A stretch of DNA of 64,000 nt. Source: a virus (lineage: Duplodnaviria; Caudoviricetes). How positions within the stretch are numbered: position 1 is the first letter of the stretch; the number at the start of each line of letters is the position of its first letter. The notes beneath the pieces were generated by a model that saw only the letters and a program-made list of their open reading frames with translations, did not search any database and was not told where the DNA came from. Location: the IMG/VR virus record IMGVR_UViG_3300027833_000011. One strand, given 5' to 3'. This document shows, one piece after another, positions 1 through 64,000 of this stretch. The position numbers and the translations under genes are program-made.

Positions 1-342
1 ATTAGCCAATCGGTTGAAAAAGTTGATGGAGTATTTTCTAAGTTAGATGACTTAGAACAAAAAATGGGTGAATTGGATAAATTGTATAGTGCAATTGGTG
101 ACTTAGGTGATAAAATTGAGAAATCAACACCAAAAACACCTGAACAAAAATTAGAATTACGTTCATTAGATTCTTATCCTTACAATCAGAAATTAACAGA
201 TTTCTTTGATGATAAGGAAGTTGAAATGGATGTGACAGGTAAGGATGATTATGTATTAACATCTGATGATGTTAAAAATATGTCAGAAAAAGATGTTAAG
301 GATTCATTCGTAGCACCTGATGAGGTTGAGGAAAACGACTAA
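1..342 (+). CDS. Hypothetical phage protein, 5'-truncated
   Basis: Frame 1 is open from base 1 (ISQSVEKVDG...) through the tracked ORF 64..342; no recognisable family. Confidence 0.8.
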   Translation: MSQSVEKVDGVFSKLDDLEQKMGELDKLYSAIGDLGDKIEKSTPKTPEQKLELRSLDSYPYNQKLTDFFDDKEVEMDVTGKDDYVLTSDDVKNMSEKDVKDSFVAPDEVEEND

Positions 343-363
343 GAAAAAAACAATCTAAATATT

Positions 364-393
364 AAAAGGGGTACGAAAGTACCCCTTTTTTTT
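364..393 (+). terminator. Rho-independent terminator
   Basis: AAAAGGGGTAC-GAAA-GTACCCCTTTT perfect stem with GNRA loop, followed by a T run, right after a stop codon. Confidence 0.9.
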
Positions 394-414
394 ATTCTTT
401 ATATATTTATTAAT

Positions 415-1299
415 ATGGATATTAGCGAAACAATTAAAGAGGATTTGGCCGTTTGGTTCGGGACTAAGAAAAAACCGAAAGGAAGTAAACAACCAAAAGG
501 ACCATGGGTTAATATTTGTAAAAAGAAAAAGGGAGGTGGACATCCACCTTGCGGTCGTTCAGATGATGACGGTGATGGGAAAAAAGATGGTGCTTATCCT
601 AAATGTAGAGCAGTCCATGTCGCATCCAAAATGTCAGATGATGCCAAAAAAAAGGCGTGTGGACAAAAAAGAAGGGCTGAAAAGAAAAAACCTAAAACGG
701 GTAAGGGTAATAAACCTACAATGGTATCCAACAAAAACTTAAAAGAAAATATGTCAAAGACAGTTAAAATCACAGAAAGAGAACTATACACTATAGTTGA
801 AAATGTTATAAAAGAACAAAAAGAAAAATTATCAAAGTTTGATTCGGTATCGGATATTGCTGAATGGTCTAAAATAGTCTCACAATTTTCAGGTGACGAT
901 TTTAGGTTTGTAGAATATAAAAGATTTAGAGCTGCGACTGATAGTGATGGTGAGTATTTAGCTCATTGGGACCATAAATTAGGGATGGGGTTCTTTGATG
1001 AAATGGATTTAATCCCTGAAGATAGTTTAGAAGGGTTAGGTATTGTTAAAGACGATAAAGAGTATGAGTTTTTTGGCGATTTAAATGAGACCGACTTACT
1101 TGAAGGTAAGAAAAAAAGTAAAAGTAAAAAATCTAAAAACACTTTATGTGCGAGAGGTAAGTCAGCGGCTAAAGATAAGTTTGACGTTTACCCATCAGCA
1201 TATGCTAACGGATATGCGGTACAGGTCTGTAAAGGTACTATAAAAGGTTTAGACGGTAAAAAAAGGTGTTCAGGTAAATATTGTAAGGGTAAAAAGTAA
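415..1299 (+). CDS. Lys-rich modular protein, DUF5872-like ends (putative head/DNA-associated)
   Basis: N-terminal PWVNIC...CGR...YPKCR and C-terminal KFDVYPSAYANG motifs recalled from conserved large-phage proteins; very basic termini. Confidence 0.55.
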   Translation: MDISETIKEDLAVWFGTKKKPKGSKQPKGPWVNICKKKKGGGHPPCGRSDDDGDGKKDGAYPKCRAVHVASKMSDDAKKKACGQKRRAEKKKPKTGKGNKPTMVSNKNLKENMSKTVKITERELYTIVENVIKEQKEKLSKFDSVSDIAEWSKIVSQFSGDDFRFVEYKRFRAATDSDGEYLAHWDHKLGMGFFDEMDLIPEDSLEGLGIVKDDKEYEFFGDLNETDLLEGKKKSKSKKSKNTLCARGKSAAKDKFDVYPSAYANGYAVQVCKGTIKGLDGKKRCSGKYCKGKK

Positions 1300-1366
1300 T
1301 AAACTATTGTTGGTTTATTTTTAATATTGAAAGGGTTATATTTATTAATATAATCCTTTTTTTTTT

Positions 1367-1912
1367 ATGTCATTTTATTATAAATTCGGTACTGTTGAAA
1401 CTACAACCCCTTGGGATAGACCTACATTGGAGGTGTTTAATGAGTGGTGGGAAGAATTCAAAACATTTAAAGGTGTTTCTGATTATGATTTCTATATGTC
1501 AGGTAGTTTCATGGGTTTAAGTGATACTAATAGTACATGGGACGTAGATGTCATAGTAACAGGTCCGATTAAAAATTTTATCGTTTTGAGTGATATTTTA
1601 AAACACGGTAGGTCATTAGGGTTTCAGAAAAAAATCTTTATAGACCTTTTCTATTACGACTCAATAGAGTTTTGTTACGGTGAAATTGATGAGAAAAATA
1701 TTAAGTACTACCTTAAGGGTTTTTTATTGGGCGAAGAGATTAAGATTGTTGATGGTGAGACTGAGGTTAATAAAAAACTACATAGTACCTTAACGCCTGG
1801 TAAAGATTTTGGGTCTGATGTAGGGTTTGTTTATACCAAACAACCCACTAAAAAACAAATACAAAACAAAGAAAGGTACCACCCAACAAACCGAGCAAAA
1901 AAACTAAATTAA
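1367..1912 (+). CDS. Minimal nucleotidyltransferase (Pol-beta superfamily)-like protein
   Basis: YMSGSF...TWDVDVIV matches the hG[GS]...DxDh signature; a later acidic residue occurs in IFIDLF. Confidence 0.6.
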   Translation: MSFYYKFGTVETTTPWDRPTLEVFNEWWEEFKTFKGVSDYDFYMSGSFMGLSDTNSTWDVDVIVTGPIKNFIVLSDILKHGRSLGFQKKIFIDLFYYDSIEFCYGEIDEKNIKYYLKGFLLGEEIKIVDGETEVNKKLHSTLTPGKDFGSDVGFVYTKQPTKKQIQNKERYHPTNRAKKLN

Positions 1913-1935
1913 ACTTCTCTACGCTCAACATATTA

Positions 1936-1966
1936 GTTGACTTATTAATAATAATGTGTATCTTTA
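1936..1966 (+). promoter_or_regulatory. Bacteroidota-type promoter variant upstream of SSB
   Basis: GTTG-N19-TATCTTTA versus the Bacteroidota consensus TTTG-N19-21-TAnnTTTG. Confidence 0.55.
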
Positions 1967-2040
1967 CATTGGGTTAGATAACCAAACACGAGAACGGGTT
2001 ATAACCGAACAATAATTTATTAATAACAAAAAAAGTAAAC

Positions 2041-2922
2041 ATGTCAAACATTTTAGACGCGGTTCTACAACAGTACGAATCAAACAAAATCGAGCCAAAA
2101 TCAAACTCGAACAGAATGTCTCAAGACGAGAGACTTAAAAAGTATTTCACCACTATCTTACAGAAAGGTGAAAGAGAAGGTCAAAAAAGAGTACGTATCC
2201 TACCTACTGCAGATGGTACGTCACCATTCAAAGAAGTATGGTTCCACGAATGTCAAGTTGGTGGTAGATGGATGAAAATCTATGACCCAGGAAAGAACGA
2301 AGGTAAACGTTCACCATTAAATGAAGTTAACGAAGCACTTATGATGACGGGTTCTGAGCAAGACAAAGTCTTGGCAAGACAATACAAGTCACGTAAATTC
2401 TATATCGTTAAAGTAATTGACCAAGACAAACCAGAAGATGGTGTTAAGTTTTGGAGATTCAAACACAACTACAAAGGTGATGGTATCTTAGACAAAATCA
2501 TTCCAATTTGGAAAAACAAAGGAGACGTAACTGACCCAGCGGTTGGTAGAGATTTAATCCTTTCACTTTCATTAGTAAAAGCTCCAAACGGAAAAGAATA
2601 CACTAACGTTGCGTCAATCATGTATGATGACCCAACACCTATTTCTACAGACGCGGCACAACAATCAGAGTGGACCGATAACGTTATGACGTGGGAAGAT
2701 GTATACGCTAAGAAACCTGAAGAATATTTAGAGGCTATCGCTCAAGGTCACGAACCAAGATGGAGTTCAGATGCTGGTAAGTACGTATATGGAGACGGTG
2801 AGAACATCGTAGAAATTTCAGGAGGTACGTCTACAACAACAAAGGTTGAGACTACACCAACACAGGTAAAAATAGAAGATACTCAAGCAAACGCTAAGGT
2901 AGACGAAGACTTACCGTTCTAA
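2041..2922 (+). CDS. Single-stranded DNA-binding protein (T4 gp32-like)
   Basis: RILP..DG.SPF, VKVIDQD..EDGVKFWRF and GRDL motifs; acidic DEDLPF C-terminus; precedes the recombinase. Confidence 0.8.
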   Translation: MSNILDAVLQQYESNKIEPKSNSNRMSQDERLKKYFTTILQKGEREGQKRVRILPTADGTSPFKEVWFHECQVGGRWMKIYDPGKNEGKRSPLNEVNEALMMTGSEQDKVLARQYKSRKFYIVKVIDQDKPEDGVKFWRFKHNYKGDGILDKIIPIWKNKGDVTDPAVGRDLILSLSLVKAPNGKEYTNVASIMYDDPTPISTDAAQQSEWTDNVMTWEDVYAKKPEEYLEAIAQGHEPRWSSDAGKYVYGDGENIVEISGGTSTTTKVETTPTQVKIEDTQANAKVDEDLPF

Positions 2923-2938
2923 TAACACACAACTAATG

Positions 2939-2972
2939 ATGGTACCGACATTCGTGTCGGTACCATTTATTT
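2939..2972 (+). terminator. 12-bp hairpin with UUCG loop between SSB and RecA (terminator/attenuator)
   Basis: ATGGTACCGACA-TTCG-TGTCGGTACCAT perfect stem followed by TTATTT. Confidence 0.75.
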
Positions 2973-2984
2973 ACACAAAACAAT

Positions 2985-3983
2985 ATGGCATTAAAGAAAA
3001 AAGATTTTAGTAGTATTAAGTCAAAATTCTCAAAACAAGCTAAGTTTAAGGCTGATAAGTTTTTTGATTTAGGGCCGGCTTTTTTAGATGCTACAGGATT
3101 ACCAGGACCTGCTATGGGACACATCAATATGATGTTAGGACATTCAGATACAGGTAAGACGACGGCATTAGTAAAGTCAGCAGTAGACGCTCAGAAGAAG
3201 GGTATATTACCTGTGTTTGTGATTACTGAACAGAAATGGGATTTTCCACACGCAAAGTTGATGGGATTAGAAGTTGATGAGGTAGTAGATGAAGAAACAG
3301 GGGAAATTGAATACGATGGATTTTTCTTATTCAACAACCACTTTGAGTATATTGAGCAAATAACAGATTATATTAATGAACTGATTGACGCTCAATTAAA
3401 AGGTGATTTACCATACGACCTATTATTCCTTTGGGATTCTGTAGGTTCTGTACCATGTAAGATGACTTATGATGGTAAGGGTGGTAAACAACACAACGCA
3501 TCTGTATTATCGGATAAGATTGGTATGGGACTTAATCAAAGAATCTCAGGTTCGAGAAGAGTTGATAGAGAATATACAAATACCTTATTGGTTGTTAACC
3601 AACCATGGGTAGAATTACCTGATAATCCATTTGGACAACCAAAGATTAAGGCTAAGGGAGGGGAATCGTTATGGTTAAACTCAACATTAGTATTCTTATT
3701 TGGTAATCAAAAAGGTGCTGGAACAACTAAAATTTCAGCAGTTAAAGACAAAAGAAAGGTAAGATTCGCGACAAGAACTAGAATCTCTATTATGAAAAAC
3801 CACGTAAATGGTATGGGGTATGAAGATGGTAGAATTTTAGTAACCGCTCACGGTTTCTTATCAGGTAAAGACTCAACGGAAGAGAAAAAATCTTTAGAGC
3901 AATACAAAGCAGATAACGCTCCTTATTGGAAGACGATGTTGGGTATTGAAGGAGAATTTGGTCTTTCGGTGGACGGAGAGTAG
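2985..3983 (+). CDS. uvsX: RecA/UvsX-like recombinase
   Basis: Walker A GHSDTGKT, Walker B-like LFLWDS, VVNQ and KGG motifs. Confidence 0.9.
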   Translation: MALKKKDFSSIKSKFSKQAKFKADKFFDLGPAFLDATGLPGPAMGHINMMLGHSDTGKTTALVKSAVDAQKKGILPVFVITEQKWDFPHAKLMGLEVDEVVDEETGEIEYDGFFLFNNHFEYIEQITDYINELIDAQLKGDLPYDLLFLWDSVGSVPCKMTYDGKGGKQHNASVLSDKIGMGLNQRISGSRRVDREYTNTLLVVNQPWVELPDNPFGQPKIKAKGGESLWLNSTLVFLFGNQKGAGTTKISAVKDKRKVRFATRTRISIMKNHVNGMGYEDGRILVTAHGFLSGKDSTEEKKSLEQYKADNAPYWKTMLGIEGEFGLSVDGE

Positions 3984-4027
3984 AGAGAGTAAAAAGTATA
4001 TATGGTTTAACCTTTCAAGGTATATAA

Positions 4028-5068
4028 ATGAAAAACACGTTAGTAGTTGACGGAGACAACTTATTTAGAATAGGATTTTACGGAGTAAAGAACTTTTACA
4101 CTAAAGGAAAGCATGTTGGAGCTATATACCATTTCTTAAACACGATTAAGAGACATATTCAGGCCCATAATTATAACAAGATAGTAGTATTTTGGGATGG
4201 GTCTGAAAACTCTTCGTTTAGGAAAAAACTATTCTTACATTACAAAGATAATCGTAAGAGTAGAAACTTATCAGAAGAACAACAAGAGTCTTATAACTTC
4301 CAAAGACAGAGAGTAAAACAATATTTAGAAGAATTATTTGTACGACAATCAGAATTTATTGTTTGTGAGGCAGATGATAATATTGCGTTTTACTGTCAAA
4401 ATTCAGAAAACGAAACAAAGGTTATTTTCTCATCAGATAAAGACCTTACACAACTTATTAGTGACGATGTTAAAGTTTTTTCACCTACAAATTCCTATAT
4501 GTATGAGTTAGGTGATAAGATTGAATTAAACAAAGTTGATATACCAACATATAACGTTGCCCTTACAAAGATTTTTGTTGGAGATAAGAGTGATAATATT
4601 GATGGTATTCAGATGTTAGGTGAGAAGACGTTCGTCAAACTTTTCCCAAAGGTATTAGACGAAGAGGTTAGTGTCGAGTACATCATTGAACAGGCGGAAC
4701 GTATATTTTCTGACGATAAGAATAATAGGTTAATTAATAACATTCTTACCGGTAAAACCAAGAGAGGTGTGTTTGGTGAAGAATTTATAAATATTAACAA
4801 ACAAATCGTTGATTTAAGCGTACCTTTGTTGACCGACGAAGCAAAAAATGATATACTTGAATTAGTAAACGAACCATTAGACCCGACAGGTAGGGGATGG
4901 CAGAACTTAATTAAAATGATGCACGAAGACGGGTTATTTCAGTTCTTACCTAAACGTGACGATGGTTGGACAGAGTTTTTCACGCCACTCTTAAAATTGG
5001 CGAGAACAGAGAAAGAAACATTTAGTAAAACAAACAAAAGAAGAAGACATGAAAGAAAAAAACGATAA
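4028..5068 (+). CDS. 5'-3' exonuclease / flap endonuclease (T4 RNase H, Pol I N-terminal family)
   Basis: LVVDGDN, WDG, YKDNR, EADD, SSDKDL, GDKSDNIDG and GEKT motifs. Confidence 0.9.
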   Translation: MKNTLVVDGDNLFRIGFYGVKNFYTKGKHVGAIYHFLNTIKRHIQAHNYNKIVVFWDGSENSSFRKKLFLHYKDNRKSRNLSEEQQESYNFQRQRVKQYLEELFVRQSEFIVCEADDNIAFYCQNSENETKVIFSSDKDLTQLISDDVKVFSPTNSYMYELGDKIELNKVDIPTYNVALTKIFVGDKSDNIDGIQMLGEKTFVKLFPKVLDEEVSVEYIIEQAERIFSDDKNNRLINNILTGKTKRGVFGEEFININKQIVDLSVPLLTDEAKNDILELVNEPLDPTGRGWQNLIKMMHEDGLFQFLPKRDDGWTEFFTPLLKLARTEKETFSKTNKRRRHERKKR

Positions 5069-5498
5069 CTCAACAAAATTTGAGTTTCTATTAAAATTGA
5101 ATGACAATATTGTATGTCAAAGATATTTTAATGTCAAAGGATTCAATTCTAAAACGTTAAAATCGTTAGAACTTCACTACGAAGTTGCCGATGTAGTCAA
5201 TGAATTAAAAGAAACATTGAAGTACAAAACTAGTGATTATATGGCGGAAAACTATCACTTATTTTTAGATGGTGGTGACTTAGAAAAAGGTAATACTCAG
5301 AGCGATTATTTCACTATTTCGATACGTAAGGACGATAGAGATGTGATTACTCGTTACTTTGAAGGTTCAATCTACCCACCTAAAGTTAGGTACACTGTAG
5401 ATATCAGACCAGTACTAAGAAGAATCTTAAAAAATTTCACCGACACATTGTCAGGAAAAAACGCAACAACAAACTATCTAACTTACAAACTTCAGTAG
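5049..5498 (+). CDS. Conserved hypothetical protein in the replication operon
   Basis: Clean ORF overlapping the exonuclease stop; no family recognised. Confidence 0.75.
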   Translation: MKEKNDNSTKFEFLLKLNDNIVCQRYFNVKGFNSKTLKSLELHYEVADVVNELKETLKYKTSDYMAENYHLFLDGGDLEKGNTQSDYFTISIRKDDRDVITRYFEGSIYPPKVRYTVDIRPVLRRILKNFTDTLSGKNATTNYLTYKLQ

Positions 5499-5533
5499 TA
5501 TTTATTTTAGGGTAGTTAATTAAACGAGCATAC

Positions 5534-6928
5534 ATGAAGGATAAAAATTTTGGATATTTAGGACATAGTTTTCAAGTCTCTCTACTAAATAATTTAGTGG
5601 AAGATAAGAGATTTGCGACGACTATCATTGATGTGATAGACCCTAAGTATTTTGACAATCAGTATTTTAAATTGATTGGTCAAATGGTGAAAGAGTACCA
5701 CAGAAAATATGAAACTTCACCTTCATATGACGCACTCGAGCAAATTGCGAGATTAGAGGTAACACAAGAAATGGCACAAAGAAATGTCATGGATATGATA
5801 CGTCAAATCAAAGAGCACGAATCTAAAGACCCATTGTTTATCCAAGAAAAGGCTACTAAGTTTTGTAAACAACAAGAGTTAGGTAAAGCAATGGCTAAAG
5901 TTAAAGAGATAATGGACAAAGGAGACTTTGAAAATTATGAAAGAGCTGAAGCATATATTCGTGAAGCATTACAGGTGGGTGAAAAAGATTTGGGAACCCA
6001 AGACGTATTCGACCACTTAAGTACTGTTTTAGATGATGATTATAGACATCCGATACCTATGGGTATTGACGGGTTAGATAATCTCTTAAATGGTGGTTTA
6101 GCGAAGGGAGAACTTGGAGTGATATTAGCGCCGACAGGTGTTGGTAAAACAACCATACTTAGTAAAATTGCGAACTCCGCGTATAATTTAGGGTATAACG
6201 TACTTCAAATATTCTTTGAAGATAATCCTAAGATTATACAAAGAAAACATTTCACTATGTGGACAGGTATTGCTCCTCAAGAATTGTCAGACAATCGAGA
6301 TGATGTTATGACAAAAGTAAATGAGATTAAAGCCAATAGTAAAGGTAAGTTAATATTAAAAAAGTTACCATCTGATTCTCTTACATTGGGACAGATTAAG
6401 AATCAGGTTAGAAAAATAATCGCAGAGGGGACTAAAATCGATTTGATTGTATTGGATTATATCGATTGTATTGCGGCTGAGAAGAGTTTCAGTGGTGACG
6501 AATGGAAAAGTGAAGGAAATATTATGAGACAATTTGAGGCTATGTGTTACGAATTTGATGTTGCTGCTTGGACTGCAACACAAGGTAATCGTTCTTCGAT
6601 TTCATCTGAGGTCGTTACGACTGACCAAATGGGTGGGTCGATTAAAAAGGCACAGGTTGGACACGTAATTATTTCTGTAGCAAAAACACTTCAACAAAAA
6701 GAATTAGGACTAGCGACAATCGCTATTACTAAGAGTCGTTTAGGACAAGACGGTGTTGTATTTGAAAATTGTAAGTTTGATAATAAATTATTAGATATCA
6801 GTACTGAACAAACAAATACGTTCTTAGGGTTTGAAGAAAACAAAGAAGAAAAAAGAAGGGACCGTGTGTTACAAGCACTACAAAGAAGGAACCAAACTTT
6901 AGGGAAATCAAACAAAACAAATAATTAA
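5534..6928 (+). CDS. dnaB: Replicative helicase (DnaB / T4 gp41-like)
   Basis: Walker A APTGVGKT, LDYID, WTATQ.NR and KSR motifs. Confidence 0.92.
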   Translation: MKDKNFGYLGHSFQVSLLNNLVEDKRFATTIIDVIDPKYFDNQYFKLIGQMVKEYHRKYETSPSYDALEQIARLEVTQEMAQRNVMDMIRQIKEHESKDPLFIQEKATKFCKQQELGKAMAKVKEIMDKGDFENYERAEAYIREALQVGEKDLGTQDVFDHLSTVLDDDYRHPIPMGIDGLDNLLNGGLAKGELGVILAPTGVGKTTILSKIANSAYNLGYNVLQIFFEDNPKIIQRKHFTMWTGIAPQELSDNRDDVMTKVNEIKANSKGKLILKKLPSDSLTLGQIKNQVRKIIAEGTKIDLIVLDYIDCIAAEKSFSGDEWKSEGNIMRQFEAMCYEFDVAAWTATQGNRSSISSEVVTTDQMGGSIKKAQVGHVIISVAKTLQQKELGLATIAITKSRLGQDGVVFENCKFDNKLLDISTEQTNTFLGFEENKEEKRRDRVLQALQRRNQTLGKSNKTNN

Positions 6929-6937
6929 AACATTATT

Positions 6938-7918
6938 ATGAAACAAGTAGAACCTATTTTACAGGAGAATAAGGACCGTTTTGTCCTTTTTCCAATCAAA
7001 CACCATGACATTTGGGATTGGTACAAAAAATCTGAGGCGTCCTTTTGGACTGCTGAGGAGATAGATTTATCCGCTGATTTTGGTCATTGGGAGAATCTAA
7101 ACGAAGGTGAGAAACACTTCGTTAAAAACGTATTGGCGTTCTTTGCAGCGTCAGACGGGATAGTTAATGAAAACTTAGCGGAGAATTTTGTTAGTGAAGT
7201 ACAGTATACTGAAGCTAAATTCTTTTACGGTTTTCAAATTATGATGGAGAACATTCATTCAGAGACATATTCTTTGTTGATTGATTCTTACATTAAAGAT
7301 AAGGAAGAACAGAATAAGTTATTCAACGCAATTGAGACAGTACCAGCGGTTAAGAAGAAGGCTGAATGGGCATTAAAATGGATAGATTCTGATTCATTTG
7401 CTGAAAGATTAGTAGCTTTTGCTGCCGTTGAGGGGATTTTCTTTTCAGGGTCATTTGCGTCTATCTTTTGGTTAAAGAAAAGAGGGTTAATGCCAGGATT
7501 AAGTTTTTCTAACGAACTTATCTCAAGGGATGAGGCGTTACACTGTGATTTCGCAGTACACTTACACAACAATCACTTAAACAATAAAGTATCACAAGAG
7601 AGAATCAAAGAAATTATTCTTTCTGCTTTAGAGATTGAGAAGGAGTTTATTACAGAATCATTACCAGTGTCATTAATTGGTATGAACTCAGATTTAATGA
7701 AACAATATTTGGAATATGTTACTGATAGATTATTATCGTCATTAGAATGTCCAAAAGAGTTTGGTTCATCAAATCCGTTTGATTTTATGCAGAATATCGC
7801 ATTACAAAATAAAACAAACTTTTTCGAGAAAAGAGTATCGGAATATTCTAAGAGTGGTGTAGGAGATAAAAAAGAAGATGAAGTTGACCCATTTGGTGGA
7901 ATGGATATCGATTTTTAA
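6938..7918 (+). CDS. nrdB: Ribonucleotide reductase class Ia, beta subunit
   Basis: [31 protein letters not shown] and NFFEKRV motifs. Confidence 0.97.
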
Positions 7919-7932
7919 AAAAAGAAAATAAG

Positions 7933-10410
7933 ATGAGTAAAATGAGAGTATTAAAAAGAGATGGTTCTACTGACACGGTTAGATTAGACAAAATATCATT
8001 AAGGATTAAAAAACAAACTTACGGGTTAAATACCGATTATGTTGATTATAACGCAGTCGCAATTAAAGTCGTAAACGGTTTATATGATGGTGTAACAACA
8101 GATGAATTGGATAATTTAGCTTCTGAAACTGCTGCGTCTATGGCTACGATACATCCTGACTACTCTATACTCGCGGCACGTATCGCAATTACTGCGATGT
8201 ATAAAAACATCGACAAACAATTCACGTCGGTGGCAAGTAAACTATATAATTATATTGAACCAAAAACAGGTGAACAGGCAGGTATGATTTCTGACGGTAC
8301 ATATTCAGTAATTGAAAAGTATGGTGACAAATTAGATAAAATGGTTGTTCATGATAGAGACTTTAACTTTGATTACTTCGGTTATAAAACGTTAGAAAAG
8401 TCTTACCTATTAAAGATTGATGGTAAAATTGCTGAGACACCTCAGCACTTGTATATGAGAGTGGCCGTAGGGATATGGGGTGATAACATTGAAAAGGTTG
8501 AATCGACTTACAATATGTTATCAACAGGTGTTATGACACACGCAACACCAACATTGTTTAATGCGGGAACTAAAAGACCACAATTATCGTCATGTTTCTT
8601 ATTGGATATTGACGACGATTCTATTCAAGGAATATATAAAACATTATCAGATTGTGCTGCGATTTCACAATCAGCGGGTGGTATCGGTCTTAATATTCAT
8701 AAGATTCGTTCTAAAGGTTCTTATATTAAAGGGACTAATGGGACATCTAATGGTATTATACCAATGTTAAAAGTATTCAACGAAACTGCGAGGTATGTAG
8801 ACCAAGGAGGTGGTAAAAGAAAGGGGTCAATTGCCGTTTACTTAGAACCATGGCATGCTGACATCTACGACTTTTTAGATTTAAGAAAGAATCACGGTAA
8901 AGAAGAATTAAGAGCGAGAGATTTGTTCTTGGCGTTATGGATTTCAGATATATTCATGGAGAGAGTTAAGACCAATGGAGATTGGACATTATTTTCACCT
9001 AATGAAGTACCAGGATTGATAGATGCTTATGATGATGGAGAGAATAAGGCGTTTACTAACTTATATCAGAAATATGAATCTGAAGGTAAGGGTAAGACAA
9101 TTAAAGCTCGTGAGTTATGGGCGAGAGTATTGGAATCACAAATTGAAACAGGAACTCCCTATATGTTATATAAAGACCCTGCTAATGCTAAGTCTAATCA
9201 AAAGAATTTAGGGACAATTAAGTCGTCTAACCTATGTACTGAAATTTTAGAGTACACTGATAAAGATGAAACTGCGGTTTGTAACTTAGCGTCTATCGCA
9301 TTACCAAAAATGGTAAACATACCTGAAGGTAAAGTACGTTCACAAAACAAAGGGTTAAGAACGTTTGATTTTGATATGTTATATGATGTTGCTTACAAAA
9401 CAACAGTTAACTTAAATCAAGTGATTGATATTAATTATTACCCAACACCTGAAACTAAACGTTCAAACTTTAGACACAGACCGATTGGTATTGGAATCCA
9501 AGGTCTTGCGGATGTATTCGCAATGATGGGATATCCTTTTGATTCTGAATTAGCGTCTAAATTGAATAAAGATATCTTTGAGACAATTTATTTCGCAGCG
9601 GTTACTGCATCTAAGGATAAGGCGAAGGACGAAGGTCATTATGAGACGTTTAAAGGGTCTCCACTTTCTGAGGGTAAATTCCAATTTGAACTTTGGGGTT
9701 TCACAGATTCTGATATGTCAGGAAAATGGGATTGGAATTCGTTAAGAGATGAGGTGGTAAAACATGGTGTTAGAAATTCATTATTAATGGCACCAATGCC
9801 AACGGCATCTACGGCTCAGATATTAGGAAATAATGAATGTTTTGAGCCATTTACTGCTAATATCTATAAAAGAAATACTTTATCGGGTGAGTATGTGATG
9901 GTAAACAAACATCTTATACAGGATTTGGTAAATTTAGGTCTTTGGAGTGATAAGGTGAGGTTACAAATGTTTGCTGGTAACGGTTCAGTACAACACATCG
10001 ATGAGATACCACAAGAGGTTAAGGATAGGTACAAAACTGTTTGGGAAATTTCACAGAAGAAATTGATTGATATGGCGGCTGATAGAGGTGCATTTATTGA
10101 CCAATCACAGTCTATGAATTTATTTATGGAAGATGTTAACGCGGCTAAACTAACCGCAGCACACTTTCACGCATGGGAGAAGGGTCTTAAAACGGGTATG
10201 TATTATTTGAGAACGAGACCAAAGGCGGAAGCGTTAAAAGGTTTAGGTATTGATATGTCTACAATAGAAGAGACACCAAAAGAAGTTGTTGTCCCACAAA
10301 TTGAGACACCAAAAATAACACAACCAACACCAATGACCGATGAACAGTTATTGAATGATATGGTTTGTTCGTTAGACAACCCTGATGACTGTGAAGCATG
10401 TGGTTCATAA
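7933..10410 (+). CDS. nrdA: Ribonucleotide reductase class Ia, alpha subunit
   Basis: N-terminal ATP cone, ATPTLFNAG, SSCFL, SNLCTE, PTASTAQI and C-terminal CEACGS; no intein or intron visible. Confidence 0.97.
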   Translation: MSKMRVLKRDGSTDTVRLDKISLRIKKQTYGLNTDYVDYNAVAIKVVNGLYDGVTTDELDNLASETAASMATIHPDYSILAARIAITAMYKNIDKQFTSVASKLYNYIEPKTGEQAGMISDGTYSVIEKYGDKLDKMVVHDRDFNFDYFGYKTLEKSYLLKIDGKIAETPQHLYMRVAVGIWGDNIEKVESTYNMLSTGVMTHATPTLFNAGTKRPQLSSCFLLDIDDDSIQGIYKTLSDCAAISQSAGGIGLNIHKIRSKGSYIKGTNGTSNGIIPMLKVFNETARYVDQGGGKRKGSIAVYLEPWHADIYDFLDLRKNHGKEELRARDLFLALWISDIFMERVKTNGDWTLFSPNEVPGLIDAYDDGENKAFTNLYQKYESEGKGKTIKARELWARVLESQIETGTPYMLYKDPANAKSNQKNLGTIKSSNLCTEILEYTDKDETAVCNLASIALPKMVNIPEGKVRSQNKGLRTFDFDMLYDVAYKTTVNLNQVIDINYYPTPETKRSNFRHRPIGIGIQGLADVFAMMGYPFDSELASKLNKDIFETIYFAAVTASKDKAKDEGHYETFKGSPLSEGKFQFELWGFTDSDMSGKWDWNSLRDEVVKHGVRNSLLMAPMPTASTAQILGNNECFEPFTANIYKRNTLSGEYVMVNKHLIQDLVNLGLWSDKVRLQMFAGNGSVQHIDEIPQEVKDRYKTVWEISQKKLIDMAADRGAFIDQSQSMNLFMEDVNAAKLTAAHFHAWEKGLKTGMYYLRTRPKAEALKGLGIDMSTIEETPKEVVVPQIETPKITQPTPMTDEQLLNDMVCSLDNPDDCEACGS

Positions 10411-10430
10411 CCAAAAAAAAATAGATTGAT

Positions 10431-10457
10431 AAAAAGAGGACCTAAGTCCTCTTTTTT
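10431..10457 (+). terminator. Rho-independent terminator after nrdA
   Basis: AAAAAGAGGAC-CTAA-GTCCTCTTTTT followed by T. Confidence 0.9.
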
Positions 10458-10480
10458 ATTTATTGACTTTAATAGTGGGA

Positions 10481-10504
10481 GAAAATAGTTAATTTAATAT
10501 TTAT
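10481..10504 (+). promoter_or_regulatory. Putative late promoter (TATTTAT class) upstream of the baseplate operon
   Basis: GAAAATAGTTAATTTAATATTTAT; 23/24 identical to 12859..12882; 17 nt before the ATG. Confidence 0.6.
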
Positions 10505-10521
10505 AGTAATAAAGCAACTAA

Positions 10522-10980
10522 ATGGCGGATATAAATAATTTTGGGATTGATTTTCCTTTTTCGGATTCTACGAATGGGAAGTATTTAAAAATGACGAACA
10601 CTTCAAGTAAAGAAGTTAGGGCGGCATTGATTCATTTGTTATTAACAAGAAAAGGAAGTCGTTATTATTTACCAAGTTTTGGAACCAAACTATATGACCA
10701 TATCTTCGAACCAATGGATGAGAGTTCTTTCAGTAAGATACAACAAGATGTTGATGAGTCTGTTAAAGAATTTTTACCACAACTAACGGTTAATAGTATA
10801 AAGGTTACCCCTTATTTAGAAACAGAAGAAAGTCCTGGTGAGTTTACAACGGGATTAGACGAAAGACTTTATAGGGTGGCCGCTAAAGGTACTGAAGAGT
10901 ACACGGCCAAATTAAGGATTGATTACACAAATAGTATTGGTCAATTCGCAGAAAGAGATTACATTTTAATTAACATATAA
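10522..10980 (+). CDS. Baseplate wedge protein, gp25-like
   Basis: LLLTRKGSRYYLPSFGTKLYDHIFEP matches the gp25/GPW motif. Confidence 0.85.
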   Translation: MADINNFGIDFPFSDSTNGKYLKMTNTSSKEVRAALIHLLLTRKGSRYYLPSFGTKLYDHIFEPMDESSFSKIQQDVDESVKEFLPQLTVNSIKVTPYLETEESPGEFTTGLDERLYRVAAKGTEEYTAKLRIDYTNSIGQFAERDYILINI

Positions 10981-10982
10981 CC

Positions 10983-12818
10983 ATGGCAGATAAGATTTCA
11001 TACGTAGAAAGAGACTTTTTGGGGTTAAGAACTGAATTAGTTAACCTAACGAAAGAGTATTACCCAGATTTAATACAAAATTATAACGATGCGTCATTAT
11101 ACTCGGTATTCTTAGATATGAACGCTGCGATTGGTGATAATTTACATTATCATATTGATAGAACAATGCAAGAGACTGTGTTGGACTACGCACAACAAAA
11201 ACAATCGATATATAATATCGCCAGAACTTACGGATTAAAGTTACCGGGTAAAAGACCTTCAGTGACTTTAGTTGACTTTACAGTTAACGTTCCTGTTTCG
11301 GGAGATAAAGAAGATAGTAGATATTTGGGTATTCTAAGAAGAGGAGCTCAGGTGTCGGGTTCGGGACATATATTTGAAACGATTTATGATATTGATTTCT
11401 CAAGTCAGTATGATTTAAAAGGAAACCCAAATAGGACTAAAATCCCTATTGTCGATGGTTCGGGAACTATACTGTCGTATAATATTACGAAAAGAGAGGT
11501 AGTTGTTAATGGTGTTACAAAGGTGTTTAAAAAAGTTATTAGGCCTTCAGACGTTAAACCGTTTATGAGGTTATATTTACCAGATGAGGACGTATTAGGG
11601 ATTGTGGATGTTATAGAAAAACAAGGTACTACGTTTAGCACAATACCATCAGACGCAGAATTTAGAAAAACTAAAAATAAGTGGTATGAGGTTAAAAGTT
11701 TATCACAGGATAGAATTTTTACTCAAGACCCAACATCTCCTTCAGACCAACCAGGTGTTGTAAGGGGTAAGTATAAAACAGTTGATAGAAGGTTTATATC
11801 TGAGTTTACTCCTGAAGGGTTTGCATTTGTTACTTTTGGTGGTGGTAATACCTCGGCTCAAGACCAATTCGATACTTTCGTTGACTTAGAGGGGAGTTAT
11901 GATTTATTAGATTTCACAAATAACCTATCGTTAGGTAAGTCAGTAAAACCAAACACTACTTTGTTTATCAAATATCGTGTTGGTGGAGGAATAACCTCTA
12001 ATGTTGGGGTTGAATCATTAAACGACTTAGGTGATTATGATTTTTCGGTAACAGGACCGTCATCTAATATCAACACACGAGTTATTAACTCTTTAACTGC
12101 TACTAACGTAGCAGCCGCTATTGGTGGAGCGGACAAACCATCGTTAGAAGAAATTAGAAATATGGTTGCGTTTAATTTTGCCGCTCAAGAAAGAGCCGTG
12201 ACATTGAACGATTATAGAATATTAATAAAGACAATGCCAGCAAAATACGGAGCGCCATCAAAGGTGAACGTATTTGAAGAAGATAATAAGATAAGGATTA
12301 ATTTATTGTCTTATGATTCAGATGGTAGTTTAACAAATAAAGTTTCTAACGTTTTAAGACAAAACATCGCTGAATATCTATCAGAATATCGAATGATTAA
12401 CGATTATATTGAGACAGAAGTTGCTGAGATTATTGACTTAGGTTTTGAGATAGATGTTATATTAGATAAGAATGTTAATCAAACAGAAATTATATCTTCA
12501 ATTTTATCAGAGGTATCTTCATATTTAGAGATTGACGGTAGGGACTTAGGTGAGCACTTATATGTTGGAGAGTTAAAACAAATTGTTAACTCACAATCTG
12601 GTGTGGTTAACTTAGTGGATTTAAGAGTCGTTAATAAAGTGGGTGAGGGGTATTCAGATACCAAAACGGCTCAACCATATATTGATGAAGACACCAAACA
12701 AATTCAATTAGGTGATGAAACGGTTTATATGAGAAGTAATCAGATTTACCAAGTTAGGTTCCCAAGTAAGGATATAGTTGTTAGAGTTAAAACAATTTCT
12801 GCACCTTTGATTAATTAA
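10983..12818 (+). CDS. Baseplate wedge protein, T4 gp6-like
   Basis: DF..LRTEL, DR..QET.LD.AQ...SI..IAR..G and AQERAVT..DY motifs; follows gp25. Confidence 0.85.
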   Translation: MADKISYVERDFLGLRTELVNLTKEYYPDLIQNYNDASLYSVFLDMNAAIGDNLHYHIDRTMQETVLDYAQQKQSIYNIARTYGLKLPGKRPSVTLVDFTVNVPVSGDKEDSRYLGILRRGAQVSGSGHIFETIYDIDFSSQYDLKGNPNRTKIPIVDGSGTILSYNITKREVVVNGVTKVFKKVIRPSDVKPFMRLYLPDEDVLGIVDVIEKQGTTFSTIPSDAEFRKTKNKWYEVKSLSQDRIFTQDPTSPSDQPGVVRGKYKTVDRRFISEFTPEGFAFVTFGGGNTSAQDQFDTFVDLEGSYDLLDFTNNLSLGKSVKPNTTLFIKYRVGGGITSNVGVESLNDLGDYDFSVTGPSSNINTRVINSLTATNVAAAIGGADKPSLEEIRNMVAFNFAAQERAVTLNDYRILIKTMPAKYGAPSKVNVFEEDNKIRINLLSYDSDGSLTNKVSNVLRQNIAEYLSEYRMINDYIETEVAEIIDLGFEIDVILDKNVNQTEIISSILSEVSSYLEIDGRDLGEHLYVGELKQIVNSQSGVVNLVDLRVVNKVGEGYSDTKTAQPYIDEDTKQIQLGDETVYMRSNQIYQVRFPSKDIVVRVKTISAPLIN

Positions 12819-12858
12819 TCAAGTTTACATTACTTTGTATTATCTTATTATTAATTAG

Positions 12859-12882
12859 GAAAATATTTAATTTAATATTTAT
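12859..12882 (+). promoter_or_regulatory. Putative late promoter (TATTTAT class)
   Basis: GAAAATATTTAATTTAATATTTAT, 16 nt before ATG 12899. Confidence 0.6.
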
Positions 12883-12898
12883 CTAAAAAGAAACACGT

Positions 12899-15800
12899 AT
12901 GTCTAAATCCTATAGAATAAGAACTACACCAGGTGTAGATACTAACATTAAAATCAATATCGACCAAGACTTTGATACGTTAGATATCTTATCCCTAAAA
13001 ATGACACAAACAGGTGACTACACAAGTTTATGTGCTGACTTTGGTGTTGTGGTGGGTAGAGTGTTTACGAACGGGGGGTATGGAGTGCCAAATGCCCGTG
13101 TGTCTATATTTGTACCTATTGATAATATCGATGAGGATAATCCAGTTATTAATGAGATTTATCCCTTCAAAACATCCACGTCAAGAAACGAAAAAGGGTA
13201 CAGGTATAACTTATTACCTAATATAAGACAACATTCGGGGCATACACCGACAGGTACTTTCCCGTCTAAGGTTGATGTTCTGACACAAGAACATGTGTTA
13301 GAGGTATACGACAAATATTACAAATACTCTGCAAAAACCAATGACTCAGGTGACTTTATGTTGTTTGGGGTTCCATTAGGTACACATACATTACATTACG
13401 ACTTAGATTTATCTGACATTGGTTGTCAGTCTTTAGTTCCCTACGATTTGAAATATGAAGGAGTTTCTGATGAAAAATTTGAAAATGCGTATACATTTAT
13501 GTCGTCAGATAATTTAGATAGTCTACCCCAAATCATATCCACACAGAAAACCGTTAATGTTGAACCATTTTGGGGAAACCCTGAATTATGTCAAATAGGA
13601 ATTACTCGTTCAGATTTTGATTTAAAAGAAAGAGGTGTTAGGATAGACCCATACGCTATTATGATGGGTGGTACGTTTACTGATTCAGGTAAAGACGCAC
13701 TACGAGTGAGTTGTAATGTTGATAATCAGATGGGTGAGAAATGTCGACTAACTACATTCAAAGGGGACATCGAAGCAATACGTTTTAGCGGTCAGTATGA
13801 AACTAAATCAGATGATTCTGGAGAGATTGATATGAAAAGACCAATATTAGAAAGTGTATTGTTAGACACTCAGGTTGATGAGAAAGGGGTATATTTTTTC
13901 AGAGTTCCGATGAATATGAAATATGTCACAACTGACGAGTTTGGGTATTTAGTGGAATCTAAAGATGAAGATGTGGGTATACCGACTATGGGTAACTATA
14001 GGTTTAGAATAAGTTTAAACGAAGACACTGGAGAAAGAAATCGTTTTACGGGTAAGTATTTAATCCCTAACGTTAGGGAATATCATAATGATAATGACAC
14101 TAATTTTGTTGGTGGGAGGTCAACAATAGACCCTAAATCGTACTCATTCAGTACTAATTTAGATGATTATCCTGAGGCTGCAATATCTGAGATTGCGGGT
14201 ATGAGTCAAGATGCTATTAATAATAATCAAGTGGGAGTACCACAAGACTATTTTTATCAATACCGATATGGTAGGGTTTATACGGCGTCTAGCTTTATCA
14301 ACCAATATTGGAAGACAGGTTGGTGGGAGAGAGTGTTTAAGATTTTTGTTAGAGATAGGAATGAGTCTTTTATTGGTATAAAAGAGATTTGGCCGTCAGA
14401 AAAAGATGATTGTGCCAATACTAATAACTTCTTTCCGATTAATGATGCGGTTAGAAATCATAGGTTTAATTTCTTTATTTTAACGATACTTAGTTTTGTT
14501 GATTATCTCGGTAAGTTTATAACGTTACTGATAAATGAATTTGTAACTAGAGTGTTGTTTCTCATTGCCGCGGCTTTAGAAAGTATTAAAGTGGCTAAAA
14601 GGGCAGCGGCTAAGATGTATAGAAATGCGAAAGAATACCAATTTAATAATATTATGAAGTTGAGGTTAATCACATATCCCGATTGTTATGACTGTGAAGA
14701 GGATGAAAACCCAAATCAAACAACTACGAATGTAGATATTATTGATAGTGACGTGATATCTACATATGAAGGAGACACCGTACCGACACCAACACATCAA
14801 AATTTAGATTTTGAAGAAAAATATACTCGTGTCTCTGATGATTGTTGGTTACATACGGTAAAAAATGAGACACCGAATGATATAACAATTTTATCTACTG
14901 ACTTTAAAGATTGTGATGGAGAATATATGATTAATGATATTGTTGTATCTCCTGATGAAGAAATAGAACTAAGAGGTGTGAGATTTAACACACAAACAAC
15001 CACCCAAGAACTTATTTTAACCAATTTAAATCTTAGCTTTCCTACATTACCAAATAACGTTGCCAATCCTAGAGAACTAACAGAGCCACAGTCATATAAC
15101 CCTGACGGTGATTTATACTTTCCGATTGGGTTGATACCACCCCCCACAGTTGTTAATCCTGGTGGGGAAGAAATTTATCTATATGAACGATGGGTTATTA
15201 GGATAAATGTATTTGATGATGAGACTGTAGTAGTACCAATTGGGATAGGTCAGACCTATGATATAGTATGGAGTGAGCAATGGAATACATGGGTTATTAA
15301 AGATATCTATGATGAAATTGCTGAAGTATTAGCAGAGGTTTATAATAAAGAGGTTGATGAACCTATTTCAAATACTTGTCACCCTAATAGTGGTGTAGTA
15401 AAGGTTGAATACCTTTGGAAGATTGATGATGTTGAACCTGAAGATGTGGTGTTTACTGAAATAGAGTCGGGTTGTTCTAAATATGACTATATTATAGAAG
15501 ATGAGCCGGGTAGTAATGGTTTTTTTGGGGGTGATATGAACTTAAGACCGTTTGTCGATGGATTTGACACTACTGGTGACGGTATTGAGGATATAGTAAC
15601 ATATGTAGAGGCTAAAGAATATTTAGATAATAATCCACCGAGAGAGGATATATTTCCTTTTACGACAGGACAAAGTGCGATTTGGCGACAATATGACACG
15701 ACTGAAAATTATGAAGAAAACATTTTAGGCGAGAACGAAGAAGAATGTGAACCAAGACCTCCATATAACGTTTTAGCAGTTCTTTCTAAACATCGTAAAG

Positions 15801-17275
15801 CAGGATTAGATGAAAACCCCGAAAAGTTTAGAAATGGGGTACTACATTGTATATATAATGGTCGATATTATGGTAAGGTAAAGAAAAAAGGACCATATCG
15901 TGTTGATTCAGATGCGGCAAAAAAAGGAACAATTTCGGGTTATTCTGAATTTAGAGACGGTGTTTACACCATAGTTCCTTTAGCTGGAAGAACCGGTGAG
16001 ATGTTAAACGACTACAGAAGAAGAAAGTTATTTGGTAAATTAATGTGTGGTGGTGTGGTTTCATATACCTTCTCTAACTCATGGTTAAATGGGGCGTTAT
16101 ATTTCTTTCAGTTTATGAAAAGAGGTAGTAATAGATATTGTAAAGACTGTTTATATAGGAAAGTAGATGAAACTGGCGTTCACTACTATTACAGGTCATC
16201 ACCATTTAATCCAAACTATAGTCAAGGAGAAAATCAATATAACTACAGTAATGACGGGAACAATATAGGTTTAAATAGTCAATTAACTGAGGACTATATG
16301 AATAAAACTAAAGGGTTTTATGGGGTTTCTAGAGACGGGAATCACAGAGAAATTAATTATCCAACGACTGTGATGGATTTAGGTCCTAGAAATACTTGGT
16401 TAAATGAGATTTGTGCGGATAACGAATTAGACCCTAACTGTTCAATAAGTAGAAGTGTTGGTGCCACCTCATATAAAGGTGTTGATGACCTAATGGAATA
16501 TATTATACAGTCAAAAGAAATTAAAGAAAGAGGTCGATTAAAGGTTAGTGATTTATTTGATAGTAGGAAAGGTAAGATTGATGGGGATATTTCTCAGTTA
16601 ATGAATTTTAACACACAAACAGGAATATATCCGTTTGAAATTGAAGAAGAGGACTCACCGTATATGGACCTATATAATGGTATTTTTGATTCTAAAGGGC
16701 CTATAGGAATTAAAATGTTTTATTCTGAAGACGACCCCGACACTCCTGAGTTAGAACAATTAGGAGGGTTAATAAGGGCCTGTCTTAATGAACCTGGAAG
16801 GTTAGGTGATACATCACAAAGAGTTCCCTATTTTTTATGGAATACTAGGGGTCACGGTTTTGGTGAAAGAGTGGTAGGTGATGGTAATAGTGTCAACGGA
16901 GTGTTTAATGACGTTGCGTTACCATTTTTTGATGAACTTGGTGCGATTTTAAGTAGGTCAGGTGAAAAACAAAGTTATTACGAGAATAAGGTTTATAACC
17001 AAAGACTACAAATGTTTAAAGCAAATCTTAATGAAGATTTAAACAATGACCCGTCGGATAATGAATATCTTAAACCTTATTTATTACCTCCAATCATCGA
17101 TTGTATTGAGGTCAATGGTGAAAAATTAAAGGCTAATGACAATTATAAAGAGTATACTGTTAATCAAAAACGTGCTCATTTTATGGAAATAGGTGTTCCG
17201 TTTCATTTCCAACTAGGGTTGAGAAAAGGTTCTACCGCATATGATAAATTTGTTGAAAATTACGGACCTAAATAA
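12899..17275 (+). CDS. Large virion structural protein (baseplate-associated, 1458 aa)
   Basis: Position after gp25/gp6; acidic and Cys-containing, with beta-rich segments. Confidence 0.6.
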   Translation: MSKSYRIRTTPGVDTNIKINIDQDFDTLDILSLKMTQTGDYTSLCADFGVVVGRVFTNGGYGVPNARVSIFVPIDNIDEDNPVINEIYPFKTSTSRNEKGYRYNLLPNIRQHSGHTPTGTFPSKVDVLTQEHVLEVYDKYYKYSAKTNDSGDFMLFGVPLGTHTLHYDLDLSDIGCQSLVPYDLKYEGVSDEKFENAYTFMSSDNLDSLPQIISTQKTVNVEPFWGNPELCQIGITRSDFDLKERGVRIDPYAIMMGGTFTDSGKDALRVSCNVDNQMGEKCRLTTFKGDIEAIRFSGQYETKSDDSGEIDMKRPILESVLLDTQVDEKGVYFFRVPMNMKYVTTDEFGYLVESKDEDVGIPTMGNYRFRISLNEDTGERNRFTGKYLIPNVREYHNDNDTNFVGGRSTIDPKSYSFSTNLDDYPEAAISEIAGMSQDAINNNQVGVPQDYFYQYRYGRVYTASSFINQYWKTGWWERVFKIFVRDRNESFIGIKEIWPSEKDDCANTNNFFPINDAVRNHRFNFFILTILSFVDYLGKFITLLINEFVTRVLFLIAAALESIKVAKRAAAKMYRNAKEYQFNNIMKLRLITYPDCYDCEEDENPNQTTTNVDIIDSDVISTYEGDTVPTPTHQNLDFEEKYTRVSDDCWLHTVKNETPNDITILSTDFKDCDGEYMINDIVVSPDEEIELRGVRFNTQTTTQELILTNLNLSFPTLPNNVANPRELTEPQSYNPDGDLYFPIGLIPPPTVVNPGGEEIYLYERWVIRINVFDDETVVVPIGIGQTYDIVWSEQWNTWVIKDIYDEIAEVLAEVYNKEVDEPISNTCHPNSGVVKVEYLWKIDDVEPEDVVFTEIESGCSKYDYIIEDEPGSNGFFGGDMNLRPFVDGFDTTGDGIEDIVTYVEAKEYLDNNPPREDIFPFTTGQSAIWRQYDTTENYEENILGENEEECEPRPPYNVLAVLSKHRKAGLDENPEKFRNGVLHCIYNGRYYGKVKKKGPYRVDSDAAKKGTISGYSEFRDGVYTIVPLAGRTGEMLNDYRRRKLFGKLMCGGVVSYTFSNSWLNGALYFFQFMKRGSNRYCKDCLYRKVDETGVHYYYRSSPFNPNYSQGENQYNYSNDGNNIGLNSQLTEDYMNKTKGFYGVSRDGNHREINYPTTVMDLGPRNTWLNEICADNELDPNCSISRSVGATSYKGVDDLMEYIIQSKEIKERGRLKVSDLFDSRKGKIDGDISQLMNFNTQTGIYPFEIEEEDSPYMDLYNGIFDSKGPIGIKMFYSEDDPDTPELEQLGGLIRACLNEPGRLGDTSQRVPYFLWNTRGHGFGERVVGDGNSVNGVFNDVALPFFDELGAILSRSGEKQSYYENKVYNQRLQMFKANLNEDLNNDPSDNEYLKPYLLPPIIDCIEVNGEKLKANDNYKEYTVNQKRAHFMEIGVPFHFQLGLRKGSTAYDKFVENYGPK

Positions 17276-17276
17276 T

Positions 17277-17948
17277 ATGAAACGAAACCCGAGTCATTTC
17301 ATAATATATTTTCTTTATAAAGAGGAAGAAAAGTTATTATATAAGTTTTTATCTAAAATAACCCATAGTGTTATGGGAACAACAACAAATATTGATGGGA
17401 TTATACGTGATATAAACAAGTTTGTTAAAAAATACGAAGGTATTAAACTTAAACAAATTAACTTGACCAGTTATGGTTCTGGTTATAGGTTAGTTGAGGG
17501 GTTAACTAAAGAAGATGTTATTAAAGTGATAGACTCATTGAGTTCTGTAATAACTAAAGAAACTAAGATAATGTTTACTACCTGTTACAGTGGGTCTACC
17601 TATCGAAAACTTGTGGAATTGTCAGAACATTATGATGGTATGGGTATCTATGGTATGTATGGTAATTACGGACTAACGTCTAAGATGACTAAGTGTAAAT
17701 GTAAAGAAAAGGGGTTAAGTCAAAAAATAATAAATGAAATACCCAAAAGTAGGTACGGGTTTGAACATGATGAGGTTATGGTAGTGAATACTATTAGGAG
17801 AGATGAAAATGAAGTGATTAATTGGAGTCGTTGTGGAATGGCATATCAATACGACAAAACTATGAAAGAAAATGGTGTTTGTGAAGAATCTAAACAACCA
17901 TATACGTTATTAAAATCGATTAGGAATTATTTATTTAATATACAGTAA
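17277..17948 (+). CDS. Hypothetical protein with a caspase/CHAT-like pattern (His replaced by Tyr)
   Basis: LTSYGSG and MFTTCYSG resemble the HG...xCxxG dyad; start moved to the ATG just after the upstream stop. Confidence 0.4.
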   Translation: MKRNPSHFIIYFLYKEEEKLLYKFLSKITHSVMGTTTNIDGIIRDINKFVKKYEGIKLKQINLTSYGSGYRLVEGLTKEDVIKVIDSLSSVITKETKIMFTTCYSGSTYRKLVELSEHYDGMGIYGMYGNYGLTSKMTKCKCKEKGLSQKIINEIPKSRYGFEHDEVMVVNTIRRDENEVINWSRCGMAYQYDKTMKENGVCEESKQPYTLLKSIRNYLFNIQ

Positions 17949-19696
17949 TGGAAAATAAAAAAATTATATTACCTGAGTTAAGGTTTAAAGGTTCTGAAGA
18001 GACAGATATGTCTTTAAAGGTTGAACTTACTCAAGAAGGTAGGCATATAGTTGAAGGGGATAGAACAGTTATTTTAAGTCAGTCAGAACAATACGATACT
18101 GAAAGACAGAAATCGGACAAGTATAGATTGACGGGTGTTATAAGACCCATATGGAAAAATATTACAGACTTATCAACGACTAACCTTGAAATATTACATA
18201 ACTTATTTTTCGTTAACGAGAAAATTGAAGAGATTATTAACGAAACAGACGATAATTCTCCTTCTGACTTAGATTTATCTGAGTTAATAGGTCGAATACC
18301 GATGAAAGAAATGACTTTTATTCGTGAAGACTATAATGGTGGTATTGCGTCTGAAGAATTTTTTGATATTACAGGAAATAAAAACTATTCGTGGTATAAT
18401 AACGGTAATGGTTTTGGTTCTGTTTTTTCTGATAGAATTAATTGGAATTTATATTTAACCTATCCTAGTGAGAAATTTGTTCCCACTGTCGGTGACAAAA
18501 TTAAATTAAACTTACCTGAACAAGAAGGGACAATTGAATTTGATTTGGATAATGGGTTACCATTCAAAGCGACTGATAACGGTTCGTATTTTGAATTTTA
18601 TACGCCACTTAAACATGGATTAAGTAAGGACGATTTTGTCGAGATTAATGGTGTGGTTTATAGTGTTGATGTTATTGGTAATCAAAAATATCGTTCAGAA
18701 GATAGAATATTTGGAATTTATAAAGGACAGTTTGAAGACGGTGTCGTATTAGATGAGGGTGGTTTTAAGAGAGTGATTGAAAAAAACAATCCTGAAGAAA
18801 CGACCTCAGAGTATTATATGGTTAAACATAAAATACTTAAAACCCACGAGGCGTTTGAGGTACAAAAAAACGCATTTGAATCTTCAATTTTTGAGAATGA
18901 ACAATATATACAAAAATACGGATTAAATGATAATAATGAACCGTCATATGAAGAACAAGGTGTTGTAAGGACACAAGAAAACGGAAATACATATATGTTT
19001 ATCTTAAAGGATGAGGTAGATGTTGACGGATTAGTTGACCATTTAGAAAGACCATTAACAAACATTAACGTTAGTGTCTTACATAGAAATAATATGAAGA
19101 TGTTCAACCAACAACAATATGGTTTTGAAAGACAATTCGGTTATGGAAACGAAGATGCGTTAACTAAGGTTGAAGAAAGTTTATATGATGGTAATAATAA
19201 GGTAGTTAAAGACTTATCGGTTGGTGATACTATTATGGGTGGTATTTATGAGTATAACCCATATGAAATGATAGAAAGGAAGGTAACAGACAGACACTTA
19301 AGACTATCGTTTAATGATGATTTTTTCGATAGAAAAACGATAAATGGGACTACATACCCTAATGGACCTGAAGGTTACTATTATAACCCACATTTTGAAT
19401 ATAAGTTAAGGGTATATTCGGATTATATTGAAGAGTCTGACACTAGTAATATATATAACTTACCATCATATGCCAAATACTTTCAAAAAGAAAATGTTTG
19501 GAAATGGAGAGATATATGGTCAAAGGGTTATGTTAATCCTGAAGGATTAGGTGTTGATTATCCGTTTATTAATGGATGTCATTACATTAATAATGTTGAA
19601 AATTTATATATAAAACCAGACACCATTGATGGTGTTACTAATAGTAGAGTAGAGGATACTCGAATAAACCCATTCTTAATAGACGATTGTGAGTAA
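17948..19696 (+). CDS. Putative virion structural protein
   Basis: Translationally coupled within the structural block; no family recognised. Confidence 0.55.
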   Translation: MENKKIILPELRFKGSEETDMSLKVELTQEGRHIVEGDRTVILSQSEQYDTERQKSDKYRLTGVIRPIWKNITDLSTTNLEILHNLFFVNEKIEEIINETDDNSPSDLDLSELIGRIPMKEMTFIREDYNGGIASEEFFDITGNKNYSWYNNGNGFGSVFSDRINWNLYLTYPSEKFVPTVGDKIKLNLPEQEGTIEFDLDNGLPFKATDNGSYFEFYTPLKHGLSKDDFVEINGVVYSVDVIGNQKYRSEDRIFGIYKGQFEDGVVLDEGGFKRVIEKNNPEETTSEYYMVKHKILKTHEAFEVQKNAFESSIFENEQYIQKYGLNDNNEPSYEEQGVVRTQENGNTYMFILKDEVDVDGLVDHLERPLTNINVSVLHRNNMKMFNQQQYGFERQFGYGNEDALTKVEESLYDGNNKVVKDLSVGDTIMGGIYEYNPYEMIERKVTDRHLRLSFNDDFFDRKTINGTTYPNGPEGYYYNPHFEYKLRVYSDYIEESDTSNIYNLPSYAKYFQKENVWKWRDIWSKGYVNPEGLGVDYPFINGCHYINNVENLYIKPDTIDGVTNSRVEDTRINPFLIDDCE

Positions 19697-20630
19697 AGTA
19701 CGAATAGTTAAAGGTAAGAGTTTAAATATCCCTATTAGTTTAGAGACTAAATTTGATATTACGGGTCAGGAGGATTTGATTGAGAAATTTTCAGATGATG
19801 TATTACAGGAGATTATAAATCCTGTGAAAGATTATGAGGTCTCTAAATTCATACATAATTATTGTGATGAAGGTGATGAAGACTGTGTTAATCCTGGTGA
19901 TAACGGGTTATATATTGCTGCTTCATTTATAGATAAAAGTGGGGAGTCACCATTTTGGATTGACGAGTATTATCCACAGGGGTTTGAAGAACGAGAATTA
20001 GTATTATTTAGTAATGCGGTTAAAAACAGTTTTTTTAAGTTAGATTTTTTCGATACAACATCAAGAGAAAAACAGAAATTACAGTTAACTAAAATAATAC
20101 CGATATATCTTTCAAATTTATCTATTTACGATGCTGATTATGACGGTATTGCGGATTATGAGGATGATATGGTGGATATTGATGGTGACGGTGTTGATGA
20201 TAACACTGCTGGAGGTGTCAGTGGTCCAAACGAGCAGGATTATATCGATGAGTTTGGGGATAGATTTGAGGATAGTAGTAAATTAACACGAATAGACGTT
20301 GGAACGTACATAGTCCCAAATATTTACTCGAATAATGTTAAAAATAATGAAGTTTCTGATTTATTTGTTTTTAAAAGTTTAAGTACAAAACCCTTTAACG
20401 AGTTTTATATGGGTTGTAGATTTTTTAATGCGAAGACGGGTGATGTGGTTAGAATGACTAATGACCCATTAGTTGATTCAGGGATAAACCCTAAAAAAGA
20501 TTTTTACTATAAGGTTAAGTTAAATAGACAAAAATTAACTTATGAAATTTATGATTATAGTGATGGTGTTGAAGGGAATAGAGTTGGTGATTCAGAAGAC
20601 AACCCATTAATGTTTTATCAAATGTTATAA
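19689..20630 (+). CDS. Putative virion structural protein with DxDxDG motifs
   Basis: Coupled ORF; DADYDG and DIDGDGVDD acidic loops. Confidence 0.55.
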   Translation: MSKVRIVKGKSLNIPISLETKFDITGQEDLIEKFSDDVLQEIINPVKDYEVSKFIHNYCDEGDEDCVNPGDNGLYIAASFIDKSGESPFWIDEYYPQGFEERELVLFSNAVKNSFFKLDFFDTTSREKQKLQLTKIIPIYLSNLSIYDADYDGIADYEDDMVDIDGDGVDDNTAGGVSGPNEQDYIDEFGDRFEDSSKLTRIDVGTYIVPNIYSNNVKNNEVSDLFVFKSLSTKPFNEFYMGCRFFNAKTGDVVRMTNDPLVDSGINPKKDFYYKVKLNRQKLTYEIYDYSDGVEGNRVGDSEDNPLMFYQML

Positions 20631-21589
20631 TGAAAAAGACAATTAAGAAAATATCAGACAATACTAATTATCGACTTAAGGTTTATTTAGAACAAGACTA
20701 TGACAATGTCGGTTTATATACTCCGACTGATGGTGATATTGGTCATATTGATGTATTATGTAATTTTGTTGTTCAAACCAATGAGAATGATACGACAGTT
20801 AAATTACGTGATAGTGTTAATGACGATAAATATAAATTTATGAAAAGTCTTTCATATAGTGTTGATTGGGGTGACGGAAATCAAAACACATACCAAGTTA
20901 ATGGTGTATTAAACACACATCAATATAGTGGTAATGGTTCGTATGATATAACACTTACGATTGATACTCCATGGGGTAGAAATAAACAGGTAAAGAAAGT
21001 GACAGTCCCTTCAGACATTGATATTACGTTTGACGTTAATGCGACCACTCCCGAGAGTTTAGGGTATGACTACGAAATGTTATCGTATGTTAATACTTCA
21101 GGTGTTATAATATGTGATGGTGGGGTTAGTCGTTTAAATGAATTAAGAAGATATGGTGTAAATGGATTACAGGCTACTATTACCGAGGTTGAGGGTAAAT
21201 CGGGAATTGACGGTATATCTCAGATAACTAGTGGGTTATCGACGACAAATATGGTTTATGTGTATTTCATTGACGGGATTAAGTATATGGATGATGAGGA
21301 AACGGGATACACCACGATTAGTGTTTATCCATCATTATTTACGGATGGACAAAACGAAGGGTTTACTCACGAACTTTTGAGTATGGATACAGGTCCTGTG
21401 GTACATCAAGAGGTGTTTCATGGGATAACAAACGAAATTGAGATACAATCAGATATCTTTATTGAGAGAGGTAAACAGGCTCCGTTTGAGTTCTATTATA
21501 AGATGGGTGAGGTATCCAATATGAAGGAACTTGAACAGAATGGAAATAAATTCTTCAAGATTAACGATTCTGATGATATTAGGGACTAA
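20630..21589 (+). CDS. Putative virion protein with a PKD/Ig-like domain
   Basis: YSVDWGDG...THQY...GSYDITLT is the PKD signature. Confidence 0.65.
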   Translation: MKKTIKKISDNTNYRLKVYLEQDYDNVGLYTPTDGDIGHIDVLCNFVVQTNENDTTVKLRDSVNDDKYKFMKSLSYSVDWGDGNQNTYQVNGVLNTHQYSGNGSYDITLTIDTPWGRNKQVKKVTVPSDIDITFDVNATTPESLGYDYEMLSYVNTSGVIICDGGVSRLNELRRYGVNGLQATITEVEGKSGIDGISQITSGLSTTNMVYVYFIDGIKYMDDEETGYTTISVYPSLFTDGQNEGFTHELLSMDTGPVVHQEVFHGITNEIEIQSDIFIERGKQAPFEFYYKMGEVSNMKELEQNGNKFFKINDSDDIRD

Positions 21590-21629
21590 AAAATTTAATA
21601 AAATACTATTTATAATAATATAAAAAGAG

Positions 21630-22538
21630 ATGGCAACAGGTAATTACGGAATAAAGAGACCAGCAGATGTTACACCTTCCGATGTGGAGGTTTTTTTACA
21701 TTATGCTTCAGATAGAGATTCAAATACGGCGCCAGTGTTTAAAAAATTAAATGCTAGCGATATTTTGTCACCTGTTTTCCATAACGATGTGACAGGTGGT
21801 ACTCAAGAAACAGAGATGTTAGGAGGGTTGTATAACTTAACACTTGAAAGTGGAGAATTTTCAGATTTAGGGGTGTATAACTTATACATCAGACCAAAAG
21901 AAATAAGAACAAACATTACAGATTGTGGTGTGTTATTAACATTACCAAACGTTAAGGGATTGATATTTGACGTATCAAGTATACCATCAGAAGATAGAGG
22001 TAAATTTGTAAATAACGGATTGGTTGGTTATAGAATTGAATACTTAGACGATAGTGGTAAAAAGATTAGTAACTTCTACAGAGTTATAACGAGTAGTTTT
22101 TTCTGTGAACCGATTGTTGCTAATTTAACAAATACAAATCAAAAATCTTTAAGATATAGATATACGAGTAATCCTACGAGTTTAGTGTATTGTACTGTAA
22201 CTCCGAGCACTGCTCCAACAAATAATCCAAATGAGATTCCATTTATTGGCGAACCAAACCAAAATGTTATCTTAACCAATACTTACTTTAACCCTGTACA
22301 CATGGAGGTTGAGTTAGTAGAACACGACGAACAAACATTAGCATACGCATTGTATGGTAATCAAACTAAGTCAATTGAAGACGGAATATACACGATTTAC
22401 GATAAAGAGAATAATATATACAGACAGTATAACTTATTTGAAATACGTGATGAAATTAATAATAAATTATATGAGGTCCGTGAAGATAGAATTGATGATA
22501 TCGACACGTCCAAAGGTTTTGATAATATAGCGAATTAA
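21630..22538 (+). CDS. Conserved virion structural protein
   Basis: Clean ORF with an upstream TATTTAT; coupled to the 2108-aa gene. Confidence 0.55.
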   Translation: MATGNYGIKRPADVTPSDVEVFLHYASDRDSNTAPVFKKLNASDILSPVFHNDVTGGTQETEMLGGLYNLTLESGEFSDLGVYNLYIRPKEIRTNITDCGVLLTLPNVKGLIFDVSSIPSEDRGKFVNNGLVGYRIEYLDDSGKKISNFYRVITSSFFCEPIVANLTNTNQKSLRYRYTSNPTSLVYCTVTPSTAPTNNPNEIPFIGEPNQNVILTNTYFNPVHMEVELVEHDEQTLAYALYGNQTKSIEDGIYTIYDKENNIYRQYNLFEIRDEINNKLYEVREDRIDDIDTSKGFDNIAN

Positions 22539-25500
22539 TGGCGAACATTAGATTTCCTTCTAACGGTAGTGGTACATTCTCAGATGGTCTTGTAGGGGGT
22601 CAGAATACTGAGGGTAATGATTTCACGCAGAAAAACTTTTCTGAAGAAGGGACTCCTGTTGTTAGAGATACTAAAAGTTTTACAACTTCAGATTTTTCTA
22701 AACCAATTTCTTTAGAGGACTTAAACAGTGAGGAATCTATTAAAGAGGTTAGTAAATTATTTGACCAATCATTAAAAATAAAGTTTAACACTGAAAAGGG
22801 GTCCAAAGATTTGTTTGGGTCTGCTTTCTTAAGAGCTAAGGTTGCGGTTGAGAATATTGCAAACACATTTCCAGCGTCTTTAAGAGTGTTTAAAACAACA
22901 ACCGACGCTCAGACCGTTGATACGGCATATGACGTTGTAAACAATCTACAATTTAATACCACGACCTTTAAAATACCATTAAGAGCGATTAGAAATCCAT
23001 TAGGGATTGAATATAGTAATATTGGTTTAAAAGTTTTCGATGGACAATACGATACTGATAGAAATTTTGCTAAAGAATTTACAAAATATGTTTTATTGTT
23101 TTCGGGTGTTGAATATAAAATTAAAAAGGTTTTATTACCAGAAAACAGATATAATGGTGAACTATCAATTACTGTTCACGGAAAACCATTTACAGGTCCA
23201 ACACAGGAAGAATTCTACATTAAGTTAAACGACATCTTATTTGAGAAGAAGTTTGAATTAATGGACGATTTTGAACAGTTATTATTGGATAGAGAGAACG
23301 TTCCATTATATGAGGCTAAGTTTAAAGTTCCTAAAGAAACGAGTGACGGTAAATTGTACTTTGGTGATGAAAAAATAAAATGGGAATTGTCTGATGACTT
23401 TAACATTGTGGTTGAAGGGAATAAATTTGAAAGATATTTAGAGAAATTATTTGAAACGTGTGAAGTTATTGATAACTACAAATCTAATTTAATTGCTCGT
23501 TTTTTATCAACGGCTTCTTTACAGGAGTTTGACACTGAAGGTCAAAAAGTTAAGAAAATTTTCCAACTATACGGTAGATTTTTTGATGATGTAAAAAAAT
23601 TCATAGACAATATTGCGTATATGAACAATGTTACGTACGATAAGATTAATAACGTACCTGATTTACTATTAAAGAATTTAGCGGGGTTATTAGGGTTAGA
23701 TGTTATAACCTCAATTACGGACCGTAATATCGAAGAGTACTTATATAAGAAAAAAGACAGTCAGTTTGACGGGTTAACAAAAGGAAAAACACCATTTGAG
23801 ACTGACATTGAAATATATAGAAGAATAATATTAAATTCGGCGTACCTCTTCAAATCTAAAGGTACAAGAAAACCCCTTAGATTCTTATTGAGTTTTATTG
23901 GGGCACCTGAATCATTCGTTGAGATAAACGAATACGTTTATAAGGTTATAAATCGAATTGATTACGATAAGTTTTCTGAAAAATTAGATAACGTTATTGA
24001 TGGTGAGTGGTTTGAATCTGACGTAGACTTCAAAACGATAAAAGTTTGGAGTGAAATTAAAGAGGAATGGTTAGATAAGTCGGATTTCCAAAAGAAATAT
24101 CCAAATGTTGAAATAGATGTGTTAGGGTATTTAGAGAATGGTCAACTACCTGACGGTGAGAACCATGGTGACGCTTATATTTTAGATAAAGAACTGATTA
24201 GTGTTGAAGTACAGAAATCGGGTGGGGTATACAATGTTGATGACTATCCAATAGAGAGAGTTGGTACTTCAGACAATTCAATACCTAAAACTCCTACGAT
24301 AACTAACGACTACTTCTTCCAAAAGGGTGCTGGTTGGTTTGAAAGGACAGATTCACATAAGTCTGTTTCGGTATTGGATGAAGAAAGGTCTGATTTGACA
24401 ACTTCTCCAAAAACAATTAAGACAAAATTTGAAGATTTCACTTATGGTGAAAAATTCTATGATAGATATAAAAATTTCCCAAACTTTGATGATGGATGGG
24501 AGTTAAAGGCTGACATCGACAATAAGAAGTCAGATTCAGATACTAACAAGTTTATATTAAACAGAAAGAACGTTGATATATTCCTTAACCCTGGACGAGC
24601 GGTGTTATTTGATTTTGTGAGAACATATCAAAAACACTCATTATCGTATTCAGGTGTGTTATTAAACAATTTAACATTCGCTCAATTCTCTGAATATGGT
24701 TTTTGGAATGGAGTTGAAGTGGGTAAAGGTAAATACGGAAAGAAATATTGGGATTTAATTGAACTTTTTAAAGAATATTACGAAAGTGGTTTAGGTAAGG
24801 CGTATGATTATGACTTAACGTATGCGTACTTAAACAAAATTAGTACGTATTGGATACGTTTGGTTGAACAGTTTATACCGGCAACTACTTTATGGTTTAC
24901 AGGTGAAAAAGTTGAGAATCATAATCTACATAGACCAAAGTTTAATTGGGAAGAACCATGTAGGAACGATGTTATGTCATTAGACTTATCGTTGGCGAAG
25001 ACATTATATGAGACATTAATTGACTCATTAAAAAAATATAAGAATATACCTGACTGTTACGAAAGATTATATCGTTATGGTAATTGGTATTTACAGGTAA
25101 AAATAAATGATAAAATATACCAAATAGGGGGTAAAGATTGGACACATTTCTTCACCTCTACAGAGTCCGATAATATGGGTTCATGTAATTTGGATAATGC
25201 GCAACCAGGAAATCCTAATACTTGTCCACAATACGATAATCCGATTTATATGTTATGTGATTTTGAAACATACATAACGTGTTACCCTGATGAATGTAAA
25301 GATTTTGTAACAACTATAGTTCAGATGTTGTCACAAATTTCCAAAGACATATATAGAGACGAAATTGCTGATAAAGTTAGTGATTGTGATTTTTTATGTG
25401 ATGGCGATGATGGATTGACGTATGTTGCTGACACAGTATTTGGTTCTACTATAAAGACAACTAGTTCAGAGGTTGAAGGGTTAAGTGCTTTTGAGATTGA

Positions 25501-28500
25501 AGGATTTAAAGATGGTGAGTTTTGTTATGATTGTCATAACGAGATAAAGTTAATAACCAATAGTTACTGTGGAGAATGTTTCGATATAGATTCGTTAGAA
25601 ATAGGGATGAAAGTTATTATTAATGAGGGTGAAGGACAAGATGACTGTAAAGACAGATGTTTTGTGTTGGAGAACATTCCGTTTAGTATTGACCAAAGTC
25701 AGTTCGGAGGTGTTCACTATGACGTAAATTACCCTGACCATCATATAGATAGTTTAGACCCGAGGGGTACTGTATTTTTAACTGAAAAGTTTGAAGTTGT
25801 TAAATGTGTGGACTACGATAAAGTATATCATGGGACGTATCAGTATGTCGGTGGGTTAGACACAATAGACAGGTTTCCAGTGTATAAACACATAACTGAA
25901 GACATTTATCTTTCGTGTTATCCTGACGCACCTGAATCGGTTAATGGAGACTTTATGTTTACTGAAGGACCTAAAGGGTCGTCCACTCAAATATATGGTA
26001 AATTATCGGATAAAAACTTATTAGATTTCACAAACGTATTCACACATTCGTTAGAGTGGGAAATTGACGACTGTATAACAGTTGATGATTTAGAAGAAGA
26101 CCAAAATGTTATCAGACACCGTTATGCTACGGGTGATAGTATTGGTATTTGTGATAGAGTTAATGATGATGGTTTTGATTATGTAAAAATATGGTTACAT
26201 GGTGGGACTTTTGAGGCTCAAGACGGTACCACATTACCTTATGATATGTTCTTTGATTGTAAAGAAAGTTTAGTTGAAGGTGAGACTATATGGTATGACG
26301 AAGCGGGAGATGTTTTTATTGTTAAGATTAAATCAGGTGAGAATAGGTTGATACATGCTTATGACCAATCGGGTGCTCCAATACACATATATTTAAAAGA
26401 CAGAAACACCGTGTTGGTGGGTCTTGATTTTGAAACGGATTTAGAAACTATCGACGAATATGGTGGTTACGGTCAGTATGGTGGTTACGGTCAGTATGGT
26501 GGTTACGGAGGATACGGTGACTATACATCTTACGGTGGTTACGGTCAGTATGGTGGTTACGGAGGATATGGAGGATATTTCTGTTATGGAAATGAATATC
26601 TGTTTTATTCAAATATAAACCCTTACTGTGTTGGTAGACTTGATTATGAGATAAGACCTGAGTGTCAAGGTTATTTAACCGATACTGAATTTTATAGGGT
26701 TAAAGGAGAAACAATACCATACGAAATAACTATTGATGAGGTAATTGTCGGTGAAAATGTTGAAACAGTTAGGGTTCAGGATATTAATGTCGGTGATTTA
26801 ATTATCGCTGCGAGTCCTAATTACGGAGAAATGGATTTCTGTGATTACTCGGAGTTTCAATATGGAAATGAAGGTATTGTGTGTAATTACACAAAAAACA
26901 TTAAAATGGTTCCTGTGATGAGTACATCATGTGGAAGAATATACAAATACATTAATATTAATGAAGGTAGGGTTAAAGTAGAATTCCATCATAATATTTT
27001 GGTGTTAGAGGATTTAAACAAAACGAATTCGAACGACTTATTAACAACGTGTTATACTGAAGCACCTACAAAACCAATTGGAACGATTTATAACTTAGAC
27101 GGGACACCATCACAGGTGTTTTACGATAATGAATATCAGATAATCTCTAAACCGGCTAATGAGATTGGTATTGGTGACTATATAATTACCACGAATGAAT
27201 GTGGGGTTATTGAAGTGAAGAGTTTGGTTTATGACGATTACTGTGATGAGAATTTATTTAACGACAAGTATCAGATTAAGTTTGATGAAGATATGTTCGC
27301 TTGGTATAGACCTAAAGATGGGTACGATACGATATACATCAACGACAAATGTGTTCCTTATTGTGAGTTAATATGTTGTGATGAAATAGAAATGTGTATT
27401 GACGACATAACTATTAGTGGTGTTTGTATTGACGATATAAGTTACGTTATTGGTGATATACCAACAACAACGACAACGACTACAACCGATTTACAGTGTC
27501 TGTGTATAACATTTACACATATGTCAGGTGGTGGACCGGCATTTACTGGTTATTATGACGATTGCGATGGTATTCAAAGAGAGATAATGGTTTTAGACGC
27601 ACAAACTAAAAGAGTTTGTGGTAGTGGGTTAAACATATCAACCAATCATGATAAGTTGTTTTACACGATTGGTGAAGAGTGTGACACTGATAGAAAGTGT
27701 CCAACTGTTGATGAAACAACAACTACTAGTACGACAAAAGAGCCGACAACGACTACTAGTACAACAAAAGAACCAACAACGACTACTAGTACGACAAAAG
27801 AACCAACAACGACTACTAGTACTACAGAAGAACCAACAACAACTACTAGTACGACAAAAGAGCCGACAACGACTACTTCAACGACTGAAGAGCCAACAAC
27901 AACTACTTCTACTACAAAAGAACCGACAACAACTACTAGTACGACAAAAGAGCCAACAACAACTACTTCTACAACAAAAGAGCCGACAACGACTACTTCA
28001 ACGACTGAAGAGCCAACAACGACTACTTCTACGACTGAAGAGCCAACAACGACTACTAGTACAACAAAAGAGCCGACAACAACTACTAGTACAACAAAAG
28101 AACCAACAACGACTACTTCTACGACTGAGGGTGATTTAATGTGTGTGTGTATAGAGTTTACACATATTTCCTCGGGTGGGTCGTCCTACATTGGTTATTA
28201 TGACGATTGTGATGGTATACCTAGAGAGGTGGTTGTAAGACCGTTAGATAGTGAAAAAGTTTGTGGTAGTGGATTGAATATATCAACCAACAATGGTAAG
28301 TTAACATATACGATTGGTGAAGAATGTGATGAAAATAGAAAATGTCCAACTGTTGATGAAACAACAACGACGAGTTTTAGAGAACCTGATGACCCAACAA
28401 CGACTACTTCTACTACAGAAGAGCCGACAACGACTACCTCAACCACTATGGGTGGAGATGGTTCGGGTCCTATTACAACGACAACAACTAGTGGAAATAA

Positions 28501-28864
28501 TGAAACAACTTATTGTGTTAATTTTGATTGGTTAGGTTCACAAGTAATCCCTCAATCGTCAGGAAAGGCATATGCTGATAGTACAACAGTTAGTCAAATA
28601 ACTGAATTCTATTTATATGATGTTGGTTGTGGAAATGGTGATTTTGATGCGTTAGCAAACGTATTAACTACGGGTTATGGTCTTGCGGTTAGTAGGGCTG
28701 GTTCGACGGCTAATTTTACTCTTAATTCATTAACAGAAAATAGTTATAATAATTATTGGACTTTAGGTGTTACGTATAACTCAGGAACAGTAACACAGGC
28801 ACCTAATGGATTACCATGTCACCAACCGAATAGTTTCTGTTTTACACAACCGATACTGAGTTAA
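22538..28864 (+). CDS. Giant modular baseplate/fibre protein (2108 aa) with YG repeat, Hint-like region, Cys-rich modules and mucin-like stalk
   Basis: FKSKGTR..LRFLL.FIG..EINEY baseplate-type motif in the N-terminal part; repeats read directly from the translation. Confidence 0.7.
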   Translation: MANIRFPSNGSGTFSDGLVGGQNTEGNDFTQKNFSEEGTPVVRDTKSFTTSDFSKPISLEDLNSEESIKEVSKLFDQSLKIKFNTEKGSKDLFGSAFLRAKVAVENIANTFPASLRVFKTTTDAQTVDTAYDVVNNLQFNTTTFKIPLRAIRNPLGIEYSNIGLKVFDGQYDTDRNFAKEFTKYVLLFSGVEYKIKKVLLPENRYNGELSITVHGKPFTGPTQEEFYIKLNDILFEKKFELMDDFEQLLLDRENVPLYEAKFKVPKETSDGKLYFGDEKIKWELSDDFNIVVEGNKFERYLEKLFETCEVIDNYKSNLIARFLSTASLQEFDTEGQKVKKIFQLYGRFFDDVKKFIDNIAYMNNVTYDKINNVPDLLLKNLAGLLGLDVITSITDRNIEEYLYKKKDSQFDGLTKGKTPFETDIEIYRRIILNSAYLFKSKGTRKPLRFLLSFIGAPESFVEINEYVYKVINRIDYDKFSEKLDNVIDGEWFESDVDFKTIKVWSEIKEEWLDKSDFQKKYPNVEIDVLGYLENGQLPDGENHGDAYILDKELISVEVQKSGGVYNVDDYPIERVGTSDNSIPKTPTITNDYFFQKGAGWFERTDSHKSVSVLDEERSDLTTSPKTIKTKFEDFTYGEKFYDRYKNFPNFDDGWELKADIDNKKSDSDTNKFILNRKNVDIFLNPGRAVLFDFVRTYQKHSLSYSGVLLNNLTFAQFSEYGFWNGVEVGKGKYGKKYWDLIELFKEYYESGLGKAYDYDLTYAYLNKISTYWIRLVEQFIPATTLWFTGEKVENHNLHRPKFNWEEPCRNDVMSLDLSLAKTLYETLIDSLKKYKNIPDCYERLYRYGNWYLQVKINDKIYQIGGKDWTHFFTSTESDNMGSCNLDNAQPGNPNTCPQYDNPIYMLCDFETYITCYPDECKDFVTTIVQMLSQISKDIYRDEIADKVSDCDFLCDGDDGLTYVADTVFGSTIKTTSSEVEGLSAFEIEGFKDGEFCYDCHNEIKLITNSYCGECFDIDSLEIGMKVIINEGEGQDDCKDRCFVLENIPFSIDQSQFGGVHYDVNYPDHHIDSLDPRGTVFLTEKFEVVKCVDYDKVYHGTYQYVGGLDTIDRFPVYKHITEDIYLSCYPDAPESVNGDFMFTEGPKGSSTQIYGKLSDKNLLDFTNVFTHSLEWEIDDCITVDDLEEDQNVIRHRYATGDSIGICDRVNDDGFDYVKIWLHGGTFEAQDGTTLPYDMFFDCKESLVEGETIWYDEAGDVFIVKIKSGENRLIHAYDQSGAPIHIYLKDRNTVLVGLDFETDLETIDEYGGYGQYGGYGQYGGYGGYGDYTSYGGYGQYGGYGGYGGYFCYGNEYLFYSNINPYCVGRLDYEIRPECQGYLTDTEFYRVKGETIPYEITIDEVIVGENVETVRVQDINVGDLIIAASPNYGEMDFCDYSEFQYGNEGIVCNYTKNIKMVPVMSTSCGRIYKYININEGRVKVEFHHNILVLEDLNKTNSNDLLTTCYTEAPTKPIGTIYNLDGTPSQVFYDNEYQIISKPANEIGIGDYIITTNECGVIEVKSLVYDDYCDENLFNDKYQIKFDEDMFAWYRPKDGYDTIYINDKCVPYCELICCDEIEMCIDDITISGVCIDDISYVIGDIPTTTTTTTTDLQCLCITFTHMSGGGPAFTGYYDDCDGIQREIMVLDAQTKRVCGSGLNISTNHDKLFYTIGEECDTDRKCPTVDETTTTSTTKEPTTTTSTTKEPTTTTSTTKEPTTTTSTTEEPTTTTSTTKEPTTTTSTTEEPTTTTSTTKEPTTTTSTTKEPTTTTSTTKEPTTTTSTTEEPTTTTSTTEEPTTTTSTTKEPTTTTSTTKEPTTTTSTTEGDLMCVCIEFTHISSGGSSYIGYYDDCDGIPREVVVRPLDSEKVCGSGLNISTNNGKLTYTIGEECDENRKCPTVDETTTTSFREPDDPTTTTSTTEEPTTTTSTTMGGDGSGPITTTTTSGNNETTYCVNFDWLGSQVIPQSSGKAYADSTTVSQITEFYLYDVGCGNGDFDALANVLTTGYGLAVSRAGSTANFTLNSLTENSYNNYWTLGVTYNSGTVTQAPNGLPCHQPNSFCFTQPILS
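26459..26578 (+). repeat. Tyr-Gly (YGG/YGQ) coding repeat
   Basis: YGGYGQYGGYGQYGGYGGYGDYTSYGGYGQYGGYGGYGGY. Confidence 0.95.
27716..28132 (+). repeat. 30-nt coding tandem repeat TTTTSTT[K/E]EP, 13 full units plus 1 partial
   Basis: Counted from the translation; synonymous codons vary between units. Confidence 0.97.
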
Positions 28865-28929
28865 ACAAAAAAAATGGGATAATTAGTAAAAGATTAAAAA
28901 AAATAAATGTATTTATATAATAAAAGAAA

Positions 28930-29844
28930 ATGGGAAATATTAATAACGATAGTAATAGGGTAGCAACGGACACACCAGATACGACGACAACCACTACTAC
29001 AGGTGGGGTTTCGGTTACATTTAGTAGTCTTAGTAATGGGCCGTGTAATTTAACGTTTACGCCCGATTGTGGTGGAACACCAGCACAAAACCAAAATCAA
29101 AGATTAGCGACGGATACACCTGATGCGACTACCACGACCACACAACCTGGTGAGGTCACAATACCAGGTATTAATTTCCCTTATACTTTTTACCCTTTAG
29201 AACATGGAGTTGATGATATTTTTGGGACTTATACGTTTAATTGTGGTGGTTGTGAATATATAAGGAACATAGAGAGAGTGTGTAACGATAATGATATATC
29301 ATATACAGTATTAGGTTCTTCTATTACCACAACAACAACTGAAGATGTAACAACTACGACCACTACTGAAGACGTAACTACGACCACTACGACAGAGGAC
29401 GTAACAACGACCACTACGACAGAGGACGTAACAACGACAACTACGACAGAGGATGTAACAACGACAACGACAAGTGAAATACCGACTACTCGTTTCTATA
29501 TTTCAACTGGAAAACAAGTTCCTGGAGTGTTTGATGAAGGAACAAATACGGGTACCGGTTTCTGTGACAATACATATTTATTATCTGGGGCTCTTTGGGT
29601 GGAAGGTAATTTAACAATAATTTCACAGTTACTTACTAAAACAGTATACACCAATAGTGATATGGATACTTTCATACCTGTCGGATGGTATTATGTAAAT
29701 GAACAACCAGGTTATCCTAATGGTACATATGCTGGCGCAGTACCAGGTTTGTCACACAAAATTATAAGGGTAGATGAAGACGGTATTGTTGGAACTATTC
29801 AGAATCATGACTGTGGAGAACAAGGAGGAGGACAAGAACTTTAA
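28930..29844 (+). CDS. Mucin-like Thr-rich protein A (putative virion decoration)
   Basis: Five EDVT5-6 units; N-terminal module shared with the next gene; upstream TATTTAT. Confidence 0.75.
   Translation: MGNINNDSNRVATDTPDTTTTTTTGGVSVTFSSLSNGPCNLTFTPDCGGTPAQNQNQRLATDTPDATTTTTQPGEVTIPGINFPYTFYPLEHGVDDIFGTYTFNCGGCEYIRNIERVCNDNDISYTVLGSSITTTTTEDVTTTTTTEDVTTTTTTEDVTTTTTTEDVTTTTTTEDVTTTTTSEIPTTRFYISTGKQVPGVFDEGTNTGTGFCDNTYLLSGALWVEGNLTIISQLLTKTVYTNSDMDTFIPVGWYYVNEQPGYPNGTYAGAVPGLSHKIIRVDEDGIVGTIQNHDCGEQGGGQEL
29341..29475 (+). repeat. 27-nt coding repeat EDVTTTTTT x5
   Basis: Read directly from sequence. Confidence 0.95.
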
Positions 29845-29864
29845 AAATATAAAAAATACAAGAT

Positions 29865-31133
29865 ATGTCTAATATAAACGAAAAAGAAAATAATGACGGT
29901 AGTATCAATACTACTGCAGTTGATAGTAATGGTAATGGTGATTTAGTTGCTACTGATACTACCACAGTACAACCGTCAACTCAAACGGTTAGGTTTGAAC
30001 GAATAAGTAATGGTACTTGTGACTTAACATTTACCCCAACTCCGACAACGACAACGTCTACGACTAATAATACGTCTAAGGTTGCTACGGATACGACTGA
30101 TACGACAACTACACAACCTAACAATGTTAGTATTACCAACGTGTCTTTTCCTTATGTTTTTGACCCTTCAGAATATGGGTTTAATAGTGTAAATGGGACG
30201 TATACGTTTGATTGTTGTGGATGTCCTTATGTGTTTGTTATTGATGGTGAAGATGTAACAACTACAACCACTACTAAAGACGTAACAACTACAACCACTA
30301 CTAAAGACGTAACAACTACAACCACTACTGAAGACGTAACTACGACCACTACGACAGAGGACGTAACAACAACAACCACTACTGAAGTGTGTGATATTTG
30401 TACTACGGTAAGGGTTCGTAAAGCAAATGTAAAAGCACTTACTCCTGTTACTTTCAATTATATAGATTGTGATAATGTAAGTCAGACTGCTACACTTACA
30501 AGGTTAGCATCTACCGTAGATTTATGTGTGTGTTCAGGTAGTATACCAAGTAGTGATGATTATAGTATTGAGTTTATCGAGATATGTACAACAGGATTAC
30601 CGGTATTAACATGTGACTTATTAGGATTCACAGTTAATAATGGTGAGAGTGGTGATTTAGTTACCTTTAACAATGGAAGCGGATTATCAATACCGGTTTC
30701 AGTGTTCCCTACTCAATATGTTATGGGTGTAGGAACCTATACTCTTACTGTTACAGTACCGAGTGGTTATTCCAATGAGGGTGCTACTTTAGAATGTGTT
30801 AATGACGAAGTTATTGTGACTTCAAGTGGTGGTGATACTACGACAACATCGACAGGTTCAAGCGAAGCGTTTTGTGCTAAGATAACATATGGACCTGACA
30901 GTCCCGATAAACTACAAACGTCACTTGGTGGTGAGATACATGAATTTCTAATCTCGCAGCAGCTAGTATTTCTAGATTCAGACGGTGGTGGATACTTTAA
31001 CAAATGTACTGACACGGGGACGTTCTTAGTGGTAGAAGGGAATAGTCCAAGAGTTATTTCGGAGATTGATGATATTGATGTTACGTATAACACTGAGGAT
31101 AGGTGTGTTGGTGAGCAAGATTGTACTAGATAA
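29865..31133 (+). CDS. Mucin-like Thr-rich protein B (paralogue of A)
   Basis: Shared ATDT...SNGxCxLTFTP...FPY.F.P...GTYTFxCxGCxY module, five [E/K]DVT6 units and a Cys-rich module. Confidence 0.75.
   Translation: MSNINEKENNDGSINTTAVDSNGNGDLVATDTTTVQPSTQTVRFERISNGTCDLTFTPTPTTTTSTTNNTSKVATDTTDTTTTQPNNVSITNVSFPYVFDPSEYGFNSVNGTYTFDCCGCPYVFVIDGEDVTTTTTTKDVTTTTTTKDVTTTTTTEDVTTTTTTEDVTTTTTTEVCDICTTVRVRKANVKALTPVTFNYIDCDNVSQTATLTRLASTVDLCVCSGSIPSSDDYSIEFIEICTTGLPVLTCDLLGFTVNNGESGDLVTFNNGSGLSIPVSVFPTQYVMGVGTYTLTVTVPSGYSNEGATLECVNDEVIVTSSGGDTTTTSTGSSEAFCAKITYGPDSPDKLQTSLGGEIHEFLISQQLVFLDSDGGGYFNKCTDTGTFLVVEGNSPRVISEIDDIDVTYNTEDRCVGEQDCTR
30249..30383 (+). repeat. 27-nt coding repeat [E/K]DVTTTTTT x5
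   Basis: Read directly from sequence. Confidence 0.95.
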
Positions 31134-31161
31134 TAATTAAAATATAAATAAAAAATAATAT

Positions 31162-32094
31162 ATGGTGACCATATGTTCACAACCCGATAACATATATTTT
31201 CATTGGCAAAACCTAATACAATTCTATAACTTTAAAAAGTTAGGTATCTTAAAAAACCATAGGGCGGTATTCTTAGTTAGTCAAGGAAAATCTCCTTCTA
31301 AGTTTGTTTTAGAATTTAAAAAACAATATCCTAAAAACGTTTTCATATATATGGACGATAGGGTACAAAAACACTACATCCCAACAATTAAAATACACGG
31401 GGTTGTTAAGTACTTAACGACTGACAGAAAACAACAAGATTTAATGTTGATAGATTCGGACATTATTCTTAACGAAAAAATCGATTATAGTAAATTCACT
31501 GAAAATAATACGGTATATTGTAGTAATACAAAAGGGTATTTAGGTTATCAATATCTAAAGACTAAGGGGGATGAAATCGTTACAGATATGTGTCACTTTA
31601 TGGGTATTACATTGGACGATGTAAAAGACCAAAATAATAATTCAGGTGGTGCTCAATTATATTATAAAGGAGTTGATGGGTTATTAGAGTATTTTAAAGA
31701 GGTTGAGGACAAAGCGCCTAAATTATATAATTTGATGGTTAAACATCCAACGTATAACGATTATAAACCAACAATACAGGCTTGGACATCAGAGATGTGG
31801 GCGGTGTTATGGTTACTGTGGAAACGAGACGTTAAAACTGAAATACATTCCGAATTAGATTTCAGATGGGCCACTGATGATATTTCTTTATGGAAGACAA
31901 ATAAGATACTACATATGGCTGGTGTAACCGCAGGTATGAAAGACGTTTTCTTTAAGGGTGGTTTTATCACAAAACCCCCATTTAACACCAATTTTGATTA
32001 TATTAGAGAGAATTCTATCACTAATATCTATATAGAAGAAATGGAAGGATTAAAGAAAGACCAATCTTTCAAAAACTTAATAGAACTCCTTTAA
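31162..32094 (+). CDS. Peptidyl O-glycosyltransferase, plant SGT1 (GT96)/HPAT (GT95)-like
   Basis: YFHWQ, YIPTIKIHGVVKYL, LIDSDII, GYL, SGG and WTSEMW occur in the same order as recalled SGT1 motifs YFDWQ, YPAINKP.GV..WL, ILDADMI, GYL, VGG and WISEMY. Confidence 0.72.
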   Translation: MVTICSQPDNIYFHWQNLIQFYNFKKLGILKNHRAVFLVSQGKSPSKFVLEFKKQYPKNVFIYMDDRVQKHYIPTIKIHGVVKYLTTDRKQQDLMLIDSDIILNEKIDYSKFTENNTVYCSNTKGYLGYQYLKTKGDEIVTDMCHFMGITLDDVKDQNNNSGGAQLYYKGVDGLLEYFKEVEDKAPKLYNLMVKHPTYNDYKPTIQAWTSEMWAVLWLLWKRDVKTEIHSELDFRWATDDISLWKTNKILHMAGVTAGMKDVFFKGGFITKPPFNTNFDYIRENSITNIYIEEMEGLKKDQSFKNLIELL

Positions 32095-32146
32095 TTTTTA
32101 TTCACTTTATTTTTTAATTTAATACTTTTACGTATATAATAGAGCG

Positions 32147-33178
32147 ATGCGAAGACGTAAAAGTAAAATATTTGATATATACATAACCACAGGTGCTGGT
32201 AATACAGTCGGTGGTGGTTCTGATGTGTGGGTAAATAATTGGTTAAAATTAGTTCCTAAACACTTAGAAATTAAACCAATCTTACTTATTGATAATTATA
32301 GGTTTCAAGGGTTTGAAGAAGATTCCATTCCTATTGAACACATTTTCTATAACGAAAGACCTGATGAATCTAAAAGATTACTACAGGAATGTCGACACAT
32401 TCACTTTTTACATAATCATTACACTAAAAGACCTCACCTATGGAAGTATAGGTTTAAGTTTAAAAGTATTGCGGTTCACGCATACGCCAGAGAGATAGTT
32501 GATTCTTATAAGGAGCTAGGGTTCTCAAGAGATTCAGTCCCTTTTTTATGGAATGTCGAATGGCAAGACGAATTAATCCGTGAGTGTGAAACTAAGTATT
32601 GGGTTGGTTCACAAAAGGGTTTGGTTAATGATATTTTTAACGACTGTATAACAATCCCAAATTATTATGAGTTTATATGGAATAAGGAATATTTTCATAG
32701 TAATGTGGTTGGGTTTGCTGCAAGGGCAGAAACAAGAAAGGCTATTCATTTTTTAGAGAATGTTAGGTCTAATGCTTTTACTTCAAGTAATGGGGTTAAG
32801 ATATGGGAGAAAAATACTAAAATGAAGTTCAACAATACTAAAATCATTGAGTATAATCCAATCTTAACGGATGAATACTACACGAGTAGTCTATTCGGTA
32901 TATTCCATGGTGCTTACGTTAAAGAACCATTTGGGTATTCGATTCTCCAAGCCGTTGATGCTGGTAAATTACCTATAATAGCTAAAGGGTGGTGTCCTGA
33001 GTTTAACTATCCGTATCGAGCGTCGAGTAAAGAAGAGTTTGAAGACATGGTTAAGATAATCCAAAACACAAATAAAGAAACAAGAGAAAACATCTTTAAC
33101 TCGGCTAAATCGTTTTTAAAGAAATTTGATAATAAAGACCATTGGGTTGAAAGAATGAAAACAATATATAATGAATAG
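32147..33178 (+). CDS. GT-B fold glycosyltransferase, GT4-like
   Basis: GGG...W loop, FAAR...RK and KEPFGYSILQA (Ex7E motif with Q). Confidence 0.75.
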   Translation: MRRRKSKIFDIYITTGAGNTVGGGSDVWVNNWLKLVPKHLEIKPILLIDNYRFQGFEEDSIPIEHIFYNERPDESKRLLQECRHIHFLHNHYTKRPHLWKYRFKFKSIAVHAYAREIVDSYKELGFSRDSVPFLWNVEWQDELIRECETKYWVGSQKGLVNDIFNDCITIPNYYEFIWNKEYFHSNVVGFAARAETRKAIHFLENVRSNAFTSSNGVKIWEKNTKMKFNNTKIIEYNPILTDEYYTSSLFGIFHGAYVKEPFGYSILQAVDAGKLPIIAKGWCPEFNYPYRASSKEEFEDMVKIIQNTNKETRENIFNSAKSFLKKFDNKDHWVERMKTIYNE

Positions 33179-34124
33179 AAAATTAATAGTTTCACGAATG
33201 TGGACAAAACGAGGTATACAACAATACTTCTCATTACTCCAACTATCTAAAGAATTTTGGGACTTTGAAATAGAGGCTCATATTTTAATAGATGATTGGA
33301 CACATGAGGACGATTGGACTTTTGAAATTGAAAAACTTAATAATCCACATAGAGAAGGGTTTCCAATGACTGTGGAGTTTTACACCAAAGAAGAGTTAAA
33401 ACAATGGTATCATAGTAATAATATTATAGACAAGAGTGTGTTTGATAACATGAAAGGGTTTTTACACATTTATCATCTTCTATTGTATTTTTATTTATAT
33501 ATTGAAAAAGGTATTGATTACTTAGTGTCTTATGATGATGATATTGTGTTTAATAAAAAAGTTAGTCCTGAGTTAAATGAAATCGATGGTTTAATCGCTA
33601 ATAAAACACCATTTGTTATTGACGAAGAGTACTTTCCTATGTCCGACAAAAGTATGTTTGTTGGGTTATCTAATTATTTTAACCGTGATTTAACACCCGA
33701 TTATTATAGAAATAACATTAGGGGTGTTGGGGCTAATGCTGGTTTTATGGGTATAGAAACCTCATCAATATTTAGTTCTTTTAAAGACAATTTTATGGGT
33801 TTGATATCCTTATTTGACTTCAAATCACCAAATTTAAAATCGATTGATGAACCTTACCATTATACCGATAAGGTTTTATTTGATACTCAAGAACAAAGTT
33901 TTATGAGTATTATGTTACACTGTTTCGCGACAAAAGAATTATTTAGGTTAGGTGGGGCATTAGGGTATTTCTTTGACACCCCAATACAAGAAGCAGTAAA
34001 TAAGTCTAAGTTAATACATTTTACAGGAGACAGAAAATACGACCCACAATTTCCAAAGATTATTGTAGATTTTCTAAAGAAACATGGTCATAACAATATC
34101 ACACCAGATTGGTTTTATTATTAA
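33171..34124 (+). CDS. GT-A fold glycosyltransferase, GT8-like
   Basis: YDDDI (DxD), NAGFM, EQS and HFTG..K motifs. Confidence 0.65.
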   Translation: MNRKLIVSRMWTKRGIQQYFSLLQLSKEFWDFEIEAHILIDDWTHEDDWTFEIEKLNNPHREGFPMTVEFYTKEELKQWYHSNNIIDKSVFDNMKGFLHIYHLLLYFYLYIEKGIDYLVSYDDDIVFNKKVSPELNEIDGLIANKTPFVIDEEYFPMSDKSMFVGLSNYFNRDLTPDYYRNNIRGVGANAGFMGIETSSIFSSFKDNFMGLISLFDFKSPNLKSIDEPYHYTDKVLFDTQEQSFMSIMLHCFATKELFRLGGALGYFFDTPIQEAVNKSKLIHFTGDRKYDPQFPKIIVDFLKKHGHNNITPDWFYY

Positions 34125-34130
34125 ATAATT

Positions 34131-35240
34131 ATGTTGGAACCGTTATACAATAAAGAAATATTAGAAGAAGGTATTATTGAAGCTTTAAGACACATTGATG
34201 CTTTTGATGATATTGAAAAGGCGAAAGAATGTCTAAGAACGGCACTATCACCAAATGAAAAATGGGCGATTAATTTACTAAACTCGAGTGTTAGTGATAA
34301 TATGAAATTCCACACAATGAATGGGTATAATTTACCGTTTTTTGAGAATGATAGTAATATACCAAAAAGAGCTAAAAACGCTAGATTATGTGTCGTATAT
34401 CAAGTATGGGGTAATCATAACTATTTAAAGTTTTTATACTTATCAATTTTATCACAATTGGTGTATACGGATATTTTAGATTTTGATGTTAAAATATTTT
34501 TAGGTAAAGGATTTGTTAACGATGTAGGTGCATCATTAATCGACCGATTATTACCTGAAGGGTCTATTATACCTGTTAATGATGGGTTATCTTTAAAATA
34601 TGGTTTAACTTCCCATCCGCATTTACAGAACTATGATGTGGTTTCGGTTGTTGATACAGACGCATTTTGGTTTCACCCTAAAGGTGTGAAAACTAATGTA
34701 TACCAACAAATGTTAGATTTGTATGACTCAGGTTTTGATAGTCTTATTATGGCGCCAGACCCTGACTTAGCAAGTTCAGTATTTTGGCAAAGAAGAGATA
34801 CGTTAAACACCAACATACCTGCTGAACATTATAAAAGTTATTTCTACAGAAATGCGAATACGGATGAAAAAAAACTTACTGAATTTGTGGACCATGATAA
34901 GAATTGGTTTCTATCGTGTCTATTTGTATATGGTAAAAATCATTTTAAAGAACCAGGATATGGTAAATACGCCTTGACCTGTTTATACGATGAATTACTT
35001 TGTGATGAAACAGTTTGGATGATGTGGGGTATGGGTCACGATTACGAAATTGAGAATATGGATAATACAGGATTTTTACGATGGGTTGGTGCGAATGATT
35101 TCGATAGGTATTGGAGTAATGAGAAAAACATAGAAGATGTTTTATCTTATATTCATCCTGTACAGGGGGACCATTGTTATAATATGAATCTAATTAAGTT
35201 ATATGATAAAATAGTAGAAGATTATAAATTAAGTAGATAA
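34131..35240 (+). CDS. Putative GT-A fold glycosyltransferase
   Basis: VVSVVDTDAF DxD after a beta strand, late CDE and IH motifs; lies in the GT cluster. Confidence 0.5.
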   Translation: MLEPLYNKEILEEGIIEALRHIDAFDDIEKAKECLRTALSPNEKWAINLLNSSVSDNMKFHTMNGYNLPFFENDSNIPKRAKNARLCVVYQVWGNHNYLKFLYLSILSQLVYTDILDFDVKIFLGKGFVNDVGASLIDRLLPEGSIIPVNDGLSLKYGLTSHPHLQNYDVVSVVDTDAFWFHPKGVKTNVYQQMLDLYDSGFDSLIMAPDPDLASSVFWQRRDTLNTNIPAEHYKSYFYRNANTDEKKLTEFVDHDKNWFLSCLFVYGKNHFKEPGYGKYALTCLYDELLCDETVWMMWGMGHDYEIENMDNTGFLRWVGANDFDRYWSNEKNIEDVLSYIHPVQGDHCYNMNLIKLYDKIVEDYKLSR

Positions 35241-36163
35241 TGAAAAGACCCGATTATAGTGTGATGTATGTTTTACACGTCATGCCAGAAGAAATACAAG
35301 ACGTTGGTAGAATAATAAAAGACTTTGAAATATCGACAAAAGAAAACTCAAATGTGGGTGTTACTTTATATATTGATTTGAATTTTTCAGATGTCTATTA
35401 TGATTGGTCAAATTCTAAAATGACTAAAGAAACTTTTTATCATTTATTTCAAAACTTCTTAATACATTCTCGAAAAAATTTAAATATAATACACAATGTA
35501 AGAGATACGGGGCATTGGGGGGTTAATTCAACTAGAAGAAACGTGATTAACGAATACAAAGATACGTTTGATTATATCGGTTTTATTGATTGTGACATAT
35601 TTTTTGACCCAGCGGCTATTCAGTATGTGTATAAAACATTAGAAAAAGAACCGGGGGAATTTATCGTATTTTCTGGTTTATTACCTAAGATGTGGAACGA
35701 ACACTTTGATGAACTCACACATAAAAAATTTAAGAATGTGACTGATAGGTCATTTCCTTTTAAGGTTAATCCTTTGAGTGTTTATGGGTTCCACCAAACA
35801 CAGAGAAATGAGGTGGGATATACTTCTGATATTATGGTTGGTGGTGGATGGTTTAACGTTTTTTCTACAACGATTTTCGATTACGTAACCATACCGACAG
35901 AATTAGGGGTTTATGGTATTGATGACCATTGGATTCAAGAATGTTGTCGTTTCCTTAATAAATCAGGATGGGACATTAAACAATGTTATAATAATAAGTT
36001 TTTAGTACTAGAGAACCACGGTCGTAAATTTAACCTACCTGAACCTTTTATTATTAAAAAAATGGTTAACGGTGGTAAATTTGAGTACGAAAAAAACGCA
36101 AAACAAAATTACGAAAGTTTATTCAACGAATATAAGAAAAGTATAATCAGTAAGTATTTCTAA
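35240..36163 (+). CDS. GT2/GT7-like glycosyltransferase
   Basis: RRN..., FIDCDIFF, GGG and YGIDD motifs. Confidence 0.65.
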   Translation: MKRPDYSVMYVLHVMPEEIQDVGRIIKDFEISTKENSNVGVTLYIDLNFSDVYYDWSNSKMTKETFYHLFQNFLIHSRKNLNIIHNVRDTGHWGVNSTRRNVINEYKDTFDYIGFIDCDIFFDPAAIQYVYKTLEKEPGEFIVFSGLLPKMWNEHFDELTHKKFKNVTDRSFPFKVNPLSVYGFHQTQRNEVGYTSDIMVGGGWFNVFSTTIFDYVTIPTELGVYGIDDHWIQECCRFLNKSGWDIKQCYNNKFLVLENHGRKFNLPEPFIIKKMVNGGKFEYEKNAKQNYESLFNEYKKSIISKYF

Positions 36164-36165
36164 CT

Positions 36166-37668
36166 ATGAAGTTATTTTTTACTTTTTACAGTAAAGAAAG
36201 TATTCCTAAATTACACCATTTTTTCAATCACTATAGGAACTTAGGTGTTACCAATTTTTACGCTATATATCACACATATGGAGAACATAGTAAAGATGTT
36301 TTAGATTATGTAATGAAAAATGCTATGGTTGTTAAGATATGGGATGGAGTATTTAATGAGCATAATAAAATTAAACATATAAATGATGCGAGATTAAAAT
36401 TCTCAAGTTATGGAGAATGGTCGTTTACTGTTGATTGTGATGAATTTATCGATATAAGTCTAAACGACTTAAACAAAGTGATTAATAGTGATGCTAACTA
36501 TGTTAAGTTTAGTTTAATCGATAGGGTATCTAAACCATCACTTAAAGAAGTCACTATTGAAGAGGATATAGAAATGACGTTTCCACATTATTCTTTTATT
36601 ACGTATCGTTTATTAGAGGGGACGACATCTAAAGTGCCTCTATCTGTTCGTGAAGTTATTATTGGTTTAGGTTATCATGATGTCATTGGAGAACAAGAGC
36701 AAGTGGTTAAGTTAATAAAACACCCTTTAAATGGGTATGTTAATCACTTTAAATGGGATAGTGATGTTATCTATACTATACACGATAGGGTTACTAATAG
36801 GTTAATAGATGACGGAAGTGCTGATGATTATATAGAAGAATGTGAAGTTGCGTTGTCTTTAGATTATGATAATGTGATTACCTACGACAAACCTTTAGGT
36901 ATGAAGTTATTGTTTATAGTTTGGTCTCTTCAGGATTATAATATGTTAAAACAATTCTTCATACATTATAGAACTTTAGGGGTTACCAAATTTTATTGTA
37001 TTTTTCACACTTACGGTATGGAAGATAATTTTATTTATGATTTCGTTAAAGAAAACGCTGAGATTGTACACCATTGGGATGAGAAATATACTACGGAGTG
37101 GGAATGTAAACTCAAAAATAAATATAAAAGGGAAATATGTGATGATGAGAACGAATGGGTATGGTGTGTTGACGCTGACGAATTTGTTGATGTCTCACAA
37201 GATTTTGTGAGGGAAGTAATACGTAGTGACTCAAATTACGTTAATGGGTGGATGGTAGATAGGTTTTCTGAAGAGGGGTTAATAGTTCCATTGGATGATA
37301 ATATGTTTAAACAGTTCCCTATTAGAACTTACTATACTCGTTTTAAATTAAACGGTTCTGGTTCTAAAATCCCATTAACTCGTTCTTATGTTCTTATTGG
37401 TGTGGGACATCATGTGGTACTAAACGAATTGTACGATTATCAATTAAATGACGATAGAGTCTTAATTCCTTATAATGGTGATGAGGAAACTTGGATTGAA
37501 GTTGCTCATATCAAATGGCATTATCAATTGTTGGAGGAAATATATAATAAATTCACTAAAACAATGAATTTATGTCAATATTCGGCAAGAGAAATGGGAG
37601 TATTTGTCTTAGATTATTGTTATAAGAAAAAATCAATAACTGAGATTATTAAAGATGTGAGGATATGA
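36166..37668 (+). CDS. Tandem-duplicated GT2-like (Glyco_tranf_2_4-type) protein
   Basis: Two homologous halves: HYRNLGV...TVDCDEF...HFKW and HYRTLGV...CVDADEF...HIKW. Confidence 0.75.
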   Translation: MKLFFTFYSKESIPKLHHFFNHYRNLGVTNFYAIYHTYGEHSKDVLDYVMKNAMVVKIWDGVFNEHNKIKHINDARLKFSSYGEWSFTVDCDEFIDISLNDLNKVINSDANYVKFSLIDRVSKPSLKEVTIEEDIEMTFPHYSFITYRLLEGTTSKVPLSVREVIIGLGYHDVIGEQEQVVKLIKHPLNGYVNHFKWDSDVIYTIHDRVTNRLIDDGSADDYIEECEVALSLDYDNVITYDKPLGMKLLFIVWSLQDYNMLKQFFIHYRTLGVTKFYCIFHTYGMEDNFIYDFVKENAEIVHHWDEKYTTEWECKLKNKYKREICDDENEWVWCVDADEFVDVSQDFVREVIRSDSNYVNGWMVDRFSEEGLIVPLDDNMFKQFPIRTYYTRFKLNGSGSKIPLTRSYVLIGVGHHVVLNELYDYQLNDDRVLIPYNGDEETWIEVAHIKWHYQLLEEIYNKFTKTMNLCQYSAREMGVFVLDYCYKKKSITEIIKDVRI

Positions 37669-39116
37669 TAGGTATACATTCGGTCTTTAGTAATGAGAAT
37701 AGAGGGTTTATTTATAATGTAAACACAGAAATTAGTACTGTTGAGTTATATACGTGGGTTTATTCAATATTAACGTGGAAAAGAGATGGTCATCCATTAT
37801 ATCTCTATTGTGATGATAAAATTAATGACTTTGTTATCAAATACGGTTTTTCTCATTTATATGATGAGGTAAGAGTTAGAAATTATAACGACGACATACA
37901 CGAATGTTTTTGGTCGTATAATAAAATACGTGTGATTGAAGAGTTTGGGGAACCAGTATGTTTGTTCGATGTGGACACTTTTTTTAGGAATACCGAATTT
38001 ACTAAGTTACAATATGATATGATAACATATCATTATGAGTTATGGGATTTGGAGTTAAAAAATAAAATGTTTAACAGTAAAGATAGTTTAAAAAACTTAA
38101 GTTTCTACCAAACGGTAGACGATAGTGTTGAGGTTGTTAATGGTAGTTTACTAATTTTTAATAGTTATGATTTAAAAACAGAATTTTTACGTAACGCTAA
38201 AGAGGTTGTTGATACTATAAAAACAATCGATTATGAAAGTCAATTTGAGTATGATTCGTATACCATTTTTATGGAACAGGTTAATTTGGGTTATTTAAAT
38301 AAGAAATATCACTGTGGTAAAGTTTCTAAAAGAAATGAGTGGGGAGATTATAGATTTAACAGGAACGAACCATTTGTTCATTTAGGTCATAATAAAGAAC
38401 GATTGGAGTATGGTAATCCACAAACAAAACAAAGATATGTTCAGGTAATTAAGGAGAAGATTATTGAGTTAGGATATCCTGAGTTTGAAAAGTTATTTAC
38501 CTTAACGACGTTCGAAGGTGATAAGACCCAAAACTCTTTAACACCTCAAAGGGTTAAACCAACCGCTAGAAATATGGGTGATAAGATAAGTTCTGAATTG
38601 TTCACTAAATGGTATGGTGATAATGCGGAGTTATTGAAAGATAGTCGATTTGACATTGCGATATGGGGTTCTATATTGGGTAATGACATTGACTTGATTA
38701 TATCAACGTCTAAAGGGGTTAATGTAAGTGATAAAGACTTAGAAGATTTTATGTTATCAATACATAGGTCAGGTGATTATCTCAGTATTACTGTTGAGGT
38801 ATTATATACCAATAATATTGACTATTTTAGAGAATTTAGAATGGAAAATTCTCAAAAAGTAAAAGAAGACATTCTTATTGGGTTTGTTTCTGAAGCGGAT
38901 TATGAGTCAAACGGTGAGTTAAGAACGGTGGGTAACTTAAAGTTTTATGAAGGACCATTTAACGATGCTTACTATAAATCAACAAATAAACATGATGAAG
39001 TTCTATTTATAGATTCAGTAAAAGATATAAAAAACAACGATGGTTATACACATTTTTCATCTGAGGTTTATAATACCATATATGAAAGGTTTGGAATTTT
39101 CAGTATGTTAGGCTGA
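37665..39116 (+). CDS. GT-A-like (DUF6734-like) domain fused to a nucleotidyltransferase-like domain
   Basis: N-terminal LYCD...FWSYNK...CLFDVD; C-terminal WGSILGNDIDLII. Confidence 0.55.
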   Translation: MIGIHSVFSNENRGFIYNVNTEISTVELYTWVYSILTWKRDGHPLYLYCDDKINDFVIKYGFSHLYDEVRVRNYNDDIHECFWSYNKIRVIEEFGEPVCLFDVDTFFRNTEFTKLQYDMITYHYELWDLELKNKMFNSKDSLKNLSFYQTVDDSVEVVNGSLLIFNSYDLKTEFLRNAKEVVDTIKTIDYESQFEYDSYTIFMEQVNLGYLNKKYHCGKVSKRNEWGDYRFNRNEPFVHLGHNKERLEYGNPQTKQRYVQVIKEKIIELGYPEFEKLFTLTTFEGDKTQNSLTPQRVKPTARNMGDKISSELFTKWYGDNAELLKDSRFDIAIWGSILGNDIDLIISTSKGVNVSDKDLEDFMLSIHRSGDYLSITVEVLYTNNIDYFREFRMENSQKVKEDILIGFVSEADYESNGELRTVGNLKFYEGPFNDAYYKSTNKHDEVLFIDSVKDIKNNDGYTHFSSEVYNTIYERFGIFSMLG

Positions 39117-39154
39117 AAAAATATTAACTGAATATTTATAATAAAAGAATATAG

Positions 39155-41266
39155 ATGGCATATCTAAAGAAAAATATAGAAACATTAATTGATATTAAAA
39201 TTACAGACAAAGGTAGGGAGTTAATTTCTACAGGTAAGTTCTGTAACATTGAGTATTTTCAGGTTGGTGATTCTGAATTTGACTATAAAAACGAAACTAT
39301 CTTTAAGAGAGATGGGAAGAAAGACACGCAGATTGTGTTTAGAGCTAAAGATAAGGATTCGGATGTTAAATATCCAATACCTGTCGGTAGTGAAAGTCCT
39401 GACGACCCATTAAGTTGTAATACTTACGGTAGGGTTTACCCAAATCATCAAGAAGAGGTTGTAAGTAAGAAAGTAGAGTTTTTAGGTGTGACACAAAATC
39501 AAAATATAAAGACACCGTTAGGTATATGTGTGCCATTGATGAACTTTGATGGGACAGATACTTTGGTGACTAACAAGTTAATATCTTGTGAGTATATTTT
39601 AATCAAATTTCCCCAAGACCCGTCAAACGTTTTAGATACTGATGGTCCTTGTTTATGGTATAAAGTCGTTTCGTTTATTGATGAGAATACGATTCAATTA
39701 GACAGACCTTTACCTAACTATTCTTTTGTTACTGACCTTAGTAAAGAGGCGACATTATTTGAATACGCAAAAAGAGAGACTACGGAATATTTAGATTTCA
39801 ATGTTGCGTGGACTGAGGAGTTTGCTGGTTTTGATGTTAACTTACCAAGAACATTTGCTGAAGGGTCTAAATATCTATCGGCTAAAGAGATGTTCGGTTA
39901 TACGTCATACGAGCATGGAGACAATTATTATTCATGTAACCCTGAACCAACAACGACCACTACAACGACAATATGTCCTCCTGAGTTTTTATCATTGGAC
40001 CTAACAAGAGAACCTACAGTACAATTATTTAGTAATGTTGAAGTAAGTGGAGAGAGTTGGGATTATTGTTCTTCTTATGTAGATTCTTACGGTAAAGAGG
40101 TTTATGTGTATCCTGACGAACAAAAATTTATTGGTATAATACATTATACTAAATGGGAAGACTATTATGGAACGGGTGAATGGTGGAAAGAATTTGACGG
40201 TGAATTCGAATTAAACCTACCAACGTTAATGTACCATAGAGATGAAGATAATAAAATGGGACATAAGTTTAAAATGGGTTCAATCAATAACTACGTTAAG
40301 TCGTTAGTGAATGATGAAATGGATTCTGAAGGTGAAGTTTATTTCGATTTAATTGATACAACAAGTAATCAAAATATTGTTGGTAAGATATTCCCACACA
40401 AACAAGCGATTGTTATCGACGACGAAGAGATATTAATGGCATTATCAATGAAGTCTAATAGAAATTGGACATTACCGGCACCAAAGGCGGTTAGAATATC
40501 GTCAGATGCTGATTGTATCGATTCTCCTGATGATGTTATGTTACCTAAAGACTTAACAAAACAAGTTTTTATTTCTTATATGTTCTACAATAAGAATAAC
40601 AAAATGTATTCGGCACCATCGGCTCAATACGTTAGGGTTGACCCTAGTGGTACTGATGATTTTGATGTTGCGGTTTCATTTAAAGATGGTTTTAATTTCT
40701 TAAGAGATAAGATTATCACGGACAACAATCCAGGGTTTCAAGCGACTAATTTCTATATTTTAGTACAACAGGTTGATACTAAAGATAAACCATTACCTGA
40801 CGAATGGAGGTATATTGAGTATACTGATAGTTTAAATGGGTTTACTGGTGGTAACATATTAAGTTCTCACTTAACCGGAACTAAATTCATAGTCAACTCT
40901 GAACTATATAATAACGCAAATGCGTTCAACTACAGACAGTTAATTGGTTATCCTAATCAGAATGAAAGAAATAATCTAATCTTTGGTGATGAGTTTATGT
41001 TAATGGGGGATGTTACCCTAAACAAACAACACAGTGTTTATGTTATGAACTACATAGTAGACCTACCAAGTAATAAGTTTATAAGGTCACAAAACCCGAC
41101 ATGGGACCAAGACACTGACAGTAAAAAACAGGACTTATATATTACCGAAGTTGCTTTATACAACGACGATAAGGATATGGTTGCAATTGGTAAGGTGTCA
41201 AAACCACACAAAAGAAAGGTTGACCCTGCTAGTAATCAGGTTATATCGGTTAAATTAGATTTTTAA
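39155..41266 (+). CDS. Virion structural protein (baseplate/tail-associated) with a short Thr stalk
   Basis: N-terminal KITDKGRE...FQVGDSE and C-terminal YITEVALYND..DMVAIGK motifs typical of large myovirus virion proteins; contains PTTTTTTTICP. Confidence 0.65.
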   Translation: MAYLKKNIETLIDIKITDKGRELISTGKFCNIEYFQVGDSEFDYKNETIFKRDGKKDTQIVFRAKDKDSDVKYPIPVGSESPDDPLSCNTYGRVYPNHQEEVVSKKVEFLGVTQNQNIKTPLGICVPLMNFDGTDTLVTNKLISCEYILIKFPQDPSNVLDTDGPCLWYKVVSFIDENTIQLDRPLPNYSFVTDLSKEATLFEYAKRETTEYLDFNVAWTEEFAGFDVNLPRTFAEGSKYLSAKEMFGYTSYEHGDNYYSCNPEPTTTTTTTICPPEFLSLDLTREPTVQLFSNVEVSGESWDYCSSYVDSYGKEVYVYPDEQKFIGIIHYTKWEDYYGTGEWWKEFDGEFELNLPTLMYHRDEDNKMGHKFKMGSINNYVKSLVNDEMDSEGEVYFDLIDTTSNQNIVGKIFPHKQAIVIDDEEILMALSMKSNRNWTLPAPKAVRISSDADCIDSPDDVMLPKDLTKQVFISYMFYNKNNKMYSAPSAQYVRVDPSGTDDFDVAVSFKDGFNFLRDKIITDNNPGFQATNFYILVQQVDTKDKPLPDEWRYIEYTDSLNGFTGGNILSSHLTGTKFIVNSELYNNANAFNYRQLIGYPNQNERNNLIFGDEFMLMGDVTLNKQHSVYVMNYIVDLPSNKFIRSQNPTWDQDTDSKKQDLYITEVALYNDDKDMVAIGKVSKPHKRKVDPASNQVISVKLDF

Positions 41267-41321
41267 GACTTTATTTAGTTTTAAATATTGTTAAGTTTAT
41301 AACTCAAAAGATATAATACAT

Positions 41322-41945
41322 ATGAGACCTAGTCAGAAAAAGAGCCCAAAATTATTGGGGTTAGACATATCAACAAAGACAATTGGATTTGCTTTGTTCG
41401 AAAAATCAGATATGAGTTTATTAGAACTCACCCACTATTCACCAATAATTAAACCAAGACCTGAAGACCTTATTGAAGAATTAATCAAAAAGGCGGATGC
41501 GTTTTCTAAGAAACTAACAACGTATCAAGATATTGGTATTGAGTTGGTGGTGATAGAACAACCACTACTAAATTCTAATAATATATATACGGTTGGGACT
41601 TTAATGAAATTTAACGCATTGATTTCTAAAATAGTATATGATATATTGGGTGTAGTACCTAAATACATATCAACTTACGACTCAAGAAAATACGCATACC
41701 CTAACTTATACGCAGAAAACGTAAGGGGTAAAAAAGTGTTGTTTGGGGGTTATCCAAAAGGATGTGATAAGAAACACATTATTTGGGAGCAAGTTGCCGA
41801 AAAGGAACCACAAATTACTTGGTTATATACGAGAAACAACACTCTGAAGAAAGAGAATTTTGATATGACCGATGCGTATACGTGTGTGTTGGGTTATGTT
41901 AACGTTCTTAAAGAAAAGAAAGAAAAGGAAGAAAAAGGGGAATAG
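41322..41945 (+). CDS. RuvC-like Holliday junction resolvase
   Basis: LGLDIST..IG, VIEQP and DMTDA acidic tetrad. Confidence 0.75.
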   Translation: MRPSQKKSPKLLGLDISTKTIGFALFEKSDMSLLELTHYSPIIKPRPEDLIEELIKKADAFSKKLTTYQDIGIELVVIEQPLLNSNNIYTVGTLMKFNALISKIVYDILGVVPKYISTYDSRKYAYPNLYAENVRGKKVLFGGYPKGCDKKHIIWEQVAEKEPQITWLYTRNNTLKKENFDMTDAYTCVLGYVNVLKEKKEKEEKGE

Positions 41946-41946
41946 A

Positions 41947-41978
41947 TTTGACTAGTCAAGTATAATTCTTTATTTTTA
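41947..41978 (+). promoter_or_regulatory. Bacteroidota-type promoter variant with an overlapping 12-bp palindrome
   Basis: TTTG-N20-TATTTTTA; TTGACTAGTCAA at 41948..41959. Confidence 0.55.
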
Positions 41979-41982
41979 CCCT

Positions 41983-42924
41983 ATGAGTGAAAACTTAGAT
42001 ACAGATTTATTATTATCGTTAGTTGAGGATGTTTTAGGTGAATACCGTAAACACAATGACGGACATGGTCAAATATCATTTGACTGTCCTACCTGTTCTT
42101 ATGATATAAAAGGATTAGATGATGGTGACGGAAAAGGTAACTTGGAAGTTAACTATCATCGTAATGTATTTAAGTGTTGGGCATGTTCAGAAACACACGG
42201 GACACACGGTTCAATATATAAGTTAGTCAATATGTGGGGAACCCCATACCAAAAGAAACAACTTTCTTTGGTCATGCCAGATACCTTTATGGATAGAGGT
42301 GAGATTAAGTATGAGGTTGTTAAATTACCAAAAGAATACGTTAGATTTAAAGATGCTACTGTTGGGTTAAAGATGACTCATCATTACAAATACGCATATA
42401 ACTATTTGAAAGGTCGTGGTATTAGTGACGAGGTTATTGATAAACACCATATGGGTTTTTGTTATGACGGACCATATTCGGGTAGGATTATCGTTCCTTC
42501 ATATACTCAGGACATGGAGTTAAACTTTTTTGTGTCAAGGTTATATGGTAATGGTTTCTTAAAATATAAGAACCCCAAAGCGTCTAAAGATACGTTAATA
42601 TTTAACGAGTATTTAATCGATTGGAATAAAGACATATATATTTGTGAAGGTGTCTTTGATAGTATATTCTTACCTAATTCAATACCTTTGTTGGGTAAGT
42701 TTATTAACGATTATCTATGGGGTCGACTTTACGATGACGCAAAAGGTGATATAATTATATGTTTAGACGGTGATGCTTGGGCAGATGCCGAAAAATTATA
42801 TTATAAATTAAATGGTGGTAGACTTTACGGAAGGGTTAAAGTTGTCAAACTACCTGAAGATAAAGACATCGGTGACCTAAGAGGTGTGTTACCTGAAGGT
42901 TCGGTGTTAGAATTAGAAAGATAA
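41983..42924 (+). CDS. dnaG: DNA primase (Zn finger + TOPRIM)
   Basis: CPTC...CWAC Zn finger, GRIIVP, KYKNP, ICEGVFD and CLDGD motifs. Confidence 0.9.
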   Translation: MSENLDTDLLLSLVEDVLGEYRKHNDGHGQISFDCPTCSYDIKGLDDGDGKGNLEVNYHRNVFKCWACSETHGTHGSIYKLVNMWGTPYQKKQLSLVMPDTFMDRGEIKYEVVKLPKEYVRFKDATVGLKMTHHYKYAYNYLKGRGISDEVIDKHHMGFCYDGPYSGRIIVPSYTQDMELNFFVSRLYGNGFLKYKNPKASKDTLIFNEYLIDWNKDIYICEGVFDSIFLPNSIPLLGKFINDYLWGRLYDDAKGDIIICLDGDAWADAEKLYYKLNGGRLYGRVKVVKLPEDKDIGDLRGVLPEGSVLELER

Positions 42925-42934
42925 AAAAGAAGAT

Positions 42935-43624
42935 ATGATACATCCAGAAATTTACAGTTATTTTGATGATAAAGAGGCTTGGAAAAGAAAGTATATGAGA
43001 CCTGAGGCTTTATCAATGGAGTGGGATATGATGTTAGAAGAGGTTGGACCTGATGTCTACCAATTTCCACTATTTAAAGAAGAGTTATGTGCTAAATTAA
43101 TTGAAGAAGCTGAAGCGACACAATCGTGGACACATAAAAGACACGCGTTTTATCCCACTACGGATATGTTGGTCGAGACCTTTGGGTTTGAAGAGATATA
43201 CCATGAGATTATGGATGACTATATTATGGGAGCGGCAAGACACATTTACCAATTAAATGGTCAGAATTGGGACCAAGGAAATGTATATTCCGAGAATTTT
43301 ATGATACGTTATTCACCTGAAGAACAGGGACATTTATCATTACATTATGACCAATCGTCAATATCGTGTAACGTAGCATTAAATAACGACTTTGAGGGTG
43401 GTGGTACGTATTTCTCAAGACATAAGGTATTGGCGAAAGCTAAAGGAACAGGTTATGTTACATTTCATCCTGGACAGATAACACACAAACACGGAGGGAT
43501 GCCGACAAACAAAGGAACCCGATATATTATTGTTTCATTTATGAATGACGATAAAAATAGAGAAAATCACATTAATGATTTAGAAAGATTTGCTAACGAA
43601 AAAGGATTCTATAATGATAAATAA
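42935..43624 (+). CDS. 2OG-Fe(II) dioxygenase, PLOD (procollagen lysyl hydroxylase) catalytic-domain-like
   Basis: PDVYQFPL, PTTD, NFMIRY.PEEQ..L.LHYD, NVALN..FEGGG, HPG.ITHKHGG.PT..GTRYI.VSF; HxD, distal H and R are intact. Confidence 0.8.
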   Translation: MIHPEIYSYFDDKEAWKRKYMRPEALSMEWDMMLEEVGPDVYQFPLFKEELCAKLIEEAEATQSWTHKRHAFYPTTDMLVETFGFEEIYHEIMDDYIMGAARHIYQLNGQNWDQGNVYSENFMIRYSPEEQGHLSLHYDQSSISCNVALNNDFEGGGTYFSRHKVLAKAKGTGYVTFHPGQITHKHGGMPTNKGTRYIIVSFMNDDKNRENHINDLERFANEKGFYNDK

Positions 43625-44393
43625 GATAGTACATTTCTCAGATTTACATTTAAGATTATATCAATATCATGCTCAATATAAAGAAATATTGACTGATATG
43701 TTACAACAATTTAAAGACGAGGAACCTGACCGTATAGTTTTTACTGGTGATTTAGTACATTCAAAAAATCAGATTACACCTGAACTTATTGATGTGACAA
43801 GGTGGGTGTTAGATGAATGTTCTAAAATTGCGAGGACGGTATTAATAATTGGTAATCATGATTTCTTAGAAAACAATATGGATAGGATGGATTCAATCAG
43901 TCCTATTTTAGATTCTATGAATAATGATAATATTGATTATTATATGGATAAGGGGTTGTATGAAGATGAGAATGTGGTGTGGGTTGTGTATTCGTTAAGG
44001 ACACATAACGAACCACCTGTTATTGATAGAGTTGAGGGTAAGAAACACATTGGATTATTTCACGGACCAGTACATGGGTTAACGACTGACGTTGGTTATG
44101 AATTTTCAGAAGGTTATGACCCGTTTAAATTTAAAGGTTGTGATTTGGTATTGTGTGGTGATATACATAAAAGACAGATATTTGATATTCCTGAAGGTAA
44201 GGCGTATATGGTCGGTTCGACAATACAACAAAACTTTGGAGAGTCAGTTTCAAAACATGGGTATGGTACCTACTATATAGATAAAGATGAATATTCGTTT
44301 ACGGACTTAGATAATAAGTCACCTTTCTTACAATTTAAGATTACGGATATTGAGGACATTGAGAATGGGAAAGAAGTTTTGCTTAACGCTTGA
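43614..44393 (+). CDS. sbcD: SbcD/Mre11/gp47-like metallophosphoesterase nuclease
   Basis: SDLH, GDLVH, GNHD, FHG and GDIH motifs; ATG start preferred over the tracked TTG at 43590. Confidence 0.88.
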   Translation: MINKIVHFSDLHLRLYQYHAQYKEILTDMLQQFKDEEPDRIVFTGDLVHSKNQITPELIDVTRWVLDECSKIARTVLIIGNHDFLENNMDRMDSISPILDSMNNDNIDYYMDKGLYEDENVVWVVYSLRTHNEPPVIDRVEGKKHIGLFHGPVHGLTTDVGYEFSEGYDPFKFKGCDLVLCGDIHKRQIFDIPEGKAYMVGSTIQQNFGESVSKHGYGTYYIDKDEYSFTDLDNKSPFLQFKITDIEDIENGKEVLLNA

Positions 44394-45252
44394 TAAAAAC
44401 GTTTTAGATTTTTGTAAATTAAATGACATTGAAGATGTTAGGGAATTTGCTATAAAATGTTTTGAAAAGGGTCTGACTATTGAGAAATATGGTGAGACAC
44501 CTTTACTTATGCCCAAAGAAATCAAGACGGTGATTAAAGAAATTGAAAAAGAAGTAATCAAAGAAGTTGAAGTACCTGTTGAGGTCATTAAAGAGGTTAA
44601 AGTAGAGGTTCCCGTTGAGAAAATAGTGGAAAAAATTGTTGAAAAACCTATTGAAGTGATAAAGGAAGTCATTAAAGAGGTACCAGTCGACAAAATAGTG
44701 GAAGTGGAGAAAGAGGTCGTTGTCTATAAAGAAAGACCCGTAGAAATCATAAAAGAGGTTGAGAAGATAGTTGAAAAAGAAGTCCCAATAGAGAAAATTA
44801 AGGAAATCGAAGTAATTAAAGAGGTCTATATAACGGATGACAAGCAGGTTGAGGAACTTGGTGATAAAATAACACAGTTAGAGAAACAAAATAAGGATTT
44901 GTCCCAAAAAGTGATTAAATTAGAGACAACTCCCCCTAAAATTGTGGAAAAAGAAATACCGATTGAGAAAATTAAGATAGTTGATAGGGAAGTCCCTGTT
45001 GAAATCATCAAAGAGGTTGAGAAAATAGTAGAAAAACCTATTGAAGTGATAAAGGAAGTCATTAAAGAGGTAAAAGTAGAGGTTCCTGTTGAAAAAATCG
45101 TCAAGATTAAGGATAACTCTGAAATAGAAAAATTGACTAAACATAATAAAGAATTAATTGAGTCATTAGCTAAATATGACGAAATGTTTAGTAAATTTGA
45201 ACAGAAAATAAGCGTTAAAAAATCAAAAAGAGATAATTTATATGATGAGTAG
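44365..45252 (+). CDS. V/E/K/I-rich repeat protein (alveolin/articulin-like EKIVEVP repeats)
   Basis: Repeated EVPVEKIVEK / EVIKEV units; 42-nt exact duplication at 44641 and 45031; start uncertain (44350 or 44365). Confidence 0.7.
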   Translation: MGKKFCLTLDKNVLDFCKLNDIEDVREFAIKCFEKGLTIEKYGETPLLMPKEIKTVIKEIEKEVIKEVEVPVEVIKEVKVEVPVEKIVEKIVEKPIEVIKEVIKEVPVDKIVEVEKEVVVYKERPVEIIKEVEKIVEKEVPIEKIKEIEVIKEVYITDDKQVEELGDKITQLEKQNKDLSQKVIKLETTPPKIVEKEIPIEKIKIVDREVPVEIIKEVEKIVEKPIEVIKEVIKEVKVEVPVEKIVKIKDNSEIEKLTKHNKELIESLAKYDEMFSKFEQKISVKKSKRDNLYDE

Positions 45253-45562
45253 TTTAATATTGTTTGCGTTTGTGGCATATGGTATGACCACAATAATAGT
45301 TTACGGTTCTATATTAGAAGGAATTCGTAATTTCATACATAAAAAGGGGGAAAATAATTCGTTTATGAAGTTTTTCTCAGACTTAGTAGGTTGTGTGTTA
45401 TGTACATCGACATGGGTAGGATTCTTCTTATCAATAACGATGTTTTCACCAACTAATACTATTTATGGTATATCCCTACCGATGACAATATTCTTTGACG
45501 GAATGTTTTCAGCGGGAATAGTATGGGGAATAAACACACTTATAGAGTGGTTTGAAGATTAA
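45242..45562 (+). CDS. Small membrane protein, DUF1360-like
   Basis: Hydrophobic helices and LVGCVLCTSTWVG (CxxC..W). Confidence 0.55.
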   Translation: MMSSLILFAFVAYGMTTIIVYGSILEGIRNFIHKKGENNSFMKFFSDLVGCVLCTSTWVGFFLSITMFSPTNTIYGISLPMTIFFDGMFSAGIVWGINTLIEWFED

Positions 45563-45566
45563 TATT

Positions 45567-46178
45567 ATGATTAAATTTTTAAAGAAATTATTTAGTAAAG
45601 ATGTTTTATTTGACTTATCAAAGATTGATGGGTTTGTTAAAAACTATGAATTAGACTTAGATAAGTTTGAAAAGGACTGGATGACAGGTGATGGTGTTTC
45701 TGATTACGTTAAAGGTGTTAATCACGAATGGTTATCTCCGGAATCGGTAAGTTTAGAAAATGAAGAAATACACATAACGTCTATACATAGACCGATTAAT
45801 GTTGGGGGTGAAATATTTGACTATAAAACAGGTGTGGTAACAACAACACGTTTTTTTAGTTATGGTTATTATGAGTTCTCAGTAGATTTACCAAACAAAA
45901 GTTCACATACGCCAACTGTTGAGATATTCAACCCTGAAAGTAACATTGAATTAGTTACGGGTAATTATGGGGTTAAAAAAATTGGTTTATTATATTTAAA
46001 CAAGAAAATAGAACTTTACCACGACAATATTTTAGTTAAGAAGATTAAGAACGGGAATATAGGTTCTGAGGTGAAGTTAAGAATTAAGCACGGATTAAAT
46101 CCTTCGGTTGAAGGTACCCACATTAAAGGTAACGATACTTTAAGGTTGATTAGTTTAGACTATTACAGAAAAAAATGA
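45567..46178 (+). CDS. Degenerate GH16/ConA-like beta-jelly-roll protein
   Basis: ESVSLENEEIHIT and FSYGYYEF resemble GH16, but no complete ExDxxE; ATG 45567 preferred. Confidence 0.45.
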   Translation: MIKFLKKLFSKDVLFDLSKIDGFVKNYELDLDKFEKDWMTGDGVSDYVKGVNHEWLSPESVSLENEEIHITSIHRPINVGGEIFDYKTGVVTTTRFFSYGYYEFSVDLPNKSSHTPTVEIFNPESNIELVTGNYGVKKIGLLYLNKKIELYHDNILVKKIKNGNIGSEVKLRIKHGLNPSVEGTHIKGNDTLRLISLDYYRKK

Positions 46179-47104
46179 TACTAAAATTAGGTTCTAAAGG
46201 TGAGAGTGTTAAAGAAATACAAGAGTTTCTCGGTATTACAATGGATGGTGATTTCGGTCCAAAAACTGAGAGAGCAGTTAAAGAATGGCAAAAGACAAAA
46301 GGACTATTTGTTGATGGTATTGTTGGTCCTTCCACTTGGAACGCTATGGGTATTGCTACTACTGATATATCGGAAATTGCGTTAACAGATGGAATAGTTA
46401 TCAATAAGACTTATTTACCCGACGGTGAATATTATAAAGGGCCTGTGGATAAAGAATACTTATTTTTACACCACACGGCAGGTGGAAATAACCCATATAG
46501 AACTATATTACATTGGGGTAGAGACAGTAGAGGTAGAATTGCAACTGAGTTTGTTATTGGAGGTAAGTCAATTGATGGTGACGACCAATACGATGGTGAG
46601 ATAGTTCAATCATTTTCTGAAGGGGGTTATTCATGGCATTTGGGTAAGAATGGCTCACAACATATGCACGTACACTCAGTAGGTATTGAGGTTTGTAATT
46701 ATGGTTATCTAACTAAAGGTGGGTACAAAAAGAAAATTAATGGTAGACGTGTTTGGGTGGATAGAGACCCTGATTCTTATTACGCATACACAGGTAGTAA
46801 AATACGTGAAGAGGATATTGTGTTTACTGAGGAATTTAGAGGTTATACTGCGTGGCACGCATACACAGACAAGCAAATTGAGTCTTTAAAGGAGTTAATA
46901 CTTTACATCAAAGAAAGAGATGGTATTGACATACAAAAGGGATTAATTAGTGAATATAAAAAAAATGGTTTGGATTCATTTGAATGGAATTCAGATGCAT
47001 ATTATGGTAGAATTAAGGGTATGTGGACACATACAAACACCAAAAAAGGTAAGTCAGATATGTCACCCCAACCCAAACTGATTGAGATGTTACTCAGTCT
47101 ATAA
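46175..47104 (+). CDS. Endolysin: PG-binding domain + N-acetylmuramoyl-L-alanine amidase (Amidase_2)
   Basis: LKLGSKG..V...Q...DG.FGPKT...DGIVGP.TW; LHHTAG, GIEVC, WTH and KSD. Confidence 0.9.
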   Translation: MILKLGSKGESVKEIQEFLGITMDGDFGPKTERAVKEWQKTKGLFVDGIVGPSTWNAMGIATTDISEIALTDGIVINKTYLPDGEYYKGPVDKEYLFLHHTAGGNNPYRTILHWGRDSRGRIATEFVIGGKSIDGDDQYDGEIVQSFSEGGYSWHLGKNGSQHMHVHSVGIEVCNYGYLTKGGYKKKINGRRVWVDRDPDSYYAYTGSKIREEDIVFTEEFRGYTAWHAYTDKQIESLKELILYIKERDGIDIQKGLISEYKKNGLDSFEWNSDAYYGRIKGMWTHTNTKKGKSDMSPQPKLIEMLLSL

Positions 47105-47122
47105 AAAATACAAATTTTAATG

Positions 47123-47148
47123 AATCCTGTCAGAAATGACGGGATTTC
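47123..47148 (+). terminator. Hairpin after the endolysin
   Basis: AATCCTGTCA-GAAA-TGACGGGATT with one G-U pair; weak T tail. Confidence 0.6.
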
Positions 47149-47160
47149 AAGTTTAATATA

Positions 47161-47592
47161 ATGAATATGGAAAGTTATAAAATTAGAAAGGCGGTCTTCG
47201 AAGATTTAGAAGATATTTGTCGATTATTAAGCGAATCGTTTATTGAAACCAAAGAACCGATTAGGTATTGGTGGAGAATAATGGAGAACACATCGATACA
47301 TACATATGTGGTTGAGAGTGAAGGATATATTGTAGGTACGGCTACATTACACGTATTAGAAAAACTAATCGGTGGAGGTTCATATGTTGGGCAAATTGAG
47401 GATGTTTGTATATCAAAATCACACAAAGGTGAAGGGTTAGGACAAATGTTAGTCAATCAATTAATCGAATCCTCAAAAGAATTACGTTGTTATAAGGTTA
47501 TTTTAAATTGTGATGAAAAATTAGTACCATTTTATGAGAAAAATGGGTTTTACCAGAAAGAAATACAAATGCGTTTGGATAATAAAAAATAA
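47161..47592 (+). CDS. GNAT acetyltransferase, glucosamine-6-phosphate N-acetyltransferase (GNA1)-like
   Basis: GQIEDV...GEGLG...CYKVILNCDEKLVPFYEKNGF parallels recalled yeast GNA1 GHIED...GQGLG...CYKIILDCDEKNVKFYEKCGF. Confidence 0.8.
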   Translation: MNMESYKIRKAVFEDLEDICRLLSESFIETKEPIRYWWRIMENTSIHTYVVESEGYIVGTATLHVLEKLIGGGSYVGQIEDVCISKSHKGEGLGQMLVNQLIESSKELRCYKVILNCDEKLVPFYEKNGFYQKEIQMRLDNKK

Positions 47593-47605
47593 AGTCATAC
47601 TTTTG
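47574..47605 (+). promoter_or_regulatory. Host (Bacteroidota sigmaA)-type early promoter
   Basis: TTTG-N20-TACTTTTG, perfect consensus. Confidence 0.75.
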
Positions 47606-47629
47606 TGTTCTAATTAAAAAGATACTTAT

Positions 47630-47866
47630 ATGACGACAGTAACATTTAGCATTTGGGACGGTGGGAAACTAATCACCGAATATCCTTTAGAGATTCAAGA
47701 AGAAAACATAGAGAAAACACATATTGACGCATCGTCAGTATGGGATGAGTATACTGTATTGGCAGAATGGGGTGACGGGAAAACTGCTACAATCATGCCG
47801 TTCACATATTCCAACTCACTTAATGGGGAGGTGTCTAATAATCAACCAATTGAATTCCTACTATAA
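47630..47866 (+). CDS. Hypothetical protein
   Basis: ORF directly downstream of a consensus promoter. Confidence 0.65.
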   Translation: MTTVTFSIWDGGKLITEYPLEIQEENIEKTHIDASSVWDEYTVLAEWGDGKTATIMPFTYSNSLNGEVSNNQPIEFLL

Positions 47867-47868
47867 TT

Positions 47869-48117
47869 ATGTTTAGAAAAGATGATTTATATACGTTATT
47901 TCTCGTGGTGATTATAATATCAGTGTTGGGAATTTCTCTCGGTTTTATATCGTTATTAGTGTTTTTTGTGTCTAATCTATCGTTAATGGGGTCTTTAGTC
48001 GTTGCGACATTTACACACGTAATTTTGTTTTATATGTTATACCGTAAAATAGTAGGGGAGTTAAAAGAAATGAATGTCGATGGTTTAGATTTCGATGATA
48101 TCGAAGACTTAGGTTAA
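47869..48117 (+). CDS. Small hypothetical membrane protein
   Basis: Two long hydrophobic segments and an acidic tail. Confidence 0.65.
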   Translation: MFRKDDLYTLFLVVIIISVLGISLGFISLLVFFVSNLSLMGSLVVATFTHVILFYMLYRKIVGELKEMNVDGLDFDDIEDLG

Positions 48118-48123
48118 AAAAAA

Positions 48124-48155
48124 TTTGTGAGGGTCAGATATTTGGCTTATCTTTG
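48124..48155 (+). promoter_or_regulatory. Host-type early promoter
   Basis: TTTG-N20-TATCTTTG. Confidence 0.8.
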
Positions 48156-48176
48156 TAGTATCAAAATAAAGAAACT

Positions 48177-48725
48177 ATGACAAGACAAATAATCGAAAAT
48201 ACAACTGTAAACTATTGGGGTCAAACTCAGGACACTAAGAAAATCAAGGATGAATTATTCTGTGATAGCAACACAATTGCTCAGAATGGGAGTTCATTGG
48301 CGATGTCAGAGAAAAATGACTGTGTGGTACGTGCGTTTATGGTTGTTTTAGATTTGTCTTACGATAAGACTCACAAATGGGTTACAGATAACTTTAATAG
48401 AGTTCACCGAAAAGGGACGTATACTGGTCGTTACTTAACTAATGTCTTAGGTAAGAGAAAAAACTACAAAAAGATTAGTTTGTTTGGTGTGTCTCCAGGT
48501 CGTACATATTCTTTCGGTAAGAAAGAGTTATACAACCCTAAATACAAGGGTAAAAAGACTTGTTATACGGTTAAGTCTTTCATGGAGAACTATCCGAAGG
48601 GACGTTATTTCATCATCGTTAAAGGTCACGCATTAGCTTTGGTTGACGGAGTATTATATGGTAACGGTAGTGAACAGTTTAACGGATTTCGTAGAAGAAT
48701 CCACTATGTGGTAAAGGTAGGGTAA
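48177..48725 (+). CDS. Hypothetical protein with a Cys/His/Asp pattern (possibly papain-like fold)
   Basis: NDCVVRA...GHALALVDG. Confidence 0.45.
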   Translation: MTRQIIENTTVNYWGQTQDTKKIKDELFCDSNTIAQNGSSLAMSEKNDCVVRAFMVVLDLSYDKTHKWVTDNFNRVHRKGTYTGRYLTNVLGKRKNYKKISLFGVSPGRTYSFGKKELYNPKYKGKKTCYTVKSFMENYPKGRYFIIVKGHALALVDGVLYGNGSEQFNGFRRRIHYVVKVG

Positions 48726-48979
48726 TGGAAAAAGAACACAGGTACGAAGATAACTTACACATTATAGATGTTATCATAGATGAACTTATGTTGGTAAGAA
48801 CAATTGAAGAGATTACGGAATTCGACAAGGCGGTTAACATTACGTTCTTAAAGATGTTCCCAACGGTTAATCCACAGGCGGATATTATTGAGGGGTTGTT
48901 TAGGGATTACTGTAAGGATTATACGGTTAAGGTGTGGTATGAAAGTTTATTTAAAATACCGATTGAAAAGATTGTGTAA
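48725..48979 (+). CDS. Hypothetical protein
   Basis: Stop/start-coupled ORF. Confidence 0.6.
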   Translation: MEKEHRYEDNLHIIDVIIDELMLVRTIEEITEFDKAVNITFLKMFPTVNPQADIIEGLFRDYCKDYTVKVWYESLFKIPIEKIV

Positions 48980-49002
48980 TACAAACTTAAATATTATCTT
49001 TG
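48971..49002 (+). promoter_or_regulatory. Host-type early promoter
   Basis: ATTG-N20-TATCTTTG; contains the shared 15-mer TTGTGTAATACAAAC. Confidence 0.75.
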
Positions 49003-49045
49003 TACTATCAATAAGAAAGATATAAACCTAAAAAATCCGATTCAA

Positions 49046-49579
49046 ATGACAAACGCCAAAAACATCATCGTAAAAAAAGCCGAAGAATTAATCGACTACT
49101 TAGTTCAGAAAGAAGAGTCTCGTTTCAACGACATCAAAGAAAGTTACGAACTTTTCTTAAAAGAAAACCCATCAGTATATCAGTACGGTCCTTACGAAAG
49201 AAAGAAATGTTACAGTCTATCTGAGAACGGAGAAACTGACTACACAAACGTAAGATATTTCTTCCACAACAGAGGAGCGGTTAAATTACTCGAAGAGGTA
49301 AGAATGGCGACTGACGAGAAAGGGATGGTTAAGTATCTTGAAAACTACCGAGAACTAAACAAAGTTAAATTGGTTCGAGCGATTGAGAAGTACATCACTG
49401 AAGACATGACCGTGAAAGGTGAGGTATACATCAACGAAGGTGTGAAAGGTGTTGAGGTGTCAGCGGAGGTTAATACAACTGAAGGGTTAAGAAACTTTAG
49501 AACCAACGCAATATTCGCAGGGGGATACATCCAAAGATATCACTACCGATACAGAGGAGGTCTTCACTTAGTGAAGTAA
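49046..49579 (+). CDS. Hypothetical protein
   Basis: Bounded by its own promoter and terminator. Confidence 0.75.
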   Translation: MTNAKNIIVKKAEELIDYLVQKEESRFNDIKESYELFLKENPSVYQYGPYERKKCYSLSENGETDYTNVRYFFHNRGAVKLLEEVRMATDEKGMVKYLENYRELNKVKLVRAIEKYITEDMTVKGEVYINEGVKGVEVSAEVNTTEGLRNFRTNAIFAGGYIQRYHYRYRGGLHLVK

Positions 49580-49584
49580 GACCA

Positions 49585-49613
49585 AAGGGGGACGAAAGTC
49601 CCCCTTATTTTTT
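49585..49613 (+). terminator. Rho-independent terminator
   Basis: AAGGGGGAC-GAAA-GTCCCCCTT followed by ATTTTTT. Confidence 0.88.
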
Positions 49614-49622
49614 GAGATAATG

Positions 49623-49654
49623 GTTGTGTAATACAAACATAATGACTATATTTG
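49623..49654 (+). promoter_or_regulatory. Host-type early promoter
   Basis: GTTG-N20-TATATTTG; same 15-mer as at 48972. Confidence 0.75.
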
Positions 49655-49680
49655 TATAACAATAAAAAAAAACAAATATT

Positions 49681-49977
49681 ATGTCAGTCAACAAAGTTTT
49701 AGTTCACACACAGTACGAAGAAAATTATGGTTTTAATGAGGGTAACTATCATTGGAAGATGAAAGGTGGTCACACATTTCAAATCGAGATGGATGTTGAT
49801 TTATTAATGTATAGTGACGCGGAGAAAGTGTTCGGTGAGATGTTGGAATTACATTGTAATGACCATGAGCGTTTTACCTACGCAGGATTTGAAATCCAAT
49901 GGCAAGAGCCAACGGTTTTGGGGACTCAGGAGGATTACATTAAGACGAATCAAGAACTAAATCCTGAGACTGTATAG
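49681..49977 (+). CDS. Hypothetical protein
   Basis: ORF after a consensus promoter. Confidence 0.7.
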   Translation: MSVNKVLVHTQYEENYGFNEGNYHWKMKGGHTFQIEMDVDLLMYSDAEKVFGEMLELHCNDHERFTYAGFEIQWQEPTVLGTQEDYIKTNQELNPETV

Positions 49978-49978
49978 T

Positions 49979-50707
49979 ATGGAAGGATATGTATACATAG
50001 CAAGAATCATTGACCACGGAGGTAAATTCGTAAATGGGTACCATAAGATTGGTCTCTCAAAACAGTATAAGGTACGTGAGACACAGTTAAACTCAACGCA
50101 CTTACCTTTTGATGTTATGATGGTAAGAGTCTTTGAAACGGAAGATATGAACAAATTAGAGGGTATTCTTCACGTTTGTTTCGAGGACTATAGAGTTATT
50201 AAAGAGTATGATGACCGTAGGAATATTACAACAGAGTGGTTTGATGTTTCGGATATTGACACCTTTCATTCACGATTGGATAAGATGGTAAGTTATCTAT
50301 CTGTTAAGGAATTGGATTTAGGTCTTAGTGTTGATAACGACGAAACCCTAACTGATGAAGAAAAGGTTGATGTTAAAAACAAAATTGGTCGGGCAAAGTC
50401 TACGAATCTAAAGGTTACCATTGGTGATAGAGTTATTACTAACAAAACCGCAAAAGAAACGTATGTGTCGGTTATCAACGAAATCACTAACGGTGTTAAC
50501 AGGTCAGTCATTGAATACAATTTCTCATCTTTCTTTAAAAACGATAAGGACGAGTTTAGAGACTCACTTAGTGACCATAATAAGGTTATGATGGACTGTG
50601 GGATGTTTATGTCCACATGGGGTTCTAATGTAACTAAAATCAAACGAATTAAAATGATTTGTGAGAAGTTAGGGGTGGAAAATGTGGAGTGTGAAATTAT
50701 CGATTAA
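49979..50707 (+). CDS. GIY-YIG-superfamily (T5orf172-like) nuclease-domain protein
   Basis: GYVYI...KIGLS...R..QL...E..LH..F...R...EWF. Confidence 0.75.
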   Translation: MEGYVYIARIIDHGGKFVNGYHKIGLSKQYKVRETQLNSTHLPFDVMMVRVFETEDMNKLEGILHVCFEDYRVIKEYDDRRNITTEWFDVSDIDTFHSRLDKMVSYLSVKELDLGLSVDNDETLTDEEKVDVKNKIGRAKSTNLKVTIGDRVITNKTAKETYVSVINEITNGVNRSVIEYNFSSFFKNDKDEFRDSLSDHNKVMMDCGMFMSTWGSNVTKIKRIKMICEKLGVENVECEIID

Positions 50708-50722
50708 CGGATAAAATAAAAG

Positions 50723-50751
50723 ACCCTCACTATTGAAAGTGGGGGTTTTTT
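50723..50751 (+). terminator. Rho-independent terminator overlapping the putative sbcC promoter
   Basis: ACCCTCACT-ATTGAA-AGTGGGGGT plus T run; ATTG-N20-TATATTTA at 50732..50763. Confidence 0.75.
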
Positions 50752-50779
50752 CTGTTATATTTAAAACAAAATACGATTT

Positions 50780-53122
50780 ATGTTAGATAAAGATAAATTG
50801 GAAAATCCAAAGATAAAGATAGTATGGGAGGACGTTGCTGAGTCATTTACTCAGGAGAGAATTGCTCGTATTAAGTCTTATTTTTCGAAGAAGTACAAAT
50901 CAAAGAATGTTACGGTTGTGACCAAAGTAGTGGTATCCAAAAACGAAGCAAAATTGGATTCCATTGATATGGCGGATAACATCTTAGACACACAATACCA
51001 AAAAGAGTTGGTAAAGGATTATATAAAGACTAATGACATTAAAGTTGAATGGGATTTATTATCTAAGTTAGATGACCGTGTTAATAATGAAATAGATAAG
51101 TCACACCAAAACACAATAAGGTTTAGACAGTGGTATATTAAAAGGTTAGAGTTTTCTAACTTCTTATCTTATGGTGAGGGTAACACAGTTCCGTTTGACG
51201 ACTTAGGTGGTATCACCTGTATTGAGTCTGACCCACCAAACTTCGGTGGTAAAACTGTATTAGCAGTGGATTTATTAATGTTCTTATTCTTCAATAGAAC
51301 AACAAAGACTAAAAAGAACGAAGAGATATTCAATCAATTTACAACCAAAGATGAGGTTCATGTAAGAGGTGATGTTATGATTGATGGTGACGAATACGTT
51401 ATTGTCAGAAACATTAAGAGAAAACCAAAAAGAGCTGGTGGGTTTACCGTAACGTCTTCATTGGAGTTCATCAAGAAAATGAGTGACGGTTCACTAGTCA
51501 ATCTGTCAGGTGAACAAAGAAGAGAAACTGAGGAGTTTATTAAGTCAGCCATTGGAACTGAAGATGATTTCTTAACTACTATATTGACAACAGGTACAAA
51601 TTTGGAGGAGTTAATCGATTCCAAACCTACTGCGTTGGGTCAGGTTTTTACTAAGTTTATTGGTTTAGAATCGTTAAGAGAAAAAGAAGATGTTGCTAAA
51701 AAGATATTTTCAGAATGGAACAAATCGTTAATCTCAAACGTATACAATTCTCAGGATTTAAAACAGACAATATTAGACTGTAAAGAGACCATCAAAGAAA
51801 ATAAGGTTTTAATTGTTGATAAGACAAAACTATTGGGGATTAAAGAAGGTGAGTTAAAAAACGCAATTGATAAAAAAGATTTATTGATTGAGAAGAAACA
51901 CTCTGATATCGATGAGGAATTAACCAAACTAAACCCTGAGAGATACTTAACAGAGATTAAGGAATTCGAGGATAAGGTTACGGTAACCAAACACTATTTT
52001 GAAGAAATTAAGGTGACCGAACCATCTAAATATTATCACGGTGACGAACATAAGGAAGTCAGAGATTCAATCAATGAGGGTAAAGTTAATCAGACAATAA
52101 GTGAGAGAGTAATTAAAGAATTGGGAGAGATGATTACCCAACTTAAAGAGGGGGAGATTTGTCCTACATGTAAAAGAGCGTTGGACGATGTTGACCATAC
52201 TGACGAAATTAAACAAAAAGAGAAAGAACTTAAGAAAGAAAAAAAATCACTTAAGTCCGTTGAAAAAGAACTTATAACATTAACTGATAAAGATGAGAAA
52301 CAATCCATCCTTAAGAAACAATTTGAGGATTATGACAGAGATAAGTTACGAAAAGAGAAGTATCGTTTAGAGTTAATGACTAAAGAGTTGGAATTAAAGT
52401 CTATGACTGATACAATGGACAAATGGGAGTCTAACAAGTATAAGTTAGAGGAGAATATGGTCATTGAAAAGGATTTAATGTTGATTAAGACAAAGATTGA
52501 CGGTTTAGCCGCTGAGGTTGATACGTTTAAGTACTTAATCCAAGACTATAACAACACTATTAAGACTAATGAGACCAAAATCACAGAATCTGAACAATTA
52601 ATGGATAAAATTGTGAAAGAAGAGGACTATAAGCAGATATTTGAGTCGTTCTTAGCGATATTTGGTAAGAACGGTATATCAAAGATGATTTTAAGGTCTA
52701 TGATACCTGTTATCAACTCAGAATTAGCTCGTCTGTTGGAGGATAGTTGTAGATTCACATTAGATGTTAGAATATCTGAAAAGAATGAGATAATGTTCGT
52801 TATGATTGATGATGAAACAAGAGTAGAGAAACCAATGGGTTCTGGTTCAGGGTATGAACGTACAATTGCGTCTATGGCGTTAAGAGCGGTGTTATCTAAA
52901 GTGTCAGCATTACCAAAACCAAATGTTATAGTTATGGATGAGGTGTTTGGTAAAGTTGCTGATGAAAATTTAGAGATGGTTGGTGGATTTTTTAGAAAAA
53001 TTAAAACATATTTTGAACATATATTTGTGATTACTCACAATCCATTAGTCAAAAATTGGTCTGACCATGTAATTACTATAAATAAGAACGACAACGTTTC
53101 AAAAATTAAAAATATTATATAA
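50780..53122 (+). CDS. sbcC: SbcC/Rad50/gp46-like ATPase
   Basis: NFGGKT Walker A, coiled coil with CPTC zinc hook, GSGYE signature, MDEVFG and ITH motifs. Confidence 0.9.
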   Translation: MLDKDKLENPKIKIVWEDVAESFTQERIARIKSYFSKKYKSKNVTVVTKVVVSKNEAKLDSIDMADNILDTQYQKELVKDYIKTNDIKVEWDLLSKLDDRVNNEIDKSHQNTIRFRQWYIKRLEFSNFLSYGEGNTVPFDDLGGITCIESDPPNFGGKTVLAVDLLMFLFFNRTTKTKKNEEIFNQFTTKDEVHVRGDVMIDGDEYVIVRNIKRKPKRAGGFTVTSSLEFIKKMSDGSLVNLSGEQRRETEEFIKSAIGTEDDFLTTILTTGTNLEELIDSKPTALGQVFTKFIGLESLREKEDVAKKIFSEWNKSLISNVYNSQDLKQTILDCKETIKENKVLIVDKTKLLGIKEGELKNAIDKKDLLIEKKHSDIDEELTKLNPERYLTEIKEFEDKVTVTKHYFEEIKVTEPSKYYHGDEHKEVRDSINEGKVNQTISERVIKELGEMITQLKEGEICPTCKRALDDVDHTDEIKQKEKELKKEKKSLKSVEKELITLTDKDEKQSILKKQFEDYDRDKLRKEKYRLELMTKELELKSMTDTMDKWESNKYKLEENMVIEKDLMLIKTKIDGLAAEVDTFKYLIQDYNNTIKTNETKITESEQLMDKIVKEEDYKQIFESFLAIFGKNGISKMILRSMIPVINSELARLLEDSCRFTLDVRISEKNEIMFVMIDDETRVEKPMGSGSGYERTIASMALRAVLSKVSALPKPNVIVMDEVFGKVADENLEMVGGFFRKIKTYFEHIFVITHNPLVKNWSDHVITINKNDNVSKIKNII

Positions 53123-53123
53123 T

Positions 53124-53864
53124 ATGAAGATTGATAGAGTTTATGTCATCACAATGGATATGAGTGATGAATACAAAGATGAGTTATTTGAGAGAGTGTT
53201 AAATTTACCACTACCTTCAAATACACCTGTTGAGTTTAAACAAGGGTTTCCAGGTAAGGATTTATTGGAAAGACCTGAAGACTTTCCTGAGTATCGTATA
53301 TACCCACATTGGAACCTTAACAACCCAGAGGGTTGGTGGTGGTGGCAAAGACCAGCGTTATCAGGTGAAGCGGGTGGTATGATATCACACACAATGTGTT
53401 GGGAAGATGCGTATGAGAAGGGGTATGAAAATATTATGATTATTGAAGATGACTTTACGGTCGAAGAACCTATTGATTGGGGTATCTTTAAAGAACTTGA
53501 TGGTTATGAATGGGATTTATGTTTAATGGCTCACAATTCATTACACGAACATTTTTCAGATATTATGAAACCTTTAAATATTGGTAGAGAACATTTTATC
53601 AGACCAACGTTCTTTTATAATACTCATACTTATATACTTTCTTCGGGAGGTATTAAGAAATTAGTTGAGGACCATTTAGATGTGTTAAAACAAAATATTA
53701 TAGTATCTGACGAATTTTTATCTGCAGTTACTTCATCACATCCAAGACCTGATTTAAGAGAGATGTACATAACTAATATGTCAGCGGTTGCTACAAAAGT
53801 TAATTATACAGGACAAACAAGAAGTGAAGGTTTGGGTAATTCTTTAACCGAGACTGAAAAGTAA
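53124..53864 (+). CDS. GT25 glycosyltransferase, COLGALT (procollagen galactosyltransferase)-type
   Basis: RP...GE.G..ISH, IIEDD, WDL, DEFL....HP and terminal SLTET correspond to recalled COLGALT1 motifs. Confidence 0.75.
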   Translation: MKIDRVYVITMDMSDEYKDELFERVLNLPLPSNTPVEFKQGFPGKDLLERPEDFPEYRIYPHWNLNNPEGWWWWQRPALSGEAGGMISHTMCWEDAYEKGYENIMIIEDDFTVEEPIDWGIFKELDGYEWDLCLMAHNSLHEHFSDIMKPLNIGREHFIRPTFFYNTHTYILSSGGIKKLVEDHLDVLKQNIIVSDEFLSAVTSSHPRPDLREMYITNMSAVATKVNYTGQTRSEGLGNSLTETEK

Positions 53865-53878
53865 TATATTTATAAGAT

Positions 53879-54433
53879 ATGGGATTAGATATTAGTTATT
53901 ATAAACTTGGGAATAAAGTTGAGGTTGACGACACTATAGAAGAGTGGTCAGAAGAGTTTTATGACAAGTATGGGCACGATTTGATATGGTTATATAATAA
54001 TTATGAAATGGAACAATCAGACGACCTTGACGGTTTTTATAACGCAGAAAGATTAGGTGGTTTTAGAGCGGGTTCGTATTCAGGATACGGACAGTATAGA
54101 AGGACCTTACGTAGATTATCTATTGTTGCGATGGCAGAAAATAAAGAACTGGCTGAAAAATATAAAGATGAAATCCCATTTGACTTACAACTCAACTTTA
54201 GTGACTGTGAAGGGTTTATTGGTCCATTCTCAAGTGTTACTTTAAGAGACCAATATAGAGAATTTCATGGTCCAATCATAAAAGACATTATAAAGATGGC
54301 TAAATATGGTGTAAAAACTGACATATACAAAGCTATCTCTAGAGAGGAGTTAGAGTATTTTGCTGGTTTGTATATTAATTGGAAAACGGCATTTGAAGAA
54401 ACTTCTAACGTAGGTGTTGTATATTACACCTAA
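53879..54433 (+). CDS. Hypothetical phage protein (MGLD... N-terminus)
   Basis: Clean ORF; FSDCEG motif; no function recognised. Confidence 0.7.
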   Translation: MGLDISYYKLGNKVEVDDTIEEWSEEFYDKYGHDLIWLYNNYEMEQSDDLDGFYNAERLGGFRAGSYSGYGQYRRTLRRLSIVAMAENKELAEKYKDEIPFDLQLNFSDCEGFIGPFSSVTLRDQYREFHGPIIKDIIKMAKYGVKTDIYKAISREELEYFAGLYINWKTAFEETSNVGVVYYT

Positions 54434-54447
54434 TTGTTATATATTTG
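54416..54447 (+). promoter_or_regulatory. Host-type promoter for clpP
   Basis: GTTG-N20-TATATTTG. Confidence 0.7.
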
Positions 54448-54469
54448 TATCACACTAAAAAATTAATTT

Positions 54470-55144
54470 ATGGATTATAGAGATATTAACGACTTTGGTC
54501 GTTTTGCTAAAGATAAGGGGATTTCAGGAATGAATCTTCACTACTTCAACCAAAAAGTAGAAAATTCAATGACACCTTACATTTTAGAGGAGAGAAGTCT
54601 TAACGTAACACAAATGGATGTGTTTTCAAGATTAATGATGGACAGAATCTTATGGGTTTCGGGACCTGTAAATGACCAAATGGCGTCTATTGTACAAGCA
54701 CAATTACTATTCTTAGATAACCTTGACGATAGAGATATTTCAATGTATATCGATTCACCAGGTGGTTCTGTTAAAGCGGGACTTTCAATGGTTGATGTTA
54801 TGGACTATGTGAATAGTGATATTGCTACCGTTAATGCAGGAATGGCGGCATCGATGGGTTCTGTACTGTTAGGTGCAGGAACCAAAGGTAAAAGGTCTTC
54901 ATTAAGATTCTCACAAACAATGTTACACCAATCATCAGGTGGTGCGGTAGGTAACATTCAAGATGCTGAGATTTCTATGATTGAATGGAGAAAAGTAAAC
55001 CAACAGTTATTTGAATTGTTAGGGGGTTACTGTGAAAAAGACGCAGAACAAGTTAAGAAAGATGCGACTCGTGATTTCTGGTTAAGTGCTGACGAAGCGA
55101 AAGACTACGGAATTATTGATGAAGTTATTCGTAAACGAAGATAA
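54470..55144 (+). CDS. clpP: ATP-dependent Clp protease proteolytic subunit
   Basis: DVFSRLMMDRI, IDSPGG, AASMG (catalytic Ser), MLHQ (His) and RDFWLSA.EA..YG.ID. Confidence 0.95.
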   Translation: MDYRDINDFGRFAKDKGISGMNLHYFNQKVENSMTPYILEERSLNVTQMDVFSRLMMDRILWVSGPVNDQMASIVQAQLLFLDNLDDRDISMYIDSPGGSVKAGLSMVDVMDYVNSDIATVNAGMAASMGSVLLGAGTKGKRSSLRFSQTMLHQSSGGAVGNIQDAEISMIEWRKVNQQLFELLGGYCEKDAEQVKKDATRDFWLSADEAKDYGIIDEVIRKRR

Positions 55145-55148
55145 AAGT

Positions 55149-55175
55149 AAAAAGGGACCTTAGGGTCCCTTTTTT
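55149..55175. terminator. Bidirectional terminator between convergent genes
   Basis: AAAAAGGGACC-TTAG-GGTCCCTTTTT with A run and T run flanks. Confidence 0.9.
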
Positions 55176-55198
55176 AGTATATATGTATGGTTGATTGG

Positions 55199-55696
55199 TT
55201 AGTATAGTTTGTCTCTAAAGAATACTGATTCCTCATCGGATAAGTAAGCCTCACCATTAGTTAATCTTTTTCTTTCGAACTCTAAGATACCCATAGCGAC
55301 TTTTTTATCATATTCTTTATCGTCTGTCATAGGTATTAATGCGTCGTAATATATAAGACCTGTAAAACGTCTTCTAGTTCCGTCTTTATATGAAAACAAT
55401 TCATCTACATCGTTTTCATCTAATTCAATTTGTCCAAATTCGCTTTCTTTGAAATGGTTTACTTGACTTAGTGGGTTTACTTCATCCTCATCTTCATCAT
55501 CATCTTGTTCTGATAAGTTAGGGTTATCGTAGTTTTTGACCTTATGGTCTTCACCGTGAGCTAAGTCTTTTTGTTCTCCATTTGCGTAATCACTAAACGG
55601 TTCAGACTCAACATGCGTTTCATCAATTTCAGAGTTAGTCATAGATTCAACTATACGTTTAAATTGTGATTCGTCTAATTTAATTTTTTTACTCAT
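55199..55696 (-). CDS. Acidic hypothetical protein, the only credible minus-strand gene
   Basis: Fills the gap between the terminator and a divergent promoter region; minus-strand TATTTAT at 55730..55736; starts with the IKLDESQFKRIVE helix. Confidence 0.75.
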   Translation of the reverse strand: MSKKIKLDESQFKRIVESMTNSEIDETHVESEPFSDYANGEQKDLAHGEDHKVKNYDNPNLSEQDDDEDEDEVNPLSQVNHFKESEFGQIELDENDVDELFSYKDGTRRRFTGLIYYDALIPMTDDKEYDKKVAMGILEFERKRLTNGEAYLSDEESVFFRDKLY

Positions 55697-55786
55697 TATA
55701 AAATGTTTTTAAGAATATGATTCTACTATATAAATATAAGAAAACCAAAACAAAGTTAATTTTTACCTATATAAATGTAAATAATG

Positions 55787-55818
55787 TTTGGATATAAGTG
55801 AATTAATTTTTACTTTTG
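55787..55818 (+). promoter_or_regulatory. Host-type early promoter upstream of the sigma-factor operon
   Basis: TTTG-N20-TACTTTTG. Confidence 0.8.
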
Positions 55819-55838
55819 TCTACTTATAAAATACATAT

Positions 55839-56420
55839 ATGAATAAAAGAAATAAGTCATACCTACTTTTCCTTTATGGGATTTGGATAGATGAGAAAGA
55901 TATTATACGTGCACTACAAGAGACACTAATAGTTGTAATTGACTCAGGGTATATGAAGTTTGTACACGGACCAGGTTCCGCTATTGTTTGTTTTAAGTCA
56001 CAAGAAAGTTTTGAGGATTTATCTGAGTTTATACAAGATTCTTTACCAAACTACGTTACTAATCACATATTCATTCCAAAACCAAGAAAATTATCACATA
56101 GATTTCCTGATGATATGGATAAACACTTATTTGATGTTGATACCAACACCAATGATTTAGTTGATAAGCAAAATGAAAAATATGAATCACCACCTGATAT
56201 CCCTATGAATATGGAGGACTTCGATAACCCAATTTTTGATGGTATTATAGGTAAAATAGATGAGATGTTTGAGGACTTTGTAACAGATGTAAAGAAAATT
56301 ACAAACAAATCAAATAATTTTAATATTGATGATATATTGGATAAGATTACAGAAAATGGCGTATCTTCGCTAACCAAAGAAGAAAAAGAATTTTTAGATA
56401 AACAAAACAACCAAAAATAA
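55839..56420 (+). CDS. Hypothetical protein with a DUF6576-like C-terminal motif
   Basis: IDDILDKITENGVSSLTKEEKEFL. Confidence 0.55.
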   Translation: MNKRNKSYLLFLYGIWIDEKDIIRALQETLIVVIDSGYMKFVHGPGSAIVCFKSQESFEDLSEFIQDSLPNYVTNHIFIPKPRKLSHRFPDDMDKHLFDVDTNTNDLVDKQNEKYESPPDIPMNMEDFDNPIFDGIIGKIDEMFEDFVTDVKKITNKSNNFNIDDILDKITENGVSSLTKEEKEFLDKQNNQK

Positions 56421-56423
56421 TAT

Positions 56424-57215
56424 ATGGCTAAATACACATCACACATCAACCAAGACGAGATATCACATTATCTTAAAGAGTTAAGAAAGATTCCTGTTAT
56501 CACACCTGCTAGAGAAAAGGAACTGTCTAAAATTATGTTAAATCCGAATGTAACCCAAAGAGAGACTGATAAGGTACATAAAGAATTGTTGGAGGGTAAC
56601 TTAAGATTTGTTATAACAGTGGCTAAAGACTACCAAGGTCAAGGTATTGATTTATCTGACTTGATATCTGAAGGTAATTTAGGTCTTATGAAGGCGATTA
56701 AGTCATTTGATTGGAGTAGAGGTTTAAGATTTATATCATACGCGGTATGGTGGGTTAAACAATCAATCTTCCAATGTCTAAATGAAAATTCAAGGACTAT
56801 TAGGTTACCTGTTAATGTTGTACAAGAAGTACAAAAGGCAAAAAAACAAGATAAACGTGTGGAGGATTTAAATCCACGTCTTAGTAATTTAGCACACGCA
56901 ATCACCTTCGATGACCATATTAATGAGGAGGGTGACACTATGTTCGATTTATTAGAAGATGTTGAAGCGGTAATGCCAGATTCAGCTTTGGACGGTAAAG
57001 ATATAGTTAAAAGACAACTCCTTACTATTATGGATGTCTTAGACGAACGTGAAAATGCTATAGTTAAAGATTACTTCGGAATCACTGGTACTCCAAGGAC
57101 TTTAGAAGACATTGGTAATGATTTCGGACTTACAAAAGAAAGGGTCAGACAAATTAAAGAAAAGGCGTTACGTAAGTTACGTAATGAGTCAGACGCAATA
57201 TTTGACTACTTATAA
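56424..57215 (+). CDS. rpoD: Phage-encoded sigma-70 factor, Bacteroidota primary-sigma (RpoD)-like
   Basis: NLRFVITVAK.YQGQG..L.DLISEGN.GL, FISYAVWW, RTIRLP.N and TLE.IG..FGLTKERVRQI; short, lacking region 1.1. Confidence 0.92.
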   Translation: MAKYTSHINQDEISHYLKELRKIPVITPAREKELSKIMLNPNVTQRETDKVHKELLEGNLRFVITVAKDYQGQGIDLSDLISEGNLGLMKAIKSFDWSRGLRFISYAVWWVKQSIFQCLNENSRTIRLPVNVVQEVQKAKKQDKRVEDLNPRLSNLAHAITFDDHINEEGDTMFDLLEDVEAVMPDSALDGKDIVKRQLLTIMDVLDERENAIVKDYFGITGTPRTLEDIGNDFGLTKERVRQIKEKALRKLRNESDAIFDYL

Positions 57216-57267
57216 AAGTTTGACTATTTATAGTGATATGTGTATTATTTAAAAATACTATGTCATT

Positions 57268-58791
57268 ATGAGAATACTTAGAGAACTACAGAAAAGAATA
57301 TTCCCAACGTTGATAGCACTTACGGCATTGTCTGTGAGTCTTTCAGCTGCCTTTTATTCGGTAACGGGATTGAGTAAATTATTTGCGGGAGCGTCATTTC
57401 AAGTTATGGTAATGGCGGGTTCATTAGAAGTCGCTAAATTGGTGATAGCTTCGTTGTTATACCAATATTGGGGACAGTTAAATAAAATATTAAGAACCTA
57501 TCTGTCAGTTGCGACTGTGATATTGGTGATAATTACATCGGTAGGTATATACGGATTCTTGTCTGCGGCGTACCAAGAAACTGCAACGAAAACAGGGATT
57601 GTAGACAAAGAAGTTGAGTTATTAGAACTTAGAAAAAATAGGTTTGCTGAGAGTAGAGATTACTACTACCAAGAAAAAAAGTCTTTAGATGAAGGGATAA
57701 ATCAATTAAGGAAAGGGTTATCTAATAACGTCATTCAATATAAAGATAAAGAAACAGGTCAGATTATAACCACAACATCATCTTCAAACCGAAGAGCGTT
57801 ACAAGAACAACTTAAGAGTGCTATAGAACAAAGAAGTCAAATTTCTATTAAGTTAGAACAGGCAACAGATTCTATAAATTCAATAGAGGTTAAATCATTG
57901 ACTGTAGAGACAGAGTCAGATTTGGCAGGTGAATTGGGTCCACTGAAATATTTGAGTGAATTGACAGATGTACCAATGAATAGGATTATCAATTACTTAT
58001 TATTGATTATTATATTTGTGTTTGACCCTCTAGCAATATCTTTAGTGATTGCTGCTAACTTTGCGTTTGATAAGATAAAACCTAAAAAGAAAGAGGTTGA
58101 CGATAATACGGAGGTTGGACCACAACCAATGATTTTAAACGAAGATGTTTTATCACACATAGAAAAAGTATTAGATAAAAAGGTTAGGGATGTCTCAGAC
58201 CTTAAAGAACCTGATTCTGAACAAGGGGTAATGGTTGATGAAGAAGAAATCGACGAAGACAATATGTACGATGAAGATTACTACCAATGGGAAAAAGAAT
58301 CTGTTGAAGAATTACATTTACGAGACATATCTGAAGATTTTGTAGAGGATATCATAATTGATAAATCCAACCAAGATGAGTTAATCAGGACAATGGCTAG
58401 TTTAGATAGTAGTGAAGTTTTACGTGAAATTAAGAAAGAGATTATGCCGGATAAAGATAATTCATGGGATAGTACACTACAAGACGGTTTAGAAGATGAA
58501 GAATGGGATGAAGACCATGCGTTAGACCAAGTAATGAATGATATGGTTAAAGATTTCACTGAGGAGGATATTCAAAAAATAATTGACACCAACGAGGAGG
58601 AGATTGAACCTAATGAAGATTTAAAATTAGCGGCTGAAAAATTTAAAGATATAGTGGTCAATGACCCTGAAGAAGTGGTTGTTGAAGACACGTTAAAAGA
58701 GGTAGAACCACCTGTTAGTAAAACTAATGTGTCACCATATTTAAGAGTAGGAAATAGGGTAATACCGAGAAACAAGAGATATGGAAAATAA
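57268..58791 (+). CDS. Multi-pass membrane protein with coiled coil and acidic tail
   Basis: Three N-terminal hydrophobic helices, a coiled coil, a fourth helix (LLLIIIFVFDPLAI) and a D/E-rich C-terminus. Confidence 0.65.
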   Translation: MRILRELQKRIFPTLIALTALSVSLSAAFYSVTGLSKLFAGASFQVMVMAGSLEVAKLVIASLLYQYWGQLNKILRTYLSVATVILVIITSVGIYGFLSAAYQETATKTGIVDKEVELLELRKNRFAESRDYYYQEKKSLDEGINQLRKGLSNNVIQYKDKETGQIITTTSSSNRRALQEQLKSAIEQRSQISIKLEQATDSINSIEVKSLTVETESDLAGELGPLKYLSELTDVPMNRIINYLLLIIIFVFDPLAISLVIAANFAFDKIKPKKKEVDDNTEVGPQPMILNEDVLSHIEKVLDKKVRDVSDLKEPDSEQGVMVDEEEIDEDNMYDEDYYQWEKESVEELHLRDISEDFVEDIIIDKSNQDELIRTMASLDSSEVLREIKKEIMPDKDNSWDSTLQDGLEDEEWDEDHALDQVMNDMVKDFTEEDIQKIIDTNEEEIEPNEDLKLAAEKFKDIVVNDPEEVVVEDTLKEVEPPVSKTNVSPYLRVGNRVIPRNKRYGK

Positions 58792-59374
58792 TCAAAAGCC
58801 GTTTCATATTAGAAGAAAACAGAATAAGACTCAAATAATGTTAACTCACACATCACGTGACTTAAAATTTTATTTGATGACTTTGAAGTATAGATATGGT
58901 GGTAATTTTGAAAGAATACCGTCTTATCTTATTAGTAAAGAAGGAGTGGTTACCAATATGTTCGAAGCTAAATATAGTTCAAATTACTTTGGAACGAGAA
59001 GAATTGATAACCGAGCGATTATAATTTCATTAGAAAATAATGGTTGGTTAAAAAAACATCACCTATCGGGTAAGTTTATGAACTGGGTTGGTGATATTTA
59101 TTTTAAGAAGCCTTTCGAAAAGAAATGGAGAGGTTTCGGGTTTTGGGATTCTTATACTGATGAACAGTATAAGTCATTATCGGACCTAATAACAAAATTA
59201 AGTGAAGAGTTTGATATACCTTTGGAGTATGTAGGACACAACACTAAGATAACGGGGGTACAAAATTTTAAAGGTATTACCTCAAGGTCGAACTATTCGG
59301 ATATACATACTGATGTGTCACCGGCATTTGATTTTAAAAAGTTAAAACAATATATAGATGAAAAACACGATTAA
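58781..59374 (+). CDS. Second N-acetylmuramoyl-L-alanine amidase (Amidase_2-like), no binding domain
   Basis: MLTHT, ISLEN, VGHN and DVSP supply H/E/H/D residues. Confidence 0.7.
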   Translation: MENNQKPFHIRRKQNKTQIMLTHTSRDLKFYLMTLKYRYGGNFERIPSYLISKEGVVTNMFEAKYSSNYFGTRRIDNRAIIISLENNGWLKKHHLSGKFMNWVGDIYFKKPFEKKWRGFGFWDSYTDEQYKSLSDLITKLSEEFDIPLEYVGHNTKITGVQNFKGITSRSNYSDIHTDVSPAFDFKKLKQYIDEKHD

Positions 59375-59879
59375 CGAATACGACCAAATTAAGACGTTAC
59401 TTAAACGTTCAAGGGCGTTAACAGAACAAATTGATAATAGACAAAGTATTGATGATACGTCATCAGAAGATACTAAACCTGAAGAAAAGAGAGAAGAGTT
59501 CACTGTTTCAGGTGGTAAGATTGTTGTACACGGTTACGAAACAGAAGATATGAAGGTTACTGATGAGGAAAAACAAAACTTTCAGGAGACAATGGATGAA
59601 TTTGTAGAACAGGTTTCTGATTTAGTTGATTATAACGCATTACATCTTTATCCGGATAATATTGAATGGTCAGGTAAGTTAGTTAAATTTGACTTAGAAT
59701 TCTTTTACACGTTAGGTGAAAACAACGGAGTATATCTAAACGGTCAAATGATTAAAATTGACGACGACTTTTTAGAGATGATTAGTAAGTTAAGAAACTA
59801 CTATAAAGTATTCTCAAGTAAGTGGGCTAAATTAGTAGCAGCAAGAAAGAAAACAGAGATAGATGACGATTCTTTATAA
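59358..59879 (+). CDS. Hypothetical protein
   Basis: Clean overlapping ORF. Confidence 0.7.
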   Translation: MKNTINEYDQIKTLLKRSRALTEQIDNRQSIDDTSSEDTKPEEKREEFTVSGGKIVVHGYETEDMKVTDEEKQNFQETMDEFVEQVSDLVDYNALHLYPDNIEWSGKLVKFDLEFFYTLGENNGVYLNGQMIKIDDDFLEMISKLRNYYKVFSSKWAKLVAARKKTEIDDDSL

Positions 59880-60759
59880 TATATTAGGTTATATAACTGA
59901 TGGTTTGGGGTTGATTAAAAAATACCCTAAATTTTTCTTAGGTGTTGCTATTGCGATTTTTGTAATGTTATTTTTCAAACAATGCGAAGATAATAGACAA
60001 CTTAAAAATAGTATTGAACAATTAGAGGTTAATATAGACAACGAGTCTAATAGAACCTTAAATAACATAAAGGCATTAAGGGACAGTGTAATAACTATCA
60101 ATGAGACTAATACCTATCTAAAAGGTGTTGTTAGAGTTAAGGATGGAGAGAACGAGATTTTATCAGAAAGGATAGGGAAACAAGTGGTTAAGATTAACAC
60201 TCTAAAAGAAAAGTTAGACGATAAAATTAAAATTAAGAATGTTTATGTTACTGATATCACTTCAGAAATTGAAACTAACGACGTATTAACTCAGGTTGAT
60301 AGAGACACTTTAGGGAATATTGGTATTGGAATAAAGGATAGTAACCAAGTGTATTCTATTGAAACACAAACGTGGTTTAAGTTGATTCCTGATTCTACGA
60401 GTATGAAATTAAAATTGGTGGATAAGTACGGTTTCGGAAAAAGTTCACTATTAAAACAAAACTTTAATTTCTCATTAACATTATCCCAATTAGAGTTACC
60501 AGACGGCAATACAAGGGTTCTTATAACCCCGTATGATACTTTTGGTAATGAGATACCAAAAAGTCTATTATCGATACCATACGTTGACGGTGTTGATTTT
60601 ATAGACATTGAGCCACAGTTAATACCTTCACCAATTAAGAAAAGAAAAAGGACAGGATTCGGTGTAATGATTGGACCTAGTTTTGGGTTAAATCAATTCG
60701 ATGGAGCCTTCAGACCGACATGGGGAATAGGAATAACTGTAGGTTATAAGATTTTCTAA
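59863..60759 (+). CDS. Membrane-anchored coiled-coil protein with a C-terminal beta-hairpin (spanin-like candidate)
   Basis: N-terminal TM followed by QC, coiled coil, and terminal GIGITVGYKIF. Confidence 0.5.
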   Translation: MTILYNILGYITDGLGLIKKYPKFFLGVAIAIFVMLFFKQCEDNRQLKNSIEQLEVNIDNESNRTLNNIKALRDSVITINETNTYLKGVVRVKDGENEILSERIGKQVVKINTLKEKLDDKIKIKNVYVTDITSEIETNDVLTQVDRDTLGNIGIGIKDSNQVYSIETQTWFKLIPDSTSMKLKLVDKYGFGKSSLLKQNFNFSLTLSQLELPDGNTRVLITPYDTFGNEIPKSLLSIPYVDGVDFIDIEPQLIPSPIKKRKRTGFGVMIGPSFGLNQFDGAFRPTWGIGITVGYKIF

Positions 60760-60771
60760 TATTTATTAGTA

Positions 60772-61020
60772 ATGGCACTAACAAAAACAGATACATTAAA
60801 GATAGAGAGAATGGTTCGTAAAGAGATGAAAGACTTTATGAGTAGCAGTCGAATAAAAAACCTTGTTATCAAATCCGTAGAGGAGGAGTTATCGAAAAAA
60901 GGGGTTGTAGATAAAAAGCAAGTGGTTGATATTTCCACTAAAGCATTGGTTGAGTTGTTTAGACAATTATGGATGAGAAGAAGTTTTTGGGAACAACCAG
61001 TAAAAAACATTAGACCGTAA
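60772..61020 (+). CDS. Small hypothetical protein
   Basis: Upstream TATTTAT; coupled to the next gene. Confidence 0.7.
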   Translation: MALTKTDTLKIERMVRKEMKDFMSSSRIKNLVIKSVEEELSKKGVVDKKQVVDISTKALVELFRQLWMRRSFWEQPVKNIRP

Positions 61021-62081
61021 TGGATATTAAAAAAGACATAAAAAGTGCGTTGACTACTCACATGAGTAAAGTAGGTCACATTAACCAATCAAAAGACTTA
61101 AGTAATTTAAGTAATATGATTTCTGAGAAAACCGTAAAATTCGGAAAGAAAGAGGTCTATGAGATATTAGATGAGGTTATGACCGTAGAAGGTGATATTG
61201 ACGAATTAAGGTTAAACCCTTTTGGTTCTAACATTAAAGACATTGAGAAAGCATCTGCTAGTTTTATCAAAGAATTATCTAAGAAACTACCTAAGTTAAA
61301 AGTTCAGGATTTACAAAGACTTAAAGTATTATTTGGTCAGGTAGAATCGGAATTGAGAAACGTTAAGAACCAAATCAATCTTGACGGTGTTGATGAACCA
61401 GAACCGTCTACAAAAGAAAAAATTATTAATAAGGTTAAAGGGATGATGTCAGAAATCACAGGAGCCGCTTCGGCAGGAGGATTTTTAGGTCCACTCTTTT
61501 CACCGATAGTAAAACAAAAAGGACCATCAAAACCAAATAAGAACAAAAAGTCTTATGAGGTTAAAGAAGATAAAGGTTTCTCAAAGTACTTAGAAACTGA
61601 TGAAAACCCTAATGGTGAAACTGACGGGTTAACTCCTGATGTTTTAAATAACATTATCTCTAAGATTGTAAAATCACATAATGGTGAAGAAGAGACCCCT
61701 AAAATGGACACAAAAGAGGCCACATTAGCGTCAAGTTCAGGGTCTTATGAGACACCATTCTTTTTGGCTAAGAATAATAAGAATTGGAGAGGAGCTGCTA
61801 AGACATTATATAAAGGTGGTAAATTTGTGAAGGTAAAGGATAAATGTAAGACATTCCCATATTGCAACCAAGGGGATATAAAGGCGTTAGAATTATTTGA
61901 AAACGGGAAGTATTCAACGTTAGCTGAAAAGGTTGCCGACAAAATGGGTGAAGACCCATTAAAAGTTAAATCGTTAGTATTGAACAACATTGAAGAATCA
62001 TTATTTCAGACAAGGATGAAAGAAAAGAATGAAAAGAATATTGAAAATTCAGAAAAAAACAATAAGATTAAGGATAAATAA
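61020..62081 (+). CDS. Hypothetical protein (putative head-associated)
   Basis: K/E-rich; C-terminal KCKTFPYCNQGDI module. Confidence 0.6.
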   Translation: MDIKKDIKSALTTHMSKVGHINQSKDLSNLSNMISEKTVKFGKKEVYEILDEVMTVEGDIDELRLNPFGSNIKDIEKASASFIKELSKKLPKLKVQDLQRLKVLFGQVESELRNVKNQINLDGVDEPEPSTKEKIINKVKGMMSEITGAASAGGFLGPLFSPIVKQKGPSKPNKNKKSYEVKEDKGFSKYLETDENPNGETDGLTPDVLNNIISKIVKSHNGEEETPKMDTKEATLASSSGSYETPFFLAKNNKNWRGAAKTLYKGGKFVKVKDKCKTFPYCNQGDIKALELFENGKYSTLAEKVADKMGEDPLKVKSLVLNNIEESLFQTRMKEKNEKNIENSEKNNKIKDK

Positions 62082-62116
62082 TACTATAAAGATATTTATA
62101 TTAAAAGACCATTAAG

Positions 62117-63004
62117 ATGAAACTAAATAAATTCAATAAAGAACTAGGTAATATTATCGAAAACGTCGTAAAAGACGAAGTTCTTAAAACATTAAATATA
62201 ACTGAAGAGGCTACGGTTTGTGAAAATTGTGGGTTAAATGAGACGGAATGTAAATGTCCCGTTAATGAAGAATCTGACGTAGATGAAGGAAATGCTTTTA
62301 CAGATGCTAGGAGTAAGGCAATTGAAGCGGGTGAAGACTCGTTTACTGTTGACGGAAAAGAGTATCCGATTAAAGGAGACAAGGAAAAAGTTAAGGAATC
62401 TACTAAGAAAGTACTAACATTAACAGAATCAGAACTTATATCTCTTATTGAGAAGTTAGTTTCAGAACAATCAGTACCTGGAATTGATGAATACAAAAAG
62501 GCTCATAAAGAATCAGGTAAATTTAATAAAGATAATGACGAGATTGTCTCTAAAAAAATGTCTGAATATACAGATGTTGAAGGAGGAGAGAAAAACGAAT
62601 TTCCAAATCAAAATGGTGGTGAAGTAAAAGCCGATAGAGTTGAAGATGACGAAGAAATTGAGTTCATTGAAGATATGAAAGGTGGTATGACCGCTTTAGA
62701 GTATGACAGAACAAACGATGAATTTGAAGAAAAAGTAGAGAAACAACTTAAGGGAGATTCAACTCAAGGGAACGCTCAGGTTGATGAGGACAACGAACCA
62801 TTAGGTAACGTAGTTCCAACAGAGACAGGTGAGAAGTTCGACAAGGCTCGTAAAAGACAAGGTCTTAACAAAGAAAAGAAAAAGGGTTATAATACATTTC
62901 CACAGAAAGTTGAGCAGGTTAAAGAGTCGTTGATAAACGATAAAGTATTATCAGATATGGATAAGATGAGACATCTTGTTCTATATACGAAAAAGACTCA
63001 ATAA
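62117..63004 (+). CDS. Acidic hypothetical protein (putative inner head protein)
   Basis: E-rich, LTLTESELISLIE helix, upstream TATTTAT. Confidence 0.6.
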   Translation: MKLNKFNKELGNIIENVVKDEVLKTLNITEEATVCENCGLNETECKCPVNEESDVDEGNAFTDARSKAIEAGEDSFTVDGKEYPIKGDKEKVKESTKKVLTLTESELISLIEKLVSEQSVPGIDEYKKAHKESGKFNKDNDEIVSKKMSEYTDVEGGEKNEFPNQNGGEVKADRVEDDEEIEFIEDMKGGMTALEYDRTNDEFEEKVEKQLKGDSTQGNAQVDEDNEPLGNVVPTETGEKFDKARKRQGLNKEKKKGYNTFPQKVEQVKESLINDKVLSDMDKMRHLVLYTKKTQ

Positions 63005-63041
63005 GACTTGATATAACTTAAGTTTTTGGTATTCTTATTGT

Positions 63042-63512
63042 ATGAGTGATAATCAAAACTTTATAGTTACAGAGTTTTATCAATACCTAACCCAAGAGAT
63101 GAACGAAAATCAAATAGAGGTATGGTTAAAGGCTAATAACATAATCCCCGAATATTCTGAACTATTCTACGATTTTGTAATGTCTTTGTATACTCTCGTA
63201 GAAATCACATACTTAGGAGACGATGTGGTGTCTGATGTCGATGACAAACAGGGACACTTCAATTGGTGCTTTAACAAAGTCATTGATGACTTTGAGAAAG
63301 AAGGTATTGTGTTTTCACCTAAAGGTCAGCACTATGATTATTTTTGGTCTTTCTTTAAAGACGCATTTTACTATGAAGAGACTAGAGAGACTGTAGAGAA
63401 TATTGAGATATTCTTTAAAAATTTATTCAACCTAAAAGGTAAAAAGACTAAGAGTGAGTTAGATATGTATACTGATTTATACAAAATATTAGAAAACGCA
63501 TTAAAGTCTTGA
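63042..63512 (+). CDS. Hypothetical protein
   Basis: Clean ORF; no family recognised. Confidence 0.7.
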   Translation: MSDNQNFIVTEFYQYLTQEMNENQIEVWLKANNIIPEYSELFYDFVMSLYTLVEITYLGDDVVSDVDDKQGHFNWCFNKVIDDFEKEGIVFSPKGQHYDYFWSFFKDAFYYEETRETVENIEIFFKNLFNLKGKKTKSELDMYTDLYKILENALKS

Positions 63513-63539
63513 CATAACATAAAAAAGTGATTAACTTTT
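63508..63539 (+). promoter_or_regulatory. Bacteroidota-type promoter variant
   Basis: CTTG-N20-TAACTTTT. Confidence 0.45.
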
Positions 63540-63560
63540 ACATAAATAAAAACAATTGTA

Positions 63561-63734
63561 ATGGATACATTAACAAAGATTAAAGAATTAACTGAGGTAT
63601 TATCTTACGATTCTCAGAAAGCGATTGAGAAAGGTAATAAAAGTGCTGCTACAAGAGCTAGAAAAACGGCACAAGAGATAAAAAATCTTTTACAGGATTT
63701 GAGAAAAGAGGTTTTAGACGCAACAAAAAAATAA
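63561..63734 (+). CDS. Histone H1-like Hc1-family small DNA-binding protein (57 aa, not in the ORF track)
   Basis: Translated by hand: MDTLTKIKEL...EKGNKSAATRARKTAQEIKNLLQDLRKE; GNKxAxTRARK is the Hc1-family motif. Confidence 0.8.
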   Translation: MDTLTKIKELTEVLSYDSQKAIEKGNKSAATRARKTAQEIKNLLQDLRKEVLDATKK

Positions 63735-63735
63735 G

Positions 63736-63915
63736 ATGATACATAAAATTGAATTATTCCTTTTTATCCTTTCAGTGTTCTATAATACTACATTAGTATT
63801 TAAGATGGTTAGAAATGTTCTTAGAACACCTCCACAACCGTTAAACTTAGAATGGAAAGATATGTTACTTTGGGGTATTTCATTATCATATATTATAACC
63901 TATATTTTAACATAA
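63736..63915 (+). CDS. Small membrane protein (59 aa, not in the ORF track)
   Basis: Hand translation gives two hydrophobic segments; 1 nt after the Hc1 stop. Confidence 0.6.
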   Translation: MIHKIELFLFILSVFYNTTLVFKMVRNVLRTPPQPLNLEWKDMLLWGISLSYIITYILT

Positions 63916-63916
63916 C

Positions 63917-64000
63917 ATGAGTTTATACAATCACATAGAAAAAATGGAACCTTACTTCCATTCAATAAGAAAACATAAAGGGTTTTTTATCATTGATATT
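63917..64000 (+). CDS. Hypothetical protein, 3'-truncated
   Basis: ATG 1 nt after the previous stop; open to the window end (MSLYNHIEKMEPYF...). Confidence 0.55.
   Translation, partial: MSLYNHIEKMEPYFHSIRKHKGFFIIDI

What the first reader, a model, noticed from the sequence alone, without database searches (positions are those of the whole stretch)
22538..41266. Candidate new system: phage-encoded mucin-type O-glycosylation of its own virion (Thr-stalk substrates plus a seven-gene GT cluster)
Seen: every run of six or more Thr that I found in the window lies in four putative structural genes (22538, 28930, 29865, 39155). These genes directly bracket seven consecutive, mostly coupled genes with glycosyltransferase motifs (GT96/95-like, GT4, GT8-like, GT-A, GT2/7, double GT2, GT+NTase). 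Known: dense Thr/Ser tracts are the classic acceptors for O-glycosylation and become rigid brushes once modified; giant viruses glycosylate their own fibres. Inference: this phage builds a eukaryote-style glycan brush on baseplate/fibre proteins, possibly for shielding, adhesion or host-glycan mimicry, using an initiating peptidyl-GT and chain-extending GTs. I know of no characterised phage pathway with this layout.
Basis: partly seen in the sequence, partly recalled or inferred. Interest (0 to 1): 0.92.

Follow-up and report, generated by a model that had tools for sequence, protein, structure and literature searches.

The report
Phage poly-threonine virion glycosylation module
A marine jumbo phage has a sugar-adding enzyme, closest in shape to the plant enzymes that glycosylate extensin repeats, sitting right behind fibre-like genes full of threonine repeats. 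The same enzyme-plus-poly-threonine pairing recurs beside capsid and tail genes in many unrelated phages, which suggests a widespread, uncharacterised way for phages to sugar-coat their particles.

Summary
All 12 runs of six or more Thr in the window lie in ORFs 22538, 28930, 29865 and 39155 (about 0.0007 expected). The 2108-aa protein also has a 14-copy TTTTSTT[K/E]EP array. Seven back-to-back soluble genes lie between them.

- **Glycosyltransferase (GT) identity:** three of the seven are shown to be GTs. Gene 31162 ("GT1") folds at pLDDT 96.5 and best matches plant SGT1 and HPAT (GT96/GT95). Gene 36166 has two Pfam GT2_4 domains. The N-terminal domain of 37665 is glycogenin-like GT-A. The other four are leads only.
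- **Pairing with Thr runs:** GT1 (phrog_4417, "unknown function", no Pfam family) sits beside a Thr-run gene in 68 of 80 viral contigs. Five of ten such neighbours scanned against PHROGs are major head, major tail or tail-tube proteins with poly-Thr C-termini.
- **Within this lineage:** Thr runs occur in 7 of 8 loci with GT1 and 1 of 72 without it.
- **The other six GTs:** only the closest relatives carry them.

The best reading is that the phage O-glycosylates poly-Thr tracts on exposed virion proteins. This resembles mycobacteriophage virion glycosylation but uses other enzymes and acceptors. No biochemistry exists. First readers of this scan had noted the same stretch.

The parts
22538..28864 (+). 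2108-aa protein at the end of the baseplate module. Its N-terminal ~800-1650 aa are conserved across the lineage. Its C-terminal ~500 aa are variable and carry a T8 run, a 14-copy Pro/Thr/Ser repeat array and two ~76-aa Cys-rich modules. Candidate acceptor.
   Evidence: A baseplate wedge gene lies upstream at 10983.
27715..28125 (+). Tandem array of 13.7 copies of 30 nt that encodes TTTTSTT[K/E]EP (a mucin-like Pro/Thr/Ser domain). Copy number differs in close relatives; the relative L004 carries three such arrays.
28910..28916 (+). TATTTAT motif 20 nt before the ATG of 28930. The same motif stands 20-24 nt before the baseplate-module genes 10522, 12899, 17948 and 21630, and before 39155 (39133-39139). 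None of the seven GT genes has it. It is a possible late promoter for a 28930-39116 transcription unit.
   Evidence: The motif is a lead from earlier notes; its function is not tested.
28930..29844 (+). 304-aa Thr-rich (24% Thr) fibre-like protein. It has a conserved N-terminal module, a stalk of five to six copies of a 9-aa repeat (EDVTTTTTT) and a variable C-terminal domain. Candidate acceptor.
29865..31133 (+). 422-aa Thr-rich (22% Thr) paralogue. It shares the N-terminal module, has a 5 x 9-aa Thr stalk and a different Cys-rich C-terminal domain. Candidate acceptor, directly upstream of GT1.
31162..32094 (+). GT1: a soluble GT-A glycosyltransferase of the phrog_4417 family (invariant D98-x-D100 and H251). 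Its closest structural relatives are plant SGT1 (GT96) and HPAT (GT95). Proposed poly-Thr O-glycosyltransferase.
32147..33178 (+). 343-aa candidate GT-B (GT4-like) glycosyltransferase.
   Evidence: Atlas features only. No Pfam or PDB sequence match. A 36% identical homologue lies in LR756508.
33171..34124 (+). 317-aa candidate GT8-like GT-A glycosyltransferase.
   Evidence: Atlas features only.
34131..35240 (+). 369-aa candidate metal-dependent GT-A. D175-x-D177 is invariant in 59 homologues. Some relatives are fused to methyltransferases.
   Evidence: Fold not determined.
35240..36163 (+). 307-aa candidate GT2-like enzyme with invariant D117-x-D119.
   Evidence: Pfam GT2 at E 0.01, below the family cut-off.
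36166..37668 (+). 500-aa protein with two Glyco_tranf_2_4 (GT2 clan) domains.
   Evidence: PF13704, 2.2e-12, two stretches. Internal duplication seen.
37665..39116 (+). 483-aa two-domain protein. Residues 1-280 form a GT-A fold nearest glycogenin, LARGE1, GlcNAc-1-phosphotransferase and LgtC. The C-terminal 180 aa carry a WGSxxGxDIDL motif (nucleotidyltransferase-like; unverified). Found only in this lineage.
39155..41266 (+). 703-aa protein conserved across the lineage (26-30% identity in distant relatives). It has its own TATTTAT motif and a T7 run in a Cys/Pro-flanked loop. The run is present, or replaced by T6 or (TP)n tracts, in some relatives and absent in L089. Possible acceptor; its function is unknown.

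Best explanation
Gene 31162 ('GT1') encodes a cytoplasmic, metal-dependent GT-A glycosyltransferase. It puts the first sugar on the hydroxyl groups of contiguous Thr (Thr/Ser) tracts in phage proteins before or during virion assembly.

In this marine jumbo myophage the acceptors are the repeat stalks of two fibre-like proteins (28930, 29865), the Pro/Thr/Ser array of the 2108-aa baseplate-module protein, and possibly the loop of 39155. The six soluble enzymes encoded just downstream, probably on the same late transcript, most likely extend or decorate that first sugar. The result would be a stiff, protease-resistant, hydrophilic glycan brush that holds small Cys-rich or variable distal domains away from the particle.

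Shown: the Thr tracts; the GT-A fold and its nearest relatives; the gene-neighbourhood association; the presence/absence correlation.
Inferred: that Thr is the acceptor; that the proteins are in the virion; that the other six enzymes act on the same glycan.
Unknown: the sugar and what the coat does (shielding, adhesion or stiffness).
For: 1. Fold. The AF2 model of GT1 has pLDDT 96.5. The best reviewed structural matches are peptide-directed O-GTs of repetitive proteins: Arabidopsis SGT1 (E 3e-10) and HPAT1-3, RDN and PLENTY (TM 0.63-0.66). Glycogenin and GT8 enzymes follow. In the AlphaFold DB cluster library the model matches three unnamed relatives (TM 0.84-0.88), then many HPAT-like domains. 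DxD and His are invariant in 27 homologues.
2. Neighbourhood. In 80 IMG/VR loci with a GT1 homologue, 68 have a same-strand ORF with a T>=6 run within 300 nt. Of stop-to-stop segments, 30% of adjacent ones carry such a run, against 3.1% at 0.3-3 kb and 0.9% beyond 3 kb. This holds in 13 of 18 clusters at 60% identity, and in 16 of 18 within 2.3 kb.
3. Identity of the neighbours. Ten neighbours from these loci were scanned against PHROGs, and five matched a family of known function: a major tail protein (phrog_238), two major head proteins (phrog_840, phrog_10) and two tail tube proteins (phrog_6686), all with poly-Thr at the extreme C-terminus. In isolated phages the upstream gene also carries a Thr tract: Enterococcus phiFL2B gp48, Lactococcus 1706 orf13 and a Chryseobacterium MA9V-3 protein.
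4. Within-lineage test, anchored on the RuvC-like gene. Of 8 loci with GT1, 7 have T6 runs. Of 72 without GT1, 1 does. Fisher p = 2e-8, not corrected for phylogeny.
5. Conserved core. Distant relatives keep GT1 plus Thr tracts in the same slot between the giant protein and the 39155 homologue. Relatives at 56-79% identity keep all seven genes in the same order.
6. Independent set. In bacterial genomes, 35 of 80 loci have an upstream gene that ends in poly-Thr.
7. All seven enzymes lack hydrophobic segments, so they act in the cytoplasm where virions assemble.
8. Thr-repeat genes are only 53-77% identical between phages whose GT genes are 92-98% identical, as expected for exposed proteins.
9. 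The late-type motif stands before 28930 and 39155 but not before the GT genes.
10. Contigs from four marine metatranscriptome libraries lie on the GT genes and on 39155. This is only a weak hint of expression.
Against: - No biochemical or proteomic data exist for any member of the GT1 family. The literature searches found none.
- About 38 chromosomal homologues in Pedobacter, Chitinophaga, Mucilaginibacter, Sphingobacterium and Elizabethkingia have no Thr-rich neighbour. The family is therefore not universally tied to Thr tracts.
- Two viral clusters have no T6 run at all (L031; L040 and L047).
- The six further GTs are absent from distant relatives that keep GT1 and the Thr tracts.
- Homologues of 32147 and 35240 occur in a 484-kb phage with no GT1 and no Thr runs in 45 kb.
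- Four of the seven 'GTs' lack fold-level proof.
- Virion location of 28930, 29865 and 39155 is not shown: no PHROG or Pfam match.
- The presence/absence statistics are not corrected for shared ancestry.
Confidence: 0.62

Rival explanations
1. GT1 does glycosylate the Thr tracts, but the six genes 32147-39116 serve another end. They might remodel a host envelope polysaccharide (O-antigen or capsule) during infection to block superinfection or change adsorption, as proposed for GT clusters of jumbo cyanophages.
For: - Iyer et al. 2021 read variable multi-GT clusters of jumbo phages as producers of diversified outer polysaccharides (PMC7824862).
- The six genes are limited to the closest relatives, while GT1 and the Thr tracts are more widely conserved.
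- Homologues of 32147 and 35240 occur without GT1 or Thr runs in LR756508.
Against: - There is no flippase, polymerase, lipid-carrier (undecaprenyl) transferase or membrane segment among the seven genes.
- There are no sugar-nucleotide synthesis genes in the block.
- The genes are packed head-to-tail behind GT1, with no promoter-like motif of their own, inside a structural or late region.
- The order of all seven is kept at 56-79% identity together with Thr-repeat genes.
Confidence: 0.15
2. The block glycosylates phage DNA (hypermodified bases), as T-even phages and other GT-rich phages do, and its closeness to the Thr-rich genes is coincidental.
For: - The phage has T4-like replication and baseplate genes.
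- One Atlas feature cluster near 32147 is the DNA alpha-glucosyltransferase family (rank 14).
- Multi-GT DNA glycan pathways are known (Pyle 2024, cited in PMC12619734).
Against: - In the ORFs scanned in this window, no base hydroxymethylase or DNA-modification gene was matched; not every ORF was scanned.
- GT1 homologues in small siphophages sit between the major tail or head gene and the tail chaperones.
- The Thr-run/GT1 presence-absence correlation has no explanation under this reading.
- According to an unchecked first-reader note (e1-5380499, not tested here), a separate GT cluster among nucleotide-metabolism genes lies elsewhere in the genome. It would be the better candidate for DNA work.
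- The whole genome could not be searched.
Confidence: 0.06
3. The Thr tracts are unmodified flexible or extended linkers. GT1 acts on something else, such as another residue of the neighbouring protein, itself (like glycogenin) or a small molecule. Enzyme and tract would then travel together only because they share a mobile structural-gene cassette.
For: - Poly-Thr and Thr/Pro linkers occur widely without a dedicated enzyme.
- Roughly half of the chromosomal homologues lack Thr neighbours.
- Glycogenin, which glucosylates itself, is among the structural matches.
Against: - The proteins carrying the tract are unrelated to each other: head, tail tube, major tail, fibre-like proteins and tiny 45-71-aa ORFs. 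What is shared is the tract, not a cassette.
- Thr runs are almost absent from lineage members that lack GT1 although they keep the same backbone genes.
- The nearest characterised relatives act on repetitive hydroxy-amino-acid peptides.
Confidence: 0.12

Closest known systems
Mycobacteriophage virion O-glycosylation (Che8, Corndog, Myrna; Freeman et al. 2023, Cell Host Microbe, as cited in PMC12619734)
   Same: Phage-encoded soluble glycosyltransferases decorate the phage's own virion proteins. In that system the glycans sit at the C-termini of capsid and tail-tube subunits. Siphophage members of the GT1 family have poly-Thr in exactly that place.
   Different: - The enzymes are unrelated. 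Che8 gp108 is GT2 plus a methyltransferase, gp109 is GT2 and gp110 is GT25. None resembles GT1 by BLASTP.
- The Che8 capsid and tail proteins end in short ...TGS and ...DGS, not poly-Thr.
- In the window the acceptors would be long internal repeat stalks of fibre- or baseplate-type proteins.
- The window block has seven enzymes, not three.
Plant extensin glycosylation: peptidyl-serine alpha-galactosyltransferase SGT1 (GT96) and hydroxyproline O-arabinosyltransferases HPAT/RDN (GT95)
   Same: These are the best structural matches of GT1 over its whole length (E 3e-10 to 1e-8, TM 0.59-0.66). They share the GT-A fold and act as initiating enzymes on hydroxy-amino acids in dense repetitive tracts. 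The product is a stiff glycosylated rod.
   Different: - Sequence identity is only 13-15%.
- The Pfam HPAT match is below its cut-off (14.6 against 23.9 bits), and only 1 of 27 homologues reaches even E <= 0.1.
- The plant enzymes are membrane-anchored Golgi proteins; GT1 has no hydrophobic segment.
- The presumed acceptor is Thr, not Ser or Hyp.
Serine-rich-repeat adhesin glycosylation of Gram-positive bacteria (GtfA/GtfB with Gtf3, GlyD, GlyE and others)
   Same: The layout is the same: a long Ser/Thr-repeat substrate gene next to a cluster of several cytoplasmic glycosyltransferases that build an O-glycan stepwise before the protein leaves the cytoplasm. The GT8 enzyme GlyE is among the structural matches of 37665.
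   Different: - The initiating enzyme there is a GT-B pair (GtfA/B); here it is a GT-A of another family.
- There is no accessory Sec system here.
- The substrates here are phage proteins.
Animal mucin-type O-glycosylation (GT27 polypeptide GalNAc-transferases on Pro/Thr/Ser tandem repeats)
   Same: The acceptor architecture matches: tandem Pro/Thr/Ser repeats (14 x TTTTSTT[K/E]EP) that separate small Cys-rich domains.
   Different: No GT27 enzyme and no ricin-lectin domain were found. The resemblance is convergent, and the sugar is unknown.
Giant-virus self-glycosylation (Mimivirus fibrils; chlorovirus PBCV-1 capsid, enzyme A64R)
   Same: A virus encodes its own multi-enzyme glycosylation machinery for surface structures. 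The PBCV-1 capsid GT (2p6w) appears among the GT-A matches of 37665 (Z 9.0).
   Different: Those are eukaryotic viruses with other acceptor types (atypical N-linked glycans, fibril proteins) and other enzymes.

Membership tests
PHROG phrog_4417 (phage protein family, function unknown) | Full-length match to the family profile | tested here: met
   31162: E 4.1e-68, residues 1-296 against profile positions 1-290 of 293.
GT95/GT96 (HPAT / SGT1 peptidyl O-glycosyltransferases) | GT-A fold with these enzymes as nearest structural relatives | tested here: met
   Foldseek against reviewed AFDB entries: SGT1 E 3.1e-10; HPAT1-3, RDN and PLENTY TM 0.63-0.66 over residues 1-306. HPAT-like domains dominate the AlphaFold DB cluster matches after three unnamed direct relatives.
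GT95/GT96 (HPAT / SGT1 peptidyl O-glycosyltransferases) | Sequence membership: Pfam HPAT PF23452 at or above its gathering score | tested here: not met
   14.6 bits against a cut-off of 23.9. Only 1 of 27 homologues matches at E <= 0.1.
GT95/GT96 (HPAT / SGT1 peptidyl O-glycosyltransferases) | Type II membrane anchor, acting in the secretory pathway | tested here: not met
   Maximum 19-residue hydropathy is 0.76, so there is no transmembrane segment.
GT95/GT96 (HPAT / SGT1 peptidyl O-glycosyltransferases) | Transfers a sugar to Ser or Hyp of repetitive peptides | not testable with these tools
   Only the genomic association with poly-Thr tracts is available.
GT8 (glycogenin, LgtC, galactinol synthase) | Pfam Glyco_transf_8 PF01501 match, together with DxD and a downstream His | tested here: not met
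   No PF01501 match for 31162, 33171 or 37665. Structural similarity is seen. In the GT1 family D98, D100 and H251 are invariant.
GT2 clan (Glyco_tranf_2_4, PF13704) | Domain match above the gathering score | tested here: met
   36166: 47.8 bits against a cut-off of 27.5, in two stretches. 35240 reaches only 16.2 against 23.3 bits for PF00535, so it is not met there.
Mucin-type O-glycosylation | Initiating GT27 polypeptide GalNAc-transferase | tested here: not met
   No GT27 or ricin-lectin match in any of the ten proteins. The only weak hit, Lectin_C_term at E 0.032, is below its cut-off.
Mucin-type O-glycosylation | Pro/Thr/Ser tandem-repeat acceptor domain | tested here: met
   14 x TTTTSTT[K/E]EP at 27715-28125, plus 9-aa Thr repeats in 28930 and 29865.
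Mycobacteriophage-type virion glycosylation | Enzymes homologous to Che8 gp108-110 | tested here: not met
   BLASTP of GT1 against gp108, gp109 and gp110 gives E 1.6-8.5. No Mycobacterium phage is among the 77 phage records with a GT1 homologue.
Mycobacteriophage-type virion glycosylation | Glycan shown on virion proteins | not testable with these tools
   Needs virion mass spectrometry.
Phage DNA glycosylation systems | A base hydroxymethylase or TET-type oxygenase and DNA-directed GTs in the genome | tested here: inconclusive
   None was matched in the ORFs scanned in the window; not every ORF was scanned. No whole genome is held. The 2OG oxygenase at 42935 matches OGFOD2-like, not TET/JBP.

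The most novel reading that the evidence does not exclude
The GT1 (phrog_4417) family plus a poly-Thr tract may be a portable two-part 'glyco-tag'. A phage can graft a run of Thr onto any exposed virion protein (capsid, tail tube, fibre), and one cytoplasmic enzyme coats it with sugar. In this marine jumbo phage lineage the module has grown into a seven-enzyme pathway that builds a true mucin analogue on baseplate fibres: tandem Pro/Thr/Ser stalks that separate Cys-rich knobs. That would be a bacterial-virus counterpart of eukaryotic mucins and plant extensins, using the extensin-type enzyme fold.
Probability: 0.45. Interest if true: 0.85.

Novelty: new variant of a known kind. Interest (0 to 1): 0.78.

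Why it matters
Glycosylation of a phage's own virion has been shown experimentally only in mycobacteriophages, where it changes antibody recognition. The evidence here predicts a second, unrelated and far more widespread system.

- At least 325 viral contigs and 134 bacterial-genome loci carry a GT1 homologue.
- Carriers include phages of Enterococcus, Staphylococcus, Lactococcus, Lactobacillus, Clostridium and Bacteroidota.
- The system has a simple, readable signature: a run of Thr next to the enzyme gene.

If confirmed, it would:
- give a function to a large 'unknown function' phage family;
- explain the odd poly-Thr tails on many capsid and tail proteins;
- bear on phage therapy (immunogenicity, stability) and dairy phages;
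- supply a compact enzyme-and-tag pair for making O-glycoproteins in bacteria;
- show that mucin- or extensin-like glycoprotein brushes evolved in viruses of bacteria.

Cultured carriers exist, so it can be tested directly.

Tried and rejected
- Megablast of the 12.4-kb block against 50,697 phage records found no match.
- Single-sequence and profile searches of the PDB for 31162, 32147, 35240 and 37665 gave only spurious or sub-threshold hits such as TALE repeats and geminin.
- NCBIfam found nothing.
- Pfam scans of 27 GT1 homologues and of 59 homologues of 34131 found no GT family. For the latter, only fused methyltransferase and DUF6734 domains appeared.
- Profile-profile comparison of the 34131, 35240 and 37665 families with the GT1 family put the DxD motifs in register, but probabilities were 3% or less. 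No homology is claimed.
- Word-index homology searches for 37665 (single sequence and profile) and 35240 returned only lineage-restricted relatives without Pfam domains.
- The whole genome is not held, so a genome-wide search for base-modification genes was impossible.
- A complex prediction of GT1 with the repeat region of 28930 gave no verdict. It is not evidence either way.
- The Freeman 2023 paper itself is not in the library.
- Eight full-text searches found no paper that links this enzyme family, GT95/GT96 or poly-Thr tails to phage glycosylation. The library lacks most subscription journals, so this is weak evidence of novelty.

Full report
**What the window is**

The window is an AT-rich (31-37% GC) stretch whose genes lie almost entirely on one strand. 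It encodes:
- DnaB-type helicase, ribonucleotide reductase, primase, SbcCD, ClpP and an endolysin;
- a T4 gp6-like baseplate wedge at 10983-12818.

The nearest isolated relatives of the wedge protein, at about 28% identity, are Flavobacterium phage immuto, Microcystis phage Mel-JY01 and a 484-kb uncultured phage. Related contigs reach 250-330 kb. The DNA occurs in marine, seawater and coral-reef metagenomes from ten or more studies. It is therefore a marine jumbo myophage. No whole genome is held.

**The observation**

A six-frame scan finds Thr runs of five or more only in four ORFs: 22538, 28930, 29865 and 39155.
- There are 12 runs of T>=6, against 0.0007 expected.
- There are 36 runs of T>=4, against 0.2 expected, all in these four genes.
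- The runs use the ordinary mix of Thr codons.

This is a 14-copy, 10-residue array (TTTTSTT[K/E]EP) at 27715-28125, set between two Cys-rich ~76-aa modules in the C-terminal part of the 2108-aa protein.

ORFs 28930 and 29865 are 24% and 22% Thr. They share an N-terminal module, carry five or six 9-residue Thr repeats, and end in unrelated domains.

Seven tightly packed genes (31162-39116) lie between these ORFs and 39155.

**Are the seven genes glycosyltransferases?**

| Gene | Evidence | Status |
|---|---|---|
| 31162 (GT1) | Strong phrog_4417 match; confident AF2 model; GT-A fold | Shown |
| 36166 | Two PF13704 domains, passes Pfam | Shown |
| 37665 | Residues 1-280 are GT-A | Shown for the N-terminal domain |
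| 32147 | Atlas features: GT-B / Glycos_transf_1 | Lead only |
| 33171 | Atlas features: GT8-like | Lead only |
| 34131 | Atlas features weakly GT8/GT6; invariant DxD in 59 homologues | Lead only |
| 35240 | Pfam GT2 at E 0.01; invariant DxD | Lead only |

- **31162 (GT1).** It matches only the 'unknown function' family phrog_4417 strongly (E 4e-68). With an alignment of 27 diverse homologues, AlphaFold2 gives pLDDT 96.5.
  - Foldseek finds GT-A enzymes. In the PDB these are WbbM, glycogenin and UGGT.
  - Among reviewed AlphaFold models the top hits are Arabidopsis peptidyl-serine alpha-galactosyltransferase SGT1 and the hydroxyproline O-arabinosyltransferases HPAT1-3, RDN and PLENTY (TM 0.63-0.66). 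GT8 enzymes follow.
  - The AlphaFold DB cluster library gives three unnamed direct relatives, then many HPAT-like domains of algae and protists.
  - D98-x-D100 and H251 are invariant.
- **37665.** It has only ten lineage-restricted homologues. A moderate model (pLDDT 69) shows a GT-A fold for residues 1-280: glycogenin Z 11.9, then LARGE1, GlcNAc-1-phosphotransferase and LgtC. Its C-terminal 'NTase' half rests on a GS...DxD motif only.

None of the seven has a hydrophobic segment.

**The decisive evidence: gene neighbourhoods elsewhere**

*Isolated phages.* Seventy-seven records carry a GT1 homologue, from phages of Lactobacillus, Enterococcus, Staphylococcus, Lactococcus, Clostridium, Chryseobacterium and others. 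In each of the three examined, the gene immediately upstream has a Thr tract:
- Enterococcus phiFL2B gp48 ends in about 20 Thr/Ser. The GT gene itself is mis-annotated there as 'major tail protein'.
- Lactococcus 1706 orf13 ('major structural protein') ends in T10.
- A Chryseobacterium MA9V-3 protein has an internal T6-S-T6-SS-T6 tract.

*IMG/VR contigs.* A scan found 325 relatives, and 80 loci were analysed.
- In 68 of them a same-strand ORF with T>=6 lies within 300 nt of the GT gene.
- The share of ORF segments with such a run falls from 30% (adjacent) to 3.1% (0.3-3 kb) to 0.9% (beyond 3 kb).
- 13 of 18 clusters at 60% identity show the adjacency, and 16 of 18 have a run within 2.3 kb.

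*What the neighbours are.* Ten neighbours from these contigs were scanned against PHROGs, and five matched a family of known function: a major tail protein (phrog_238), two major head proteins (phrog_840, phrog_10) and two tail tube proteins (phrog_6686), each with poly-Thr at the very C-terminus. The other five are large multi-domain proteins with no named family, whose Thr linkers reach 28 residues. Elsewhere the neighbours are tiny ORFs of 45-71 aa that end in poly-Thr.

The carrier proteins are unrelated to each other. What travels with the enzyme is the tract.

*Bacterial genomes.* An independent set gives the same picture for Bacilli prophages: 35 of 80 loci have an upstream gene that ends in poly-Thr. 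About 38 chromosomal homologues in Sphingobacteriia and Chitinophagia have no Thr-rich neighbour. This is a real caveat for the family as a whole.

Eighty loci were anchored on the conserved RuvC-like gene (41322) downstream of 39155.
- Of 8 loci with GT1 upstream, 7 have T>=6 runs.
- Of 72 loci without GT1, only 1 has a run, although many keep homologues of 39155 and of the giant protein.
- Fisher p = 2e-8, not corrected for shared ancestry.

How far the block extends:
- Distant relatives (L022-26, L029-31, L086, L094-105) have GT1 and Thr or Thr/Pro tracts in the same slot but lack the other six genes.
- The full seven-gene block occurs only in relatives at about 56-99% identity (L001-5, L002, L089). 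It is always next to Thr-repeat genes.
- In those close relatives the GT genes are 92-98% identical, while the Thr-repeat genes are only 53-77% identical and differ in repeat number. Exposed proteins under diversifying pressure would behave this way.
- In the other direction, the 484-kb phage LR756508 has homologues of 32147 (36%) and 35240 (23%) but no GT1 and no Thr runs in 45 kb. These accessory enzymes are therefore not intrinsically tied to Thr tracts.

**Expression context**

A TATTTAT motif stands 20-24 nt before the start codons of the baseplate-module genes 10522, 12899, 17948 and 21630, and before 28930 and 39155. It stands before none of the seven GT genes.

This fits a late transcription unit running from 28930 through 39116. 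The motif was a lead from earlier first-reader notes, and its function is untested.

Contigs from four marine metatranscriptome libraries (90-99% identity) lie on 31.2-35.6 kb and on 39155. DNA carry-over cannot be excluded, so this is a weak hint.

**Mechanism proposed**

GT1 is a soluble, metal-dependent GT-A. It would add the first sugar to Thr hydroxyls of contiguous Thr tracts in the cytoplasm, where virions assemble. The host's periplasmic glycosylation could not reach these proteins (inference from general knowledge).

In this phage the acceptors would be the repeat stalks of 28930 and 29865, the Pro/Thr/Ser array of 22538 and perhaps the loop of 39155. The six downstream enzymes would extend the glycan.

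- Shown: the tracts, the fold and the genomic coupling.
- Inferred: the acceptor, the virion location and the roles of the six.
- Unknown: the sugar and the biological pay-off (stiffening, protease or antibody shielding, adhesion).

**Comparison with known systems**

- **Mycobacteriophages.** Phage-encoded virion O-glycosylation is known there (Freeman 2023, cited in PMC12619734). Che8's enzymes are GT2 plus methyltransferase, GT2 and GT25. They show no similarity to GT1, and its capsid and tail proteins end in ...TGS and ...DGS rather than poly-Thr.
- **Plant GT95/GT96.** These are the nearest structural relatives, but GT1 fails sequence membership and has no membrane anchor.
- **Serine-rich-repeat adhesin glycosylation of Gram-positive bacteria.** This is the nearest analogue in layout.
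- **Animal mucins.** They are an analogue of the acceptor only, since no GT27 enzyme is present.

Full-text searches found no paper on this family or on poly-Thr tails as phage glycosylation sites.

**Verdict**

- The thing is best filed as a new variant of a known kind: phage self-glycosylation with a new enzyme family, a new acceptor type and an unusually large enzyme set.
- Confidence in the main mechanism is 0.62.
- Rivals: the six accessory GTs act on the host envelope (0.15); plain linkers with another acceptor (0.12); DNA glycosylation (0.06).
- First readers of this scan had already noted the same stretch in overlapping windows. Those notes are not independent evidence.

Noticed in passing
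window 53124-53864 and 42935-43624: A GT25-family glycosyltransferase (PF01755, E 3.8e-9) and an OGFOD2-like 2OG-Fe(II) oxygenase (PF25238, E 4.4e-9) lie outside the block. The known mycobacteriophage virion-glycosylation set also includes a GT25 enzyme (Che8 gp110, E 1.2e-7). Other first-reader notes link these two genes to collagen-like fibres elsewhere in the genome.
   Followed up: partly
L017:9834-11192 (IMG/VR 3300025543_000032), and likewise L012-L020: In other marine phages a 64% identical GT1 is flanked by tiny ORFs of 45 and 71 aa. They end in ...CCVTTTTTTATP and ...CCNPTTTTTTTISGTTTTTTTSI. They lie beside lysis-type genes and very Lys-rich small proteins, and may be minimal glyco-tagged peptides.
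   Followed up: no
L089:1714-2469 (ENA contig, 254 kb): A relative has an extra 251-aa gene between the giant protein and the Thr-repeat gene. It has a lipoprotein-like signal (…LILTSCEHD) and a metzincin-type HEFLHALGLRH motif.
   Followed up: no
window 26459-26562: A Gly/Tyr-rich tandem repeat (YGGYGQ-type, period 18 nt, about 5.8 copies) lies inside the 2108-aa protein, upstream of the Thr tracts. It is also present in the relatives L004 and L089.
   Followed up: no
L174-L252 (bacterial genomes): About 38 chromosomal GT1 homologues in Pedobacter, Chitinophaga, Mucilaginibacter, Sphingobacterium and Elizabethkingia have no Thr-rich gene within 3 kb. This branch of the family may have another acceptor or context.
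   Followed up: partly
L172 (LR756508.1:128858-132943): A 484-kb uncultured phage carries homologues of 32147 (36% identity) and 35240 (23%) about 3 kb apart, roughly 22 kb after its baseplate wedge gene. It has no GT1 and no Thr runs there.
   Followed up: partly
L096:2745-9999: In one sublineage the proteins around GT1, including the 39155 homologue, carry long (Thr-Pro)n and Pro/Thr/Ser linkers as well as T6 runs. The acceptor motif may therefore be broader than pure poly-Thr.
   Followed up: no
window 27464-27484, 29360, 29857: Metatranscriptome and metagenome contigs of relatives break exactly at the Thr tracts. After 28930 some of them continue into a hairpin plus T-run. This points to repeat-length variation and a terminator after that gene in some strains.
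   Followed up: no

Follow-up and report, generated by a model that had tools for sequence, protein, structure and literature searches.

A stand-alone PLOD-type lysyl hydroxylase domain in a tailed bacteriophage and its predicted action on collagen-like fibres

A complete stand-alone lysyl hydroxylase (LH) domain of the PLOD type was confirmed, by sequence and predicted fold, in the open reading frame 42935-43624 (plus strand; 229 aa, ATG start, TAA stop) of the window, i.e., the whole 64,000-nucleotide stretch of viral DNA analysed here. In our opinion, the product of this ORF is likely to be a catalytically active lysyl hydroxylase of the PLOD/L230 type that depends on Fe(II) and 2-oxoglutarate; it is predicted to hydroxylate lysines of the phage fibres that would then be glycosylated. 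The source is a large uncultured marine bacteriophage, and a tailed one, as genes of DnaB, RNR, baseplate wedge, primase, SbcCD and endolysin were found in the window. Lysine 5-hydroxylation with subsequent addition of galactose and glucose is considered a hallmark of animal collagen. To our knowledge, mimivirus is the sole viral case characterised for hydroxylation and glycosylation of collagen lysines, and a full-text literature search did not turn up any account of a lysyl hydroxylase from phages. All four components of such a pathway, namely LH, a GT25 glycosyltransferase, a PLOD-type glycosyltransferase (GT_PLOD) and a collagen-like fibre, are present in this phage lineage, and they are linked by gene fusions and gene neighbourhoods.

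The sequence-only reading of this DNA had claimed a likeness to PLOD beyond the generic 2-oxoglutarate (2OG) core, with intact Fe and 2OG ligands, and both statements stood. All the listed motifs were found, including WKRKY (residues 16-20), PDVYQFPL (39-46), PTTD (74-77) and RYSPEEQ (125-131), and residues 178-202 read HPGQITHKHGGMPTNKGTRYIIVSF. The ORF was compared with all PDB sequences by phmmer: its residues 2-204 matched residues 503-714 of human LH3 with E 3.7e-34, and the other match was mimivirus L230 (E 2.1e-27); with E up to 1, this search gave no 2OG oxygenase beyond LH3 and L230. Two Pfam families, PF25238 and PF03171, were each over their cut-offs, the former being an N-terminal extension common to PLOD and OGFOD2. 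Judged from these comparisons, the similarity is far above chance and specific to lysyl hydroxylases.

The Fe triad is H137/D139/H186, with Y126 and R196 as ligands of 2OG; all five residues are invariant in a 50-sequence alignment. They align, respectively, with H825, D827, H877, Y814 and R887 of L230, a double-stranded β-helix with the 2-His-1-carboxylate Fe(II) triad H825/D827/H877, where mutation of these residues kills activity (PMC5802723). The LH gene is under purifying selection (dN/dS ~0.04 versus a 97%-identical relative). Many phage 2OG oxygenases act on nucleobases, nucleotides or small molecules, and the same might be supposed for this ORF, if it is not a catalytically idle remnant. 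Its place among DNA-metabolism genes agrees with this supposition, as do its only PHROGs assignments, to a generic family named '2OG-Fe(II) oxygenase' and, less strongly, to one labelled 'DNA endonuclease'. Nevertheless, we consider that an ORF with all catalytic residues intact and under such selection is very improbably anything other than a protein hydroxylase: nucleic-acid and small-molecule oxygenases are absent from the PDB sequence search, and in the fold search such enzymes stand ~15 orders of magnitude below LH domains.

In this fold search, the AF2 model of the ORF (pLDDT 95.3) was compared with known structures by Foldseek. LH3 was matched with TM 0.80 and rmsd 2.0 Å (E ~1e-22 for LH domains) and L230 with TM-by-target 0.89 and rmsd 1.8-2.0 Å, followed by OGFOD2 (E ~1e-12, TM 0.67, 22% identity) and by P4H, PHD and P3H (E ~1e-7, TM ~0.5, 11-18% identity). 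The ranking in AFDB Swiss-Prot was PLOD1/2/3 (E 5e-23), OGFOD2 (2e-12) and P4H (2e-7), and no entry of AlkB, TET or JBP was present among the top 50 Foldseek matches. The best similarity is thus to LH domains over the whole domain, the N-terminal helices included. A comparison with PLOD1-3, L230 and other 2OG enzymes had been proposed in the sequence-only reading, and it placed the ORF with PLOD1-3 and L230, not with prolyl or nucleobase hydroxylases. OGFOD2, PBCV-1 vCPH (PDB 5c5t), PHD2, P4H and P3H share the double-stranded β-helix and the HxD...H...R chemistry with the phage LH, and OGFOD2 also carries the PF25238 extension; membership of the ORF in OGFOD2 or prolyl hydroxylases was rejected because of the much weaker matches.

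Human LH3/PLOD3 and PLOD1/2 (PDB 6fxk and others; O60568, Q02809, O00469) are the best-scoring family, with 33-34% identity and TM 0.80-0.81. PLODs are three-domain proteins (GT, accessory and LH domains) of the ER lumen with signal peptides, whereas the phage LH lacks a signal peptide as well as the GT and accessory domains, and its site of action must be the cytoplasm of the bacterium. The full-length PLOD architecture in one chain is absent, since the 229-aa ORF is bounded by the stop of a primase gene and the start of an SbcD-like gene. As the glycosyltransferase is encoded by a separate gene, the phage protein is a member of the LH-domain family and not a PLOD-architecture protein.

L230 is a tail-to-tail homodimer, in which Leu L873 locks into the aromatic pocket Y798/Y801/Y831 of the other subunit, and its dimer cleft serves long collagen chains (PMC5802723). 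The corresponding residues of the phage LH are I182 (L873), Y105 (Y798), W112 (Y801) and I143 (Y831), i.e., two of the three aromatic pocket positions are kept and the third is aliphatic. A homodimer model of the LH scored 0.44 versus 0.01 for the best control, which is to be read as likeness and not as binding, because dimers of L230 and LH3 have already been solved, and the model may be just a memory of them. Of the proteins solved as one-chain pairs, 20 of 30 attained the 0.44 mark, as against 1 of 23 for those solved as single chains; both figures are only rough because our own alignment was used. The modelled interface (residues 105-107, 142-143 and 179-183) is the same as in the L230 mode, with at least 94% contact agreement between runs and a partner pLDDT of at least 89.

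The claim that the LH domain stands alone was borne out by its neighbourhood. A DNA primase gene (41983-42924, plus strand; phrog_47, E 2.8e-33) ends before the LH ORF with a 10-nt spacer, and the gene of an SbcD-like metallophosphoesterase (43614-44393, plus strand; phrog_100, E 5.6e-26, Pfam Metallophos) begins with ATG at 43614, overlapping the LH end by 11 nt. The LH gene is therefore located in a replication/recombination block, and the primase-LH-SbcD order is kept in relatives L001-L006, which are only 45-82% identical. Co-transcription of the LH gene with primase and SbcD is probable. A metatranscriptome contig joins primase and LH, contigs from RNA libraries run from LH into the SbcD-like gene, and contigs of four seawater RNA-Seq libraries cover the LH ORF and bridge into both neighbours, DNA carry-over being possible in this case. 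The depth of metatranscriptome contigs and their uncovered parts carry no information on the level of expression. Promoter and terminator scans of 39000-47500 gave background level only, and no DNA similarity to cultured phages was found for window positions 40001-48000.

Two genes downstream of LH, a K/E/V-rich protein is encoded (44350-45252; 18.7% K, 1.3% Gly, one Lys-Gly pair), for which profile searches gave no family match and where no DNA tandem repeat was found. The sequence-only reading had named lysines of KEP/KDV repeats as candidates for the substrate, and the low content of Gly together with the single Lys-Gly pair rules this protein out as a likely one. Its second candidate, fibres encoded elsewhere, gained support. 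A strain 98-99% identical to the window phage has a collagen-like fibre of 938 aa (contig L021, 18367-21183; PF01391, E 1.5e-76, and a Peptidase_S74 chaperone) with Lys at 83 of 233 Y positions and at 1 X position, the sequence coming from this strain and not from the window's own assembly. Such a position of Lys is exactly the known substrate motif of PLODs, X-Lys-Gly. In window-equivalent coordinates, the fibre gene is ~50 kb downstream of LH; with LH at this distance and in the replication block, there is no local synteny link between them in this phage. A six-frame scan of the window for Gly-X-Y runs found none with Lys, in agreement with the earlier statement that no Lys-containing collagen is encoded there. 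The runs that were detected are Gly/Tyr-rich and situated inside a 2108-aa protein (26462-26578), with one more short run at 17643. A weak PF01391 match in relative G002, which did not reach the cut-off (E 2e-4), falls in the same Gly/Tyr region.

More information about the substrate was obtained from other viruses. LH relatives are encoded by 174 IMG/VR viral contigs, and in 47 of the best 80 LH loci of these contigs LH directly follows a collagen ORF on the same strand, with a median gap of 643 bp. Within the same 80 loci, the downstream flanks served as an internal control for this proximity: a collagen ORF was downstream of LH in none of the 61 loci having at least 5 kb there. In 53 such upstream collagen ORFs, Lys occurs 1081 times at Y and 3 times at X, so that the placement of Lys in them is strictly at the Y position. 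A strong preference for particular positions is seen for other residues of these collagens too. When Lys at Y precedes Gly-Asp or Gly-Glu, triple helices gain stability from ion pairs, and therefore the Y-position bias is explicable without any LH. Whole viral records with LH contain collagen genes in 5 cases out of 5, and a 297-kb, 99%-complete viral genome has LH, GT25, GT_PLOD and collagens together.

It could be suggested that the enzyme is an active lysyl hydroxylase with a non-collagen target, such as a different component of the virion, the neighbouring product of 44350-45252, a protein for replication or recombination encoded in the same operon, or a host protein that is altered as the phage takes over the cell. 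The position of LH between primase and SbcD, conserved in such distant relatives, its remoteness from the fibre genes and the Lys-rich repeat protein nearby are in line with such a target. We regard this as unlikely in view of the poor fit of that repeat protein, the frequent location of LH directly after a collagen gene in the viral loci, the presence of Gly-X-Lys collagens in every whole LH-bearing record checked and the LH-specific dimer cleft, which seems to be retained according to the model.

The strongest partner of LH within the window, absent from the sequence-only reading, is a COLGALT1-like glycosyltransferase GT25 (53124-53864, plus strand; 246 aa; Pfam PF01755, E 3.8e-9, 37.1 bits versus a cut-off of 24). 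In the PDB it is most similar to human procollagen galactosyltransferase 1 (E 7e-7), while a bacterial GT25 gave E 0.4; the E-D-D motif at its residues 108-110 aligns with that of COLGALT1, and with P0045, a GT25-LH fusion, it shares 33% identity over the GT25 half (E 4e-31). On the basis of these similarities, it is proposed to be the hydroxylysine galactosyltransferase acting with LH. Human COLGALT1 (GLT25D1; PDB 9evj, and 8zgc with LH3) is matched best in its catalytic domain, but the 246-aa phage protein corresponds to the second GT domain of COLGALT1 only, and its donor and acceptor are predicted. The genome downstream of the window was reached via contigs sharing exact proteins. One of them, L010, which agrees with the window at 99.99% identity across 11,884 bp, encodes a GT_PLOD of 468 aa at 17954-19360 (PF25342, E 1.5e-64), ~6 kb past the window end.

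Among 1.84 billion proteins, the closest homologues of the phage LH, 48-51% identical, are C-terminal LH domains of fusion proteins of the types GT4-GT25-LH, GT25-LH and GT25-GT_PLOD-LH. Repeated fusion of GT25 and GT_PLOD to this LH clade is sensible only if the product of hydroxylation is the sugar acceptor. In the tree, with the LH domains of fusions from phages CRP-6 and S-PRM1 (24-28% identical to the window LH) as the outgroup, the LH ORF belongs to a separate and very diverse microbial clade of stand-alone and GT25-fused forms, apart from the metazoan enzymes. This position, the identity of only 31-37% to characterised LHs and the fact that GT25 enzymes include lipooligosaccharide galactosyltransferases too, so that the acceptor of the window GT25 is an assumption, leave room for another chemistry on the fibre: hydroxylation of a different Lys carbon or of a different residue, or hydroxylysine left unglycosylated for cross-linking or helix stability. 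Such chemistry seems quite unlikely to us, because of the recurrent fusions and because the window GT25 finds its best PDB match in a collagen hydroxylysine galactosyltransferase.

According to the preferred reading, that of a PLOD/L230-type pathway on the fibres, LH would act as a tail-to-tail homodimer in the cytoplasm of the infected bacterium. As the gene is packed between primase and SbcD and probably co-transcribed with them, the enzyme would already be available by the time the late collagen-like fibre proteins are synthesised. It may hydroxylate the Y-position Lys of Gly-X-Lys triplets before folding of the triple helix; the separately encoded GT25 would then add galactose to hydroxylysine, and the separately encoded PLOD-type GT would add glucose, giving animal-type Glc-Gal-Hyl on the phage fibres. 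We infer what the substrate is, in which order the reactions run, which sugars are added and when the genes are expressed.

A close characterised counterpart is L230 of Acanthamoeba polyphaga mimivirus, a collagen lysyl hydroxylase and glucosyltransferase (PMC5802723). Both viral LH domains (PDB 6ax6/6ax7/9nev for L230) have ~200 aa with ~31% identity, their Fe triads, 2OG Tyr/Arg and positions of a putative hydrophobic dimer lock correspond to each other, and each virus encodes its own collagen-like candidate substrates. However, L230 is a two-domain GT+LH protein of a giant virus of amoebae, whereas LH of the tailed bacteriophage has its own gene, and GT25 and GT_PLOD are encoded apart from it, at distances of 10 and 27 kb. 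The phage enzyme also differs in Ile at the place of one pocket tyrosine and in an extra clade-specific C-terminal helix (residues 207-222). Mimivirus R699 is a galactosyl-hydroxylysine glucosyltransferase (PMC9546862, PMC12279948). COLGALT1 and R699 correspond to steps two and three of the pathway, and the same phage has the PF25342 GT_PLOD gene.

The phage and microbial radiation of LH is far more diverse than its metazoan branch, so the pathway may predate animals or reflect an exchange between viruses and early eukaryotes. With slightly less than even confidence, we suggest that Glc-Gal-hydroxylysine on tail fibres is common and ancient in bacteriophages, that it is made by modular, fused or unfused, cytoplasmic LH, GT25 and GT_PLOD, and that this glycan tunes stability or host recognition. 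If the proposed pathway is real, it would bring a new class of post-translational modification of virions into phage biology, one that would bear on adsorption, on the range of hosts and on how well virions resist proteases or grazers, and it would broaden the view of how the PLOD and COLGALT families evolved. Small stand-alone LH, galactosyltransferase and glucosyltransferase active in the cytoplasm would also become available for obtaining hydroxylated and glycosylated recombinant collagen in bacteria, which was called an unsolved problem (PMC9546862).

The idea is directly testable, since cultured carriers exist. Roseobacter phage CRP-6 (gp58, 589 aa, MK613348.1) and Synechococcus virus S-PRM1 (614 aa, MH629685.1) have GT25+GT_PLOD+LH fusions, both annotated as 'hypothetical protein', and S-CAM9 gives a similar match. 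The set of domains is the same as in the window phage, but in CRP-6 and S-PRM1 the three domains are united in a single polypeptide, whose gene adjoins that of a Gly-X-Lys collagen-like fibre. The CRP-6 fibre contains Lys at Y in 26 of 99 triplets, and in S-PRM1 K was found in 23 of 79 triplets, scored over all runs, including three short minus-strand Gly-Pro-Val runs.

An open reading frame of 229 amino acids, found at 42935-43624 on the + strand exactly where the sequence-only reading had placed a stand-alone lysyl hydroxylase (LH) domain of the PLOD type, contains every one of the PLOD-type motifs listed in that reading. When every PDB sequence was searched with phmmer, residues 2-204 of the protein aligned with 503-714 of human LH3 (E 3.7e-34); the only other target was the mimivirus L230 LH domain (E 2.1e-27), and up to E 1 no further 2OG oxygenase was matched. 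Two Pfam families, PF25238 (PLOD/OGFOD2 N-terminal extension) and PF03171 (catalytic core), exceeded their curated cut-offs, and PHROGs gave the generic label '2OG-Fe(II) oxygenase' and nothing more specific. The best protein match in GenBank phages (50,697 records) is only 24-28% identical, and no DNA similarity to cultured phages was found when 40001-48000 was compared.

An AlphaFold2 model built from a 50-sequence alignment has a mean pLDDT of 95.3. In Foldseek comparisons of this model with the PDB, the first fifteen matches are LH3 and L230 chains (E 1e-22 to 6e-18, TM 0.74-0.81, rmsd 1.8-2.5 Å; L230 TM by target 0.89); the next matches, weaker by eleven orders of magnitude, are PolD, the PBCV-1 prolyl hydroxylase and PHD2 (E ~1e-7, TM ~0.5). 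Among Swiss-Prot models, PLOD1/2/3 rank first (E 5e-23 to 1e-21, 28-36% identity), then OGFOD2 (E 2e-12), and P4H, PKHD and P3H at 2e-7 and weaker. Because LH domains outrank all others in both rankings, the protein groups with PLOD LH domains and not with prolyl or nucleobase hydroxylases. Alignment to L230, in which the roles of the compared residues were established by mutagenesis (PMC5802723), gives the Fe triad H137, D139 and H186 (L230 H825, D827, H877) and the 2OG ligands Y126 and R196 (Y814, R887), all five of them unchanged across all 50 diverse family members; I182 takes the dimer-lock position (L873), and Y105, W112 and I143 the aromatic-pocket positions (Y798, Y801, Y831).

A homodimer was predicted with a score of 0.44 against 0.01 for the best control, a level reached by 20 of 30 solved one-chain pairs and 1 of 23 solved single chains, these counts being rough, with an own alignment used. 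Contact agreement between the runs was at least 94%, and partner pLDDT at least 89. The predicted interface (105-107, 142-143, 179-183) would be that of the L230 tail-to-tail mode; since LH dimers have already been solved, the model shows likeness, not binding. Residues 205-229 form a C-terminal extension with a predicted helix at 207-222, seen only in the seven-member clade of this protein, and in the dimer model this helix adds helix-helix contacts at 213-225.

The genes of the window, including DnaB helicase, class I RNR, baseplate wedge, RuvC-like resolvase, primase, SbcC/SbcD and endolysin, are those of a tailed phage. The LH gene starts 10 nt past the primase stop, and its own stop is overlapped by the ATG of an SbcD-like gene; bounded in this manner, it is truly stand-alone. 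The primase-LH-SbcD order is retained in relatives whose LH is 45-82% identical, and therefore this odd location is old and stable. In three related contigs with an LH 80% identical to that of the window (L001:9116-9973, also L002 and L003), an extra 285-aa gene without a Pfam match, absent from the window, lies between primase and LH.

Against a 97%-identical relative, dN/dS is 0.04, a sign of strong purifying selection on the gene. In four seawater RNA-Seq libraries, contigs 95-99% identical to the ORF cover it and span both the primase/LH and LH/SbcD junctions; as DNA carry-over is possible in such libraries, they are a weak sign of transcription. DNA near-identical to 42000-44400 is present in seawater and other marine metagenomes, where fourteen runs from ten studies (one maybe the source of this DNA) contain half or more of the words sampled, and thus the phage is widespread in the sea.

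A quick tree was computed by maximum likelihood from 176 LH domains and rooted provisionally on the divergent domains of CRP-6 and S-PRM1 rather than on OGFOD2 or P4H. In it, the window protein and six other stand-alone proteins of 228-229 aa make up a clade with full support. This clade is nested in a larger one (123 rows), in which stand-alone proteins occur together with fusions to GT25 or to GT4-GT25. The other clade has 51 rows and includes two named animal PLODs, from a nematode and a brachiopod, together with proteins bearing the PLOD-type glycosyltransferase domain (GT_PLOD, PF25342); the split between the two clades has moderate support (SH-aLRT 81-88). This separation argues against a recent capture from an animal, and, judging by the tree, the gene belongs to a large environmental radiation. 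More distant relatives (L004:9246-9857, also L005 and L006) have a tandem pair of LH genes in the primase-SbcD interval, and two LH ORFs each were found in L063, L094 and L108. The upstream tandem copy, of 203 aa, shares 34% identity with the LH of the window and is placed on a very long branch. HxD and Arg are kept in this copy, but Tyr replaces the distal His ligand of the Fe, and the Tyr that binds 2OG is missing; it could be a pseudoenzyme or act as partner in a heterodimer.

Ten kilobases downstream of LH, immediately after SbcC, a gene at 53124-53864 (+) encodes a 246-aa GT25 glycosyltransferase (PF01755, 37.1 bits, cut-off 24). In the PDB it is matched best by human procollagen galactosyltransferase 1, in its catalytic domain (E 7e-7), and a bacterial GT25 reaches E 0.4. 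HMMER, run exhaustively against 1.84 billion representative proteins, yielded 2465 relatives of the LH, the closest of which (48-51% identical) are C-terminal domains of long proteins with the Pfam architectures GT4-GT25-LH, GT25-LH, GT25-GT_PLOD-LH and GT_PLOD...LH. Compared with the GT25 half of one GT25-LH fusion, the window GT25 shows 33% identity (E 4e-31). The window LH and GT25 thus correspond to two halves of one fused gene in other viruses, which is independent evidence for one pathway. Contig L010, which shares 11,884 bp with the window at 99.99% identity, runs on beyond the window end and carries, ~6.1 kb further, a 468-aa PLOD GT domain gene (PF25342, E 1.5e-64). A Pfam GT2 match was also noted at 36166-37668.

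A profile scan with one peptide pattern only gave 174 IMG/VR viral contigs with an LH relative. Of the best 80 loci, 47 have on the same strand an upstream collagen ORF, defined by an unbroken run of 8 or more Gly-X-Y triplets and separated from the LH-bearing ORF by a median of 643 bp; none has a collagen ORF downstream, and a GT25 domain is also present in 43. With the downstream flanks (605 kb, against 280 kb upstream) as an internal control, loci having at least 5 kb of flank show collagen upstream in 18 of 25 versus downstream in 0 of 61. Lysine occurs 1081 times at Y and 3 times at X in 53 distinct collagen ORFs (7156 triplets); Y-position lysine also stabilises triple helices via Lys-Gly-Asp/Glu ion pairs, and residues besides lysine are likewise strongly position-biased in these ORFs. 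All five whole viral records with LH contain collagen genes, three of them without collagen within 10 kb of LH, and GT_PLOD is found in three. The lineage is probably jumbo-sized, as the 99%-complete genome of a relative has 297 kb; LH, GT25, GT_PLOD and collagen are all present there. Roseobacter phage CRP-6 gp58 (589 aa) and a 614-aa protein of Synechococcus virus S-PRM1, both unannotated GT25+GT_PLOD+LH proteins, are each encoded beside a Gly-X-Lys collagen-like fibre; in these cultured phages LH is fused into one protein, whereas in the window it is a separate gene. On contig L013, a GT4-GT25-LH fusion gene is preceded by three collagen genes (616, 1045 and 1055 aa) and flanked by two oxygenase-like genes (L013:9438-10001 and L013:12460-13053), for DUF6445 and a 197-aa protein of the generic 2OG-Fe(II) oxygenase family PF13640, which hints at modification of a second residue as well in some viruses.

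Gly-X-Lys repeats were looked for beyond the window by a downstream walk with exact-protein look-ups, and were found. A scaffold (L015, L018, L021) 98-99% identical to the window and L016 over ~20 kb encodes several fibrous proteins and then a 938-aa protein matching PF01391 collagen (E 1.5e-76), marked as a tail fibre by its C-terminal Peptidase_S74 chaperone. Among its 233 triplets, lysine occupies 83 Y positions and 1 X position, and a second, similar collagen-like gene follows. Taken with L010, this scaffold gives the lineage LH, GT25, GT_PLOD and Gly-X-Lys fibres as separate genes over ~50 kb. A 2108-aa protein (22538-28864) with Gly-Gly-Tyr/Gly-Gln-Tyr runs at 26462-26578 was rejected as a collagen; in a relative, these runs produce a collagen match that is weak and below threshold. 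A 300-aa protein at 44350-45252 (18.7% Lys) has imperfect K/E/V/I/P-rich repeats (EVIKEV, EKIVEKP); it matched no family, and its DNA showed no tandem repeat.

In our opinion, the following scheme can be proposed as to substrate, sugars, order of steps and timing of expression. An Fe(II)/2OG-dependent LH homodimer would be produced from the tightly packed replication/recombination gene block and would hydroxylate Y-position lysines on nascent, unfolded fibre chains in the host cytoplasm; mimiviral LH has been recorded as active in the E. coli cytoplasm (PMC9546862). Galactose would next be transferred by GT25 and then glucose by the PLOD-type GT, and the fibre would trimerise last, aided by its own S74 chaperone. 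The modification could serve fibre stability, protease resistance or receptor binding. The LH family and the collagen-glycosylation pathway are already known from animals and mimivirus, and no description of either the enzyme or the pathway in bacteriophages was found in the literature. Particular to this phage are the fully unfused arrangement and the location of LH in a replication operon, remote from its presumed substrate.

Other genes of the phage include those for a ClpP protease (54470-55144), a sigma-70-type factor (r2/r4; 56424-57215), a GNAT acetyltransferase (47161-47592), a T5orf172/MUG113 domain protein (49979-50707) and a small Hc1 histone-like protein (L010:11445-11618), with DnaJ, DNA methyltransferase, thioredoxin, glutaredoxin and MetK-like genes farther downstream.

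Follow-up and report, generated by a model that had tools for sequence, protein, structure and literature searches.

A stand-alone COLGALT-type GT25 protein of ocean tailed phages and its predicted part in collagen lysine modification

Hydroxylysine glycosylation of collagen is regarded as a trait of metazoans, mimivirus being the sole viral exception, and a widespread phage version would alter this view. In the literature, lysine modification of collagen is described in animals and mimivirus and, in passing, for some fungi, bacteria and viruses; our literature search on phage lysyl hydroxylase, GT25 and hydroxylysine found no description for a bacteriophage. The DNA analysed here, a stretch of 64,000 nucleotides of a large marine phage that is referred to as the window, raises the question of whether such a version exists. 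It encodes a small glycosyltransferase of family GT25 (P0001) and a PLOD-type lysyl hydroxylase domain (P0002). A preliminary description had proposed that the first is a COLGALT-type enzyme and the natural partner of the second, together forming a two-step route of lysine hydroxylation and glycosylation. In this study, we compared P0001 with animal and bacterial GT25 enzymes, followed the occurrence of its putative partner in related phages and analysed the collagen-like proteins of these genomes.

The GT25 protein and its place in the family

The GT25 gene (53124..53864, + strand) is one open reading frame from ATG to TAA and encodes a stand-alone protein of 246 amino acids. P0001 passes the gathering threshold of the Pfam family PF01755 (Glyco_transf_25; 37.1 bits, cut-off 24, E 3.8e-9), with profile positions 3-107 of 199 matched. 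The reading frame and all three motifs named in the preliminary description are present: residues 81-85 form GEAGG, SDEFL occupies 195-199 with SHPR after it at 205-208, and the C-terminus reads NSLTETEK (239-246). The acidic metal/UDP site (E-D-D) of the GT-A fold is found within I-E-D-D at residues 107-110, where D110 is invariant. Key residues are E82, G84 and G85 of GEAGG, D109/D110, E129-W-D131, Y165, D196, E197, H206-P207-R208 and S240/T242. The replacement of the usual GC by GG was also seen across the alignment of 28 stand-alone homologues, in which position 85 is G in 18 and C in 10; in all more distant relatives, sea-cucumber COLGALT1 included, this site reads G-C. The AlphaFold model of P0001 has a pLDDT of 92. 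In marine metagenomes the gene is abundant, at 97-99% protein identity. A tblastn search of P0001 against 50,697 GenBank phage records gave no match, and the family is absent from the cultured or deposited phages within these records.

The bacterial GT25 enzymes of LOS/LPS synthesis (LgtB, LgtE, Lic2A/Lic2B, LpsA; 8xlz) share with P0001 the CAZy GT25/Pfam family, the basic GT-A core and the motifs G-E-x-G-x-x-x-S-H and E-D-D. Phages carry surface-modifying glycosyltransferases, and both Pfam and several source annotations label the family 'LPS biosynthesis'. Potentially, P0001 might thus be an enzyme of this type that alters the host surface during infection, for example in superinfection exclusion. 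However, the Pfam GT25 model covers only the N-terminal half of P0001, and the comparisons over the whole protein point elsewhere. In a phmmer search against PDB sequences, the catalytic lobe of human COLGALT1 was the best match (E 7e-7), compared with E 0.4 for the solved bacterial GT25. A profile built from the 28 stand-alone homologues (A1) matched COLGALT1 over the full length (E 4e-29) and bacterial GT25 over 120 central residues only (E 4e-8). The P0001 model superposed on COLGALT1 with a TM score of 0.74-0.79 (rmsd 3.3), versus 0.40-0.50 on bacterial beta-1,4-GalT. When the model was searched against Swiss-Prot, the first 16 ranks were taken by animal GT25 proteins (COLGALT1, COLGALT2, the inactive GT25 member 3 and insect GT25 members; TM 0.75-0.79), and LpsA, LgtB, Lic2B and LgtE ranked below all of them (TM 0.51-0.58); the best fold matches in PDB and Swiss-Prot were all GT25. 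Taken over all comparisons, the fold match of the LOS/LPS enzymes is much weaker (TM 0.40-0.58, rmsd 5-11), and no D-E-F-L, H-P-R or S-x-T tail of theirs was seen aligned to P0001.

The same division was observed in a tree of 152 GT25 domains, which included sea-cucumber COLGALT1 (P0224) and 12 canonical gammaproteobacterial GT25s. These 12 proteins, an outgroup of Pfam-GT25 proteins without gene names from 101 sampled gammaproteobacterial genomes (class of G067) and not named Lic2A or LgtB, are parted by one branch (SH-aLRT 85) from P0001, the hydroxylase-fused forms and animal COLGALT1. P0001 lies within a clade of 18 stand-alone forms (SH-aLRT 98), whose neighbours are mostly fused to a hydroxylase; support for the deep nodes is weak. 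A fusion to lysyl hydroxylase would make no sense for an LPS enzyme. Moreover, the LOS/LPS enzymes use oligosaccharide acceptors and are encoded in LOS clusters, whereas the P0001 gene lies between sbcC and clpP of a phage. Because four independent comparisons, by sequence, profile, predicted fold and tree, agree, P0001 is assigned to the COLGALT type of GT25 rather than to the bacterial LPS/LOS type, as had been proposed, and a role on the host surface is considered hardly credible.

The C-lobe of human COLGALT1/GLT25D1 (PDB 9evj, 9u7h, 8zgc; PMC12987934, PMC11897130) has the GT25 GT-A fold in common with P0001, at a sequence identity of only about 18-25% and with GELGC in place of GEAGG. Residue roles were taken from cryo-EM and mutagenesis of GLT25D1 (PMC12987934) and mapped by HMMER and MAFFT alignments. 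In the human enzyme, D436/D437, Y494, the catalytic base D522, E523, which anchors the amino group of hydroxylysine, and the lid residues S569/T571 are essential (PMC12987934). The UDP/Mn Asp pair D436/D437 corresponds to D109/D110 of P0001 (D109 kept in 23/28 homologues), Y494 to Y165 (28/28), D522/E523 of the DEFL motif to D196/E197 (28/28 and 27/28) and H-P to H206-P207. In the HMMER alignment, the stretch from DEFL to HP in P0001 lies opposite that of COLGALT1, and the COLGALT1 motifs named in the preliminary description are real. The lid loop S569-x-T571 corresponds to S240-x-T242 (S240 in 27/28, T242 in 28/28), an equivalence that rests on motif and position as MAFFT sets the S-x-T motifs two residues out of register. 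Sea-cucumber COLGALT1 reads S-D-T-E-T where P0001 has S-L-T-E-T, with a spacing from Y561 that agrees with the human numbering, and the C-terminal motif too had been correctly recognised.

Other parts of the human enzyme are not kept. In the acceptor cleft, only Y494 is conserved, and the remaining residues are changed (W495 to N166, K470 to N138 and T562 to E235); the W495 position is N or Q in the P0001 family. UDP-binding R354 is replaced by Y17. In GLT25D1 the mutation W495A abolishes activity, and K470 and T562 are the cleft residues that select Gly after hydroxylysine (PMC12987934). Since W495A inactivates the human enzyme and P0001 has N166 at this position, acceptor binding must differ in detail, and the changed cleft residues suggest a somewhat different mode of peptide binding. 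P0001 is also without the N-terminal GT2-like lobe that binds UDP-Gal, and the catalytic lobe spans residues 1-236 of its 246. This N-lobe matters for the human enzyme. From the alignments, P0001 is predicted to work like the catalytic lobe of COLGALT and does not fully belong to the animal family with its two lobes.

The immediate subclade of P0001 has changed several conserved motifs (GEIGC to GEAGG, YLGR to LMAH and DWD to EWD), and the inactive GT25 member 3 (CERCAM) equals COLGALT1 in fold-search score. It might be argued that P0001 is a weakened or non-enzymatic paralogue of this kind, with a collagen-binding or scaffold role. We consider this very improbable: there is little or no variation at the catalytic base, the Asp pair, Y165 and the lid S-x-T, and in the related complete genome G001 no GT25 other than this one was found. 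In addition, dN/dS of the GT25 gene is 0.03-0.10 (versus strains with 95% and 76% DNA identity), and the gene is under strong purifying selection.

The lysyl hydroxylase partner and the collagen-like proteins

The PLOD-type lysyl hydroxylase domain P0002 (42935..43624, + strand) is a stand-alone protein of 229 amino acids with matches to the Pfam families OGFOD2-like and 2OG-FeII_Oxy. It is similar to the hydroxylase domain of human LH3 (E 3.7e-34) and to mimivirus L230 (E 2e-27), and its Fe/2-oxoglutarate site is intact (H137-x-D139, the THKHGG histidines and R196). P0002 is the predicted upstream enzyme that would form the hydroxylysine acceptor.

An exhaustive homologue search with P0001 yielded 322 homologues, and the domain content of the best 150 was examined. 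Of these 150, 39 end in a domain that is homologous to P0002 (E 1e-20 to 1e-68), either as GT25-hydroxylase proteins of ~450 amino acids or as GT4-GT25-hydroxylase proteins of ~800 amino acids; one protein unites GT25, PLOD-type GT and hydroxylase. The fusion proteins, from marine phages and some bacteria (P0083, P0108 and P0094 of Aureibacter tunicatorum), are uncharacterised and are the nearest tree neighbours of the window clade. Their GT25 domains are homologous to P0001 at 25-38% identity and their hydroxylase domains are 36-51% identical to P0002. Whereas the fusions hold both domains in one polypeptide, the window has separate genes 9.5 kb apart, and P0001 is the unfused, minimal variant of the GT25 plus hydroxylase system.

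Adjacency and co-occurrence follow the same line. In IMG/VR, the hydroxylase gene directly follows the GT25 gene in 34/80 related viral loci. No hydroxylase was detected within 10 kb of the stand-alone GT25 genes in this collection, and searches of whole records revealed one in each of the seven phage records with a stand-alone GT25 and a completeness of 90% or more, at distances of tens to 150 kb. These seven records represent about four lineages, and the co-occurrence counts are phylogenetically non-independent. As a control, we used the ClpP of the window to collect 29 records of jumbo phages, each 100 kb or longer, at 50-76% identity. None of the 29, including nine near-complete ones, had the hydroxylase, and a GT25-like match, weak and partial, was found in one. 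In three lineages of the positive records (G007-G009) the hydroxylase is fused to GT4, and G001 and G002 have a PLOD-type GT instead. Within the window itself, a search for GT4 or a second hydroxylase partner found none.

Very long collagen-like proteins are encoded in all five GT25 plus hydroxylase genomes that were tested. Collagen repeats are also found in 10/14 control phages, and their presence alone was rejected as evidence; it is the lysine in the third position that discriminates. In phages with GT25 and hydroxylase, 17-51% of the third positions in the Gly-X-Y triplets are Lys, compared with about 0% of the second positions. In contrast, third-position Lys amounts to 0% in the collagens of 8/9 control phages, in which Ser or Thr predominate at this position. 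A third-position Lys before Gly is the site of lysyl hydroxylase and, once hydroxylated, that of GLT25D1 (PMC12987934). This sharp rule, third-position collagen Lys only in the company of hydroxylase and GT25, renders the idea directly testable. Because fusions, co-occurrence set against a negative control, and matching Lys-rich collagen substrates point in the same direction, the functional partnership of P0001 with the PLOD-type hydroxylase at 42935 is well supported.

To look beyond the window, we walked downstream through metagenome contigs that share 95% DNA identity with the final 11 kb of the window. In these 95%-identical strains, a gene for a PLOD-type GT (PF25342, 468 amino acids) lies 16.2 kb downstream of GT25. 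A collagen-like protein of 938 amino acids is encoded ~39 kb after GT25, with 232 triplets and 37% third-position Lys, and is followed by a second one of 971 amino acids. Given the PLOD-type GT and the Lys-rich collagen genes beyond the window, the route has three enzymes and not two. The two-step route of the preliminary description thus stands in its partnership of hydroxylase and GT25, and has to be extended by the PF25342 enzyme encoded downstream in the 95%-identical strains.

The GT25 and hydroxylase genes lie amid replication and recombination genes and do not adjoin the collagen genes. The position of the GT25 gene beside sbcC, far from the fibre genes, would also suit an enzyme that modifies hydroxylysine or another residue on a non-collagen protein of virion or host, with the link to collagen being coincidental. 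Many proteins encoded in the window are rich in Lys, and the Gly-selecting cleft residues K470 and T562 are among those that are changed in P0001. Nevertheless, such a target appears improbable in view of the collagen composition itself, namely the frequency of third-position Lys with and without the enzyme pair and its confinement to the position where hydroxylase and COLGALT act. We therefore favour the collagen-like proteins as substrates, and phage fibres probably carry animal-style glycosylated hydroxylysine.

The predicted route and its relation to known systems

Based on these sequence and model comparisons, P0001 is likely the equivalent of the COLGALT1 C-lobe and the second enzyme of a phage route for hydroxylation and glycosylation of collagen lysine. 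P0001 would be a soluble, single-domain, Mn-dependent and inverting GT-A glycosyltransferase. In the first step, P0002 would form 5-hydroxylysine from the Lys in third positions of Gly-X-Lys triplets, within the collagen-like fibre proteins that the phage itself encodes. UDP-hexose may then be held by D109/D110 with Mn and by the S240/T242 lid. D196 is expected to act as the general base that deprotonates the 5-hydroxyl of hydroxylysine, with E197 gripping its amino group, and the hexose would be moved by P0001 onto this hydroxyl with inversion. A second sugar would probably be added by the separate PLOD-type GT. The setting would be the cytoplasm of the host, possibly a member of the Bacteroidota, while virions are being assembled or earlier, leading to glycosylated fibres. 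The analysis shows homology, retained catalytic residues, domain fusions, co-occurrence and a fitting substrate composition; we infer the acceptor, the donor sugar, the order and timing of the steps and the role of the glycan in the virion.

By analogy galactose is the most likely donor sugar and was assumed here, and glucose might take its place. With enzyme and collagen substrate unchanged, the first sugar could be glucose or another hexose, since a glucosyl-hydroxylysine route is described for mimivirus (PMC12279948). R354 and other donor-side contacts of COLGALT1 are not kept in P0001. Furthermore, the second transferase varies (a PLOD-type GT in G001, G002 and the window lineage, a GT4-hydroxylase in G007-G009), which suggests that the glycans are non-uniform. 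On the other hand, P0001 is closest in fold and catalytic residues to COLGALT1, which is strictly specific for UDP-Gal (PMC12987934), and the window lineage has a PLOD-type GT, an enzyme that in animals glucosylates Gal-hydroxylysine. Taken together, a first sugar other than galactose is possible, but we consider it unlikely.

The phage system resembles the human one in that GT25 is accompanied by a hydroxylase and a GT, both of PLOD type, and by collagens that have Lys in the third position. Unlike human COLGALT1, P0001 has no N-lobe, no signal peptide and no ER context, and its predicted place of action is the cytoplasm of the host, with phage fibres as the target. Mimivirus provides a viral parallel: L230 (lysyl hydroxylase and glucosyltransferase, PDB 6ax6), R699 (glucosyltransferase; PMC9546862, PMC12279948) and R655 (PDB 9crz) modify the virus's own collagen-like proteins, as we infer for the phage. 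There, L230 makes glucosyl-hydroxylysine, which R699 prefers as acceptor (PMC12279948). However, mimivirus is a giant virus of a eukaryotic host and follows a glucose route, the glycosyltransferase of L230 is not a GT25, and R655 resembles P0001 only weakly (TM 0.51-0.56).

It is tempting to speculate that ocean tailed phages run a complete, minimal and cytoplasmic pathway of metazoan type on their own collagen-like fibres, from Lys via hydroxylysine and hexosyl-hydroxylysine to dihexosyl-hydroxylysine, by means of free-standing single-domain enzymes. The GT25 protein of 246 amino acids would then be the smallest natural COLGALT, without N-lobe and with a different acceptor cleft, within a modular toolkit of stand-alone, two-domain and three-domain forms that is common to phages, bacteria, giant viruses and animals. 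We give this wider proposal an even chance. If true, the enzyme set would be modular and functional as separate minimal domains in the bacterial cytoplasm, and P0001 would offer a soluble COLGALT core for structural study of donor and acceptor specificity. The pathway would also represent a second kind of virion glycosylation in phage, which might affect the stability of fibres, the recognition of hosts or the protection against proteases, and would supply enzymes for the production of glycosylated recombinant collagen in bacteria.

Gene order around the GT25 gene

The window is phage DNA with a GC content of ~33% and nearly all open reading frames on the + strand. Its genes include gp32-like, UvsX/RecA-like, RNase H, DnaB-type helicase, ribonucleotide reductase, primase, sbcD, sbcC and ClpP genes, the last of which is similar to megaphage ClpP. 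The hydroxylase gene is followed by that of an sbcD/Mre11-like nuclease (43614..44393, + strand), for which the likely true start is the ATG at 43614 (peptide MINKIVHFSDLH); this start overlaps the hydroxylase stop codon by 11 nt.

From the order of hydroxylase and sbcD, and of sbcC and GT25, the preliminary description had deduced that the hydroxylase and GT25 genes were once close together and were split by the block at 44.4-50.7 kb. This deduction is not supported by the related phages. L001, whose GT25 is 78% identical, has the same gene order as the window and already contains the intervening block. The nearest outgroup phages, G001 and G002, keep the order hydroxylase (in two tandem copies), sbcD, a spacer of 2.1 to 2.2 kb and sbcC, and hold GT25 more than 100 kb away from it, in G001 directly after an endolysin homologue. 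Former proximity of the two genes was rejected on these grounds. Even with no block, hydroxylase and GT25 would still flank sbcD and sbcC and would not be adjacent. What did change is the spacer between sbcD and sbcC, which was enlarged to 6.4 kb in the window versus about 2.2 kb in G001/G002. GT25 follows sbcC only in the window lineage and L001. From these gene orders, the adjacency of hydroxylase and sbcD is read as old and that of GT25 and sbcC as lineage-specific, with a spacer that has grown in the window lineage.

The gene for the sbcC/Rad50-like ATPase (50780..53122, + strand) ends with a stop codon 1 nt before the GT25 start codon, and because of this short gap GT25 is probably co-transcribed with sbcC. 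Directly after GT25 lies ORF184 (53879..54433, + strand), which encodes 184 amino acids. It had no match in Pfam or PHROG and does not adjoin GT25 in more distant phages; its position is kept in L001 at 31% identity. Just upstream of sbcC, a consensus scan indicated a terminator-like hairpin (50718-50751, + strand) overlapping a promoter-like site (50733-50761), and this candidate promoter is likely the start of a transcription unit of sbcC, GT25 and ORF184. Between ORF184 and clpP, a second terminator-like hairpin (54411-54432, + strand) is accompanied by a TTG-N20-TAnnTTTG site (54417-54447), and this putative hairpin likely marks the end of the unit.

The hydroxylase gene and the sbcD-sbcC region

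The PLOD-type lysyl hydroxylase gene (42935-43624, +) is directly followed by sbcD, whose start was placed at TTG 43590 in the ORF list. An in-frame ATG at 43614 gives an N-terminus that is typical of Mre11/SbcD (MINKIVHFSDLH). With a start at this ATG, the first 11 nt of sbcD coincide with the end of the hydroxylase gene, stop codon included, an arrangement that suggests translational coupling of the two genes. sbcD and sbcC are separated in the window by a block of 6.4 kb (44350-50707) that holds some 12 small genes, among them an endolysin gene (46175-47104; PG_binding_1 and Amidase_2) and a T5orf172/MUG113 gene (49979-50707). In the nearest outgroup phages, G001 and G002, no more than 2.1-2.2 kb lies between sbcD and sbcC. 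In two further phages with GT25 and hydroxylase (G007 and G008), a single open frame of ~1060 aa holds both sbcD-like and sbcC-like matches.

Hydroxylase domains in bacteria and promoter-like sites

The window encodes one lysyl hydroxylase, while G001 (L086/L091) and G002 (L087/L090) each possess two tandem paralogues, which are 45-48% and 30-34% identical to the window protein. PLOD-type hydroxylase domains were also detected in bacterial MAGs (L210-L226), with 41-47% identity to the window protein and in ORFs of ~215 to 880 aa. These MAGs include Thiothrix/Thiolinea, Granulosicoccaceae, Rhodobacteraceae, a Bugula-associated Chromatiales and Blastocatellia. GT25-hydroxylase fusions are present on two Flavobacteriaceae MAG contigs (L221, L223), and in Aureibacter tunicatorum (P0094) the fusion order is peptidase C39-GT25-hydroxylase. 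Exact TTG-N20-TAnnTTTG sites occur six times in the window (47575, 48125, 48972, 49624, 54417 and 55788), all on the + strand and shortly 5' of ORFs, vs 2.2 expected by chance on both strands; six sites were reached in 3 of 100 shuffles. These sites are compatible with a Bacteroidota-type promoter and a Bacteroidota host.

Collagen-like proteins of control jumbo phages

As controls, collagen-like proteins (L201-L209) were taken from ClpP-related jumbo phages without hydroxylase or GT25 (G035, G038, G040, G042, G043, G044, G054 and G058). The third positions of their long collagen-like proteins are occupied by Ser (50-96%) or Thr (61-64%), and never by Lys. These proteins may be targets of another O-glycosylation, on Ser/Thr.

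The ORF next to GT25 and a gene with a Glyco_tranf_2_4 domain

Directly 3' of GT25 lies an ORF of 184 aa (53879-54433) without a match in Pfam or PHROG. Its position is conserved in the relative locus L001 (31% identity), and no copy adjoins GT25 in more distant phages. Elsewhere in the window, a row of 300-700-aa genes without annotation (31162-41266) includes one at 36166-37668 whose product, 500 aa long, contains a Glyco_tranf_2_4 domain.
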